NCBI RefSeq assembly: GCF_004010195.1 | Contig: NC_057719.1 | Coordinates: forward strand, 45,147,971 to 45,211,970 | From: Chiloscyllium plagiosum | Taxonomy: Eukaryota | DNA: 64,000 bases | Direction of reading: 5' to 3' | Shown: piece by piece, positions 1-64,000 of the stretch | How the letters are laid out: each line of letters begins with the position of its first letter | Numbering within the stretch: position 1 is the stretch's first letter | Translations under genes and position numbers: made by a program | The notes under the pieces: generated by a model | Seen by the model: the letters and a program-made list of their open reading frames with translations, nothing else | What the model was told of the DNA's origin: nothing | Databases searched by the model: none

Positions 1-876
1 TCTGCCCTCAGACCCCACCCCTCCAACCGTAACAAGGACAGAATGCCCCTGGTGCTCACCTTCCACCCTACCAACCTTCGCATAAACCAAATCATCTGCC
101 GACATTTCCACCACCACCCAAAAGACCCCACCACCAGGGATATATTTACCTCCCCACCCCTTTCCGCCTTCCGCAAAGACTGTTCCCTCCGTGACTATCT
201 GGTCATGTCGACGCCTCCCTATAACCCACCCTCCCATCCTGCAACCGCAGGAACTGTAAAACCTGCGCCCACACCTCCTCCCTCACCTCCATCCAAGGCT
301 CTAAAGAAGCCATCCACATCAATCAAAGTTTTATCTGCACATCTACTAATATCATTTATTGTATCCGTTGCTCCCGATGCGGTCTCCTCTACATTGGGGA
401 GACTGGAAGCCTCCCAGCAGAGCACTTTAGGGAACATCTCCGAGACACCCGCACCAATCAACCACACCGCCCTGTGGCCCAACATTTCAACTCCCCCTCC
501 CATTCTGCCGAGGACATGGAGTTCCTGGGCCTCCTTCATCGCCGCTCCCTCACCACCAGACGCCTGGAGGAAGAACGCCTCATCTTCTGCCTCGGAACAC
601 TTCAACCCCAGGGCATCAATGTGGACTGCAACAGTTTCCTCATTTTCCCTTCCTCCACCTCACCCTAGTTCCAAACTTCCAGCTCAGCACTGCCCCCGTG
701 ACTTGTCCTACCTGCCTATCTTCTTTTCCACCCATCCACTCCACCCTCCTCCCTGACCTATCACCTTCATCCCCTCCCCCACTCACCTATTGTACTCGAT
801 GCTACTTTCTCCCCACCCCCACCCTCTTCCAGCTTATCTCTCCACGCTTCAGGCTCTCTGCCTTTATTCCTGATGT
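1..876 (+). mobile_element. Penelope-like retroelement, 3' fragment (GIY-YIG endonuclease C-terminus and pyrimidine-rich tail), frameshifted
   Basis: ORF pieces PLVLTFHPTN and VAQHFNSPSHS...LEEERLIFCLGTLQPQGINVD match the Penelope linker and GIY-YIG end. The fragment stops at ...ATTCCTGATG, the start of the hammerhead-bearing terminus. Confidence 0.85.
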
Positions 877-1527
877 GTAATCTAGCTGCTTAAACATTAA
901 TGCAAAAGCATGAAAGCTGAAGGTACTGGAATCTGATATGTAATTCTTGTGTCAGTTACAGCATGTTTGTACAGTTTCTTTGTCTACTAATTTTAACCTA
1001 AGATCATTTAAAGAACTAGTAATAACTTTGTTTTCAAGTCAGGGCATTCCATACTGCCGCCCTATAAATATAAATATTTTTGAAATATAATCAGAAGCCA
1101 CAGGCAGGTTGTGAGAAGGAAAGTCCCCGTAAATAGTAATGAGGCAAATAGGCAAACACAACTGTCTTTATGATGTTGGATGAGGAATAAACCTTGATTA
1201 AAACTTTTTCAAACAGTACCAAGCTTCCTTTGACTCGACGTAGACAGTGAAAACTTGATTTAACATTTTATCTGATAAATGACACCCTGGGTGCAGCACC
1301 CCTTCATTACTGCTCCAAAAAATGATTCTGGATTCTATGCGCAAATGTTTGGAGTGGTGCTTCTAAGAGGCAAATTGTTGTTGCTGAGTCAAGGTGTTCT
1401 GTATGAATGTCACTGATTTCCCGCTATAGCAACAATTTTTAAAGGTATGGCTATGGCATTCTCTGGTGGAAAAACTAGCACCTGACTCTGTTTGACTTTT
1501 TTCTTTTCCTTGCAGGTGATCATTTAA

Positions 1528-1710
<183 letters not shown>

Positions 1711-3560
1711 AGTCTCACACAGCCTGAAAATCAGGCTGTTCTGAACAATGATGTTGAATTTTACCAATGTGGACACCTTTATGTCCACAGAATTTTTAGC
1801 AAAGCCTGGAAGCTACAGGGATGTGCATGTTTAAAGAATCTTGTCAGCTTATTGGGAATGGAAGCAGAAGACCTACCTTGTGAAAATAGAGATTCTAAAA
1901 CAGCTTAGAATGAAACAGTGTAGAGATGTGTAACAATTTTGCTCTTGCAAAAACCATAAATTATGTTTGATAGTTTAATGTCTAAAGTATGACAGTTGTT
2001 CTAAGAAAGGTAAATACTGAGGAAAATGTATAATTTTATTGGAATGATAATTGTTCTTCAAAATAATTTTAATTTAAGTGGCAAAGTATACAAATAAGAT
2101 AGATTACTGTGGTGTTGTACCTTAACATTTGGTTATGTGCTTTTTGCATTAGAGTAGCACAATGATATGCTGGACTTTGCTTTGAGAGCTGATTTTCAAG
2201 GAAGAGAAATGTTACTAACAAGCATTTTGGCAAATGGAGTGTCATTTGTAAAACATCAAAGCTGGCAGCTTGTGTATTTTCTTAAAATCTTAGTGCTCCT
2301 CCAACATTTGTGTATAGTTGCTTATAGTTTCTGCTAGTACAAGTAACACATGCTATTTAGTGATCCTAATATTTGTGATAGCAACAAAAGAATTGCATGG
2401 AAGTGTTCCAGCCATTCCCCTTTTAATTGATTTTAGTTTAGATGATCGAAAATGATGCAATGTAAATATATAGAATACAAGGTTTTAATTTCAAATTCTA
2501 ACTGTTAATGAAGCACAGCCTATTTCTTAACAGCCCTGTTCTCTCACTAATGCTTGTGAACACTATAAGAAATATGTGTCATTAAACCATTTATATAAAC
2601 TGTTTATACCAAATTAAACATTGTAATATAACAGATGTTTTACTGGAAGTAAAACTTGCATGCAAACAATAGTACATAGACATACATGACAATGTTTGAA
2701 AAGCAAGATCAATTGTCAATAAGTAGCTTTGTATACAAGGAACTGAAAAAAAGACTAGATGACAAAATTTTCTATTTGTTCATAAGTTTAACACAATCAA
2801 ACAATTTTAAAACCAAAAGAATTCATCCCTTAATACAATCTTTGTTTTTTTTTAACCTGGCTAAAACAGCAGTAAAGTTTATTGGACAGTGTAATGCGCA
2901 GATGAACAAACAGGTCTCAACTTCTGTGAATAATCAGATAATTTTACCTCCGACTGTTTCACCGCCTTTTAGCAAACCTTTTTGATATTTTCAGATATGT
3001 ATTTTTACTCAATTGCTAACTTTCTTAGATCTGCATGTACTAACATCTGCCATTACACTGTCAAAACAAGCCCGCTGCTTCATTTCCAGTTTAAATCAAA
3101 GGAGTGATTTATCATAGTATTAGACCCGCATTAGCACAGAAAAGTCAGAATTATCATTGAACAAACTGATACATTAACCAAAGCAACTACATTGAAAACA
3201 TTACAAACTAAGAAAGACTGACATGTATGACTATGGCTTTTTGAGTCTAATTTTTCTCTAAATTGTGTTCATGGCAGCAGTGAGTTGTAGTGCCTAAATG
3301 AATCTACAGGAATGCTATATCTGATAGTGAGAATAAAAGGGATGTGTGAATTTTCTTAAACTGAGTGCATTGTAAAAATGTGTATTGTATTTCTGGTTGT
3401 ATACCCTTGTTAGCTTTGTATAGGGAAACTTGAACAAAGTCTGATGTATTGCACATTTTCATGCCATGTGAACAATGTATCAGTTTTAAATAAAATCTTC
3501 AGAACATTTCACTTACATGCATTTTGAACTGTATTATGAATGATATACTTCATTAATAAA
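1711..3560 (+). other. GNG2: GNG2 3'UTR with candidate polyadenylation signals
   Basis: AT-rich sequence without obvious repeats after the stop codon; AATAAA at 3332-3337, 3489-3494 and 3555-3560. Confidence 0.55.
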
Positions 3561-3669
3561 TGCACTATTAAGGGGGAAGATTAGAAATGGTGCTATTCCT
3601 CAAGACATTCATACTACCGTGTTAAAAATCTCACACCAGGTTATAGTCCAACAGGTTTAATTGGAAGCA

Positions 3670-3704
3670 CACGAGCTTTCAGAGCGCCGCTCCTTCGTCA
3701 GGTA
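3670..3704 (-). ncRNA. Hammerhead ribozyme copy in the inverted pseudo-LTR
   Basis: Minus strand reads TAC-CTGACGA-A-GGAGC-GGC-GCTCT-GAAA-GCTC-GTG. Confidence 0.7.
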
Positions 3705-6125
3705 ATAGTGGAGGACACCGTTGTAAGGCACAGAATTTATAGCAAGAATTTACAGTGTGATGTAACTGAAATTATAGATTAAAAAATACCTTGATTGACT
3801 GTTGAGTCTTTAATCTGTTCGAATAACATGATAGTTTCACTGCTTTCATGTGTAAATCACAAAACCCTTTTTTAAAAGTTGCATTCTCAGGTTAGCTGTG
3901 ACAATTCATGTTAGCTAAACAATATTTTAAAGGTGTTAGCCCCCTGTGTTCTCTGTCTATGCCATGATGTTTAGATTGTTTCTAATCTAAAAAGTGAGAT
4001 AACAAAGTTTTACATGAATTCATGCAGTTTTTGAGCAAAGTCCAATGTAACTCTGCAAGTACAAATTATGTTGAAGGCATCTTGAAACCTATTGTACAGG
4101 GGATCCCCAACTTCTGTCGTGACACTACGGATTTCTTACAGAAACTCAGCACACACAGACCAGTCGAACCGGGAACATTGCTCGTCACAATGGATGTTTC
4201 CGCACTCTACACCAGCATCCCCCACAATTATGGCATCACTGCAACAGCCTCAGTACTAAACACCAACAACTGCCAATCTCCAAACACCATCCTACAAGCA
4301 GCTCGCTACGAACAATGATTTGTTTGAGGTTTGATGGTTGTTTAAAGGCAAGCAGTGGAGGTGTGGGGAAGGTCTTCCACCCAAAACTCATCTGCTTTAT
4401 CCTCGATCACAACACCTTCACCTTTGACAACCAGTTCTTCATCCAGACACATGGAACAGCCATGGGGACCAGATTTGCACCCCAATATGCCAACATTTTT
4501 ATGCACAGGTTCGAACAAGATCTCTTTATGCAGGATCTCCAACCAACATTATTCACCAGGGACATTGACGACATTTTCTTCCTCTGGACCCATGGCGAGG
4601 AGTCACTGATAAAACTACACCATGATATCAACAAGTTTCATCCCACCATCAAACTCACCATGGGTTACTCTCGACTATCTGTCTCATTCTTGAACTCATA
4701 CATCTCCATCAAGGATGGACACCTCAGCACCACACTCTACCGCAAACCCATAGACAACCTCACAATGCTACACTTCTCCAGCTTCCACCCAAAACGTATT
4801 AAAACAGCCATTCCCTATGGACAAGCCTTACGCGTACACCAGATCTACTCAGATGAGGAGGAACGTGACGGGCACCTGGAAGTACTCAGGGATACCCTCA
4901 CAAGAATGGGGTACGATGCTCAACGCATCGACCGCCAGTTCTGATGTGCCACAGCAAGGAACCGTAATGACCTCCTCAGGAGACAGACACATGCTGCAAC
5001 TGACAGGGTACCCTTCGTTGTTCAGTACTTCCCAGGAGCTGACAAACTATGCCGTGTTCTTCATGACCTGCAACACATTATCAATGAGGATGAGCACCTC
5101 ACCAAGACCTTCCCCACACCTCCACTGCTTGCCTTTAAACAACCATCAAACCTCAAACAAATCATTGTTCGTAGCGAGCTGCTCGGCTCTCAGGACAACT
5201 CCGTACAACCCTGTCATGGTAGGCGCTGCAAGTCATGTCAGAGTGTGAACATGGATACCACCATTACACGTGGGGACAGCTCCCACCTTGTACATGGCAG
5301 GTACTCATGTGACTCAGCCAACNNNNNNNNNNNNNNNNNNNNNNNNNNNNNNNNNNNNNNNNNNNNNNNNNNNNNNNNNNNNNNNNNNNNNNNNNNNNNN
5401 NNNNNNNNNNNNNNNNNNNNNNNNNNNNNNNNNNNNNNNNNNNNNNNNNNNNNNNNNNNNNNNNNNNNNNNNNNNNNNNNNNNNNNNNNNNNNNNNNNNN
5501 NNNNNNNNNNNNNNNNNNNNNNNNNNNNNNNNNNNNNNNNNNNNNNNNNNNNNNNNNNNNNNNNNNNNNNNNNNNNNNNNNNNNNNNNNNNNNNNNNNNN
5601 NNNNNNNNNNNNNNNNNNNNNNNNNNNNNNNNNNNNNNNNNNNNNNNNNNNNNNNNNNNNNNNNNNNNNNNNNNNNNNNNNNNNNNNNNNNNNNNNNNNN
5701 NNNNNNNNNNNNNNNNNNNNNNNNNNNNNNNNNNNNNNNNNNNNNNNNNNNNNNNNNNNNNNNNNNNNNNNNNNNNNNNNNNNNNNNNNNNNNNNNNNNN
5801 NNNNNNNNNNNNNNNNNNNNNNNNNNNNNNNNNNNNNNNNNNNNNNNNNNNNNNNNNNNNNNNNNNNNNNNNNNNNNNNNNNNNNNNNNNNNNNNNNNNN
5901 NNNNNNNNNNNNNNNNNNNNNNNNNNNNNNNNNNNNNNNNNNNNNNNNNNNNNNNNNNNNNNNNNNNNTGTGTGTGTGTGTGTGTGTGTAGGAGTATCTG
6001 TGTGTATGTATAGTGCAATGGTGGTCACCGAGCAGAGGCTGATAGCTAAGTTCGGTACCCATAGGGAGGGCCTCAACCGGGACTTTGGGTTCATGTCATA
6101 TTACAGGTGACCACCATTGCACTAT

Positions 6126-6353
6126 ACACACACGCAGATACTCCTACACACACACACACACACACACAGGCACTCCTATACACACATACGCACGGACACA
6201 CATACACACAGACGTGCATACTGACACCCACACACATGCACCCCCTCACAAACGTAAGACACTCTACACTCCACTACATACACACACACATACACTCTCT
6301 CACACTCACAACCCCCAACATAGACAGACACAAAGACCCACATACACACACAC
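6126..6353. repeat. Imperfect (CA)n-rich tract inside the Penelope 3' region
   Basis: Visible CA/ACAT runs. Confidence 0.85.
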
Positions 6354-6713
6354 ATTTTGTGGGGTGAATTTGTACTTTGTACTTTGCTCAAAAACTGCAT
6401 GAATTCATGTAAAACTTTGTTATCTCACTTTTTAGATTAGAATTAATCTAAACATCATGGCATAGACAGGGAACACAGGGGACTAACACCTTTAACATAT
6501 TGTCTAGCTAACATTAATTGTTACAGCTAACCTGAGAATGTAACTTTTAAAAAAGGGTTTCGTGATTTACGCATGGAAGAAGTGAAACTATCGTGGTATT
6601 CAAACAGATGAAAGACTCAACAGACAATCAAGGTATTTTTTAATCTATAATTTCAGTTACGTCACACATTAAATTCTTGCTTTACTGTGCCTTACAATTG
6701 TGTCCTCCACCAT

Positions 6714-6748
6714 CACCTGATGAAGGAGCGGCGCTCCGAAAGCTAGTG
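6714..6748 (+). ncRNA. Minimal type I hammerhead ribozyme in Penelope pseudo-LTR
   Basis: CAC-CTGATGA-A-GGAGC-GGC-GCTCC-GAAA-GCTA-GTG: full core, perfect stem II, palindromic AGCT stem III, CAC/GTG stem I. Confidence 0.75.
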
Positions 6749-6899
6749 TGCTTTCCAATTAAACCTTTCCAATTGGACTATAACCTGGTGTTGTATGATT
6801 TTTAACTTTGTACACCCCAATCCAAAACTGGCATCTCCAAATCATTCATACTACCATGAACTTGTGTAACAATTTATTACCTGCTGTCTGTCCAAGATT

Positions 6900-7440
6900 T
6901 TTTTAAAAAAATCCCAAGGTGTGTGTGTGGCTAGCATTTTTTTTTCTTTGAGAGGGTGGTAGTGAGCTGCCTCCTTGAACTGCTGCTGTTCCTTGGGGAT
7001 TACTCAAATCCACAATGCAGTTATCAAGGGAGTCCCAGGATTTTGACCCAGTGACAGAATGACAGCAATATAAATCCAAAGCAGGATGGTGTTTGAATTG
7101 AAGGGGAAGTAGCAGGTGATGGTGTTCCAATGCATCTGCTGTTCTAGTCCTCTGAGGTTGCAGAGATTGCTGGTTTGCAAGATGCTCTTACAGGAGTCTG
7201 AGTGAGATACTGCAATCCATCTTGTAAATATTATACATTAAGGCTACTTTACATCAGTGGTGAAGGGACTAAATGTGAAAGGATACCAGTCAAGTGCGAT
7301 GCTTTGTTCTAAATGGTGTCAAGCTGCTTCATTGATGTTTGAACTGCACTCATTCAAACAAATATTCCATCATGATTTGTGCCTTGCAGATGGTGGACAG
7401 GCAATAGGGATTCATGGAGTTGCACAGCACAAAACAGACC
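6900..7440 (-). mobile_element. Degenerate 3' part of a CR1/L2-group LINE (further remnants ~8305-8520 and ~9620-9825)
   Basis: Minus-strand remnants such as SKSWDSL...IVD...AVQGGSSLPP resemble LINE ORF2 C-termini; heavily decayed. Confidence 0.45.
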
Positions 7441-7995
7441 CTCAGTCTAGCTTGTTTGCGCTGAGCAGATATCTTAAACTGATCTAGTCCCAATTGCCAG
7501 CATTTGGCCAAACTCCCTTCCAATTCATATACTCATCCAGATGCCTTTGAAATGTTGTAATTGTACCAGCCTTCCACTTACTCTGGTAGCTCATTCCATA
7601 CACGCACCACCCTCCATGTGAAAATGTTACCCTTCGGGTCCCTTTTGAATCTCTCCCCTCTCCCCTTAAACTTATACCCTTTAGTTTTGGACTCCCCTAC
7701 TCTGGGAGGAAAAAGACCTTGGCTATTCACCCTATCAATACGTCATGATTTTATAAACCTATATAAGATCACCCCTGATCCTCTGACACTCCAGGGGAAA
7801 AAACCCCCAGTTTCTCCCTATAGCTCAAACCCTCCAATCCTGGCAACATCCAAGTAATTCTTTTCTGAACCCTTTCAAGTTTAACAACATGTTTCCTATA
7901 ATAGGGAGACCAGAATTGAACACCGTATTCAAAAGGTGGTCTCACCAATGTCCTATACAGTCGCAACATGTGTTCCAACTCCTATATTCAATGCA
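7440..7995 (-). mobile_element. CR1/HER1 LINE 3' fragment
   Basis: MLRLYRTLVRPPFEYGVQFWSPYYRKHVVKLERVQKR, a typical CR1 ORF2 C-terminus, plus 3' tail. Confidence 0.9.
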
Positions 7996-8089
7996 TGAAT
8001 CACGAGTCAGAAGTATTTAAATTGTTGGTTTGGTTCAATTACTGGCCTATAGTAATGTCCGTGATGTTGATAGTGGGCATAAATACTAA

Positions 8090-8305
8090 ACAAAACTGAA
8101 ACAACTGTGGATACTGTACATCAGAAACAAAAACAGAAATCGCTAGAAAAGCTTAGCAGGTCGAGCAGCAGCTGTGGAGACAAATCAGAGTTGATGTTTT
8201 GGGTTGAGTGACCCTTCCTCAGAGGAACCCAAAACATCAACTGTGACTTCTCTCCACAGATGCTGCCAGACCTGCTGAGCTTTTCCAGTAATTTGTTTTT
8301 GTTGT
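8090..8305. mobile_element. Inverted dimer of short Penelope-derived terminal element
   Basis: ...GAAAAGCTTAGCAGGTC...TGTGGAGA is mirrored by TCTCCACAGATGCTGCCAGACCTGCTGAGCTTTTC; the arms meet near a degenerate hammerhead core at ~8200-8235. Confidence 0.65.
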
Positions 8306-9380
8306 TGATTGTGGGAGATTCAGTGAAGGCTGTGCCACTGAATGCCAACGGACGATGGTCAGATTCTGTCTTGTTGGAGGTGTTTATTGCTGGTAGCTTG
8401 TGTGGCACAACCGCCATTCATCAGCTCCTGTTGGATGTTGCATATTGACACAAGACGCTTCAGTATCTGAGGGATCGCAAATGGTGCTGAACATTGTGCA
8501 ATCATCAGTGAAGATCCCCAGTTTTTTAAAACATTTATTCATAAGGGCGTCACTGGCTAGGCCAGCAGTTATTGTCTGTCTCTAATTGCTCAGAGGGCAG
8601 TTAAGAGTCCAGTGACCCTTCTTCAGAACATTTTGATACGGAGGTCACTGAAACCGAAAGTTTGACTCTGCTTTCTCTCCACAGATGATGCCAGACCTGT
8701 TGAGATTCTCCAGCAATTTTTGTCTGACACACATAAAGACAAAAAAATGGTCCTCTCAGTGGTGGGAAAATAAATTCCTGGGAAACGCTTCAAATGCTCC
8801 AGTCCTCAACATTCAATGGAATGTTTCTTTTGTTTCCCAATTGTTCAGTCCTCTGATCATTTCCATCAGGTTCTTTCACTTCGTCACAGAATAACTGGTT
8901 CATGAATTACAAAAACTGTCTTATTGGGTAAAAGCAGCAGCTTCCATCAACTTGTAGGAGAAAATAAACTGTCTTTCTCCAGGCTTCAGGTATTTTACTG
9001 GAGAGACACGCCATCTGTTTTTTCAATAGTCTGAAGGTTTCTGCCAGTATCATTCACACCCACAAGCTGTTTGGTTACCCAGTAGCCAATGAGAGAGTTG
9101 TTGTCAGGCTGATAGTCTTTGGCATCCACAACTGGTCACAAAGTCACAACCAATCAGCAATCTTTCGCCAGCCAAATCTCACATTGTACACAGACCCCTG
9201 AGCTACACCATCCACAAACATCATCTCATGCTGCTTGAATGAAGCAGCAGTGTAAACACAATGAATTTCAGAAACTCTTTTCAAAACAGAAACAACTTTT
9301 TAAAAAGGTAGAAATTCCTTTTTCAGTCTTTTGTTGCAAAACTGGCCTTATCCCCAATTCAGTTGACAGTCAAAATTACA

Positions 9381-9513
9381 TTCCTGATGAAGGGCTCCTG
9401 CCCGAAACGTTGATTCTCCTGTTCCTCAGAGGCTGCATGACCTGTTGTGCTTTTCCAGCACCACACACTTTCGACTCTGATCTCCAGCATCTGCAGTCCT
9501 CACTTTTTCCTAA
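9381..9513 (+). mobile_element. Short non-autonomous Penelope-derived element with hammerhead core
   Basis: Starts TTCCTGATGAAGGGCTCCTGCCCGAAACGTT; exact 11-bp TSD TCAAAATTACA at 9370-9380 and 9514-9524. Confidence 0.8.
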
Positions 9514-9825
9514 TCAAAATTACAGTAAATTGTAAAGATACAACCTTTACAAGTGTCAGTAACCAGAGTATTGTTAAGCAAACGTTTGTCAACAAGTCCT
9601 TCCATCACATCTCTAATGACTGATAGGATGGTAGTTGAGTGTGCTGGATTTGTCCTGTTTTTTGTGGACTAGTCATACCCAGATAATTTTCCATATTGCC
9701 AAGTAGATGTCAGTGTTGTAGTTGTACTGAAATAGTTTGGCTAGGGGTATAGCTAGTTTACAGTTGTTGTCGCTGGCAATCATTCCCTAACAAGTATAAT
9801 TGTCTGCCTGGGAAATCCCTTGTCA

Positions 9826-10356
9826 CTGGTCTCCTTCCTATCAGAAAGATGTTGTGAAACTTGAAAGGGTTCAGAAAAGATTTACAAGGATGTTGCCAAG
9901 GTTGGAAGGCTTGAGCCATAGAGAGAGGCTGAATAGGCTAGGGCTGTTTTCCCTGGAGCATTGGAGACTGAGGAGTGATCTAATAGAAGTATATAAAATC
10001 ATGAGGACATGGATAGGATAAATAGACAAGGTCTTTTCCCTGGGGTGGGGGAGTCCAAAGCTCGAGGGCATAGGCTTAGGCTGAGAGGGGAACGATATAA
10101 AAGGGACCTAAGGAGCTACTTTTTCACACAGAGGGTGGTATGTGTATGGAATGAGCTGCCAGCGGAAGTGGTGGAGGCTGTTACAACTAAAGCATTTAAA
10201 AGGCGTCTGGATGGGGATATGAATAAGAAGGGTTTAGAGGCATATGGGCCAAGTGCTGGCAAGCGGGACTAGATTGGGTTGGGATATCTGGTTGGCATGG
10301 ACGAGTTGGACTGAAGGGTCTGTTTCCATGCTGTACATCTCTACGACGCTATGACA
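9826..10356 (+). mobile_element. CR1/HER1 LINE 3' fragment
   Basis: WSPSYQKDVVKLERVQKRFTRMLP...FFTQRVVCVWNELP and the 3' tail CTGTACATCTCTACGAC. Confidence 0.9.
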
Positions 10357-10987
10357 CTGGTCATGGATTCTTTGGGTCCTTGTATGGTTGATGAGCCTGA
10401 TCCTAGAGCTACACCTCTGACTACTCATTTGGCAGGTGTTTTCGGAAGGTGGAATTGGTCCTTAGCCTCGTGATTGCTGGCATTCCTTTCTCTGGTTTCT
10501 TTTCCATACCTCTTCTTGCTGATGTGTGTTCTTGATGAATTGTCTCCCTTCATATTCAGAGGCATCTCAGACCACTGCAGTATATCACAAGATAATCTGA
10601 TGAATTTTGTCTGCCAGTTTAGCCATTATTTGTCGGAGTCAGATTGAGACCAAGTTGTTAGATTATTTCATTGATAAGTAGTGTGAACAACTGATGTACT
10701 TTGTGGGACTGCCCTGTAATTTTATATTTTCTCATGTTCCAATTCAGACCCAAGCCAGTTTGAGATGCATACCAAAATATCTTTCCTATTTTTAAATCAA
10801 CCTGTTTAAATAAGTTTTGAAACACCTCCATGGCTAGTGTAAGTTGAACTCAGTCCTGGTCAAGGGATAAGACACTACCAGTGTGCCACAATAGGCACAA
10901 ATCAGGGAGCATGAGAAACACAGTCAGCAGGAGAGTAAACTATATGACTGTTATGGATTTTAGAAAAAAAAACATCACCTTAACTAC

Positions 10988-11236
10988 TGGTGGCATGGTG
11001 GCTCAGTGGTTAGCACTGCTGCCTCACAACACCAGGTTTGATTCTAGCTTCGGGCAACTCTGTGTGGAATTTGCACATTCTCCTTGTGTATGCATGGGTT
11101 TCCTCCCACAATCCAAAGATGTCCAGGTCAGGTGAATTGGCCGTTCTAAAATGTCCATAGTATTAGGTGCATTAGTCAGAAGGGGTGGGTTACTCTTCAG
11201 AGGGTCGCTATGGACTTGTAGGGAATCTAATCTCTA
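10988..11236 (+). mobile_element. HE1-type V-SINE (degenerate)
   Basis: tRNA-like head GGTGGCTCAGTGGTTAGCACTGCTGCCTCAC, V-domain TGTGTGGAATTTGCACATTCTCC, AATCT tail. Confidence 0.85.
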
Positions 11237-14200
11237 CTCAGCCATAACTATAAAATACTTTTTTTCTGGTCAGCTACTTTCCACACATCAGTCTTACCTG
11301 ATTCCACTTCATTTATTTTCTTGTTTATTTCTATCCAGAGAATGCTTTTATGCCCCACTGATTTCTTAAAAAAAACATATCCCCATGATTTTCACTTTAT
11401 ATCGATCCTGTCAGTCAATTAATTAATGAATTAATCCCAATCTCCTTACTTGTTACGTGAACAGATCTCTTTTTCAATAAAATTTGTGAAGACATGCAAA
11501 CAGTCCTTGATCATAACTAATGGAAAGATTTTTTCATATTCCATACAATACTGTCAACTTCCCATGTTCTCCCTTTTTATGGCATGTCACAAAAGTATCC
11601 AAAAACAAAATTGATTTATTTTTTTCATTTTGTTGTAACTCCTCATGCAACCAGGATTCCCTCTTCAAGGACTTTCATCGATTTCGTGGAGAAAACACCT
11701 TCATTTGTGAAACAGTCTAATTACTGCAATTGCATTATTTCATTTTATTTTGGAAATTTATTTTCTTTCAAGCATTTCCTTATGTCAGCAATGCAAATTC
11801 ACAAACTTTTCTCAGCAATAGCCTTTGTCAAATATACATTATCCCAAGAGATCTGTTTTCCACATTACATTGTATTAGCAAACGTTTTCTCAGATTGCTC
11901 CTTGTGTATGATTTCCTTAAAGAATATTCAATATTCCTGTGTCTATAGCACTAATGTTTCATTGGTTTAAGTTCTTTGCAGCTGAATTAGTAGTTTACCA
12001 CAACTATAATATTCTACTGGGAATCACCATTCTTCTTTTGTGATATCAATCACAGTTCCCCAAACCTGAGGCAGGCAAATCTCTTAAATTCCTTAATCTT
12101 ATAATGCCCCTTACTAGGTAACCTTTTAATGAATCGATTCCAACACTGTGGATCTGCATTCATTGTCCAACACAATGCAATTGGATGAAGCTGTAACTAA
12201 AAATTACTGGGCTGAAGCCTTTCCCTACAAAGTCCTCTGTCTGTTCAGTAGCACCTCTTCTTCAGAATGTTCCATGTCAAACTAATTTTGAAAATGTTAT
12301 TATTCCATTTAGAATAACTCATAGTATAATTGTCCTTCAATTTGCTTCTAAAGCATCTGTTGACCATATCCCAAACATTCCTGCAGTTAATTCTTCTGTT
12401 ACAATTCTCCAGTACCTGCTGTCTGTTATAATTGCCAGCAGTATCTTTATCCTCACTCCTTTTAGTAACAATGTTTTAATGCTTTCAACGTGTATGTTGG
12501 TGACTTCACGTTGTTGCTACCATTCAATTCTCCATTCTTTGCATTACTTCTGAATGTCCCTTTGAAACATGAAGACCACTAGGAGATAATGTCTTCCCGG
12601 GAACCTAATAAGTCCTCTGACATCTATTCCAAAGCATATTTCTTTCTGAAACGTTAACTTCAGTTAATACTAGCTCGCATCCAACAACAAATTCAGAGAG
12701 GCGAGATCAAAATGTGTGTCTTGTGGCACACATAGAGATGACGGAGAGAAGCTGTTAAGTGGGTGAGGAACTGTAGGAGATTTGGAAAGTTAGGCTGCTG
12801 AGTGAGCGCAGTGGTGCATCTTAGTTTTAGGGCTTTTGGAACAGCCTGCTATACTCATTTTATGGAGAGTGGGTTTGTATTCTGGAAATACACAACTGCT
12901 TGTTAATATCTGAAAAAGTAATTCCCTTTGGAGAAAGAACTTGATCATGGATAGAAATATAAGTAATTTTGTTAAGATGAAGGTTGTGCTAACAAGAAAA
13001 CGGAAACTTATGGTGGAAAGGGGAAAAAAATGTCCTAAGATGCCACATTCTGTCTGTTTTTCCTGTATGTTTCAAAAACCTGAAATGAGTTACAATCCAC
13101 TGGAGGAACATAGATCTTTGAAATGTGGATCTAGGATGTTTGCCCGAATTCCATAGAGAGACCATAGACACATTAAAAAGTACTGGAAATCACAAGAGCA
13201 AAAAGAACTTTTAAAATGTGACAACCAGAAAATATTAGTACTTCAGTCATTTAATCAGAGATGAAAAGAGATCATGGCCATCAGCAGAAGCAGGGGGGAG
13301 TCAGATGTTGGATGTCACAGAGTGGCTTCAGATGAGCAAAAGTAGATGTGAATTGTTGTATGTGCCAAACATTACCAGCTTATGACTGGGGTAGTTTGCT
13401 GTCAACAGCCTCCTTGGGGGTTGAAGAATCTACCTGCTTTCCAGTTGTAGAGGAAAATTGCTTAATGAAAAGTTCTTATCATAAACAAGACAGAGTTTAT
13501 TACACAACAGCAATTGGGTGCAAGTTAGATATTGTTATTAATTGCAGATGTAGGTCTTTAAACAAAAAGTTCCCAAAATGTTCTCCCTTTCCCCACGTAA
13601 ATCTTAAGACTTCATCAGATTGGGTGGAGCTAAATGCAGTCTCCAGCATTGATCCTTTCAGAACTATTACCTCACACAACATAAATGAGCTACAGTAGAT
13701 GTGTGAGGATGGCACAAAATAGATGAGTCTGACAAATTTCTGAGGGTAGATCTCCTGGTAGCTATAAGCAGCTGCAGGTCTTAAAGTCCTTTGGTGGCTC
13801 AAAGAATCAAGTTTGATGGCAAGCAGTTTAATAAACTGGCAAAGAAGTAAATCAAAATATCTGCAGAGTGAATGTAGCATAAGAGGAGACTTCTTCTCAG
13901 ATGAAACCATAGGGATTCTCTTGATCCAGAGTGAAGTCAGGAAATGTAGTGAGGGCCTTCATCAGGAATTAACACCACAGAGTTCCAAGAAAGCATGATA
14001 AAAATAAAATGAATTTTGGACTACTGTTCGTGGAACCTCGACCATTCCATACACATTTAGAACAATGTTGCAAAATGATGCTTGGAATGTACATTTCCAA
14101 GTCCCTTTCCCTCTCCTAAAGAACTGTCAGTAGTTTAGAAAATGGCTTACAAGCTTGATTGCTCAAGACCTGAGTAGACAGAAAAGGCTAGAACCTACAG

Positions 14201-14671
14201 CTAAGTGCCTCTGCTGCACTGTTTGTAGAGGAGGAGGAGCAGGAATGTAGCCCTCAATCCTTCAATTAACTTGCTTCTTTCCCAACCATCTCCCTTTTAA
14301 TCCACTGTCTCTTCAACATCCTAAATTCACTTCAGTCTCATTATCTCCCCTGGTCAAGCAATCTCTAACTTGCCACCACCCAATCCCCCTCCCATATCTC
14401 CCAACCTCACTGCAATAATTTTTTGGCATACAGGGGGCTTGAAGCCCCCATTGGAGACAGAAGCAGACAGGTGCTAAAAATAGCACTACCAGGCAACATG
14501 CCCATACCCCATCTTCATCCCTTAATCAACCTCCCAAAAACACATATATTATCTGTTATCTGCTCATTATCACATTGCTGTTTCTGTGTTTGTTGTTTTC
14601 AAATTAGCCACTACATTTCACACATTAAACAGTGATTACACATCAGCTGTACTGAATTGCCTGTCAAGTGC

Positions 14672-15520
14672 TTTAAGACAGGCAGGAGGCTGGAAGAATA
14701 CAGCAAGCCTGGCAGCATCAGGAGGTACAGGTGTTTTGGGTGTAACCGTTCTTCAGGACTCAGGGTGGGTGTACGGGAGAGCTGCAGATAATGGGGGTGG
14801 CGGGAGCAGGGTGATGAAGTGGGGATAGGTGAAGTTAGGCAGAGGGTACGACCTAGTTGGTCAACATGAGGAATGAATCTGGCAGGTGGCTGGGAAGGAT
14901 GGAAGGGAGGGGGGAGGGTGCTGGGAAGGGATCGGGAGATGGGAAGGGAGGTTATTTGAAATTGGAGAACTCAGTGTTGAGTCCTCCGGGCTGTAGGCTG
15001 CCCAGGTGGAAGATGATGTGTTGTTCCTCCAATTTGCGGTTGGATTCGTTGTGACAATGGAGGAAGCCAAGGATGGCCATGTTGGAAAGGGAGTGGGAAG
15101 GGGAATTGAAACGGGCAGTTGAAAGCCTGGTTGACTCCTGCGAGCCCAGCCTCTCCCCCTCCCTACTGGATTCATTCCTCCCATTGACCAACCAGGTCGT
15201 ACCCTCTGCCTGTCTTCACCTATCCCCACTTCACCACTCTGCTGCCCAAACCCCTTTATTCGCAGTTCCCCTTACACCCACCCCCAGTCCTGAAGAAGGG
15301 TTACACCTGAAACGTCGACTTCTCCAACTCCTGATGCTGCCTGGCTTGCTGTGTTCTTCCAGCCTTATACCCTGTCTACTGTGGATTCCAGGTAAAAACA
15401 ATGACTGCAGATGCTGGAAACCAGATTCTGGATTAGTGGTGCTGGAAGAGCACAGCAGTTCAGGCAGCATCCGAGGAGTAGCAAAATCGAAGTTTTTGGC
15501 AAAAGCCCTTCATCAGGAAC
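14672..15520. mobile_element. Cluster of Penelope 3' ends in inverted arrangement (minus ~14672-15122 with GIY-YIG end; plus ~15140-15390; minus short element ~15390-15518)
   Basis: Minus ORF RFNSPSHSL...KLEEQHIIFHLGSLQPGGLNTEF; 15140-15362 mirrors 14683-14925; hammerhead core at 15286-15320. Confidence 0.8.
15286..15320 (+). ncRNA. Minimal hammerhead ribozyme motif
   Basis: AGTC-CTGAAGA-A-GGGT-TAC-ACCT-GAAA-CGTC-GACT: stem I AGTC/GACT, palindromic ACGT stem III, GUC cleavage triplet. Confidence 0.7.
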
Positions 15521-16701
15521 CAAACAGAAACCATAACCAAAAAATACACGTGTTATCAGATAATTTGGTTTTGAAGATGAAGAAGGAGTGTTAGAAATGG
15601 TTTATTCAATTTTATTATTCAAATAGTGCCAGGCAATCTTTTACATCCACCTGAACAAGCTGACAAGGCTTTAAACCATCTTCTGAAAAGTAGCACCTCT
15701 GATAATGCAACAATTGAGTAACGGCACTGAAGTGTCAGCCTAGAGTAAATGCTTAAATCCATGCTGGGGATAAACTCAATGTTCGAAGTCAGAGACAACA
15801 GGTACTATTGAAATAAACTGCCGCTGTTCAGAAGTTACTATTTTGACAGCTACATACAAGGATATATACAAGCATTCCCGATGAAGGGCTTATGCCTGAA
15901 ACGTCGATTCTCCTGCTCCTTGGATGCTGCCTCACCTGCTGAGCTTTTCCAGCACCACACTCTCAACTCCGATCTCTGGCATCTGCAGTCTTCACTTTCA
16001 CCTAAGGCTGAAGTGAATGCACCAGCATGCACATGATCACAGCTATATTGGCTGCGATTCTGATTCTGGTTTACATGCATGTACAAATGTAATTGAATGA
16101 ATGAAGACAGTGCTGAGAATACTAAGCAATTGAGACTGCATCAGTGGAAAGAAACATTCATGACCACAGGCCGTCTTAAAGCACTTTGTTAGAGACAAAA
16201 AAAAACTACAGCTGAAATCCACAGTATCTGGATTAGTGGTGCTGGAAGAGCACAGCAGTTCAGGCAGCATCCGAGGAGCAGCAAAATCGACGTTTCGGGC
16301 AAAAGCCCTTCATCAGTGTAGTGCTTTTCCAGCACTACACTCCCTTCTAAAATATCCTTGTATGTTGCTGTCAAAATAGTAACTTCTGAACAGTGGCAGT
16401 TTATTTCAATAGTACCTGTTGTCTCTGACTTCGAACATTGAGTTTATCTCCAGCATGGATTTAAGCATTTACTCTAGGCTGACACTTCAGTGCTGCTATT
16501 CAATTGTTGCATTATCAGAGGTGCTACTTTTCAGAAGATGGTTTAAAGCCTTGTCAGCTTGTTCAGGTGGATGTAAAAGATTGCCTGGCACTATCTGAAT
16601 AATAAAATTGAATAAACCATTTCTAACACTCCTTCTTCACCTCCAAAACCAAATTATTTGATAACATGTGTATTTTTGGTTATGGTTTCTGTTTGGTTCC
16701 T
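15515..16701. repeat. ~350-bp inverted duplication (arms 15515-15865 and 16352-16701)
   Basis: AGGAACCAAACAGAAACCATAACC...TACATACAAGGATAT is reverse-complemented as ATATCCTTGTATG...GGTTATGGTTTCTGTTTGGTTCCT with scattered mismatches. Confidence 0.92.
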
Positions 16702-17949
16702 CTAAGTTAGGTCATGCATTCAGAAATCTGAGCACAGCAGTGACTGGGGAGCGGTTAGGCAAGAATGTGGGGTGATTGGTTTTTTGGGGTGCGGGGATGG
16801 TGGAACTCATTTAGGAAGCAAAGAAGGCAGTTCTATTTATGTTCAAGAGCTTTCAAACTACCCAGTGCAGTTGTATATCTTCTGTTTAGCATGGGTCTGA
16901 CAGAGGTCACAATCTTCTGTCGCACTGGTCTCTCCTGCACAGAAGCACCTGGTAAATATTTCTTTGTGCAAATGTGGCAGGAGATCAAAATGTCAACTCT
17001 CATTTCACAACTATAAGCCAGTGAGCTGCAGAAATCCTTGGACAATAGAAAAACCCTGTGGAACTGCTCTCTGCTTCTTATGCTTTTTTGGATAACTGAT
17101 AAGGACTAATAAACAAATTAACTAAAACTTAAGAGTTATGCCTTAAGGAGCACAGTATCAAAAAAAAATCTTAAAAGAACCATAAGATATGGAAGCAAAA
17201 GTAGGCATACAGTCCATCGAGTCTGCTCTGCCATTCCATGAGTTCATGGCTGATCTGATAGTCCTCAAATCCACTTGCCTGCCTTACTCTTATAACCATT
17301 GATACACACGCACACACACACAGAGGTTCCTATTATTAAAAAGTAATGTACTCAGAAAAGGTAGGTGCAGTAATAAGTAAAGGGGAAAATGAAGTCTGCT
17401 GTGTCTTTTAGCTTTAGCAAGTTTGGGAGTCGCCTGGAGATGTCCAAAAGACAGGACATAGATTCATTATTTTTACAAGTGCAGAAAACTTTATTCATAT
17501 TCCACCACCAGAAAGACCTGAGTGGCCAGTAACAAACGGTGCCCATCTCTTCAAGGGCAATGCCTAAGTGAACAAGAAAGTGAAGGGGAGGGTAGGGATT
17601 AAATCAAAATAGAATTGCAGGGGGAAATAAAACACCCCATTCCCCTCAATGCTCACCTCTCCCTGACAACCTTGAGGTTATTGTGGGACATCGCTTGCTC
17701 TTTCTCCAGGGACACTCAGGCCCAAACATAACTGCAGAAGAAGAGCAAGCAATCAGCCATAATGACCCCCTCCATAGCCTGCTGCCTGGACCTGTTTATT
17801 GCCTGCCTGGCCAGGCCCAGAACCAGACCCATGAGGAGATTCTCTGACCTGCCCTCCCCTCTCCACACCAGGTGAGAACATAGATTTAATGGTACTAATG
17901 AAATCAACTTTAACTGATCAATGTCTAAGGTAAACAAAATGTGCAACAA

Positions 17950-18405
17950 CAACCTCATTTTTCACTTCGGAACTCTACATCCTTTTGGACTCATTATTGA
18001 ATTCACCAATTTTAGAGTTTGAGAAATCTTCTCCCATGTCCTTACCTCAACCACCCACACATCAGATCTTGTTATCACAAGGTCAGCTATTACACATAAC
18101 ACATTATTAGCTACTAATTATCCCTATCGGTAGCTAATCATTCTCCCAGGCTGATCGTTATCCAGTTCTCTGTCTGTCCAACTGTTCTCTCTCTTTGGGT
18201 ACTATCTCCAACTCATGTTTACTCTTTACCTCCTCCACCCTCCCTTACATTTTCCTAGCTTCCATCAGTTCTAAGGAAGGGTCACTGGACCCAAAAGGTT
18301 AATTATGATTTCTCTCCAAAAATGTTGCTAGGTCTGCTGAGCTTTTCCTACAATTTTTGTTTTTGGTTCTTACTTTCAGTGTCCATAGTTCTTATGTTTT
18401 TATTT
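17950..18405 (+). mobile_element. Old Penelope 3' remnant with degenerate hammerhead terminus
   Basis: LIFHFGTLHPFGLIIEFTNF-like peptide near 17950-18020; CTAAGGAAGGGTCACTGGACCCAAAAG at ~18271-18298. Confidence 0.55.
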
Positions 18406-18857
18406 AGAATTTTCATGCTTGTCTTCAAATCCACCCACAGCCAGGCCTCATCTTAACCGTGGAACCTCTTTCAGCCCAAAACTCCCTGATTTTAATTCAC
18501 TCAATGCTTTTAATTTCTAAGTTTCTCACCTATCTTCTCTGCTTCTTTCTTCCTGCTTTATGTCACACTGTAAAATCAACCTCTTTGACCAAGCTTTGGT
18601 CATTTGTCTTAATATACACTTACGTTACTTGTTGTCAAATCTTGTTTGATAATGTCCCTGTGAAATGGCTTGAGGTGTTTAACTACTTTAAAGAAGCTAT
18701 AGAAATGCAGTTGTTTTTCATTGTTTCATTGTAGTAGAAGCAGGAGTAGGCTATTTGGCCCATCGAACCTGCTCTGCCATTCATTAAGATCATGGCTGAT
18801 CTATCCATCATCTCAGCTCCTCCTACCTGCATTATCCCCATAATTCTTAATGCCCTA

Positions 18858-19555
18858 TGTGGTGTAAAATTATGTCCCAATACATGTGTGAATCATAATG
18901 TAACACATGTATTGGGCCAAGCAGTGGAATGTGGTGAAACGGTTAAAAATTATGTCCCAATACATGTGTGAATCTAACCGGAATGGAGGTGTTGCTTAGT
19001 CCCGTGTGAATCTTATTACACACCTCCCCGTGTGAAGCATAATGTAACACATGTATTGGGCCAAGCAGTGGAATGTGGTGTAAATGTGGTGAAACGGTTA
19101 AAAATTATGTCCCAATACATGTGTGAATCTAACCGGAATGGAGGTGTTGCTTAGTCCCGTGTAATCTTTTTAACACACCTCCCCGTGTGAATCTTCTTAT
19201 CTGTATGTAACCAGAATGGAATGTGTTTTTTAGCCTTGCTCTGCTGTTCACATGAATGTTTATATCTGGAAAAGAGTATATCAGCTGGAAAAGTTTCCAG
19301 TTCGGTGAGTCTGCTCCGGGGTTACGTTTTAACCGCCGAGCGTGGGTTGTTGGCAACCGCTCTACGAGAACTGACGGCTCCCAGTTCCGGTAACATGTAG
19401 AGTGAGTTAAGCCAGACCCGTTGTAAGTATGAGACCTGGTTGTGGCGACGCTGCGGGGAATAAAATGCTCATATTCTAGCAGACTCGCCTCTTGGTCGTT
19501 TGTTCTGTGTCAGACTACTCTCCTACGAACCTGACCTTGAGAATTTTTTAAAACA
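18858..19555 (+). mobile_element. Solo LTR (ERV or other LTR retroelement) inserted into a CR1 3' tail
   Basis: Termini TGT...ACA, exact 5-bp TSD CCCTA (18853-18857, 19556-19560), tandemly repeated U3-like region, AATAAA at ~19459. Confidence 0.85.
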
Positions 19556-19889
19556 CCCTATCATGCAAAAATCCACCCAACTGTGTTTTGAATATATTTA
19601 ATGAAGCTGCCTCCACTATTTCTTTGGGCAAATAATTCCATACATCCATTACCTCTGGGAAAAGCAATTTCTCCTCATCTCTGCCCTAACTCTACTCCCC
19701 CTAATGTTGAGGTCATGTCCCCCAGTCCTAGTCTCATCCACCAGCGGAAACAACTTGGCTGTCTCTATCTTATCTATCCCTTTCATAAATTTATATGTTT
19801 CTATAAATTTTAACACAACTGGAGGAAGCTGATCTTCTCAGATATCATACAGCAGGCCGTGATTTTGTAGCTTGCCTCTTGAATGAAGT

Positions 19890-20112
19890 AGGAGAAAGTG
19901 AGGACAGCAGGTGCTGGAGAGTCAGAGTTGAAAAGCTTGGTGTTGGAAAAAGCACAGCAGGTCAAGCACCACCCAAGAAGCAGAGAAGTCGTCGTTTTGG
20001 GAATTAGCCCTTCATCAGGAATCGTTTCTGATGAAGGACTAATGCCCGAAACATCAATTCTCTTGCTCCTCAGATGCTGCCTGAACTGCTGTGCTTTTTC
20101 CAGTACCATGTT
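19890..20112. mobile_element. Head-to-head dimer of short hammerhead-bearing Penelope-derived elements
   Basis: ...GCCCTTCATCAGGAAT-CG-TTTCTGATGAAGGACTAATGCCCGAAAC...; the flanks are mutually reverse-complementary. Confidence 0.8.
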
Positions 20113-20599
20113 TTATGACTCATGGATGAAGTGACCAGCCTCTGGTTTGTCTGATGACCTTTCCTTCTAAACTCCATAAATGAGGAAAGAAATCCCCAGT
20201 GGAATTTGATCTATTTTAACTGCTGCAACAAAGGTTCAAAAAGTCAGAAATAAAACTTATTGATAACAAATAAGATACTCAATATGCAATACTAAATATG
20301 CAAATATTGAGGTAAATGTAGGAAAATTATTCCCAAAATCAGAATTCCCAAAATCCCTAAACCTCAAAAGTAAATGCCATCCTTGGGAGTACACACTCTT
20401 AGAATTGCAAAATTTAAGCAGCTTAGAGATTCAGTTTTTGGATTGATTTCCCTTAGGTGTTGCCTGAAAGCAGAGCATAGCATGACTGAAATGCATTTGT
20501 GGTTTAGCTCAGTTCATTTAGTCCAACGCTCTCACAAAGTTACAATAATAACCATATTGAAATGAACTATAGTCATAAGATTTTAAATGTATAATTGTA

Positions 20600-22015
20600 A
20601 CACAATGAAGTAATCAAAAAGATTGATGTGGGCAGAGTGGCAGATGTTGTTTACTTGGACTTTAGTAAAGCCTTTGACAAGGTTCCACACTGTAATCTAA
20701 TCAGCAAAGTTAGATCACATGGGACAGTAAGGACTGCAGATGTTGGAAGCCAGAGTTAATAGATGTGAATTTGGAAAAGCACAGCAGAATTTGGAAAAGC
20801 AGCATCCGAGGAGCAGAAAAGTCCTAACAAAGGGTTTCAGCCTAAAACGTTGACTTTCCAGGTTCTCGGATGCTGTCTGATCTGCTGTGCTTTTCCAGCT
20901 CTAGATTACTTGAGATTCAGAGCGACTTGCCAATTGAATACAAAATTGACTTAACAACAGAAGACAGACAGTGGTGGTCGAGGATTATTTTTTGGACTGG
21001 AGACCTGGGACCAATGGTGTTCCACAGGGATCATTGCTGGGTCCACTTTTGTTAATCTAAATAATTTGGACGAGAATATAGGAAGCATGGTTAGCAAGTT
21101 TGCAGATGACACCAGAATTGGTGCATAGTAGACGTTGAAGAAGGTTGTCTAAGATTACAAAGAGATCGTAATTCATCGTGTTAATGGGCTGAGGAGTAGC
21201 AGAATTATTTTAATTTGGATAAATGTGAACTATTGCATTTTGGTAATACCACAAGGACAGGACTTATACAATTAATGGTAGGGCCCTGGGTAATATTATA
21301 GAACAGAGTAACCTAGGGGTATAGGTACATAATTCTTTGAAATTTGCACCACAGGTGAAGAGAGTGGTTAAGGTGGTGTTTAGCATGCTTGCCTTCATTG
21401 TCTAGACCTTTGAGCATAGAAGTTGGGACATCATATTGAGGTTATACAGATCATTGGTGAGGCCAGGAGTCATGTGGAGTATTGTGTGCAGTTCTGGTTG
21501 CCATGTTATAGGATGGATATTATTAAACTGGAGAGGGTTCAGAATAAAGGTTGCCAGGATGTTGCCAGGAATGGAGAGTTCAAGTTATAAAAACAGACTG
21601 GAAAAGTTGGGGCTTTTCACTGGTACATAGAAGGTTATGGGGAGACCTTATTGAGGTTTATAAAATCATGAGGGGTATAGAAAAGGTGAATGATAAGGGT
21701 CTTTTCCCTAGGGTGGGGAATTCAAAAGTAGGGGGCATATTTTCAAGTTGAGAGGAGAAAAATTTAAAAAGGTTATTGGGGAAACATTGTTTACATAGAG
21801 AGTGGCACGTGTGTGAAATGGACTATCAGAGAAAGTGATGAATGCAGGCAGAGTTAGAAACTTTAAAAAGATATTTTGGATAAGTTTGTGAGTGGGAAGC
21901 TTTGGGGAGATATGGGCCAACTGTTGGCAGGTGGGATTAGTTTAGTTTGGGAACATGATTGGCGTGGAGTGGTTGGACCAAAGGGTCAGTTTCCATGCTG
22001 TATGCCTCTTTACTA
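20600..22015 (+). mobile_element. CR1 LINE RT/3' region, interrupted by a short Penelope-derived element (~20725-20905)
   Basis: DVVYLDFSKAFDKVPH, SKFADDT and LWGDLIEVYKIMRG motifs; CR1 3' tail. Confidence 0.85.
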
Positions 22016-22024
22016 TAAATTAGA

Positions 22025-23835
22025 CATAGAGTCATAGAGATGTATAGCATGGAAAAAAGACCCTTTGGTCCAACCTGTCCATGCCGACCACATATCCCAA
22101 CCCAATCTAGTCCCACCTGTCAGCACCCGGCCCATAGTCCTCCAAACCCTTCCTATTCATATACCCATCCAAATGCCTTTTAAATGTTGCAATTGTATCA
22201 ACCTTCACCACTTCCTCTGGCAGCTCATTCCATACATGTACCCACCTACTGTGTGAAAAGTTTGCCCCTTAGGTTTCTTTTATATCTTTCTCCTCTCACT
22301 CTAAACCTATGTCCTCTAGTTCTGGACTCCCCCACCTCAGGGAAAAGAGTTTGTCTATTTATCCTATCCATGACGCTCATAATTTTGTAAACCTCTGTAA
22401 GGTCACTCCTCAGCCTCCGACGCTGCAGGGAAAACTGCTCCACCCTGTTCAGCCTCTCCCCATAGCTCAAATCCTCCAAACCAGACAACATCCTTGGAAA
22501 TCTTTTCTGAACCCTTTCAAGTTTCACAACATCTTTCCGATAGGAAGGAGACCAGAATTACACGCAATATTACTACAGTGGCCTAACCAATGTCCTGTAC
22601 AGCCGCAACATGATCTCCCAACTCCTGTACTCCCACAACATGATCTCCTAACTCCTGTACTCAATACACTGACCAATAAAGGAAAGCATACCAAATGCCT
22701 TCTTATCTACCTGTGACTCACTTTCAAGGAGCTATGAACCTGCACTCCAAAGTCTCTTTGTTCAGCAACATTCCCTAGGACCTTACCATTACGTTTATAA
22801 GCCCTGCTAAGATTTGCTTTCCCAAAATGCAGCACCTCGCATTTATCTGAATTAAACTCCATCTGCCACTCCTCAGCCCATTGGCTCATCTGATCAAGAT
22901 CCTGTTGTAATCTGAGGTAACCTTCTTTGCTGTCCACTATACCTCCAATTTTGGTGTCATCTGCAAACTTACTAACTATACCTCTTATGCTCGCATCAAA
23001 ATCATTTATATAAATGACAAAAAGTAGTGGACCCAGCACCGATCCTTGTGGCACTCCACTGGTCACAGGCCTCCAGTCTGAAAAACAACCCTCCACCACC
23101 ACCCTCTGTCTTCTACCTTTGAGCCAGTTCTGNNNNNNNNNNNNNNNNNNNNNNNNNNNNNNNNNNNNNNNNNNNNNNNNNNNNNNNNNNNNNNNNNNNN
23201 NNNNNNNNNNNNNNNNNNNNNNNNNNNNNNNNNNNNNNNNNNNNNNNNNNNNNNNNNNNNNNNNNNNNNNNNNNNNNNNNNNNNNNNNNNNNNNNNNNNN
23301 NNNNNNNNNNNNNNNNNNNNNNNNNNNNNNNNNNNNNNNNNNNNNNNNNNNNNNNNNNNNNNNNNNNNNNNNNNNNNNNNNNNNNNNNNNNNNNNNNNNN
23401 NNNNNNNNNNNNNNNNNNNNNNNNNNNNNNNNNNNNNNNNGTGTCCTTACCACCCTTCTCAAACAATGGCACCACATTAGCCAACCTCCAGTCTTCCAGC
23501 ACTTCACCTGTGACTATCGATGATACAAATCTCTCAGCAAGAGGCCCAGCAATCACTTCCCTAGCTTCCCACAGAGTTCTAGGGTACACCTGATCAGGTC
23601 CTGGGGTTTTATCCACCTTTATGCGTTTCAAGATATCCAGCACTTCCTCCTCTGTAATACAGACATTTTTCAAGGTGTTAACATCTATTTCCCTACATTC
23701 TATATCTTCCATATCCTTTTCCACAGTAAATACTGATGCAAAATACTTTAGTATCCCCCCATTTTCTGTAGTTCCACACAAAGGCCACCTTGCTGATCTT
23801 TGAGGGGACCTGTTCTCTCCCTAGTTACCCTTTTG
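22025..23835 (-). mobile_element. CR1/HER1 LINE ORF2 fragment (contains N gap)
   Basis: WRPVTSGVPQGSVLGPLLFVIYIND...SKFADDTK; PGPDQVYPRTLWE. Confidence 0.92.
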
Positions 23836-23886
23836 TAGTTTATCCACCTGCTCTCTTTGTTGGCTTTTGTGTTCGTGTGACATCTG

Positions 23887-23995
23887 GATTAGAGTGGTGC
23901 TGGAAAAGCATGGATGCTGCCTGAACTGCTGTGCTTTTCCAGCACCACTCTAATCCAGAATCTGGTTTCCAGCATCTGCAGTCATTTTTACCTTG
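23887..23995. mobile_element. Palindromic short Penelope-derived element
   Basis: GATTAGAGTGGTGCTGGAAAAGCA...TGCTTTTCCAGCACCACTCTAATC; 12-bp TSD GTGTGACATCTG at 23875-23886 and 23996-24007. Confidence 0.8.
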
Positions 23996-24233
23996 GTGTG
24001 ACATCTGTCTCTAAAACTTCACTGCTTTATTTCAGTGTATCTGATTCTTACTTCAGTGTATTTGATTTCATCATTGTTCCATTACTCCTCTGTTACATGT
24101 TTATGTCGTGTACGTTGTATGAGTAGAAAATGTCTTTGTTTGCAACACAGGGAAGCTCTGAAGATTGACGGATTCCAAAGTGTCTTTTTCTCTGCATCTA
24201 TTTGCAGTTCATCTGTCAGTTGCTTCAAATAAC

Positions 24234-24534
24234 AGATAGGGTAAATAGACAAGGCCTTTTCCCCGGGGTTGGTGAAGTCCTGAACGAGAGGGTACAGGTT
24301 TACGGTGAGAGGGGAAAGATTTAAAAGTGACCCAAGGGCAGTTTTTTTCACACAGGGGGTGATGCGTGTATGGAATGAGCTGCCAGAGGAAGTGGTGGAG
24401 GCTGGTACAATTACAACATTTAGAAAGCATCTGGATATCAATAGGAAGGGTTCAGGGGGATATGGGCCAAGTGCTGGCAAATGGGATTAGATTAATTTAG
24501 GATAGGTCAGGATGAACGAGCTGGACTGAAGGGA
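24234..24534 (+). mobile_element. CR1 3' fragment
   Basis: FFTQGVMRVWNELPEEVVEAGTITTFRKHLD. Confidence 0.88.
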
Positions 24535-24559
24535 TGAATTGGATTAACACAGAGATATC

Positions 24560-24955
24560 TCATTTTATTACTTTTGAAAATATACTTTACTTATAAAAAC
24601 GATCTACAAATAATCCAAAAGGTCCTAAAACAGTTCTGTGTAGTTTTTGCAGAGAAAAAGACACTTTGAAATCCGTCAATCTTCAGAGCTTCCCTGTGTT
24701 GCAAAACAAAGACATTTTATACTCATGCAGGAATCTATTTACTTTCACTGTGAGGCAATGAGGGGGTCCGACAACTGAAAAGACTCTTGTTTATATTTTG
24801 GCAGAAAGACCTTGGTTGGTGGTCTTTCCCCATTTGTGCCTTCACAGCTGACCCAACCTTTAGTGTGTCCCTCAGCGCATAGTTCTGGACCTTGAATGTG
24901 ACAGTCTGCAACAAGCAGTTGAGGGCAACTCTTTATACTGGAAGACCAACAAGCT
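24560..24955 (-). mobile_element. Probable Tx1/L1-group LINE 3' end
   Basis: Minus-strand remnant LLVFQYKEL...CCRL...VQNYALRDTLKVG followed by an AT-rich tail; family assigned from memory. Confidence 0.4.
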
Positions 24956-25540
24956 GAGATATCTCATAAATCCACAGATTCTAAATTACTTGGAATGAGG
25001 TCTCAGTGTGAGCCTGACAAGAGGAGAATCTACATTTAATAGAGACTGACCACTTTGGATGATTTTATGGTTACTGGTTAATAATTTATTTTAGCATTTT
25101 AATGCAAAATGTTCCTTTTTTTATTGATTAGCATAACAGAACAGTATTTTTAGTAAATTATTTTCTTTTCTCAACCTGTTATATATGTAATCTTTTTTCA
25201 AAATGACTGTAAATTTGTGCCTATTTTACATCATAAAAATGGATACCTATACATTAACTCATTAAGCGTAACAATTTTTTGAGTGAGCCATTAATTTGTC
25301 TCTTAAATTCACAGGTCAAAATGAATTTTAAGACCTAGAGTGGCATAAAACCAAAACGTTATAAGATCACTTAAAATCTTTTCTTTCTCTCATTAAAAGG
25401 AAATGTGGAAAACTAGAGAGAGAACTGGAAGTGGTCCTCCACAGGTCCCACAGATGTAGGAAGAAGTGATAGGAACATTAGCATGTCGTTTTTTTTCATC
25501 CATTGGAAAATGAGACATCCCAGACAACTTCTTCCTTCTT

Positions 25541-25857
25541 GGGTGGCACGGTGGCACAGTGGTTAGCACTGCTGCCTCACAGCGCCTGAGACCCAGGTTC
25601 AATTCCCGCCTCAGGCGACTGACTGTGTGGAGTTTGCACGTTCTCCCCGTGTCTGCGTGGGTTTCCTCCGGGTGCTCTGGTTTCCTCCCACAGTCCAAAG
25701 ATGTGCAGGTCAGGTGAATTGGCCGTGATAAATTGCCCGTAGTATTAGGTAAGGGGTAAATGTAGGGGTATGGGTGGGTTGCGCTTCGGCGGGGCGGTGT
25801 GGACTTGTTGGGCCGAAGGGCCTATTTCCACACTGTAACTAATCTAATCTAATCTAA
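25541..25857 (+). mobile_element. HE1-type V-SINE, full length
   Basis: A/B-box tRNA head, V-domain, CR1-type tail GGGCCGAAGGGCCTATTTCCACACTGTAA and (AATCT)n. Confidence 0.92.
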
Positions 25858-27179
25858 ACTGGCAAATGGTGAATTTGGTAATCCAATAGAGGCGATAGAA
25901 AGAGCCAAGGGCGGTGTACATAGTGGGAGTATTGGCGAAAGTTGATAAAGTCCTGCAGTGGAAGTAATTCCCACTGCAGCGAAAGGACAAAAAAGGTTTC
26001 AGTGAAGAAATTTGGTATAGTTCAATTATGTGGGCAGCAAGGAGTGGACTGGGGAAAAGGGGAAGCGAGCGAGGGAACATTCGATTACAACATTAAGCAT
26101 TGACAAAGAGAATCGTACATCCTCTTTTCCATCGTCCAATTTACAAGAAATAACTCATTAAGCAGAAAAACTGTGCCGGGAACAAGGATTCTTTTTTCTC
26201 CCGAAAATGTAACACCACCTCAGTTAATAATTCCTGTTGTAAACCTGAGAAGTTATCGTGAAAAATCCAAAATCGTAACCTAAAATCAATGGTAAGTAAA
26301 ATTTTTAAATAGTCGAGAAAAAAATGTTCGCCACAAACAAGGCATTGGGGAGGGGAGTACTGTATAGTCGTTTATCGAAGTATTGTTTTAAAATATTGGA
26401 AGTCAATATGGTGATATTGCATTACAAAAATTAAATTATCAATTTATCTCAATTTTCTAAGAAAAAAATTGGGAGTTAGGGTTAACCTTTATCTAAACTC
26501 TTACTGCGGTAAAAATAAAGTCCAGCAGATGCTGGACATTCATAACACAAACGAGCTTCTGCAGAAACTGGGCAGGTTTAGCAGTATTTGTGGAGATAGG
26601 AACACAGTTAACATTTCGATTCCGATATGACAGCTCCTAGATGCCATATTGGATTCAAAAGACTAAACATCTTTCACGATGTGGTATTATTATCAAGCGA
26701 ATGAGAAGGTGGCTTTGAAAAATATTCTAGGAGATTACATCACTTCATCTCAATTTCCACTACTCCGCCCTCATCCCTGTCAATCATCACAATGGGTTTT
26801 TGCGGGACTAGTCACCGGAATCACTTCAAATATTCCATATCGATATTCTCACCCAAAACAGAAATTGCTGGAGAGAGTCAGCAGGATTGGACGGCAGCGT
26901 GTGGAGATGGAGAACTGTCGAAGAAGGGTCACTGGAGCCGAAGTGTTAACTCTGTTTCACTCTCTTCAAAGGCCTAAGGGGTTTCTCCAGCAATTTCTGT
27001 TTTTGTTTGAGATTTCCAGCATCCGCAGTTCATTGTTTTATCATATTCTCACCTATTCTCGAATTAAGACTTTTTTAAAGGTTGGGGGGTAGGTGAGAGC
27101 TGACTCGTACTGGGTGTAGTGAGGTACGTCGAGTGATGTGATCGCTTAATCAATAAAGTTTTGTTGAAACACTCTGGCA

Positions 27180-27550
27180 CGGCGGTTGTTCGGGGAGACC
27201 AGCCCGCGTGACGTCATAGGACAGCGAAGAGCGCAGGCGCGTTCAACCCGCGGTGGTAGTGACATCATCGCGTCGCGGCGAAGTGCGGCCTAGTCGGTGA
27301 CGCGTTGACGCCTTTGCCGTTGCGGGCCGATTTGCGGGGACGACCCGTCGCTGTGCTGTTGGCGTGTAACGTGGTGGAGGCGAAAATGTTCCGTAGGAAA
27401 CTGTCTGCTCTCGAGTATCACAACAGCAGCGTGTTTGACTGTAAAGGTACAGACAGACAGACAGGCGGGGAACGGTTTACCGGGCCTGTGCCCTCATCGG
27501 CGTGCAGCCCCGACTGCAGGGTCTGCAGCTGGATACACAGCCGGGCCCAG
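27180..27550 (+). promoter_or_regulatory. RTRAF: RTRAF CpG-island promoter/exon 1 region with CRE and NRF1-like motifs
   Basis: The only CpG-dense non-repeat stretch in the window. TGACGTCA 27209-27216, GCGCAGGCGC 27231-27240, further TGACG half sites ~27298-27310. Confidence 0.8.
27386..27446 (+). CDS. RTRAF: RTRAF (C14orf166/hCLE) exon 1: MFRRKLSALEYHNSSVFDCK
   Basis: Matches the RTRAF N-terminus MFRRKL.AL.YHN; donor G|GTAC; 61 nt. Confidence 0.95.
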
Positions 27551-28871
27551 TGATTTTTACATACCTTTCCACTTCATTTCAAATGTTAAAAAGTACCTAC
27601 GGTTTCTACACGGTGCCAGAACAGTGGACAAGATGCAGTCTATAAATCACTGAAATGTACTCGCTATTGCTTTCAGCAATGTGGTTAAATGGAGCAGCCA
27701 TTTTCTGCACAGCAAGCTCCCACAGGCTGCAGATAAATCATTTATCTGATTTCGGTGGTGAAAAAGGAAAATTGAACATGAGATATCCCCGTTTTTTTTC
27801 GATAGCACCATAGTCTGTCTGTCTTTCCATCCAAGTCCACCCAATTTTAATCCCTGCGATAATGGATTAGGCAGGCTTGCTTTCACCACCCCCACCCCCG
27901 GCTGGTTTCAAACTTTAGTTATTCGCATAAAGTAAACATTTTCAGAATATTTGAATGAATAAGCATGATTTTTTTTTAGTATAGATGGAAATCGGCTTCA
28001 CAAAATTCTGCAAACACTTAAGATCCCAAGATCCATTGATTTTTCTCGTGTTGATTGAGGGAGGAATGTGGGACAGTGGGTTCACCACCTCACTGTTTTT
28101 GTATAAGGCCATATGAACTTCTGTGTACTTTAACAGGCATGCCTTAGTTTAAATGATTCTTTTGAAAGATGATACCTTTTACAATTGTATTTTCATTTCC
28201 TCAGAAACCTGTGTTCAATTCTCATAGGGACTTCTCCCAATTTGACTTTATCTTAATAAGGATAATTGATTAGAGGACTGGATGCCTAACAATATTGAAG
28301 AAAATATTTAATTACATGTTTTTTTTCCTGAAAATAGATCCATTCACTTAGTTTTATTTTGGAGATAGAATCAAATTGTAATTTTCAAAAAAGATTGACT
28401 GCACAGCATTCCCATTTTGTTTTAATCTCTCTTTGAAGCTGGTTAATCAAATTAAGCAATTGGTAGTTTACATATTCAGTAGGCATGGAACCAAGTGTTA
28501 ATCATAAAACTGGGCAGAAGTTGACTGTTTACTTTTTAAAGTAAGCTTGAACACAAATCACAATATTTACAGTCAGACATATTGTGAAATGTGAACATAA
28601 GCCTTAAATCTAAATAAAAAATTTATAGAGAATTATAGAAGTTTTGCTTAAGTTGCTAATATTTCAACATTGGATTTAACTGAGCCAGTTCTTGCTACTA
28701 ATGTGTAGACTAATATGGAGATCTTTTAAGTCTGAATATAAATACCCTTTTTAGGGTGGAGATTTTGTGATAAGGTTTGATTTAATACATTCAGTTGGTT
28801 TCTAGGTTGCAGTTTGTCACTTTTTAAAAAGACAGATGTGTGTCTGAAACAAGTTATCTTTTATATTCTAG

Positions 28872-28996
28872 ATGAGACGGAATTTAGAAATTTAATTGTG
28901 TGGCTTGAAGACCAGAAAATACGACATTATAAAATTGAAGAGAGAGGCAACCTGAGAAATGTACACAGCAATGAATGGCCAAAACACTTTGAAAAG
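28872..28996 (+). CDS. RTRAF: RTRAF exon 2: DETEFRNLIVWLEDQKIRHYKIEERGNLRNVHSNEWPKHFEK
   Basis: AG/GTGAG boundaries; 125 nt; conserved WLEDQKIRHYKIE. Confidence 0.96.
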
Positions 28997-29989
28997 GTGA
29001 GTTTCATTTTGAATAAAGTGCTTGTGTGTTAAATTTGTATGTTTGCACCTGGTTTCACTAGTGAATTGTATTTCTAATCCCTGGATATGAACTTGTTACA
29101 AACATTGTTGATGTGGAAACAACAATGCACAGTGATACAAATAGCTTGGATGTGGAAGAGGAAGGATGCAGATCAGTAGGCATGGACAGTCAGAACAATA
29201 TGGCTGTTCTTAGAATTGCTTTTTCTGTTTCTGTCATTTCACTCTTGCCTGTTGTCAGTTCTGCAGCTAATTGCCAACTTTAAACATTTGACTCTAGTTT
29301 TGAGATGAATGTACAATTAAATATTATTAGATATATTAAGATATATCAATGCACATTTCAGACTTGAGTAGAAGGGGAAAGCTATTCTGCTTTCTTACTA
29401 CCTGCTGTAATCCCAGCTCTTTTGCCCATTTTCCCAGAAGGTTTTAAATTTTTAAACACTACTTAGGCCAACATTCCCTATTCTAATGACTCATTTGGGG
29501 GAACAATTTCTTATTTCTTCTCTTCAATAATGTAATAGAGCAACTGAGAGAGTAGCTCTGAATCTGGAAGGGATAGATGTCATTTATATCTTCCAATAGT
29601 CTTAACAACAAAGTGTAACTAGTTAATGTAACTCTACATAATTGGTATCATGCAATAAACTATCTTGATTAAAAGCCATGGCTTCCTGTTAACTTTCACT
29701 TATAATTGTTACTCAGTGTAAATTAAGTAGGCACTTGGATCCAGACAAAAAAGAAGAATGGTGACAGCATCCTTCTACCCACACATCTCCCTTTTGCTTT
29801 TATAACAAACCTAAATCTATATTTCTTTCACTTATAGTCAAGAAAAGGAATTGTTATACATTTAACTTCTTTAGAATCTTGAAAATTAATATATAATTCC
29901 CTTCATCCAAATTTTCTGGCTATTCAGAATTTTTTGCATCTTTGTTCTATTCTCTCATGCATTGGTACAAAGCTAACACCTTCACTCAA

Positions 29990-30360
29990 GCCAGGAAATC
30001 TTCTGTTCAAAGTTGACATGCACAATCTAAACAGGTGCTTCAGTGCAGGATTGAGAGGCTGATGCATTTTGTTAAGGTATTCTTTTTCGGTTTAGGTGTA
30101 AAACCAAGACAGTGCCTATCTCCTTAGGTTGACATCAAAGACTTCATGGAGTTAGTTAAAGAAAGGTAGAGACTTTTGATGTTCTGGTAAATTTTCATTG
30201 CTCATCCAAAACCATAAAAACAAATTACCTTATTTAGCTGATTCCTGTCTGTGAACCCTTGATGTAATAGTTGGCTGCTGCATATCCTTATTTTGCAGTA
30301 ATCACTAACTTCAGAAGTACTTAATTGGCATAACGCAGCTTAGACATTCTGATCTTGTGC
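29990..30360 (+). mobile_element. Ancient Deu-domain SINE (SacSINE/AmnSINE-related) remnant in RTRAF intron 2
   Basis: CTTCAGTGCAG...TAAAACCAAG...TAGGTTGACATCAAAGA...TTGGCTGCTGCAT...CTTCAGAAGTACTTAATTGG resembles the Deu-SINE consensus as I recall it. Similar remnants at ~1215-1390, ~15620-15810, ~27640-27790 and ~63810-63990. Confidence 0.55.
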
Positions 30361-31139
30361 AAGTTATTCTTTCCTGGCATAATTACAGTTGTGTGCCAAT
30401 TACTTTTGAGCCCCACCAGACTGAGAAATATGTGACAATTTAAATCTGTAGCCTAGATCACATTTATGTTCTAAATTGCACCCATTTCTGTCAGAGTTTC
30501 CTTAGTTGCTTTTCAAGCTTTTGAAAAGAAATTATAGCCAATTTCTTATTGCAAAAAAACAGTCTGAGGCTGAGTGAAAGCGCTGCAACTTTAGAATCCT
30601 GTTTGACCGTGAAATGAGATTTTGGCCAGTTCCATCACAAATACAGCCTTATTCCAACTGCATCGCCACTACTAACCTTACCTCAGCTCTTTCAAGCCTT
30701 TATTTCCTGTAGACTTGTCTGTTCCAGTGCTCTCCAGCTTCCCATTTCTACCCTTTAGAAATTTAAACTCATCCAAAACTCTGCTACTTATATCTTGCAC
30801 CATTTCCAGTTCACCTATCATCACTGCGCATTCTGACCGACATTTGCTTCAAAACTGGCAACATTTTGATTTAAACATTTCATCTTTGGTTTCTAATCTC
30901 TCCATTAGCTCATCCCGCACCTTCTCTGGGACAACCACTACATTCAATCTTTATTCAATTGTATCAGCTTGGCATTTTCTGTTTTAAACATGTAATGTTG
31001 TACTTTCAGTGACTTGTTGCCAACTCTGGAATTTCTTCTGTAAGCAGCTCTATCCTTTTAAGACCTGCCTTAAGACCCATCTCTGTGGGGGTTTAGATCG
31101 AGCTTGAGATCACTTATTCAAATATTTAATCTCCTACAG

Positions 31140-32680
31140 AGGAGGTGGTGCTGGATGGCTTAAAACGCATAATGGTAGGTAAATCCCAGGGACCTCATCA
31201 GGTGTAGGAAGCTAGAGAAGTGATTGCTGGGTCCCTTGCTGAGGTACTTAATCATCAATACCCGCAGGTGAAGTGCTAGAAGACTGGAGGTTGGCTAACA
31301 TGGTGCCATTACTTAAGAAAGGCAGTAAGGAAAAGCCAGGGAATTGTAGACCTGTGAGCCTGACATTGGTAATGAACAAGTTGTTGGACAGAATCCTGAG
31401 AAAAAGGATTTACATGTATTTGGAAAGGCAAGGACAGATTAGGGATAGTTAACATAGTTTTGTGCATGGGAAATCGTGTCTCACTAACTTAATTGAATTT
31501 ATTGAATAACTAACGAGGATTGATGAGGGCAGAGTGGTGTATGCGATCTATATGGACTTCAGTAAGGCTTCGACAAGGTTCCTCATGGTAGACTTGTTAG
31601 CAAGGTTAGATCGTGTGGAATACAGGGAGAACTGGCCACTTGGATACAGAACTGGCTCAAAGGTAGAAGGTGGTGGTGAGGGTTGCTTTTTAGACTGGAG
31701 TCCTGTTACCAGTGGTATGCCACAAAGATTGGTGGTGAGTCCACTGCTTTTTGTCATTTATATAAATGATTTCGAACATAGGAAATATGATTAGTAAGAT
31801 GACACAAATTGGAGGTGTAGTGGATAGTGAAGAAGGCTACCTCAGAGTACAACATCTTGGTCAGATGAGCCTATGGGCTGAAGGGTGGCAGGCGGAGTTT
31901 AATTTGAATAAATGTGAGGTGCTGCATTATGGAAAGGCAAATCAGGGCAGGACTTGTATGCTTAATGGTAAGTTCCTGGGGAGTGTTGCTGAGCAAAGAG
32001 ACCTTGGAGTGCAGGTTCATAATTCCTTAAAAGTGAAGTCACAGGTAGGGAGGTTAGTGAAGATGACGTTTGGTATACTTGCCTTTATTAGTTAATGCAT
32101 TGAATATAGAAGTTGGGAAATTGTGTTGTGGCTGTACAGGACATTGGTAAGGCCACTTTTGGAATATTGCATGCAGTTCTGCTCTCCCTGCTATAGGAAT
32201 TATTTTGTGAAACTTGAAAGGGTTCAGAAAAGATGGGCAAGGATGTTGCCAGGGTTGGAGGATTTGAACTAAAGGGAGATGCTGAATAGGCTGATGCTAT
32301 TTTCCTTGGAGAATCGGAGGCTGAGGGGTGACCTTGTATCATGAGTAATGATGGGTAAATAGACAAGGTCTTTTCCCTGGGGTGGGGAAGTCCAAAACTA
32401 GAGGACATAGGTTTAAGTTGAGCTGGGATAGATTTAAAAGGGACCTAAGGGGCAACTTTTTCATGCAGAGGGTGGTGTCTGTATGGAATGAGCTGGCAGA
32501 GGAAGTGGTGGAGGCTGGTACAATTACAACATTTAAAGGGCATCTGGATGGGTTTATGAATGAGGGATTTAGAGGGAAATGGGCCAAATGCTGGCAAAAG
32601 GGACTAGGTTAGATTAGGATATCTGGTCAGCATGGACGAGTTGGACCGAAAGGCCTGCTTCCGTGTTGTACATCTGACTG
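31140..32680 (+). mobile_element. CR1/HER1 LINE ORF2 3' half
   Basis: IYMDFSKA, WSPVTSGMPQ, KCEVLHYG and FFMQRVVSVWNEL motifs; 3' tail. Confidence 0.9.
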
Positions 32681-32789
32681 TATATAATTCATCCATTTAT
32701 TTGATGGAGTTCCTTCAGGCATTTAACAACTGTAAAGGTGTTGATGAAATGAAATTTGTTATAGAAATGCCTCAGTGAATTTATGGACT

Positions 32790-35700
32790 TAAGTCATAAA
32801 GATGTACAGCATGAAAACAGACCCTTCGGTCCAACTTGTCTATGCCAACTAGATATCCCAACTTAATCCACTCCCATTTGCCAGCACTTAGCCTGAGTCC
32901 CTCTAAACCCTTCCTATTCATATGCCCATAGAGATGCATTTTAAATGCTATAATTGTATCAGCCTTCACCACTTCATCTGGCAGCTCACGTATAACCCTC
33001 TGTGAAAAAAAGTTGCCCCTTAGGTCCCTTTTATATCTTTGCTCTGTCACCCTAAACCTATGCCCTGTACTTCTGGACTCCCCAACCTTCGGGAAAAGAC
33101 CTTGTCTATTTATCTTATCCATGCCCCTCATGATTTTATTAACCTCTATAAGGTCACCTTTCAGCCTCTGACACTCCACGGAAAACAGTCCCAGCCTATT
33201 CAGCTTCTCCCTATTGCTGAAATCCTTCAACTCTGGCAACATTCTTGTAAATCTTTTCTGGACCTTTTCAAGTTTCACAAAATCCTTCTGATAGGAAGGA
33301 GACCAGAATTGCATTAAATATTCCAAATGTGGCCTAACCAATGTCCTGTACAGCCGCAACATGACCTCCCAACTCCTGTACTCTGACCAATAAAGAAAAG
33401 CGTACCAAACGCTGCTGCCTTCACTTTCCTACCTACCTATGACTCTACTTACCAGGAACTATGAGCCTGCACTCCAAGGCCTATTCAGCAACACTCCCAG
33501 GACCTTAGCATTAAGTTTGTAAGTCCTGCTCTGATTGGCTTTTCCAAAATGCAGCACCACACATTTATCGAAATCAAACTCCATCTGTCACTCGCTCCAT
33601 TTGTTCATCAGATCGAGATTCCGTTGTACTCTGAGGTAACCTTCTCTGCTGTCCATTACACCTCAAATCTTGGTGTCACTTGCAAACTTACTAACTATAC
33701 CTCCTATGTTCACATCCAGATTATTTATATAAATGATGAAAAATATTGGATTCAGCACCGATTCTTGTAGAACACCACTGGTCACAGGCCTCTGGTGTGA
33801 AAAGCAACCCTCCGTCACTACTGTCTAGCTTCTAGCTTCAAGCCAGTTCCATATCCACATTGCTAGTTCTCTCAGTATTCCATGAGATCTAACATGCCGA
33901 ACCAGCCTCCCATGAGGAACCTTGTCAAAAACCTTTAAGTACATATAGATCATGTCCACCATTCTACCTCATCAATCCTCTTCGTTATTTCTTCAAAACA
34001 CTCAAATTCGTGAGACATGATTTCCCATGCACAAAGCCATGCTGTTTATCCTAATCAGGCCTTGCCTTTCCAAATATATGTAAATCCTGTCCCTCAGGAT
34101 TCCTTCCAACAACTTGCCCACCACCGATGTCCGGCTCACTGGTGTATAGTTCTCTGGCTTGTCCTTAGCACCCTTCTTCAAAAGTGGCACCATGTTAGCC
34201 AGCCTCCAGCTTTTTGGCACCTCACCTGTGACTATCGATGATACAATATCTCAGCAAGACTCAGCAATCGCTTCCCTAGCTTCCCATGGAGTTCTTGGGT
34301 ACACCTGATCAGGTCCTGGAGATTCATCTGCCTTTTTTGCATTTCAAGTCATCCAGCCCCCCCCCCCCCCCCGTAATATGGACATTTTTCAAGATATCAC
34401 TATCTATTTCCCCACATTCTTTATCTTCCATGTTATTCTCCACAGTAAACGCTTATGCAAAATACTTGTTTAGTATCTTCCCCCATCTCCTCTGGCTCCA
34501 CACAAAGGCCACCTTGCTGATCTTTGAGGGGCCCTATTCTCTCCCTCGTTAATGTATTTCATCCTTAATGTATTTAAAAAAAGATGGATTCTCCTTTACC
34601 CCATTTGCCAATCTCATGTCATGTTTTTGTCCTCCTGATTTCGCTCTTAAGTACGGAGGAACCTCGATTATCCGAAGGACACAGGCGGGAATATTTCAAT
34701 TAATTAATCGAATGCCAGATAACATAGTTTAGCTGAGAATCAGGAGCTTGCGATCTTGCTGGATAATCCGATATTCAGATAATTGAATGCCGGATAATCG
34801 AGGTTCCTCTGTATATTCCTTCTGCCTTTATGCTCTTCTAAGGATTCACTGGATCTCTGTTTATACCTGAGATATGCTTCCTTCTTTTTCTTAACCAAAA
34901 CCTCAGTTTCTCTAGTCATCCAGCATTCGCCACACCTACCAGCCTTTCCTTCACCCTAACAGGAATATACCGTCTCTGCACTCTCGCTATCTCATTTCTG
35001 AAGGCTTCCCATTTTCCAGCCATCCTTTACCTGGAACATCTACCCAATACCATCAAAATTAGCCTTCCTCTGATTGAGAGCTTTAACTTTTAGATCCGGT
35101 CTATCCTTTTCCATTGCTGTTTTAAAACTAATAGAATTATGCTCGCTGGCCCCAAGTGCTCCCCCACTGACACCTCAGTGACCTGCCCTGCATTATTTCC
35201 CAACAGTAGATTCCCCCAAGTTCATCTGCCTTCCCTGTTAGGCCTCTTGCATTGAAATAAAAGCATTTTAATTTATCAGTCCTACCTTGTTCTCTGCTTT
35301 GTTCCTGCCTGCTCTGACTGTTTGACTCGCTCCCTCTCCCAACTGCACCTTCTCTAGTAGGTACGTCCACATACAGAATCAGAAAATTTTCTTGTACACA
35401 CTTAACAAATTCCTTTCCATTTGAACCTTTAACATTATGGCAGTCCCAGTCTATGTTTGGAAAATGAAAATCCCCTCCCATAGCCACCCTATTATTCTTA
35501 TAGATAACAGATCTCCTTACAAGTTTTTTTTTCTTAATTTCCTGCTGACTGTTAGGAGGTCTGTAATACAATCCCAATAAGGTGATCATCCCTTTCTTAA
35601 TTCTGAATTCCACCCAAATAACTTCCCTGGATGTATTCTCCGGAATATCCTCCCTCAATACAGCTGTAATGCTATCCCTTATCAAAAACACCACTCCCCC

Positions 35701-36335
35701 TCCTCTTTTACCTCCCTTTCTGTCCTTCCTATAGCATTTGTATCCTGGAACATTAAGCTGCCAGTCCTGTCCATCCCTGAGCCATGTTTCTGTAAATTGC
35801 TATGATATCCCAGTCCCATGTTCCTAACCATGCCCTGAGTTCATCTGCCTTTCCCGTTAGGCCTCTTGCATTGAAGTGAAAGCATTTTAATTTATCAGCC
35901 CTACTTTGTTCCTGCCCGCCCTGACTATTTGACTCGCTCCCTTTCCCAACTGCACTAGTCTCAAATTGATCTTTCCTCACTATTTCACATACCACCTTAT
36001 TAGTTTAAATATTGCTGAGCATCTCTAGCAAATCTCCCTGCCAATATATTAGTCGCCTTCCAATTCAACTGCAATCCATCCATCGTGTATCGGCCCCTTC
36101 TACTCCAGAAGAGATTCCTATGATCCAAAACTGTGAACCCTTCTCCCATTCACCAGCTGCTCATCCACACATTCATCTACTCTATCCTGTTGTTCCTACC
36201 CTCACTGGAATTGATCCAGATATTACTACCCTTGACCTTTTTAAATTCCTGCCTAACTTTCTATATTCTCCCTTCAGAATCTCATCCTTTTCCCTTCCTA
36301 TGTCATTAGCTCCAATGTGTACAATGACCTCCTGG
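32790..36335 (-). mobile_element. Long CR1/HER1 LINE (part of ORF1, APE endonuclease, RT), degenerate
   Basis: LKCFHFNARGL, GLYYRPPNS, GDFHFPNIDW, YLMQFWSP; 3' tail at ~32790. Confidence 0.92.
34654..34811. mobile_element. Tc1/mariner (pogo/Tigger-like) MITE, 158 bp
   Basis: TIRs CGGAGGAACCTCGATTATCCG / CGGATAATCGAGGTTCCTCTG with TA TSD (34652-34653, 34812-34813). The paralogous CR1 at ~40040-40060 lacks it. Confidence 0.88.
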
Positions 36336-36743
36336 CCTTTCTGGCCTCAATCTACAATATTGCTGTGCTTCTACCAGCTCCCCAAAATTGTGCAACATTG
36401 AGGAAAATAGGAAGGAAGACCGCAACCTGACAGGTTATAATTGGAACTGTTTGCATGAATTGGTCTGAAAATGGAGAGAAAATCGTATATATTTACTACT
36501 TATTCCAAAAAGTACTTACATTTTAAATCATTTTTCATAATGTTATAATAATATGTTTCTTTGAGTCAATGTTTTTGTTGTTAACATGTTCACAGTCCAA
36601 TGTATTTTAATGATGTAAGATTTCCTATCATCCATTTAGCCATCGACACTGCACGTTTAACATTTGTATGAATATTTAATTTCACTTTTGGGAATCCTTT
36701 TATAAACTTAAAATCCTTGTATATCTGAATAATTTATTTTCAG

Positions 36744-36843
36744 TATCTGGCAGATGTAAACTGCCCATTCAAGGCTCAAGAAAGACAAGAAAACGTTGAC
36801 TGGCTTCTGGGCTTGGCTGTGAGACTTGAATACTCAGATAATG
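36744..36843 (+). CDS. RTRAF: RTRAF exon 3: YLADVNCPFKAQERQENVDWLLGLAVRLEYSDN
   Basis: ttttCAG/GTATG; 100 nt; conserved DWLLGLAVRLEY. Confidence 0.96.
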
Positions 36844-37419
36844 GTATGATTCTTTAAACTGCTTGAAGTTGCTAACTATTTTATAATTGTTGTAGTATGT
36901 ATGGATGTTTGTTTATTTTGTTACACCTCATTGGGGTCGCCTGCTGGCGGTCAAGTCCTACTATTCTTAGTCATCACAATAGTTAAAAATTTAACAAAAG
37001 TACGCAGTCTTCAGTTTACATGTCGGATAGACTCAGGTTAACAGAAACCTCAGATCAGGTTTCTCCTCTTAACAAGGGCTACAATTTATTAGAAAGAAAT
37101 AATTTTAATCATGCCTAAATATCCACAAACCCCTTTTTTAAGCTCCTCCCATACACAGACAGGCAGGCACAGACATTCAGAAAGAACATTGGTGTTATGG
37201 GTGGAAGGAAGAACTCCTGGGGAAACACTTCAGTAACTCCACTGATCAAGATTCAGTGGGATGTCCTTTTTGTTTCCAGTCCTTCAGTTCTCTGATCATT
37301 AGGTTCTACTTCACAGTAAGCACAGAGCAACTGGTTCATAAATTATAAAGTCTCTGACTTATTGGTTAAAAGCAACAGCTTACAGCAATTGGTGGTAGAC
37401 AACAACTGGCATTCTTTAG

Positions 37420-37720
37420 ATAATATTAGATTTTCTACAGTGTGGAAACAGGCCCTTCAACCCAACAAGTCCACACCGGCCCTCAGAGAGCAACCCACCC
37501 AGAACCATTTCCTTCTGACTAATGCACCCAACACTATGCGCGGTTTACCATGGCCAATTCACCTGATCTGCACATCTTTAGACCATGGGAGGAAATCAGA
37601 GCACCCAGAGGAATCCCACGCAGACACTGGGAGAATGTGCAAACTCCACACAGGTGGGAACCGAACCCGGGTCCCTGGCGCTGTGAGGCAGCAGTGCTAA
37701 CCACTGAGCCACCGTGCTGC
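37420..37720 (-). mobile_element. HE1-type V-SINE
   Basis: Reverse complement of GGCAGCACGGTGGCTCAGTGGTTAGCACTGCTGCCTCACAGCGCC... with V-domain and tail. Confidence 0.9.
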
Positions 37721-38504
37721 CTTCAGGTATACTGGACGTGCCACCTCTCCTTCCAGACATCTGAGAGCTTTTTACTATATCATTCCCATCCATAAGCTGT
37801 TCACCCATGCAGAGTTGATGTCAGACTGATGGCTTTTGGAATCCATAACTGGTCATAACACCAGTGACTTAATGCTGGCTAAATCTAATTTTCTACAAAT
37901 GTCCCAGTACTGTGTTGTTTCTCTTACACCTTTCCCCCCAACTACTTGCAGAGCAACAGTGTAAATACCAATTGTAATGTGTTGTACTAACATGTCCTTT
38001 AAAAGCACAACAATTCATACAAACAAGGAATTAGAGTAGGCCTTTTGAGCCACCTACAGTATTCAGTAAAGTCCTCTATGATCGAATTTCAACCTCGCCT
38101 CTCAATCCTGCATATCCATGATAATCTTTCATCCAATACTGTGATCATCCGTGTATCTACCTTTGCATTAAAAATATTTAAAGATTCTGCATCCACTGGC
38201 TTTTGAGGAGGGAAACTAAAGTTATTCAGTTGTCTGAGAGGAAGAAGTGTTTCTTCTTCTCTATTAAATGGATACCCCTTTTATTTTTAAATCCTTCTCA
38301 GTCCTTTGTTATAAAGCCATTCTTTATCCAGTTCAGTCCACAGTCAAAACGAAAGCGAAATAAAAGGCTTTTACAAATTATTTAGTGAATGCAAATCCCT
38401 GGAGTTAAGTTATTGCCTCACCGGTTGCCAATTAGTCTTAAAGGGAGCACTCCTATGTGGTGTGTCCCTTTGCATGTACATTAGGAGGTTGTACTAAGAC
38501 ACCA

Positions 38505-38776
38505 CGGCACGGTGGCACAGTGGTTAGCACTGCTGCCTCACAGCGCCAGAGACCCGGGTTCAATTCCCGCCTCAGGCGACTGACTGTGTGGAGTTTGCAC
38601 GTTCTCCCCGTGTCTGCGTGGGTTTCCTCCGGGTGCTCCGGTTTCCTCCCACAATCCAAAAGATGTGCAGGGTCAGGTGAATTGGCCGTACTAAATTGCC
38701 CGTAGTGTTAGATAAGGGGTAAATGTAGGGGTATGGGCCGAAGGGCCTGTTTCCACACTGTAATCTAATCTAAAAA
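38505..38776 (+). mobile_element. HE1-type V-SINE
   Basis: Near-identical to the 25541 copy, with a deletion in the tail. Confidence 0.92.
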
Positions 38777-38782
38777 ACCAGA

Positions 38783-41700
38783 GAGTCATAGAGATGTACA
38801 GTATGGAAACAGACCCTTTGGTCCAACTCGTTCATGCCGACTAGGTATCCCAACCTAATCTAGTCCCATTTACCAGCACCTGGCCCATATCCCTCTAACC
38901 CTTAAGTGTATAAGGCCTGCTAAAATTTGATTTCCCAAAATGCAGCACCTTACATTTATCTAAATTAAACTCCATCTGCCACTCAGCCCATTGGCCCATC
39001 TAATCAAGATTTCATTGTAATCTGAAGTAACCTTCTTTGCTGTCCACTACACCTCCAATCTTGGTGTCATCTGCAAACTTACTAACTGTACCTCTTATAC
39101 TCGCATCCAAATCATTTATGTAAATGATGAAAAGTAGTGGACCCAGCACCGATCCTTGTGGCACTCCACTGGTCACAGGCCTCCAGTCTGAAAAACGACC
39201 CTCCTCCATCACCCTCTGTCGTCTACCTTTGAGCCAGTTCTGTAACCAAATGGCTATTTCTCCTTGTATTCCATGAGATCTGACCTTGCTAACCAGTCTC
39301 CCATGGGGAGCCTTGTTGAACGCCTTACTGAAGTCCCTCCAGATCACATCCACCGCTTTGCCATGGTCAATCCTCTTTGTTATTTTTTCAAAAAACTCAA
39401 ATCAAGTTTGTGAGACACGATTTCCCTTGCACAAAGCCATGTTGACTATCCCTAATCAGTCCTTGCCTTTCCAAAAACATGTAAATCCTGTCCCTCAGGA
39501 TTCTCTCCAACAACTTGCCCACCACCAACGTCAGGCTCACTGGTCTATAGTTCCCTGGCTTGTCCTTAAAACCTTTCTTAAATAATGGTAGCACGTTAGC
39601 CAACTTCCAGTCTTCCAGCACCTCACCTGTGACTATTGGTAGGAATATCTCAGTAAGAGGCCCAGCAGTCACTTCCCTAGCTTCCCACAGAGTTTGAGGG
39701 TACACCTGACCAGGTCCTGGGAATTTCTCTACCTTTACGCATTTCGAGACATCCAGCACTTGCTCCTCTGTCATATGGACATTTTTCAAGATGTCACCAC
39801 CTATTTCTCCATATCCTAAATGTTCCACGTCCTTCTCCGCAGCAAACACTGATGCAAAATACTTTAGTATCTCTCCCATTTCCTGTGGTTCCACACAAAG
39901 GTTACCTTGCTGATCTATGAGGGGTCCTATTCTCTCCCTAGTTACACTTTTGTCCTTAATGTGGTTGTAAGAACCCTTTGGATTCTCCTTAACCCTATTT
40001 GCCAAAGCTATCTCGTGTCTCGTTTCTGCCCTCCTGATTTCCCTCTTAAGTATTCTGCCTTTATACTCTTCTAAGGATTCACTTGATCTCTCCTGTCTAT
40101 ATTTGGCATGTGCTTCCTTCCTTTTCTTAACCAAACTTTCAATTTCTCTTGTCAGCCAGCATTTCCTATACCTACCAGCCTTTTCTTTCACCCTAACAGG
40201 TATGTACTGTCTCTGGACACTCGTTATCTCATTTCTGAAGGCTTCCCATTTTCCAGCCGTCTCTTTACCTGCTAACATCTGCACCCAATCTGTTTTTGAA
40301 AGTTCTTGCCTAATATCGTCAAAAATGGCCTTTCTCCAATTTAGAATTTCAACTTTTAGATCTGATCTATCTTTTTCCATCACTCTTTTAATATTAATAG
40401 AATTATGGTCACTGGCCCCAAAGTGCTCTCCCACTGACACCTCAGTCACCTACATTCCCTTATTTCCTGAGTAGGTCAAGTTTTGCACTTTCTATAGTAG
40501 GTACGTCCACATACTGAATCAGAAAATTTTCTTGTACACTCTTAACAAATTCCTCTGCATCTAAACCCTTAACACTATGGCAGTTCCTGTCTATGTTTGG
40601 AAGTTAAAATGCACTCCCATAACCACCACATTATTCTTACAGATAACTGAAAAAACCTTCCAAATCTGTTTCTCAATTTCCCTCTGACTGTTAGAGGGTC
40701 TGTAATAAAATCCCAATTAGGTGATCATCCCTTTCTTATTTCTCAGTTCCATCCAACTAACTTCCTTGAATGTATTTCCGGGAATATCCTCCCTCAATCC
40801 AGCTGTAATGCTCTACCTTATCAAAAATGCCACTCCCTCCTCTCTCTTGTCCCCCTTTCTATCGTTCCTATAGCATTTATATCCTGGAACATTAAGCTGC
40901 CAGTCTTGTCCATCCCTGAGCCATGTTTCTGTAATTGCTATGATGATATCCCAGTCCCATGTTCCTAACCATGCCCTGAGTTCATCTGCCTTCCCTGTTA
41001 GGTCTCTTACGTTGAAATAAATACAGTTTAATTTATCAGTTCTACCTTGTTCTATGCTTTGTTCCTGTATGCTGTGATTATTTGACTAGCTTCTTTTCTG
41101 AACTCTACCAGTCTCAGATTGATCTCTTTCCTCCGTATAACCCTGGGTCCCAAAACTCCTCCTTACTAGTTTAAATCCTTCTGAGAAGTTGTAGCAAATC
41201 TCCCTGCCAGTATATTAGTCCCCTTCCAATTCAGGTGCAATCCATCCATCTTGTACAGGTCAAATCTACCCCCAAAGGGATCCCAATGATTCAAAAAATG
41301 TGATTCCTTCTCCCATACACCAGTTCCTCAGCCACACATTCATCTGCTCTATCCTCCTATTCCTACCCTCACTAGTTCGTTGCACTGGAATCAATCCAGG
41401 TATTACTACCCTTGAGGACCTCCTTTTTAAATTCCTGCCTAACTTTCTATATTCTCCCTTCAGAATCCCATCCTTTTCCCTTCCTATGTCGTTGATACCA
41501 ACATGTACAATGACTTCCTGTTGGTCCCTCTCCCTTTTGAGAATATTCTGCACCCTCTCTGAGCTATCCTTGATCTTGGCACAGGAAGGCAACACACCAT
41601 TATGATTTTTGGCTGCAGAAACGACTGTGCTCCTGACTAGAGTGTCCCTTAACATAATCGATTGCTTGGAACCTGATGTACCCCTCATTACATTAGAGCC

Positions 41701-42040
41701 AGCCTTGATACCAGAAACTTGGCTGTTCGTGCTATACTCCCCTGAGAGTCCATCACCCCTTACATTTTCCAAAATAGCATTCTTGTTTGAAATGGAGATA
41801 GCTACAGAAGACTACTGTACTATCAGCGTACCTCTCATGCCTTTCTTGGAGTTAAACCATCTACCTGCCTGTATCTGCGTCTTTTCTCCCTTCCTGTAAC
41901 TGCCATCCGTCGCACCTCCTAGCTGTTGTAAATTCCTCATTGCTTCTAACTGTAACTTCAACTGATCCATTTGATCTGACAGGATTCGCAATCAATGACA
42001 TTTATTGCAGGTATAATCCTCAGTAACCCTTAAACCCTTC
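38783..42040 (-). mobile_element. CR1/HER1 LINE with esterase-type ORF1 (41266-41772) and ORF2 (APE-RT), internally deleted near 38900
   Basis: ORF1 VIVHVGINDIG...RVVIPGLIPV (SGNH-like); ORF2 SDHNSI, PGNYRPVSLT, QHGFV, GVPQGSVLGP, FADDTK. Confidence 0.93.
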
Positions 42041-44527
42041 TGAAATGATGATGGGCTGCACAGGGGCTCTGGCGTATTCTGAGCTACTTTTGTCGAGCTA
42101 CTCAAAGCCTGTGTCAGACAGATGTAATTGTCATGAGGATGCTCTCAATGTTTTCTATTTCTTGATCAAGAGATGTCTGCTTGGAGATCTTGATCAGGGA
42201 GGGAAGCCAAAATGGAAGGCAGGCAGTAGGTTGATTGAATATGTCTTTGTGGCCTGGCAATTGAAGTGCAGGGTAAATTGTTTCATCCAGCTTGCAGGTT
42301 TCCACAGTTGGCAATGTGAGAGGGTGTGATATTTAGGAAGAGTGGAAGCTAGGGGGATGGGGTGTTGAGCAGAAGAATTTTGGAATTCAGTAAATATGCT
42401 TAATGTGAGAAGTAATTTGCTTAAGTAGTTTGACAACTATGTAACTGTGTCATCAAGGATTTGGTCCATGGTGCAGAAGGATTGAGTTCGGATGGCACAA
42501 CAGATGTCATCAATATAGATGAATTTGTGAGATATGCTTGTTGGGAGGTAATTTATATATAGGTTGAACAGTGTTGGGGCTAATAGCTGAATCCAGTATT
42601 AGTCTGTTAGTTGGTCTTCTCCATTGGCTAATCCTGCCTGAGGTGGACTCAGCTGGTACATTGGAATTTTCTAACAATTGTCTCGACTCTGTTTTTAAGC
42701 ACTTTGTGCAGTTTTAAAAGCAGGCCAGTATTTTATGATTGTATCTTGGTGCTGTTGGATCTCTCAACAACCTATGTCTGTTTTTCAGGTTCTTTTGGAA
42801 GATATTTTTGGCAAAAGTAATATTCCCAAGCATCGGCGATTCTTGTCCTTCTAGTAGTAGAAGTTTTGAGTTTGGAACGTACTGTCCGAGGGAGCCTTGG
42901 TGAGATACTGCAGTGTATTTTGTGAATGGGACACTTTGCTGTGACTCTTCCTCAGTGGAGAAGGAAGTTAATGTTGAAGATTGTGATTGTAGTAGCAATC
43001 AAATGGTGTACTTTATCTTGGTTAGTGTCAACCGTTTCGATACCTTTTTTGGAGCTGCACTCATCTAGACAAGTGTAGAGTATTCTATCATCCTCCTGAT
43101 TTGTGCCTCATTAATGGTAGACAGGCATTGGGAAACAGGAGGCCACAAAATTCCCAGCCTGTGACCTGTCCTTGGAGATGTGTTTATATAGTGAGCGTTT
43201 CTGGCATCATCTGGCTGTGCATTTCCATTGTTTGCAGTTATGTATCGAGGAAGCCCACACTAGGAGCTGTAGGCCATCATGTGGTTGCTGTTGAAATTTC
43301 CTAAGTAAGTAGTTGGGTGGGGCAATATCTGCCGAGCCTGTTCATTGCTGCCACTTAGAGGTTAGTGCATGTTACACTTTGGAAACTCCCAGGTGGAATT
43401 GTCATAGATGTGGTTCATGACAAGGTCAGTTTGGACATGAGTTGCATGACTGTATTTAGTATGAGGGGAGTCGCACAGTAGTTCAACATTTTTGATTAAT
43501 AGTGCTTTCTTTAGTTTCTGTGTCTGTCTTTTGGAGGTAAATGATGTTAGCATTGGATGGCAAGCATTCAGTAAGGTGTTGCTTGGCAGCTGATAGGCCA
43601 TCAACATTGTTATAAGATTGGAAAGTCCAAGCCATAAAGCCAAAGGGTTGATCACTTTTGAGATTGGTGGTTCTGGGGTTATTGAGATTCCACAGTCTCT
43701 CTTCTGGAGTCCTTTAATTGTCTGTTGGAATTCAACCTGCTGGTGAGTCCATTTGCTTCCCTTGGGAGTGCTTAGATACTGATGGTGGGGAAAGCATGCT
43801 GCACGAATGCTGATCCATTGTTCCCTGATGTTTCTCTTGAAGTTCCTTGACTATTTGCCCGATGCATTCAACTGAACCTCAGCCTCTGAGCATTCGTTAT
43901 AGTCAACATATGAGCATCCTGGTTATGGTTGGTTTTCTATATTCTGTTTTTAAAATCTCAGATTTCCTCTTCAAGTTCCTGAAATTCAACAGGTAAAAGG
44001 GTAATTATACATTAATGGGCAGGGCACATGCAAAGTATGCTTTCCACCACCTTATCCTCCTTCACACTATGACTTTATTTCTCTGTCCTTCCATTGATAT
44101 GCCTAATTCTGAGGTAACATGCTGCAGCGAACAGAAGTCATTTGGTATCTCTTTGTACTAAAAAGTACATAATTACTATTTCCTTATCTGTAGGACCACA
44201 TTTTTCATATGCATGGGATGGTTTGTCAAGTGGATTGTTGGAGGCAAAAATATTTTAAACTGTTTCAAAAGTACATTACATGACAAGATGGGAATTTATG
44301 TTGGAATTGGCAGTTTGTATTTGTGTGATTGTATTAAGTAAAAAAAAGGGGTTAATTTGCACAACATTAAATTTCCATTGTGAAAATGAGTATGTAGAAG
44401 GAAGTAGATTAACAGTAAAGAAAATAAGTTGGCATGTTAAATGTGACAAATAATCTTTGCCATATCCAGTGTGGAATTGGACAATTGTCATCTAAAAATG
44501 AAATACTATAGTAGCTAAAACAATCAA

Positions 44528-46880
44528 GGGAGTGCAATGGCCTAGTGGTATTATTGCTAGACAATTAATCCAGAGACCCAGGTAATGTTCTGGGGACCTA
44601 GGTTCAAATCCCACCACTGCAAATGGTGGAATTTGAATTCAATAAAGAAAGATCTGGAATTAAGAATCTACTGATGACAGTGAAATCATTGTCAATTGTC
44701 GGAGAAAACCCATCTGGCTCATTAATGTCCTTTTAGAGAAGGAAATCTGCCATCCCCACCTGGTCTGGCCTACATGTGACTCCATATCCACAGCAATGTG
44801 GTTGACTCTCAGTTGCTAAAGACAAGGGCAGAAGCAGCCCTGTTGATCCTGCAAAGTCCTCTTTCCTAACATCTGGGGGTAGTGCCAAAATTAGGAGAGC
44901 TGTCTTTCAAACCCTTCAAACAACAACCTGATGTAATCATACTCACAGAATCATACCTTACAGACAATGTTCCAGATACCACCATCATCATCCCTGGAAA
45001 TGTCCTGGCCCACCAGTGGCGGCACAGTGGTATATAGTCAGGAGGGAGTTGCTCTGGAAGTCCTCAACATTGAATCCGGAAAATGAAGTCTCATGGCTTC
45101 AGGTTAAATGTGGGCAAGTACACCTGCTGACTACCATGCGGTGTCCTCTGTCAATGTTGAACATGATACTCCTTCTTGTTGAACAATACTTGGAGCAAGT
45201 ATAGAGGATGGCAGGGGCACAAAATGTACTCTGCATGGGGCATTTCTGTGACCACCACCAACAGTGCCTTGGCAGCAGTACTACTGATTGAGCTGGTGAG
45301 GTCCTAAATGACACATTTGCTGGACCGCATCTGCAGCAGGTGGTAAGGAAACAAACTAGGGAAAATCATACTTGACTTTATCCTTACCAATCTGCCAGTT
45401 GCAGATGCATCTGTCCATGACAGTATTGGTACGCATGACCACCACACAGTCCTTGTGGAGACGAAGTCTCGCCTGCGCAATTGTATGGCGCTATCACTGT
45501 GCGAAATGGGACAGATTCTGAACAGATCTAGCAAGTCAAGACTGGGCATCTATGAGGCTCTTTGGGCCATCAACAGCAGCAAAACTGTACTCCAGTACAA
45601 TCTTAACCTCGTGACCCTCGCCCCTCAACCATTACCATAAAGCCAGGGGATCAACCCTTGTTCAATGGCGAATGCAGGAGGGCAACACCAGGCTTACCTG
45701 AAAATGAGGTGTCAGTCTAATGAAGTCACCAAACTGGGTTATTTGCATGCTAAACATCTTAGACAGCAAGTGATTCCACAACCAACGGATCAGATCTATG
45801 CTCTGCAGCCCAGCCATATCCGGTAGTGAATGGTGGTGGATGACTAAATAATTCACTGGTGGAGGAGGAGGCTCCACAAATATCCCCATCCTCAATGATG
45901 GAAGAGCCCAGCACATCAGTGCAAAAGGTAAGGCTGAAGCTTTCGCAGCAGTCTTCAGCCTGAAGTGTAGAGTGTATCATCCATTTTGGCTTCCTCCAGA
46001 TATCTCCACTAGTACAGACACAAGTCTTCAGCCAGTTTGAATTACTCCATGTGGTACCAAGAAATGGTTGGAGATGCTAGATACTGCAAAAGGCTACAGG
46101 CCCTGGCAATGTTCTGGCAATAATACTGAAGACTTGTGCTCCAGTACTTGCCGCACCCCTAGCCAGGTTGTTCCAGTACAGCTATATTGGCATCTATCCA
46201 ACAATGTGCAAAATTGCCCAAGTATACCCTATACGTAAAAGGCAGTTAAAATCCAGCTTAACCAATTACTGGCCCATCAGTCTATTCTTGATCATCAATA
46301 AAGTGATGGTAGGTGTCATTAACAGTGCTATCAAGCAGCACCTGCTTAGCAATAGCCTGCTCAGTGACTCCAGTTTGGGTTCTGCCAGGACTATTCAGCT
46401 CCTGACCTCATTACAGCCTTGGTTCAAACTTGGACATAGCTGAATTCCACACGTGAGATGAGTGTGACAGCCCTTGACATCAAGTCTGCATTTGATGGAG
46501 TGTGGCATCAAGGAGCCCTGACAAAACTGCAATGAATGGGAATCCCGAGGCAAACTCTCCGATGGTTAGAGTCATACCTGGCACAAAGGGAGAGATTGAT
46601 TGTTGGTCAGTCATCTCAGCTCCAGGACATCTCTGCAGGAGTTCCTCAGGGTAGCGTCCTAGGCCCAACCATCTTCAGCTGCTTCATCAATGACCTTCCC
46701 TCCATTAGAAGGTCAGAAGTGGGGATGGTCACTGATGATTGCACAATGTAGAGCACCATCTGAAGCAGTCTGTGCCCAAATGCACCAAGATCTGGACAAT
46801 ATCCAAGCTTGGGCTGACAATTGGCAGGTAAAGTTCATGCCTTACAAATTCCAGGCTATGACCATCACCAATAAAAGACT
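44528..46880 (+). mobile_element. tRNA/SINE-headed CR1/L2-group LINE (APE + RT), degenerate and 3'-truncated
   Basis: A box TGGCCTAGTGG 44538-44548, B box GGTTCAAATCC 44601-44611, then QQPDVIILTESYL (APE), LDIKSAFDGVWHQG and GVPQGSVLGPTIFSCFIND (RT). Confidence 0.8.
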
Positions 46881-47314
46881 ATCTTTATATTCAATTAAAG
46901 AAAAATCAGCATTAATCTGTTTCAAACAAAGAGCAACTAGAACCAGGGCTATTGAAGGGCTGTGGAATTTGCTTCCCCTTTTTAATGGATAAGGCAGAAA
47001 CTGTATACGTTTACATTTGGATAGATGGATCAAGGAAAACAAAATAATGGCTTAAATATTCATAGGATATTTGCTTGGCAGCAGGCAAAGGTGCTTCAGA
47101 GTGTTCCTTGCATGTGACTGCACTTGAATGCTAATTAGTTGAATATGTTCTCTACTGTTGGCCTAACAAGCCCTCAATTGTAAATACCATTGCTACAAAG
47201 TCAGGAGGTGACTAATGATTGTGGTTTTGTTAATGCTATACACATATTGAGAAATTTCAGAAATGCAATGTTCAGTCAGTAAGCTTTTTAAACTGATTTT
47301 TTTCCCTCCCACAG

Positions 47315-47395
47315 TGGATAAATATAAGAATTGTACAGCAGAAAGTGTAAGAAATGATGCTACAAAAGGCACAGATCCACTTATTAATCTTGATG
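47315..47395 (+). CDS. RTRAF: RTRAF exon 4: VDKYKNCTAESVRNDATKGTDPLINLD
   Basis: Polypyrimidine-CAG/GTAAG; 81 nt; phases fit neighbours; PLINLD conserved. Confidence 0.93.
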
Positions 47396-47588
47396 GTAAG
47401 TAATAGCCATGCTCAACTATAGTTTACTCTTAAGAGGAGGAAACCTGATCTAAGAAATTGTATGGGTTATCCATATTGACCAAAAAGTTGCAAGAAAGTT
47501 GAGTGGTACTGTTGATGGGCAGTCTGCAAATACTGCAGAAGCTGTCAATGTCTGGAGGCTTTCATCATTATTGGATTCATTTTACCTC

Positions 47589-47705
47589 TGGTGGCACGGT
47601 GGCTCAGCGGTTAGCACTGCTGCCTCACAGCACCAGGGTCCCAGGTTCGATTTCAGCATTGGTCTGTGTGGAGTTTGCATATTCTCCCCATGTCTGTGTG
47701 CTCTG
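47589..47705 (+). mobile_element. HE1-type SINE 5' fragment
   Basis: GGTGGCACGGTGGCTCAGCGGTTAGCACTGCTGCCTCACAGC...TGTGTGGAGTTTGC. Confidence 0.8.
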
Positions 47706-49154
47706 CTACAGAAGATTGGAGAATAGGCACTGCTCCTACAACCTCACTCATGCTAAATGAAGATGTAGTATTGAGTTAATTCTCCTTTCTACCTTCTATT
47801 TGCTTCACTCTGTTGTCGGGACAGGTCTTTTTCTGTTTGTTTGTATGATCTCTTGTGTTTCCCAGAAAGTGTCTTCCTACACTTAGGCCAATCAACTTTG
47901 GCTTGTTACGAGGTTAAAAGCATATCTTAAGTTTGTTATACGGCCATGTTTTCATTGATGCAAAATAGTGTTTGGGTGCTCAATAATATAAGTGGTGGCA
48001 GAAATTAAAAATTAAAAGTAATACAGGAATTAGGGTCAGGAATACTCTTAGGCTTATTTAAGCTAACAATGACTTCTGTCACTGCATGGAACTGAGATTA
48101 CATCAGCTGCCTGGTGATAAGCTATAATGTGAAAGTGTATAAGCTGTCAGTGGTTTTTTTGTGAAACATCTTCAATCTTTGTTTGAAATCTTCATAACAC
48201 TGAACAGACCTTTTCTGCTTACTGCTATTGAAAATTAGCTGTGTGCGCACTACCTTGCAGGTATCCCAACACATCAAGAACAAAGTTTGCTGGTATCATT
48301 GGTAAGGGCACTACCCTGATAAATCAGCCAACTTACCTGGTTTAAAGTCTAAATAAAGCCTGGCAATTATCTGTAAATTCCCATTTTCTGTTATATTCTC
48401 TGTGGCAGCACCTTGACCACCAAGTCCACTTGCTGACCAATCAGCAGTCTCCTATTATACAGTATTAAATATTGGCTTTTCCCCCTTTCTGGTGATATTG
48501 CAAATTGTCCTAATGAATGTAAGATCCAAAGTTTCAACAAAATGTCTGTCTTCATGGTACTTGAATTCTATGCTACCAAATAACTATTAATAAGAAGTGT
48601 TGACAGATTGACAAGCACTGATTTTTGACGCGCTCTGCTACTGTCAATAGTATACAAATGCTCAATAAATATTTGACACTTGCTATTTCAGTGGAAATTC
48701 ATAAGTCACTTTAAACTCAAACTTGACATTATCTCTACATGTTGCAACCCGTCCTACTTCAATAGTTCTGAATCACTGCTCCTAAATCTGTCCCTATTGA
48801 ATAACCTGTTCCGTTTGACATAGAACTTTCTACATCAGATGTAGCACAATATTCTATATTGAAAAAGGTTATACTTTTTTCATACTTGTATAATTGTCAC
48901 TGGAGGATTGGGCGCATACAGTAATTTCCTCACCACTATGTTTCTGGTTTCTCAGAGAAACATATACCCTGCAGAGGGTGCTATTACAGCTACTGGTGCT
49001 GCAATGTTTTACAGCTGCAAATTCTTTACAGCATTGAGTCAAAGTAAATTAGCTCTTTTGGTGACTTTGAATTTTTGAAATTGGATTAGCCCAAATTTAC
49101 ATTTTTAAAAACTTTTGAACAGTTTCAGTTCCATAACATTGTTTTCTATTATAG

Positions 49155-49243
49155 TTAACAACCCTGACTTTAAGGCTGGTGTGATGGCATTAGCTAATCT
49201 TTTACAAATCCAGCGCCATGATGACTACCTCGTAATGTTGAAG
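49155..49243 (+). CDS. RTRAF: RTRAF exon 5: VNNPDFKAGVMALANLLQIQRHDDYLVMLK
   Basis: TAG/GTAAG; 89 nt; near-identical to vertebrate RTRAF. Confidence 0.96.
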
Positions 49244-52200
49244 GTAAGCATACTGGGCTTCATTAGTGTCCTTTAAGGTGTTCCTTAGTGACTTGCATAA
49301 AGTAAATTTTTGCCCTAGTAAAGCAAACATTTAATGACTACTGTATTGATTTCCCTGCTTTGTAAATACATCTCATTATATAAATTGCGAAAAATTGCAA
49401 GTAATAGAATTGAAATCAGCAGAGAATGCTGGAAGTATGTAACAAGTCAATAAAGATCTGTGAAGAAAATACTGTAATTTTTAGGTTTTAGAAATTTTAT
49501 CAGCATCTTATGAAATATGAGTTAGCGAAGAAACAATTTATTTTCTTGTTACTTTAATTGACTCAGTGATCAGCAAACTGCTGCATGGAAAACTTAGCGA
49601 ATGTCATGTTAGACATTAGAAATACAGTAAAACTAAAAATGTGTAAGCAGTTGGCAAGTATAAAAGAAACTAGAATGTATAAAATATACTGGAAAGCTTC
49701 ACTTAAAAATTGGAGAATGAAGGTAATGTGCATGCAGGAGTTCTGAATTAATAGTGGAAAAGGCTAAAACATAGTTGGCCTGCTAGTCCCAAAAAAAAGC
49801 CGAATAGATCACCATTTCTCAGGCAAGAGGCAAGGTTGCAAAGGTGGAACCTTCAAGATAACCTTGGCCGATATGGGAATTGATCCCGCGCTGATGCCGT
49901 TACTCTGTGTTGCAAATCTGCCCTTCCAGCCAACTGAGTTAACTCTCCCCTCAGTAACAGATGATTGGAACAGCAGTCCAATAACTTAGAAACAACGGAG
50001 AGTTTTGAAGGAGGTGTTGATGCTGAGGTAAAGATGTAGGTGGTTAGCAAACAATCTAAAGCTGATGCAACATTTTCAGGTTTTACTGCTAAGGGACAAC
50101 ATGTACAAGAGAAATAGGGAGTGATGGTTGGATCTTTGGGTGACACAGGAGATAATAGCATGGAAGTAGGAAGAAAACTATTGCAGGTCATTTTTTGACT
50201 TCAGCTTTATAGAAAAGAATGGAACTAGGCGAATGCAAACCAATCCAGCTGCAAGATGGAAAAGCATCGGGGAGGTTGGTGTGACCAACGATATGAAAGG
50301 TTGCTGACAGGTGGAGAAGGCATATTTTACCTGATTTACACTGAGAGGATGTCATTTGTGAGTTTGAGCCATTTCAGTGCTGTGAAATGTATGCAAACAT
50401 AATGAAATTTATTCACATATAGAGGTGTTATAAGATTCTTGTGACACTGGTAGTGCCCCTTCATGAGTCAGGAGGCCTAGATTCAAGTTCCACTTGCTTC
50501 ATGTCCCATCCCCTCTGAGCAAGTTGATTAGACAGTATTCAAATATTGGGTTGTGTGAGAGATGGACACAGGTGTGGAAGACACTACTATGTTCATGGAC
50601 TTAGGAAAGGTAAGGGAAGTTGGGGATAGGGGATTAGTTATCCATGGAGAAGGTTTTGTACGTTGAGGACTGCTTTGATGATGGCAGAAAGGAAGCTGGA
50701 AGGCACTCTCTGAGAAAGAATGGTAAACTTTATCTCTTGACATAAGAACCAGGAATAGAAGCTTTGTGGGCAACAGTTTAATAGTAAGTGGGTCAAGGGT
50801 GTAGCAAGTGTGGCTTCATGAATAAGATATGCTGGGAAAGAGCACAAAGTAGAATGAACTAAGAGAAATAAGTTCAGCGAAGGCAGTGGCAATCATTGAG
50901 GGAAACTTGGCTCAGTGAGCTAGGGCAACGAAAGAATTAGCAGCTGATAGGTTGGTCTCAAATTGGTAACAACAGAGTCCACAACCACCTTCACATTGGT
51001 GATGTTGGAGGAAGGAAGTGGGCTTTAAGAAATAGAGGAAAAAAAAAGGATACTTATTTTAGGTTTTAGGTTGACTTGTATACTGTGCAATGTTGGCAGC
51101 TGAGAAAGGGATCTGGTGATGCTTTGTATGGTCTAGCCAGATTCGATGGCTAAACTAGTTGTGTTGAAATGAATTGGAAGGGTGTTTATTGAGATGGACA
51201 TTGGAAGTAGAGAGGATGAAGGGGATTGTGGATGGAGAACAACACAAAGTGTGATCAGCAATGGCTGGACCCATGATTAAAACTGAGGTAAGCAAGGCCA
51301 GGGTCAGGAATGTGGCTATGAATAATAAGGAAGCTTGAATGGAGGGAGAAAGGAGGGTAACAACTTGAGAGAGAACTTGGTGAATTGAAATAGAAGTTGA
51401 AACCACTGAGGATAAGAAGTAACTTGGTGCTGAGGCTGTGGGAAGAAAACAGTGCGCATTTCTGATGAGAAAATATTTATGGTGCTTGATATATTCATTG
51501 TGTTCTGTAATGTGTTACTGATGCAGATCTTCTGGGTGAACCTCAAGAGTTAAGTGTTGGCGGCAATACAAATTACTTGGTTAGAGCCAGTGCATAAGAT
51601 GGCTGTTTCGATTCTATTTCTCATTCATTCTTGCTGTTCTGCCTTGTGTTGCAGCTGGTACTACTATCATTCAACTTTGAAGGCCTTGGGTTAATGTTCA
51701 TTCCTCACATTTGCTGCTGCAGCTATCCTATTTGTGAACAAAAAGAACAATGAAAAATGGCAGTGCTGAATATGCGTATAAAATAATTTAGTAACTAGTA
51801 TTCCAAGGGCCACTCCTGGGATAGCAAATGCAAATAATTGTGCACTTTTCAAAGTACCAGTTGAAATAGCACTTTTTCAAATGTACTTGTGCCCATATTT
51901 TGAAGCAAGTGTATTAGGAGAAATTTTCTTGTAGAAAGAAAAATATTTTGTTTAGCACCTGTAAGGTGTACGCTTTTACTGAGATTTAATCTTGGTTAGA
52001 ACATCATTTGATTTTAGCTGACTATTGTATCTATACTTTTACTATGGTCAATTAAAAATGCCTCAAGACATTGGATATTATTTAAAAAAACCAGATGTAA
52101 GCACTGAAATGCACAACTAATTTCTCAAACTGTAAACAATGGGGCTAATGTCTTCCCTGTGGAGTTATAAATGAAGCCAGTTTGTGAAATTGATTCCATA

Positions 52201-52358
52201 TGTTAAGCAATGAAATCTGTAGGTCTTATTGAACAGTATGATTTGCCTTGCAATGCAGATAAAATTATCTATAAGGAAATGCTTCTCAGTTGGATAAGAA
52301 ATTGTGTAATTCCTACAGTTGAACTTGGGATCAAAGGTGTTTTAAATTTTGATTTTAG

Positions 52359-52427
52359 GCCATTCGCATTTTGGTACAAGAACGATTAAGCCCAGAGGCC
52401 ATTGCAAAAGCAAACCGATCAAAGGAG
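52359..52427 (+). CDS. RTRAF: RTRAF exon 6: AIRILVQERLSPEAIAKANRSKE
   Basis: TTTTAG/GTAAA; 69 nt. Confidence 0.95.
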
Positions 52428-53113
52428 GTAAACAATGTTTTCTAAAACAGTTTGAGATTTAAATTATCAGTACATTGTTCTCTTTCAGACTTCAATTAGT
52501 ATTGTTGTTACAATTGAATAAAATATGGAATTCTGTGAATGTTTTATTACTCCAGTCTGGCTTGACATTTAAGGAGAAGGATTGATGGTTTAAAATAGAC
52601 TGAAAGGAAAGGATGTAACTCAGTACAAAGATCAAGCCAGAAAAGCAATGTTTGAGCTGGCCAACCGGTTTTCTTGTGAATACGTTTGTTAATAGATATA
52701 TATGCATTATACCACATGCTAGCAAGTTGTAGCAGGTCAAAGCCAGATCTAATATGTTAGAAGCATGGTTAGCCTTCGATGATGGAGGAACATGATAGGT
52801 TTTATAGCTTTCAAGAAGCTTGTGCTGCCCTGTAAAGAAAGCATATTATACGTATTTGCCTGGAATACCCAACATATGAAGAAAATAAATTAATTGATAT
52901 GCAATAAAATTTCCACAAAGTTTGTCCGCCTTTGAAATATGTTGTAATAATAAAATGAATGAAATGACAAGGTTCACTAGAGACCATCTCATTAAAATAA
53001 AAAAGTCAACCTGCTAAATGAAAAGAGCAGGAAAACTGCAGAAAAGGCTGTATATGGGGGTCTTTAAACTTGGATACACCTCATTGCTAAATTTGCCTAG
53101 CAGAAAGTTACTC

Positions 53114-53200
53114 CTGAAGAAGGGCTTATGCCCAAAACGTCGATTCTCCTGTTCCTTGGATGCTGCCTGACCTGCTGCACTTTTCCAGCAACACATTTTC
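53114..53200 (+). mobile_element. Short Penelope-derived element with degenerate hammerhead core
   Basis: CTGAAGAAGGGCTTATGCCCAAAACGTC; TSD AGCAGAAA(G/T)TTACTC at 53099-53113 and 53201-53215. Confidence 0.78.
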
Positions 53201-55349
53201 AGCAGAAATTTACTCTGGTCAAGTTACTATGAATGACTCATCCATGTAGTTTATCTTGTTACAATTGCCAGAGAACAACCTCTCAAAGTTCTTCGGTCAG
53301 AGTGATGGAAGAACAGCAATAATGGACCTATGCTTTTCTGATTAGAGGAAATTTCTTTCTATGTTTTCTTCGCACTTTACCCAATTTTTGCAGATTAGTC
53401 TACTTTGTCCCATATGACGTCAGCTCATTCAACTTTTATTCATATCTATCAAACAAAGCAGACAAATCTGTGGGGTGGCTCAGTGGGTTAGCATTGCTGC
53501 CTCTCAGCACAAGGGATCTTGGTTCGATTCCACCTATTTTCAATCAGCCTTTTCAGAAATAATATTGCATACCTCCAGAGCAGGTGGGACTTGAACCTGA
53601 GCTTCGTGGTTCAGGGGTAAAGACACTCTTACTGGAGCAAGTGTGTTAACAGATGATGAACAGCGGTGGGCAGATGGTGCTAGAATACAGATCAGCAATG
53701 ATGTAATGCAGTGGCAAAACAGGCTCAGGGCTGAGTGACAGCCATGTTTGTAAATCAACAATACCATCATAAATCTATTACATCCATTTCATTGACCCAG
53801 TGCTAAAGATACTCTAGACCTTTTTTTGAAATATGTGCAACTTTCAACTCCCCCTCAACTTTCTCAAGAGACATTTGTGTCCATGCTGTACGTAGTAACA
53901 TTTTTAAGATTTTTTTTATCAGCCGGTTGTGATCTGTTATTGACACACCTCTGAAGCAAGTGGGTCTAAAATCCTTCTAGCTCAGAGGTAGGGACACTGC
54001 CATTCTGCCATAAGAGACCTCCGTTTGCAGAGGATACTCTTGCTAGGAACCCCTTATTCTGTTGTTAAATGGCATTTTTTGGGTGTTTTGTATATTGCAA
54101 TTTATTAATCAATAATAATTGATAAAGTCTGGTCTCTGATTACCACTGATTTGCTTCTAATTAGTGTTTGATTTAAAACATTGATATTTGTGCCAAGGGG
54201 AGAAAATGCATGGAACTAGGATTGAGCAGAGAGCCCACCTGCTGGTAATAGAATGATTTCAGTCCTATTAAACTGACTGCCTCTACATACGTACTTTAGG
54301 ATTCTCATGGGTAACAGCAGCATATTCATAGTAATGTATTTAAACTCCTCCGGACTGATACCGTATCCTGAACCGCCAGTAAAAACATTTTCTGTCCAAA
54401 GATGCCAAGGATGCATCCTGGTCAATGTTAGACAATAGTGTTCTCAAACCCTCTCAGTTGATAACTATTCTCCTTCTAGCCCAATTAAGATCGTGCTACC
54501 TTCCTGTCCCCTAATTCGTGTAATATTATTCCTCTTTAGTACCACCCCAAAAAACATTTCCACCTTTTTCTATCTTTTCTCCCAAACCAACACTTCAGGT
54601 TACTTTTTCCCTTTCCCTCTCATCAAATCAACTACTTTTATCTAACCCTTTTATGATTATCAGTGTCCTGTTTGGGATCTTAATTTCTTTGATCCGATCT
54701 GAATCTAATGGCTAATGTAGTGGAACAGTTTCCCATCTGCTTTCGTTGCTATATCTATTGTTCTTGAGTTCCTGCCTATGCTGTAGAAAGCCACATCCTA
54801 GACATTAGCACTGGAAACTATATAGTGAACAGGCAGAAACCTGTCCTTATGCAATAACTACTTGATGAGAGGAACTGGTGAAGAACAGTGTGGTCCTAGC
54901 TGTGCAGACTTTTGTCAGCAAATGCATTCCAGATTCCCAAACATCCATTGTCAGCATGAAGCACTGCCAGCTGGCATGTTGCCAACTATTTTTCTGCCCT
55001 GCCCTGTGCTCTCAGATTAATTATCCTCAAATGTTAACTTTTATGTTTAAGAATCAACTCCGCTCTGAACATTAAGTTTAAAATGACTCTATCATACCAA
55101 TAGTTTTAAATTTTTTTTTACTGTTTATAGTTAATTAATGCTGTGTAGAATATTTATTTCTAATGAAGGATTGTGAAAATGCTGATCCATTGCTCTGCCC
55201 AGCCAACCATAAGTGAAGCAAGGAATCGATTCAGTTCTACCGGATGGCTGTGGTTCAGTCATACAATTTTTGCTAATACAATACAGCACAGGAACACTTC
55301 CTTTGGCTCACTAAGCCTGTGCTGATAAACAATTCTATTTATTTTTCAG

Positions 55350-55398
55350 GGCTTAACTGTATCTCTAGAAAAACATCTACTTGGTTTTGATACTGGAG
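55350..55398 (+). CDS. RTRAF: RTRAF exon 7: GLTVSLEKHLLGFDTG
   Basis: TTTTTCAG/GTAAG; 49 nt; LGFDTG conserved. Confidence 0.95.
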
Positions 55399-56739
55399 GT
55401 AAGTAGAATGACATTGAAATGCAAAATTTATAACCTCTGGTTTAACTGCATGCTGTAATTCCCATATGTAAATACCATTAACGCAGAGGAAGGCTATGTA
55501 GCTCATCACAGTGTTAGCTTGCTAATCCCATTCCCCAATTCTATCCCTGTAGCCCTACAAATATTTTTTTTAATTTTGCATGCCCACCATGCTTTTAAAT
55601 TAATTCTTTCCTTCCACACTCTTAAATCCCTCTTAACCAGGTATATGTACTTTGAATAAAAACTTTGTTTTTAAGTCCTTTGCAAATGTGTTTATGTTTT
55701 ACATACTGATATAGGTTTCAGCATGGCAATACATACTGCTTAGTGGCTGAGAATTCATTGAAACCTCTCTGTTCCCCATAGAACCCCTCATTACCTCTCG
55801 TAATCAATATAATAATTTTACCTTCCCTTGTACATATGGGCCCACTCACCCTGCGCATACACTTACACTTAGTCACTCAGCAGCTGAGCCTTAGGATACA
55901 CTATTTCTTGCACCCCTCAACTGAGACTTGAACCTTTGTGTATTTTGAATCCTTCTGGCTTGCATGACCATTTCACTTCTAATTGAAAAAAATTATTTAA
56001 GTTTTCTACTCTAGTTTAGTTCTATAAAATAATGGATTATTAAGAGACATTGATTTCGTTGCTTTTTAAAGGTGGCATAGGACTTGGTTTTTGAAAATGT
56101 ATAATGGGAACTTTTAAAAACCAAATGTATATATGGAAACCAAATTACTAGCATTGTACAGTCTTTCTGCAACACAATTCATGCCATGTCCCATTGCTTG
56201 AATTTAAAAATCCAAAATGCATTATAACGTTGCCTGAAAAGTGAATAATCACAATTTCAATGTTTCCATCCTTCGTGATTTTAAAATTTGTGTGTGTGTG
56301 TATAAATTTCAAAATTCTAAATAAATGCTTGTCTATTTTGCCGAATCTTGTTACTAGGTTATTACAGAATTTATTCCGTCTCGTTATTTTAATTTCTGGT
56401 TTCTACATTGACCAATGCTTTAAAAGATCAGGAATTATTTGACGTTAAATCTCTCCAACCTTTTCAATCAACACTGATGTTTAATGTTTCTGTGAGCAGT
56501 AATCGAAATGCCACATGTCTATCCTTTTTCCTTATTTTTCCCACTCATTCAACCACCAATTTAACATATTAAAATTTAGTGTGGTCTCAAGTTATGTAAA
56601 TACACTAGTTTGTTCAAAGGCTTACTAGCTGTACTTTTTTTTTAAAAAAAGTCTCCTCTACTGTAAGTATTTTTAACATTCAATCTTCTGTCCTAGCGAG
56701 AACCTACATTTTTTTTTAAGGAAACCTAAAAACTACAGG

Positions 56740-57380
56740 CTAGGAGTAGAAATAGGCCATGTGGCCCTCCAAGCTTGCTACATCATTTAGTAAGGTTCAT
56801 CGCTGATGTGTCTGAAGTGCATGTTCACATCTACCCCACTGCCTTTAATTTTTGTCAAACAAGACTATGTCTACCTCTGCCTTAGAAATATTTGATGACT
56901 TTCTTTGGCAGTGGGGTCTGAGGCAGTGTGTTCTAAGATCTCTTCACCCTTGAAAATTTATCCTCCCCTCTATACTGAAAACTGTCCCCAGAAGAGGAAA
57001 TATCCTTTCCACATTGCTGCCAGACCACTCAGGATCTCAGTCTTCAATCAAGTGACTTCTAACCTTTCTAAACTATAATGCAAGCAAGTCCAGCCTGTGC
57101 AGTCTTCTCTAATAAGACTATCCAATTATTCCAGGTATCCATCTAGTAAACCTCAGAATTGTTTCAAATTATTGGCAACCTCCTTCAAACAAGGGGACCA
57201 AAGCCAAACGCGGTATTCAAGATGTAGTCTCGCCCTATATAAATGAAGGATAGCATTCTTACTTTTCAGAAGGATTGCATTCCATTCTGCAGTAGTTCTC
57301 CATTTAAATAATACTGTTTTTATATTCTTCCTGCCAAAGTGTATAACTTCAGAATTTCCCACATTTTACTTCATCTGTCA
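56740..57380 (-). mobile_element. Old CR1 3' fragment
   Basis: EVIHFGRKN...LHLEYRVWLWSP. Confidence 0.7.
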
Positions 57381-58184
57381 GATTTATTGTCAGGTCAATC
57401 TTATGTTGGTCTGATTTTGCTTCCCATGTAATGTAAAGGGTTTGATTTATATATTTGAACATTTGAGTTTAGATTTTTAAATTTAAACGAGTGACATGGG
57501 TTTTCTGTGTTGAGTGAGTTTAATATTGATTAACCTCTGTAGCCATGGTGATTTATTTTTTAAATGTTGAGAGAAAGACTTTCTGAATATAACTGGTCTG
57601 GTTTACTATGTTCATTTGTAAATCTTTTCCCAATGTAAACAGTTGTGCATTAGGCTTAGTTTGAGAGGTCAGGAAATTTTTGTTTCCTTTTGATTAGGGA
57701 TGCGTTAATAGCTTGGGGAAATTCTTTTATTGTTTCAATTTAGGCAGTCATGGCTTAAGGTGGATGTGGAAAGCAATTGTTCCTGAGAAAGGGAGAAGAT
57801 AGTTAGAACTGTTAAAAAATAGATTGTAATGAGTTAGCAACAATACAGACCAGTTTGGTTAAAATCCTGAAGGTATTATTTGAAGATGAGATGGTTAAAC
57901 TCAGCTGTATGAAGGTTCTAGGAAGAGGCTATCAGATTTCTAAGACTAGGAATTGAAGCCATAGATAAGTTAAACCATATGTGGGACAGAGAAGGGAATT
58001 CTGAGTTCTAAAAGCATCAATGGGATTGTATTTTTACTGTTTTGAAATCTTTAAATATGTTTTATGTGAATTGTTTGGTTTATTCTAATTTAGCTTCATT
58101 TCTTTTGCGTAATAAATTGTTTTTTATTGTTAAAACCAAATCTGTGATATTGTGTGCTTCTGTTTCAGTGTAAGCACATGTTAA

Positions 58185-58735
58185 AGACCATAAGACATAG
58201 GAGTGGAAGTAAGGCCATTCGGCCCATCGAGTCCACTCCACCATTCAATCATGGCTGATGGGCATTTCAACTCCACTTACCCGCATTCTCCCCGTAGCCC
58301 TTAATTCCTTGTGACATCAAGAATTTATCAATTTCTGCCTTGAAGACATTTAGCGTCCCAGCCTCCACTGCACTCTGTGGCAATGAATTCCACAGGTCCA
58401 CCACTCTCTGGTCCGTGTGAATCTCCGCTGGACACGCTCCAGCGCCAGAATGTCCTTCCTGAGGTGTGGGGACCAAAACTGGACACAGTACTCCAAATGG
58501 GGCCTAACCAGAGCTTTATAAAGTCTCAGTAGCACACCAGTGCTTTTATATTCCAACCCTCTTGAGATAATTGACAACATTGCATTCGCTTTCTTAATCA
58601 CGGACTCAACCTGCATGTTTAACTTTAGAGAATCCTCAACGAGCACTCCCAGATCCCTCTGTACTTTGGCTTTACGAATTTTCTCACCGTTTAGAAAGTA
58701 GTCCATTCTTGTATTCTTTTTTCCAAAGTGCAAGA
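58185..58735 (-). mobile_element. CR1 3' fragment with internal deletion
   Basis: ILHFGKKN...LLRLYKALVRPHLEYCVQFWSPHLRKDILALERVQRRFTR; RVVDLWNSLPQ. Confidence 0.9.
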
Positions 58736-59151
58736 TTTCAATCTGGGATCTGTCTTTGTGTACATGGAAGAATGCAGCAAGGGCTCCCATACCTTTATGT
58801 AATAGTCATATCAGTTTTTCAACATTATTTAATTCTCGTGCCTTCAGGTAGCTACAAGGTCATAAACGTATAATTTAATTCAGTGTAAAATGTACTGACT
58901 TTTACATTATCCATCTGCATTTATCCTTTAAAGAAACTGATTCTAATTGGTCAGGTCCACATACTCTGAGGAATTTAAACCCTGGGATTAATTGGTCGAA
59001 CTTGCTATGTTAGTAACTTGATCCCATTCTGTAACAGTTACATCTGTTCCAGTTGTTTAACTTGACTTTTAAATTGCTTAATTCTGTTGCTGGTGAATTT
59101 GCCAGATTTTCATGATATTAGAAATAACTGTAATTGAATTGGTTTGAACAG

Positions 59152-59306
59152 ATGCCACCTTGAATGAGGCTGCAAGAGTCCTCCGGTTGCTGCATATAGA
59201 GGAACTACGAGATCTTCAGACCAAGATTAATGAAGCTATTGTAGCCGTTCAGTCAATAATAGCTGATCCCAAAACTGATCACAGGCTGGGAAAGGTTGGA
59301 AGATGA
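59152..59306 (+). CDS. RTRAF: RTRAF exon 8: DATLNEAARVLRLLHIEELRDLQTKINEAIVAVQSIIADPKTDHRLGKVGR*
   Basis: CAG acceptor; C-terminal DPKTDHRLGKVGR is diagnostic. Spliced CDS totals 729 nt = 242 aa + stop. Confidence 0.97.
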
Positions 59307-59439
59307 TTAAAAGGTGGAAATAGTTGGAACTTTGCACTGTTTGTAATCTGTATTTTGAAACTCAGAAATTGACAAAAGGAAATAACTTTTGATCCCACAT
59401 GGTTAGATAGTCCTATTGGCAAACTGTTCACGGAAGTGG

Positions 59440-59445
59440 AATAAA
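59440..59445 (+). other. RTRAF: Candidate RTRAF polyadenylation signal
   Basis: First AATAAA after the stop codon, followed by T-rich sequence. Confidence 0.55.
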
Positions 59446-62400
59446 TACTAAAACTTGAGAAATTAAAAATTTGTTTCTTGAATTTTATTGTTAAATTGGA
59501 ACAAAGTTACAACAGTGTGGTTACAAGAGTTTTGTCAAGTTAAACACATTCCAGGTAATGTACATGCTTCACAATAGGAAATAGCAAAAAGTACAAAATT
59601 AAACTGTTCAAGTTGTTAAAATTATTGTTAATGTGCAAGAAAAAAGTTTGCATGGAGAAAGCACTACAATGTATGATGTAAAATGAAACATTCAAAACAA
59701 GTTTGAGAGCAGGTTCATTTATTAAATGTTTGTCGATAGTAAAACCACAAGACCTTGTACTAATCAATATTTGTTAAATATTTTAGTGAATATTATAATT
59801 GGAAAAGCTGAATAATTTATACTATTTTCTGTAGTAACCTGCAGTGAATCCTAGTTCGAGCCAATTGAAAATGATAATGGTTATGGAAATGGCAGTTTTG
59901 CTGTCTCCACCTGGAGAAGCAGGTTAGAAATAAAAACAGGATTATTTTTAAAATGTTTAGTGTTTGAAAAGCACGATAGAATCACAAACTCTGTACTGTG
60001 GATTAATTAATGAAACAATTGAAGGGTCAGATTTTTTTTTTAAAACTTGTCTGCCAGTTCTTATTCAACTATTTAAACAGAAGAGGTGTTATACCAAATT
60101 ACCGAATACTAGTTAAATATTTTTGTGGCTTCAGTTTTTTGTCATGCTTTAAGAGTATTCAATAGCATTAGACACTTTGTAAACACTTTTTGTGTAACTG
60201 TAATATAGGATCAATAGTGCAGATTGGTGTCAGATTTTGCAAATAATGTCTACTCCCAGACAATTTTAGCAATTTTAAAACATGATTAAAGTGTTTAAGG
60301 TTTATAAATATTCTTTTATATTGTTTATTACCAATTCCTGGCTCGACAAAAGATTGAAGCTATCAACACTAACCAAAATTATGGAGTAAATGGGAGAGCT
60401 ACTTCTGGAATCTTCACTTATGCAATAAAACATCAAAGTCAGGAAATTCCTATTTGATTTGCCTTGCTCTCACTGCATCTCTCCAATACACTAATGAAAC
60501 ACAATGAAGTATGAAGTTGTAGTGCTTGCCCAATAGGCTGAAAAATGTTGACTGAATTTAATATAATTTGCACTACCTAGTTTATATTTTGTGCCTCATT
60601 AGGTGTTCTTCGATCTTTTGGAAGAGACAAGCTGTTGCTTGTCTTGCTTTTATAGCTATTGATCTCTTGGAGAGGGGTGCTACGTTGGTTTCACTACCTA
60701 TAATTGTAAAGTCCACTAAAAGTCTGGACAGCTTCAGTGTGATAAAGCAGGGTGAGCACTGTTCTTGCAATGACTAAATGTTACTTGGCAGAATACCTTT
60801 GTGATAAAATGTCAAATCTAGAATTCTGAATTGTTTAATAAGAATCAATTCCACATTACAAAAAAGTGCCTTGATTAAGCACAACTTATTTTTTAGAAGA
60901 TACTATTATTATTAAACTTCAACCCCCCCCCCCCCCCCCACCCAAACAATGTTTTAATAGCATTGTGGTTATTTTTAAAGCAATATTAAATACAAAATTG
61001 CTATATTGTTCTGTACCGAGACTCTTCCTAATCTAGTTTGGAAGCCTGATGCAAAATACTGTCATAATTTCCTGATGAGGAAAACAACTGGGTTATCCAG
61101 AGGTATTTCTTCCTGCCACACATGGCTTTGTTTGGAGCCCAGATCGAGGAAATTCTGCACGTCTGAAGTCCAGTTTGTGAACTCTTGTTTACTATTGTGT
61201 TACTGTAACTGAGCTCATCACCATCATGACTAGGTACCTTTTATGTAAGTCACTAATATTTACTTGTAACAGGAATACTGCAACAGAACAATATGCAGAA
61301 TAAATTTATGTGAGGCAAAACTCCACATTGGCATCATCAGCACTGAACCAGTTGACTGCTAAATAGGCTATTTAAAAACCACTCTTGTATTTGGGAAATG
61401 TATAATGATTGCATAGTAAGTCAATGTGTAAACACATTGGTGTGCCATCTTTAAGGGAAAAACATGTTTAATTTTGAGGTTGTTTTACAATATTCATGAT
61501 GTCCAATGATTTTTTAAATTTGTAGTTTGGCAATTTTTATTGCTGTTGAAAAGTAAGCTCAGGTCAAATATGATTTAATACGAGTAATACTGCAATAGTC
61601 TGACATGTCCACTGACATTTTGGGTTTTGCTTGTAATATATATCATACACCTGAATGTCTTGGGCTAGTCATAAATGATGTTGAGCAGATGTTGCTTTAC
61701 TGATGATACACAGGCATTTTACAATAAGAAAATCAGTATTGCTATACTTTTGTTCCAGACTAAATCATCTACTGTATCAGTCTTTAGTTCAACTTGTAAC
61801 ATCGCTTTCTGGTTAAAACAGTTTTGGTTAGAGAAATATTTTCAGTCTAAACAGGAACTAATTTTATTTTGTTGGACTATGGTACATTCATATCTGATTC
61901 TTCTATGTAGCTTGTCAAGGGTAACAATTGCAACAATATCTGACTGAATAACTGAATCTTGTTAAGTTTTAGACATCAATTCAGGATGTCAAATCTGAAA
62001 ATCACGATTGTTTAGTTGTTTGAAGCTGACTGTTAAATACTTCTGAAATAAGTGCAGTTACTTCTAGATGATGAGAAAGAAATTGAAACATTTTGCCAGC
62101 CTTTCGGAAAAGAATTCAGCCAGTCCTCAGGTTGTGAATGGGTTCCGTTCTGGAATCTGCTCACAAGTCGATTTGTATGCAAGTTGGAATGACTCGCAGG
62201 ATAGAGTAAAGCAGCTATTCGTAAGTACAGGAAATGTTTGTATGGTGCTGTATCACCTTCTGTTAAATCATCTCTGAAGTATTTTATTCCATAGTTTGTG
62301 CTTTTTCTTCACTGCATCATATACTTGATATGTGTCCATCACACAACTATTTATGCTTGTGTTCTTTAAATTTCAGAATAAGCGACCAGGTATTGACCAT

Positions 62401-62639
62401 GTATTCATACCAGTCACTGAGTCCACTAAAAACAAAAAGGCAGCACAGTAGTGTGTTCTTGAAAATCATGAGGTATGGAAGCTCTCTCAAAAAAAAATAT
62501 AGTTACCATGTAACATTTTCAGTTCCCTACTAACAATGGGAGGAAAAGTACAGACCAATCCATGCAGCATTGTGCTCCAATAGAGCTCTTCCTCCAGATG
62601 TAGTATGCTGAAATACAGTTGTCATTACCAGCACAATCA

Positions 62640-62650
62640 TTATTTGCTTC
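62640..62650 (-). CDS. NID2: Probable last coding exon of nidogen-2 ((G)-S-K-stop); 3'UTR extends leftwards
   Basis: Minus strand CTACCTTTTTTCCTCTCCTGGCAG|GA AGC AAA TAA, a strong acceptor. From recall, human NID2 ends ...CPTGRK and lies convergent to RTRAF. Only 11 nt, so the call rests on synteny. Confidence 0.45.
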
Positions 62651-64000
62651 CTGCCAGGAGAGGAAAAAAGGTAGATTAAATGATACTGTGCAAGTATTCC
62701 TCATGGCGATATTAAAACAAAAAGCTGACTTGTTGAATTTAATTTGTAGCTGTTGATGCTAGTTTAGTTTTTATTAACTAGCAAAGTACTATTCTTAGTT
62801 ATCAAATTTATCCTGGTAAATAAAAATTGAAAGAATCGCAGATGCTATCATTTCTGAGGAAGGGTCATGGGACCCGAAATATTAACTGATTTCTTTTCAC
62901 TGATGCTAGCTTTTCTGGCAGCTTCTGTTTTTATTCATCCTGCTAAAGAAGGGCAAGAATTTAGTTATTCCACATTTCTTTTACTTAAGAATTCTACAAA
63001 TGAGAATAGAGAAATCCATTGTGAAGTCATTGAAAAGTGACCACAGCTTGAACATAGATGCGAAATGAAATGAAATTAGATGGGTATAAGTTCAGGATAC
63101 AAAGGGAATTGAATGATTATTTAAAAAGGATATTGCGCAAGGGAATGAGTAAATGGCAGGGCAATAGCACAATGTCCTGAATGGCCTCTTACTATGCTGT
63201 AACACTTGTGTGCTTCAGAACATTAAGGACTGACTCAACAAAGTATTTTTGTCTTATAGGAATGTACTTTTTCCTTTGAAAAGCAAACACTATTTCTTGA
63301 AGTACTGGTCTTGCACATGTATTTTTCACTTTCCACTGTAACAAATTCCCCATCACACATTTTATAATTAACCTTAAAATACATCTTTTTCAAACTTAAT
63401 GGAACATTCTATCATGCTAACAATCACTATTTCCTAAAGATTCTTTTACACACTTATTAATTAGTCCTCTCATTGCAATTGCATTAATGTTTACATAAAA
63501 ATAGATCTAAAACAGCCAGCGCTCTAGTTGATTTCTTAACATATTGTCCCAGAAAACAGTCTCCTACGTTCAAAGAATTTTTCCTCCATATCATTGACAC
63601 TCTGTACTTTTACCCAATCTAGAAGTAGTTAAGTGTCTCATTATTATTGCATTCCCCTTACTTATATGCATGTCTAATTCTCTGAGTTAGATCATGCTCT
63701 ACATTACCACATTGGTTAGTGTACCACTGCCATTAATGGTTAGTGGGCTATAAACCACTCAATGTTTGCTGCTAAAAGGTACGTTCCAAAAATGAAAAAC
63801 ATTTCAGCTTCCATTTGTGCAGTTGGTTGAAGTATAATGGTTGGGACACAAGAACTCCCTCCCTGCTCCTTTAATTCCATGAAATATTTTAGATCTCTGA
63901 GCACAGAAGCTTGTGTTCAATCCTCATTCTGCAATAAGTATTCCTTCTGTACTGCTTATGTGTGTCAAGCCAATATTGTGTCGTCTTAGAACCCTGTGGT

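Follow-up and report, generated by a model that had tools for sequence, protein, structure and literature searches.

The two hammerhead motifs considered here are very probably explained by one old insertion of a Penelope-like element (PLE) of Neptune type downstream of a G-protein gamma subunit gene; they lie in the pseudo-LTRs (pLTRs) of the element and would be passive relics at this locus. The gene, which we take to be GNG2, and the element both lie in the 64 kb stretch of Chiloscyllium plagiosum DNA that was analysed (the window), and their coordinates are listed in Table 1. The motif is real and of a known kind, its carrier is dead, and there is no evidence of local function.

The right motif (plus strand) reads CAC CUGAUGA A GGAGC GGC GCUCC GAAA GCU A GUG and the left one (minus strand) UAC CUGACGA A GGAGC GGC GCUCU GAAA GCU C GUG, the same sequences as had been given in the initial annotation. 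The left copy differs from the right by four changes (U at the end of stem I, C as N7, U at 11.1, and C as H17). The core boxes CUGANGA and GAAA are present in both, together with U16.1 and H17, the latter being A6745 (CUA) in the right motif and C3673 (CUC) in the left. Helix I, of 3 bp, closes both motifs as type I, by CAC/GUG in the right copy and by UAC/GUG with a U.G pair in the left. The whole of stem III consists of the palindrome AGCU (A15.1-G-C-U16.1), and an extra A stands between A9 and G10.1 (A6724 in the right copy and its counterpart in the left); both peculiarities, already described in the initial annotation, were read in the two copies. With its palindromic 15.2-16.2, helix III is too short in either copy for closing as a monomer. 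The right motif lies inside the pLTR, ~600 nt 3' of the ORF stop and 100 nt short of the element end.

A strict descriptor, consisting of the core, a 4-bp stem II, and a 3-bp stem I, has three matches in the window (both motifs and one at 15290), compared with 0.005 on average and never more than 1 in each of 200 dinucleotide shuffles, which places the motifs above chance. A loose core pattern has 10 matches against 3.0 expected. In Rfam, a scan of 1-12000 at E ≤ 10 returned 10 weak matches, of which none is to a hammerhead model. Because these minimal motifs are without stem III, the Rfam result is no evidence against hammerheads. That both motifs are minimal type I hammerheads of the PLE kind, carried in the pLTRs of an element from a shark, is supported.

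Minimal hammerheads of this class were described by Cervera and De la Pena in 2014 (PMC4209133). In the available parts of that paper, they have in common with the present motifs the type I form, the CUGANGA and GAAA boxes, the pLTR location, an additional nucleotide separating 9 from 10.1, G10.1 paired with C11.1, a palindrome at 15.2-16.2 that has no loop 3, and the 3-bp helix I; the GCU stem III recurs in a turtle representative, and in a Xenopus representative H17 is A and is followed by AAUAAA, comparable to A6745 and the polyA signal here. The same parts report them from Neptune elements of fishes, also as opposite-strand pairs, and chondrichthyans are missing both from the 56 representatives aligned there and from Table S1. 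The present locus adds a shark example to the class. Stem II is nearly palindromic here (6 bp around one G), unlike in the published minimal hammerheads so far as these are given in the available text, and an intermolecular duplex is predicted to be favoured. For the near-perfect palindrome at 6725-6737, the predicted homodimer has -32.0 kcal/mol, compared with -18.2 kcal/mol for two monomers; dimers might, on this prediction, form via stem II as well as via stem III.

Both copies had been called intact. The word fits the right copy, in which all consensus positions are kept, including G10.1-C11.1, and in which the predicted pairing of the 35-mer is ~0.85 for stem I and ~1.0 for stem II, but not the left copy, in which position 11.1 is U, the G10.1-C11.1 pair of stem II has been lost to G.U, and the predicted fold is poor (~0.1 or below for stem I and ~0.3 for stem II). 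According to the available text and supplement of PMC4209133, this closing pair of helix II is a >80% consensus in PLE minimal hammerheads, and G.U at 10.1-11.1 is found in several published PLE representatives; in view of the latter, it is not certain that the left copy is dead. The change from C to U at 11.1 would be the usual CpG-type decay. Of the 12 distinct motifs in the window that have no more than one mismatch in the core, seven are without the C11.1-G12 dinucleotide.

The two arms should have been identical at the time of insertion. Substitutions are now found at 27 of 338 positions upstream of the motif (6376-6713), at one of 34 downstream, and at four of 35 inside it. The motif (4/35) does not differ significantly from its flanks (28/372; Fisher p = 0.34, in a test that has low power at 35 nt), and at the flank rate, without selection, the 11 core positions would all still be equal with a probability of 0.42. 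Since the motif drifts at the flank rate, its 'intact' state needs no selection. The motifs show no sign of local selection, by a test that is weak, and they illustrate that an 'intact' 35-nt motif is no sign of function in an insertion decayed by ~4% per arm.

Table 1. Features of the PLE insertion, its hammerhead motifs, and the neighbouring gene (positions within the window).
Feature	Position	Strand	Remarks
Last coding exon, G-protein gamma subunit gene	1582-1710	+	Translates without a stop to the C-terminal CAVL and terminator
Last AATAAA before the insertion	3555-3560	+	Candidate polyA signal; others at 3332 and 3489
Left target-site duplication	3606-3621	+	15/16 identical to 6843-6858; chance ~2e-4 over a 60x60 search space
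Inverted, tail-less copy of 3' pLTR	3622-4076	-	3622-4049 by alignment; limit at ~4076 judged by eye
Left minimal hammerhead motif	3670-3704	-	All core boxes present; wobble pair G10.1.U11.1; N7 = C; H17 = C (3673)
PLE reverse transcriptase (RT) core, thumb, and C-x4-C-x2-C linker	4061-5322	+	5'-truncated; two frames; stop at 4942-4944; catalytic motif altered
Inverted perfect 80-bp copy of 5104-5183	4297-4376	-	Inside RT; misassembly or late templated insert
Assembly gap	5323-5968		Covers most of the expected GIY-YIG endonuclease, GIY-YIG motif included
C-terminal end of endonuclease domain and ORF stop	6024-6110	+	C-termini of P0017 and P0007 match at 67-70%
(CA)-rich 3' untranslated stretch	6111-6372	+	
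3' pLTR	6373-6804	+	Same sense as ORF
Right minimal hammerhead motif	6714-6748	+	Every consensus position satisfied; predicted cleavage after A6745
ATTAAA at polyA-signal position	6758-6763	+	AATAAA in family reads; just 3' of right hammerhead
Tail, ~40 nt	6805-6845	+	Right end only; missing from left arm; family 3' end at 6845
Right target-site duplication	6843-6858	+	First 3 nt shared with element end

The carrier is a single insertion at 3622-6845, bracketed by a target duplication of 15/16 nt. Its arms are inverted repeats (3621-4049 versus 6373-6806) with 89% identity across 438 columns, and its closest proteins come from sharks; the earlier description of inverted pLTRs of a shark PLE is thereby borne out. 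Beyond 6845, 917 contigs of the DNA run X9 pass into unrelated sequence. By tblastn, the RT remnant is 53-55% identical to P0017, a relative of 881 aa, and 73-78% to the shark protein P0007. Of 204 candidates, 73 are relatives of the RT core. Shark proteins rank highest among the single-domain matches, with Chiloscyllium punctatum first (85%), followed by Heptranchias perlo and Scyliorhinus torazame (77-80%), and turtle proteins reach ~48%. A PDB sequence search with the RT core gave no matches. Of five stretches submitted to Pfam, the four near the element yielded no more than an RVT_1 match below threshold (E = 0.025), and the 35-aa end gave nothing.

The ORF remnant starts at about residue 384 of the 881-aa relative, and the coding sequence after the assembly gap corresponds to the last 27 residues of the endonuclease in that relative. 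The remnant is collinear with relatives of 797-882 aa, one of which, P0033, has PF01541. This collinearity points to an EN+ PLE, with a single ORF that would encode RT and, at its C-terminal end, the GIY-YIG endonuclease. The locus also has the layout of an EN+ PLE, namely a pLTR, an inverted 5' copy, a one-sided tail, and a target duplication; 5' inversion and one-sided tail are typical of PLEs (Craig et al. 2021, bioRxiv 10.1101/2021.04.23.441226, in the available text; Arkhipova et al. 2013). The available text of Craig et al. further states that Neptune and Nematis have a CX2-5CxxC zinc-finger linker between RT and endonuclease and that Penelope and Poseidon are without it. As here, Neptune elements are described there with RT, this linker, and GIY-YIG at the C-terminus in that order, with a 5'-truncated inverted copy at the 5' end, and with a one-ended tail of 30-40 bp. 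In the present remnant the C-x4-C-x2-C linker is found at ~5212-5238, and it also occurs in 7/7 relatives inspected. The element is putatively assigned to the Neptune type by linker motif and host group, the linker being one that Nematis has as well.

The element is dead, as judged from its 5' truncation, the in-frame stop, the altered tyrosine position of the RT catalytic motif, and the 80-bp inverted insert. The chance of a 100% inverted copy of 80 bp (4297-4376) at the divergence of the arms is 0.002. Beside the gap, 5969-6029 is a 61-bp inverted copy (97%) of 6106-6166, and is likewise either a misassembly or a late templated insert.

The following course of events would account for the locus. 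Reverse transcription would have produced the 5'-truncated ORF with its 3' pLTR and tail, and an inverted, tail-less copy of the pLTR would have been added at the 5' end within the same target duplication; the structures that these two steps would leave are observed. Each pLTR would bear the minimal type I hammerhead of the family. In live elements, the motif alone would be unable to close stem III, and weak cleavage after N16.2-U16.1-H17 would take place only in a dimer formed through the AGCU palindrome or with the help of the element protein, both points being established for the class and probable for this family. Dimer cleavage of minimal hammerheads has reportedly also been studied by Lunse et al. 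For the class as a whole, the available parts of PMC4209133 and of a review (PMC6765202) state that monomers do not cut and that dimers cut weakly. Both copies here would be passive, drifting at the flank rate (observed, at low power), and their opposite orientation would block, rather than enable, a cis dimer.

The presence of one core on each strand, to which the initial annotation drew attention, stands as an arrangement but not as a functional feature, because it is a by-product of the 5' inversion. The by-product is already in print: the legend of Fig. S4A in the available part of PMC4209133 describes a 5'-truncated PLE with a second minimal hammerhead on the opposite strand at the 5' end, as here. 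Since the cores are on opposite strands, no single RNA has both in sense, and a cis dimer between the left and right copies was rejected as impossible. In a plus-strand RNA that runs across both arms, the right motif is predicted to form a duplex with the antisense arm, at -152 kcal/mol over 100 nt versus -28 kcal/mol for the local fold. It is very unlikely that the two cores constitute a working pair that processes the sense and antisense RNA of the element. All catalytic box positions are kept in both cores, bidirectional transcription has been argued for rotifer PLEs (PMC3846280, in the part available), and partners in trans could be available to the sense RNA as well as to the antisense RNA. 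However, the element is transposition-dead, the inversion accounts for the arrangement, a sense transcript would anneal with an antisense one along 430 nt, the left copy folds poorly, and like opposite-strand pairs occur in the window at 20018/20028, 15290/15516, and 15878/16316.

The minus-strand copy had also been placed ~110 bp past the last polyA signal of GNG2. The distance is correct, as measured from the AATAAA at 3555, but its supposed relevance is lost: GNG2 is on the plus strand, so that the left motif is antisense to it and the 110-nt distance is without catalytic meaning. A link with GNG2 via this copy was therefore rejected. Co-option by the host, in which the right hammerhead and the adjacent polyA signal would end GNG2 read-through RNA that has passed the GNG2 signals, is still less probable than a working pair. 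Although the right motif is complete and sense to GNG2, and a polyA site provided by pLTRs of the family is in use in a related organism (674 reads), the motif is ~3.2 kb beyond the last AATAAA, and a read-through RNA would have the antisense left arm first and would pair with it. Moreover, the left motif is antisense to the gene, there is no excess conservation between the arms, and the element is one among very many copies. Least probable of all is an origin of the inverted left arm as an assembly artefact of the gapped short-read scaffold, for while the assembly gap and two near-perfect internal inversions (4297-4376 and 5969-6029) indicate that the assembly had difficulties here, the arms have diverged at 8% of positions and contain indels, unlike a duplicated read, and the target duplication encloses the whole structure.

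The PLE insertion with passive hammerheads leaves the question of an RNA-processing module, as which the motifs had been interpreted. A part of the motif in RNA processing is probable for the active family; the interpretation does not extend to this locus, where the element is dead and the motifs drift at the flank rate. Even for live PLEs the term is uncertain, because in the one element that has been reconstituted, the Anolis Poseidon element PAc, cleavage by the hammerhead required the PLE protein, and insertion in vitro did not depend on the hammerhead (Frangieh et al. 2024, PMC11167929, in the available text). By the same text, PAc has a minimal hammerhead in the pLTR near the tail, as here, and its RNA-seq is without reads starting or terminating at the cut site, as in the reads of run X21 presented below. 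PAc belongs to another PLE clade, and its activity has been demonstrated, whereas that of the present motif is predicted. Non-LTR retrozymes (Li, Clavereau, and Pollet, bioRxiv 10.64898/2026.07.22.740005) also have type I hammerheads of PLE pLTR origin, and the available text of that work reports hammerhead repeats in one chondrichthyan genome. They are head-to-tail tandem units, whereas an inverted pair flanks an ORF remnant here, and identity with them was rejected because the copies are inverted and 3 kb apart, not tandem. Hammerheads are not mentioned in the killifish Neptune paper, nor is polyadenylation in Schostak 2008 (PMC2377424).

Sequencing runs were aligned to the 481-nt stretch 6370-6850, and the aligned sequences represent related organisms or other copies of the family. 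The number of contigs on this stretch ranges from 18,082 to 37,011 per DNA run (three runs from three organisms), and the family is very abundant. Among 40 of the 193 variant rows from four runs, none falls in the motif (p ~0.05 by position). This hints at conservation at the family level and fits selection in master lineages. The right copy carries the majority letters of the family, which does not thereby demonstrate function at the locus. If transcribed, it could find a partner for trans cleavage in any other of the numerous genomic copies.

From the RNA run X21 of a related organism, of which 2% was sampled, 3331 reads aligned at 80% likeness to any family copy. The reads over the motif are ~7:1 in favour of sense, and 331 run on beyond 6748. 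At ~10 letters past 6766, 674 reads become poly(A), whereas the X4 DNA contigs stay in element sequence there. The pLTRs of the family in this related organism therefore provide a site of polyadenylation ~35 nt beyond the cut. No place in X21 gathers many read ends, and a poly(A) library would keep neither cleavage product well. Uncut RNA of the family exists, and cleavage is compatible with the poly(A) library data.

The DNA runs also bear on where copies begin. The depth climbs 3.2-5.4 fold from 6713 to 6727-6743 in all three DNA runs, 236 X9 contigs have unrelated sequence ahead of 6714, and inverted joints 6714/6773 are found in 11 contigs of X9 and seven of X6. No comparable pile at the cut site is shown in the DNA contigs. 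Two copies of a second family, at 9384 and 53114, show target duplications that end 3 and 0 nt before C3, respectively. An automatic search designed for short copies detected no target duplication for eight of the ten non-focal copies in the window or for either focal motif. Copies thus seem to start at the 5' edge of stem I in preference to the cut site. Such starts could be due to short master elements that begin there or, alternatively, to a transcription start at this place, and alignment clipping at the variants 6711 and 6713 could explain part of them. It is conceivable, though unlikely, that the hammerhead fold in shark PLE families serves mainly as an uncut structural landmark: reverse transcription would start in the tail, cross the intact cut site, and often end at the 5' edge of stem I, yielding hammerhead-headed insertions of 100-130 nt, and the polyA site 35 nt past the cut site would end the RNA. 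The starts at the stem I edge are the sole point here that possibly bears on the role of PLE hammerheads, which could be tested in shark genomes with their very many dated PLE copies.

The window contains 12 minimal-hammerhead motifs of at least three sequence types, several as opposite-strand pairs. Ten of these minimal-hammerhead-like motifs belong to other repeat families, with C3 at 9384, 15290, 15878, 20028, 53114, and 62854 on the plus strand and at 8222, 15516, 16316, and 20018 on the minus strand; those at 20018 and 20028 are arranged head to head. More decayed relatives are found at ~14766, 18270, 20822, and 23913. Upstream of the last GNG2 exon, 1-875 is the 3' part of a second, different PLE with a weak GIY-YIG match (E = 0.0022), which ends inside the first hammerhead box. 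Old repeats include an inverted pair at 7439-7913 and 9826-10317 (inverted pairs 71-85%), and two opposed copies of one repeat form a 75-bp hairpin at 8131-8300.

Follow-up and report, generated by a model that had tools for sequence, protein, structure and literature searches.

A 64-kb window of shark DNA, by which we mean the whole stretch that was analysed, was found to contain genuine dispersed hammerhead-headed repeats, with 26 arms from 16 insertion events. We consider it probable (roughly 0.6) that these stubs are run-off by-products of the copying of their parent Penelope-like elements (PLE), ending at the RNA 5' end by stem I, and are not a separate mobile RNA family. About half of the pieces begin at a single place just ahead of the ribozyme and not where it cuts, likely because the parent RNA starts there, and the stubs are therefore probably by-products of the parent's copying.

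A very large natural set of insertion products bears on how Penelope-like elements form their inverted ends and tails, and on the purpose of the hammerhead. In the set described here the RT starts fall into two fixed classes and the stop is at one fixed place, so that questions of transcription start, ribozyme role and the separate priming of arms can be addressed directly. Since earlier publications already cover the element class, its ribozyme motif and the layout of inverted arm plus tail, we regard it as a useful mechanistic handle and not a new system. A literature search outside subscription journals, Repbase and Dfam found no published 5'-end cluster or shark PLE-derived SINE.

Hammerhead-headed repeats and their parent families

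Copies were located with a profile built from 12 window copies (hammerhead plus tail), which returned 20 arms at E ≤ 1e-7, and no match below E = 1.2 in the reversed window. At all 11 positions named in an initial annotation of this DNA there was a hammerhead core or its decayed remnant. Its term "tiny" suits nine of these; the core at 15290 ends a 224-bp pLTR arm and that at 18271 ends an arm of ~470 bp with an endonuclease remnant. The very high copy number that it envisaged fits the 108,259 and 118,159 contigs found in two DNA runs on one 2.2-kb stretch. With ~1 event per 4 kb, the density here seems to exceed by far the 4,000–9,000 motifs that Cervera & De la Pena (2014, PMC4209133) gave for coelacanth and Xenopus. 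Scans for the tail motif gave 0 matches in viral contigs and 0 in metagenomes; five bacterial matches among genome contigs were judged from their records to be chance. Scans of collections, including endonuclease-based locus searches, found no shark loci. An Rfam search of the window gave no hammerhead match at E ≤ 10, and its best match, mir-29 (below the gathering score), was the fold-back of L13, which folds as a long hairpin (z −8.4).

The motif is a minimal type I hammerhead (min-HHR) with a CUGANGA / GAAA / UH core and stems I and II. The core had been described as persisting, which is true between families but not in copies, where only seven of 16 parsed cores are intact and the rest have decayed. 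In type A copies, core changes amounted to 5/77 and tail changes to 22/203 (p = 0.37, low power). The stems covary between families in both a hand-parsed and a tool count, in keeping with the covariation check that had been suggested. By hand, 100 of 120 cells were paired vs 83.5 ± 2.8 in shuffles, with two-sided changes between families at I.1, I.2, I.3, II.3, II.4 and III; the tool counted 10 two-sided cells (0/500 shuffles), but its covariation score stood at 20/500, and its alignment of type D was out of register by a column. As there are only four related families, this covariation is not a formal test. Stem II is the sole stem in most predicted folds, and the active fold is not formed by predicted folds alone. 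In the parent families the ribozyme is predicted to act as a dimer; Lunse et al. have reportedly described dimeric PLE hammerheads.

Similar min-HHRs occur in metazoan PLE pLTRs (Cervera & De la Pena 2014, PMC4209133), likewise with no real helix III, palindromic 15.2–16.2, an extra base before stem II, G10.1–C11.1 and family-wise compensatory changes. That report also counts dispersed motifs that stand singly in the thousands, "probably related to truncated PLEs", and describes opposite-strand pairs 100–700 bp apart; unlike the present analysis, its consulted portion contains no 5'-end mapping and no mention of sharks.

The stubs are end pieces of several Neptune-type PLE families, and the differences in their stems mark those families. 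For each of types A2, B, C and D the window contains a long copy that includes the endonuclease and agrees with the stubs in its ends and in the arrangement of inverted arm plus tail, though no copy in the window is full-length. For A1 a pLTR-like upstream consensus is present among loose ends. Stem types differ as annotated, except that GGAGC/GCUCC with AGCU (3701, 6717) is confined to the ends of a 3.2-kb RT-endonuclease unit beyond the range of that finding. Type D copies have no stubs in the window.

A GIY-YIG motif with two cysteines between GIY and YIG is visible, and the Pfam GIY-YIG match on 237–662 has E = 0.002, below the curated cut-off. The endonuclease region of L1 shares 79% identity with a protein of Chiloscyllium punctatum in which the RT is present as well. 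In L2 an RT lies upstream of the EN, where tblastn with PLE proteins covers 4046–5322 in frameshift-broken form; L2 also contains an assembly gap at 5323–5968. The RT-EN linkers of L1 and L2 both have a CX2-5CxxC finger, which is absent in Penelope/Poseidon and found in Nematis and Naiad too (Craig et al. 2021, 10.1101/2021.04.23.441226). The putative clade name Neptune rests on this linker finger motif, domain order and host, not on an RT tree. A Penelope fragment had been said to end exactly where the small elements start. The GIY-YIG PLE end at 1–875 does stop within the first six core bases, but it is the only one of six long arms to do so, and the remaining five continue past the hammerhead and include the tail. 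Next to the A2 stub at 16316, loose ends of RNA correspond to the pLTR end of L1.

Layout of the insertions

Head-to-head inverted pairs account for 10 of the 16 events (Table 1), and in nine of the 10 the tail (~40 bp extra) is on one arm only. Single stubs exist, but most copies are arms of such pairs with one common TSD. The 13 measured 3' ends fall into two classes ~40 nt apart, at +75 to +89 (seven) and +124 to +144 (six); the remaining 3' ends were read from profile positions. Candidate TSDs of 11–17 bp were found for 11 of the 16 events, with four above all 150 null pairs, two at 1–3%, four identified by eye (two inverted) and one weak, that of L12 (14 bp, 3 mismatches), which was not above null. 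Both TSDs originally annotated, an exact one of 11 bp at 9370/9514 and one of 15 bp with 1 mismatch at 53099/53201, exceeded all 150 random boundary pairs, and the accompanying view of the copies as Penelope termini was upheld, these being retrotransposed PLE ends with their own TSDs. Several junctions have microhomology of 1–5 nt; at the start of L8a there are 5 nt in common with host DNA.

This layout of inverted pair, one tail and TSD is the one already described for PLE insertions (Craig et al. 2021, 10.1101/2021.04.23.441226; Arkhipova et al. 2013, PMC3846280; Frangieh et al. 2024, PMC11167929). Canonical EN+ Neptune-clade units likewise have RT, CX2-5CxxC linker finger, GIY-YIG, 5' truncation, an adjacent inverted truncated copy, a 30–40 bp tail on one end and a TSD (Craig et al. 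2021; Arkhipova et al. 2013), and PLE insertions are usually 5'-truncated (Craig et al. 2021). Here both arms are often only 25–135 bp and the 5' ends pile up at the edge of stem I, which the portions of those studies drawn on do not mention.

Table 1. Insertions and host features in the window; arm starts are given relative to the hammerhead core.
Feature	Position	Strand	Details
L1, 3' part of Neptune-type PLE	1–875	+	CX4CX2C linker finger, GIY-YIG, type A2 pLTR; stops after first six core bases; no tail
L2, type D	3606–6859	both	16-bp TSD 3606–3621 / 6844–6859, by eye
L2, inverted 5'-truncated arm	3622–~4050	−	core 3701; no tail
L2, long RT-linker-endonuclease-pLTR arm	~4046–6843	+	core 6717; tail
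L3, type C pair	8066–8315	both	12-bp TSD 8066–8077 / 8304–8315, by eye
L3, long arm	8223–8078	−	start −1
L3, short arm	8227–8303	+	start ~+15
L4, decayed type C pair	8590–8725	both	(−) arm start −3, core 8626; (+) arm start ~+9; no secure TSD
L5, single type A1 stub with tail	9370–9524	+	−4/−3 to +129; core 9384 intact; exact 11-bp TSD 9370–9380 / 9514–9524
L7, type B pair	14667–15391	both	exact 14-bp TSD: left 14667–14680, right copy inverted at 16173–16186
L7a arm	15111–14681	−	endonuclease C-terminus; core 14756; no tail
L7b arm	15168–15391	+	pLTR from −122; core 15290 intact
L8a, long tailed arm of type A2 insertion into L7 tail	15392–15519	−	start −3; core 15516; TSD copy 15377–15391
X', inverted duplicate of host DNA 16345–16701	15521–15872	−	3.3% divergent; left part of ~0.8-kb inverted segment 15521–16316
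L8b, single type A1 stub with tail	15874–16005	+	start −4 (−13 if 3-nt deletion allowed); core 15878, U4 changed
Inverted segment end	16187–16344	−	16187–16211 inverted L7 tail end; 16212–16226 inverted TSD copy of A2 event
L9, short A2 arm	16316–16227	−	starts at C3; then 28-bp tail remnant 16317–16344 (+)
L10, type C long arm	17945–18412	+	endonuclease C-terminal remnant, pLTR, decayed core 18271, tail; no TSD found
L11, type A pair	19873–20132	both	17-bp TSD, 3 mismatches; long arm 20022–19890 (−) start −4; short arm 20025–20115 (+) start −3
L12, hairpin, one decayed core (20824) as loop	20711–20915	both	(+) arm start −4; (−) arm start at cleavage site
L13, young A2 pair without hammerhead	23872–24007	both	arm starts ~+46 and ~+63; 15-bp TSD, 1 mismatch
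L14, decayed type C-like single arm	26513–26618	−	5' end uncertain, ~0 to +15
L15, type C pair	26843–27053	both	exact 11-bp TSD; long arm 26916–27042 (+) start ~+2; short arm 26913–26854 (−) start ~+36
RTRAF host gene	27386–59306	+	coding exons located at 27386, 49155–49243, 59152–59306
L16, single type A1 stub without tail	53099–53215	+	−2..0 to +86; core 53114, G12 changed; 15-bp TSD, 1 mismatch; RTRAF intron, sense
L17, type C pair	62806–62947	both	15-bp TSD, 2 mismatches; tail-only arm ~62846–62821 (−); short arm 62847–62932 (+), start −7 or −2, core 62854

Arm starts and the origin of the stubs

Twelve of the 26 arms start at −7 to +2 of the core (rate ratio ~29, p ~1e-11, or 3e-10 after allowing ~25 windows), with 5' ends assigned by hand and paired arms not independent of each other. 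The remaining arm starts lie downstream (eight) or far upstream (six) of the core, and none falls between −8 and −121. This concentration in a 10-bp interval agrees with the non-random 5' ends initially proposed, for which random truncation was the alternative. Upstream of the clustered arms, flanks match a long copy of the same type at 3–13 of 30 bases (A1 stubs being compared with the A2 pLTR), whereas true continuation gives 26–30 (17 with gaps for L7a). In data from outside the window, one loose-end site within the long copy of type B, 15288, corresponds to −2, and contigs join −3 to −5/−4 starts head to head. In these data type B depth drops 5–6 fold from +37 to −82 and keeps to that level as far as the endonuclease region (at the three places in that order, RNA reads number 65, 10 and 11 and contig depth is 216,925, 39,790 and 80,793), steps that are crude owing to an 85% cut-off, a diverged reference, cross-mapping and short arms that inflate the tail.

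The initiator consensus is YYANWYY. A sequence of this kind with its A at −4 is present in L1 (A2), L7b (B) and L10 (C) and absent in L7a and in both copies of D, the type with no stubs here; the motif is frequent in these pLTRs (1 per 20–60 bp) and shares positions with stem I, itself a constraint on those bases. Several other explanations of the boundary were rejected. The CAG before stem I in B and C suggests a 3' splice site, but A2 and D lack it, and the stubs have no common upstream exon (flanks unrelated; loose-end agreement 0.31–0.40 in contig runs). An extra cap-derived G at the 5' junction was seen inconsistently, in only two of the 12 clustered arms. Stem III ACGT resembles the DPE of Drosophila virilis Penelope, but its spacing differs among A, B and C. 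The cleavage site would be the unit boundary in only one of the 26 arms.

In vitro, the protein of an Anolis Poseidon element nicks and extends both target strands, with RT starting at two internal sites (Frangieh et al. 2024, PMC11167929). By extension, both target strands would be nicked and extended here, with RT starting at two internal sites 75–130 nt downstream of the hammerhead, internal to the parent RNA. A start on the downstream pLTR copy would give long, randomly truncated arms (−122 to −2650), and a start on the upstream copy would give short "strong-stop-like" arms that end at the transcript start, predicted to be the first base of stem I in an initiator-like motif whose A is −4. 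The two cDNAs would then be fused to each other in head-to-head orientation or attached to host DNA via the 1–5 nt of microhomology. Inserted copies would decay afterwards, and the ribozyme would be kept in the parent families and would not set the stub boundary.

The element used in vitro, PAc (Poseidon, Anolis carolinensis), is alike in that two internal RT start sites set the tail, both target strands are cut and extended, and cleavage is unneeded (Frangieh et al. 2024); its two start sites and two cut strands fit the two 3'-end classes and the two arms seen here. It is unlike in its clade and in its starts, 111–118 nt into the ORF vs +75 to +89 and +124 to +129 from C3 here, and the portion of that study drawn on reports no 5' stop. 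That the in vitro basis is a Poseidon element, while these shark families are Neptune-type, counts against the run-off reading. So does D. virilis Penelope, where transcription starts 46 bp before a 75-bp intron whose end maps to helix I, so that its RNA does not begin at the hammerhead. A further point of counter-evidence is that no many-molecule RNA start site was listed in poly(A) single-cell reads (~2% of the run, poorly suited). A search for RNA runs containing 9000–16800 listed none, which tells neither for nor against.

A true non-autonomous family would instead comprise units from −4 with an internal Pol II core promoter, each re-transcribed at its new site, binding the PLE protein through its tail and copied in trans. 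We think this unlikely, although the sharp 5' boundary and the very high copy number are what it would produce. It also has precedent in D. virilis Penelope, with an internal TATA-less promoter, Inr and DPE, in the RNA required for copying in Anolis, which is confined to the initial 172 nt of the ORF region, and in pLTR sequences alone driving trans insertion in Adineta (Arkhipova et al. 2013, PMC3846280). As internal RT initiation hides any read-through 3' flank, its products would look like run-off products. Against it stand the agreement in ends and layout between the stubs and the long endonuclease-bearing copies of types A2, B, C and D, the decay of type A cores at the pace of their tails (with the low power given above) and the differing distances of the DPE-like ACGT in A, B and C. 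There was no Pol III B box in 16 arms (three had an A-box-like match with 1 mismatch) and no tRNA head, and Rfam gave no tRNA/5S/7SL match. In one poly(A) single-cell run (~2% of the run, in which short non-poly(A) RNAs would be missed) there was neither a cluster of RNA starts or ends nor a sense-strand excess, stubs of + and − orientation having the same slight strand tilt. On these grounds, and with no tandem arrays seen, the SINE-like independent mobilisation first suggested was not supported. Its fullest form is a similarly improbable proposal: a self-sufficient Pol II mini-retroposon of ~130 nt, from the first base of stem I to the tail end, combining initiator, ribozyme and RT-loading structure. 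Its copies would serve as sources of new transcripts and reach hundreds of thousands through Neptune PLE proteins, which would insert two RNAs simultaneously (one per target strand) and could invert host DNA while doing so.

Somewhat less probable again is that the stubs are by-products that stop for a structural reason, the cDNA end folding back or being released after the 5' strand of stem I is copied. L12 is exactly such a snap-back product, its arms having four stem I bases in common as the junction, and Arkhipova et al. (2013, PMC3846280) deduced self-priming from the palindromes that they saw at such inverted junctions; the short microhomologies are also compatible with it. However, the 4-bp stem is weak, with stem II alone in most predicted folds, and a structure block would be expected at the 3' side of the fold. 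Moreover, the L8a/L9 arms are joined to host DNA and not together, and the single TSD-flanked L5 and L16 have no fold-back.

Hammerhead self-cleavage or circular RNA, as in retrozymes, is a very improbable source of the units, despite the covarying min-HHRs, the derivation of non-LTR retrozymes from pLTRs and the L12 minus-strand arm that starts at the cleavage site. The clustered ends coincide with the 5' border of stem I, and as the cleavage site is ~30 nt further downstream they are not set by self-cleavage; L12 is the one arm in 26 to start at +25 to +33, which fold-back explains equally well. Cleavage would strip the core from the copied 3' product, in vitro insertion did not need it, and Anolis RNA-seq had no reads ending at the site in the part of the study drawn on (Frangieh et al. 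2024). Non-LTR retrozymes (Cervera & De la Pena 2020, PMC7229834; Li et al. 2026, 10.64898/2026.07.22.740005) are alike in being non-coding, pLTR-related, equipped with a type I hammerhead, present in a chondrichthyan and depleted in introns. They are head-to-tail tandem repeats cut site-to-site into circles, whereas the window has no head-to-tail tandem arrays of hammerhead units, only dispersed single or head-to-head units with TSDs that start upstream of the core.

Least credible is ordinary random 5' truncation with clustering as a search artefact, to which the frequent truncation of PLE insertions, a profile built from hammerhead-plus-tail copies and the 14 unclustered starts (eight downstream, six far upstream) might point, but which the mismatched flanks, the empty interval from −8 to −121 and the loose ends at −2 in the long reference copy have already largely refuted.

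The host gene and a split pair

The only host gene located was RTRAF, in scans of 41, 150 and 144 open frames; of 469 candidate non-repeat frames the more GC-rich part was covered, so that other genes may be missed. Copies had been placed inside host introns, and one (53114) does lie between RTRAF exons, but intronic copies are rare here. The 32-kb gene has one event vs 14 in the 27 kb upstream (p = 2e-4), a stretch that may itself lie in another gene. The pair L15 is 330 bp 5' of the RTRAF start codon.

The A2 pair L8a/L9 has been split by a 0.8-kb inversion, and each arm keeps its own TSD copy. This suggests that such insertions can bring small inversions and duplications of host DNA. The junction 15521–15903 is present on one contig from a DNA run of a related organism, and the junction 16290–16800 on one low-depth contig. 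Divergence is about equal in the two arms (4.5%) and in the duplicated host DNA (3.3%).

Hammerhead-headed stubs as Penelope-like insertion units

The short repeats of the window (stubs) carry a motif that, judged on its sequence, corresponds to the minimal type I hammerhead (min-HHR) of the pseudo-LTRs (pLTRs) of Penelope-like elements (PLEs). Each of 16 arms (single oriented pieces) parsed by hand has CUGANGA, one extra A, a stem II of 4–5 bp, GAAA, a four-base palindrome replacing stem III, and a stem I of 3–4 bp. For PLE min-HHRs, Cervera & De la Pena 2014 (PMC4209133) report single motifs in their thousands in each genome, as well as close opposite-strand pairs. In the hand parse, two-sided changes occur at six positions between types A, B, C and D, the families told apart by their stems, and 100 of 120 cells are paired versus 83.5 in shuffles. 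A count from a MAFFT alignment, in which type D was misaligned, was weaker, with 10 two-sided cells (0/500 shuffles) and, for the covariation score, 20/500. The motif is decaying in the copies, as cores are intact in 7/16 arms, or in 5/16 when stem I and the palindrome must be intact too; type A departures from the majority number 5 at 77 core sites and 22 at 203 tail sites (p = 0.37, low power). An Rfam search of the window gave no match to a hammerhead model. Its mir-29 match at 23878–23964 (39.6 bits, below gathering) is a hammerhead-less A2 fold-back pair; such pairs could be mistaken for microRNA hairpins in annotation, or enter small-RNA pathways.

Copies were located by a core pattern scan, self-comparison of the window and a profile made from 12 of its copies, which together recovered every position named in the initial annotation. 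The profile found 20 arms at E ≤ 1e-7 and, in the reversed window, nothing under E = 1.2. With weak or distant arms added by hand reading, and a weak match at 12378–12424 (E = 0.05) excluded, the total was 26 arms in 16 insertion events (single arms or head-to-head pairs). Among the 11 examples originally described as tiny elements, 15290 and 18271 proved to be long arms. Outside reads and contigs were aligned to 14600–16800 with an 85% cut-off. Based on the event density of one per 4 kb and a summed contig depth of ~3.5 million on an A1 stub against ~8 on single-copy DNA, a depth sum not being a copy number, we infer 10^5 or more copies genome-wide.

Ten of the 16 events are head-to-head pairs, and in nine pairs one arm has the tail (an extra ~40 bp at the 3' end) and the other has none. 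The 13 3' ends measured to a target-site duplication (TSD) lie at +75 to +89 (7) or +124 to +144 (6), counted from C3 of the core. TSD candidates of 11–17 bp flank 11/16 events. Four of them exceed every one of 150 random boundary pairs and two stand at 1–3%; four were identified by eye and one is weak. The 3.2-kb type D unit at 3606–6859 is arranged like the 130-bp units. This layout matches PLE units with an inverted copy and a 30–40 bp tail on one side, as described by Craig et al. and Arkhipova et al. 2013 (PMC3846280), and also the Anolis element, for which two internal reverse transcriptase (RT) start sites and cutting and extension of both strands are reported (PMC11167929). In the tail, a long-range helix enclosing two hairpins is predicted at 9426–9497 and in the same stretch of 15392–15519, with weak z-scores (−1.4, −0.5). 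Since untailed arms stop inside the predicted helix and tailed arms just beyond it, it may be an RT loading structure.

The stubs act like PLE insertion units with min-HHRs and form part of that class. Independent SINE-like mobilisation, as initially proposed, is not supported by the SINE tests run, in which neither a B box nor a tRNA head turned up; tandem arrays were also absent. A non-LTR retrozyme was also rejected, as retrozymes have tandem units and a boundary at the cleavage site (PMC7229834), whereas stubs lack tandem units and 1/26 arms starts at that site (+28/+29).

Parent elements and 5' ends

Features of the long arms and of the split A2 pair (window coordinates)
Feature	Position	Remark
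Long arm, type A2	1–875	RNA loose ends next to the 16316 A2 stub run on into the pLTR of this arm
Long arm, type B	15111–14681	
Long arm, type C	17945–18412	
Long arm, type D	about 4046–6843	includes RT
A2 tailed arm	15392–15519	own 15-bp TSD copy 15377–15391
A2 untailed arm	16227–16316	own 15-bp TSD copy 16212–16226

The long A2 arm codes for a CX4CX2C linker finger and a GIY-YIG domain, followed by the pLTR. Its 237–662 fragment shares 79% identity with a protein of Chiloscyllium punctatum, and relatives from whale shark and zebra shark rank next. By the linker-finger clade criterion of Craig et al. the arm appears Neptune-like, not Poseidon. Type A1 has no long copy within the window, and loose ends at 15873 carry a pLTR-like consensus; type D has no stub there. 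Given the long arms of A2, B, C and D and the A1 loose ends, the differing stems are family marks of different parents. Judged from its C-terminal residues, the annotated zebra shark protein P0005 appears to continue across the pLTR and into sequence resembling a hammerhead; this suggests that a related shark shares the pLTR layout and that the gene model is probably misannotated. The 3' part of the type D element contains a degenerate (CA)n/(TG)n tract (5969–6354) that adjoins an assembly gap. Thirteen bases at 870–882 (+), spanning the abrupt 3' terminus of the A2 arm, were seen by eye to recur at ~14633–14645 (−) in the B-unit flank, probably by chance.

The initial annotation had the A2 arm ending where the stubs begin, which is true of that arm and of only 1/6 long arms. 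Arm starts were nevertheless not randomly spread relative to the core, as it had anticipated: of 26, 12 lie at −7 to +2, none between −8 and −121, 8 downstream (+9 to +105, one uncertain) and 6 far upstream (−122 to −2650). The excess at −7 to +2 is 29-fold versus a constant rate (p about 1e-11, or 3e-10 allowing for ~25 windows), with 5' ends hand-assigned, paired arms not independent, and A1 stubs judged against the A2 pLTR (15874 may reach −13). Random truncation as the source of the stubs is thus very improbable. Reads and contigs from other parts of the genome agree with this peak. RNA reads over the long B copy reach a depth of 65 at +37, against 10 at −82 and 9–11 in the endonuclease region; the corresponding X1 contig depths are 216,925, 39,790 and 35,000–81,000. 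Among the matches listed, X17 contigs include loose-end site 15288 (−2), with unrelated flanks, and contigs fuse −3 and −5/−4 starts head to head. The PLE class, min-HHR and inverted-plus-tail layout are already known; the peak at stem I may be new, as neither it nor shark PLE stubs were reported in the literature searched, whose scope stopped short of Repbase, Dfam, subscription journals and some supplements.

Proposed origin of the short arms

Family identity, TSDs, two 3' classes and one 5' peak are established. We propose that RT would begin 75–130 nt downstream of a hammerhead region present twice in the PLE transcript, once close to the 5' end and once at the 3' end. A start on the 3' copy would yield long, randomly truncated arms, and one on the 5' copy a short, strong-stop-like cDNA running off the RNA start. 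The initiator-like consensus YYANWYY, with A at −4, is found in the long A2, B (15290) and C copies and is absent at 14756 and in type D; with one occurrence per 20–60 bp of these pLTRs and an overlap with stem I, it would back an RNA start there only weakly. In D. virilis, by contrast, the start site is placed further upstream, ahead of an intron (PMC2377424) that ends at helix I (PMC4209133).

Re-transcription of stubs from an internal promoter is the strongest alternative, although we consider it unlikely. A poly(A) single-cell run, of which about 2% was read (3,337 reads) and which would miss short non-poly(A) RNAs, showed no site where many molecules begin or end; + and − stubs had the same slight strand tilt, and unique flanks had almost no RNA depth. 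Somewhat less likely is a structural stop or snap-back, for which 20711–20915, a hairpin joined at stem I, speaks. That cleavage or circles set the boundary is highly improbable, with a single arm beginning at the cleavage site.

A split pair and the host gene

One A2 insertion sits in the tail of the B unit (14667–15391). Its two TSD copies are mutually inverted, as is the older B unit's 14-bp TSD (14667–14680/16173–16186), and host DNA at 16345–16701 is duplicated inversely at 15521–15872 (356 bp). Divergence is 4.5% between the A2 arms and 3.3% in the duplicated host DNA. Single contigs span junction 15521–15903, in a related organism, and junction 16290–16800, so that contigs of two organisms cover part of the arrangement; none spans the whole of 14600–16800. 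The arrangement is a 0.8-kb inversion, one breakpoint of which falls between the A2 arms. It would fit arms primed separately and then joined to a second break; an ordinary pair broken later at its tip would give the same picture.

Stubs had also been placed inside host introns. One event does lie within RTRAF (27386–59306), but they are rare there, with 14 upstream (p = 2e-4), which agrees with the depletion from introns described for Xenopus retrozymes (10.64898/2026.07.22.740005). A type C pair (26843–27053) sits on the margin of the RTRAF CpG island (27001–28000), 330 bp upstream of the start codon. Remnants of RT and AP endonuclease mark a second abundant repeat family, present in 15 intervals across 7406–53535, and a GDSL esterase-like frame at 41266–41811 (−) is probably a LINE ORF1.
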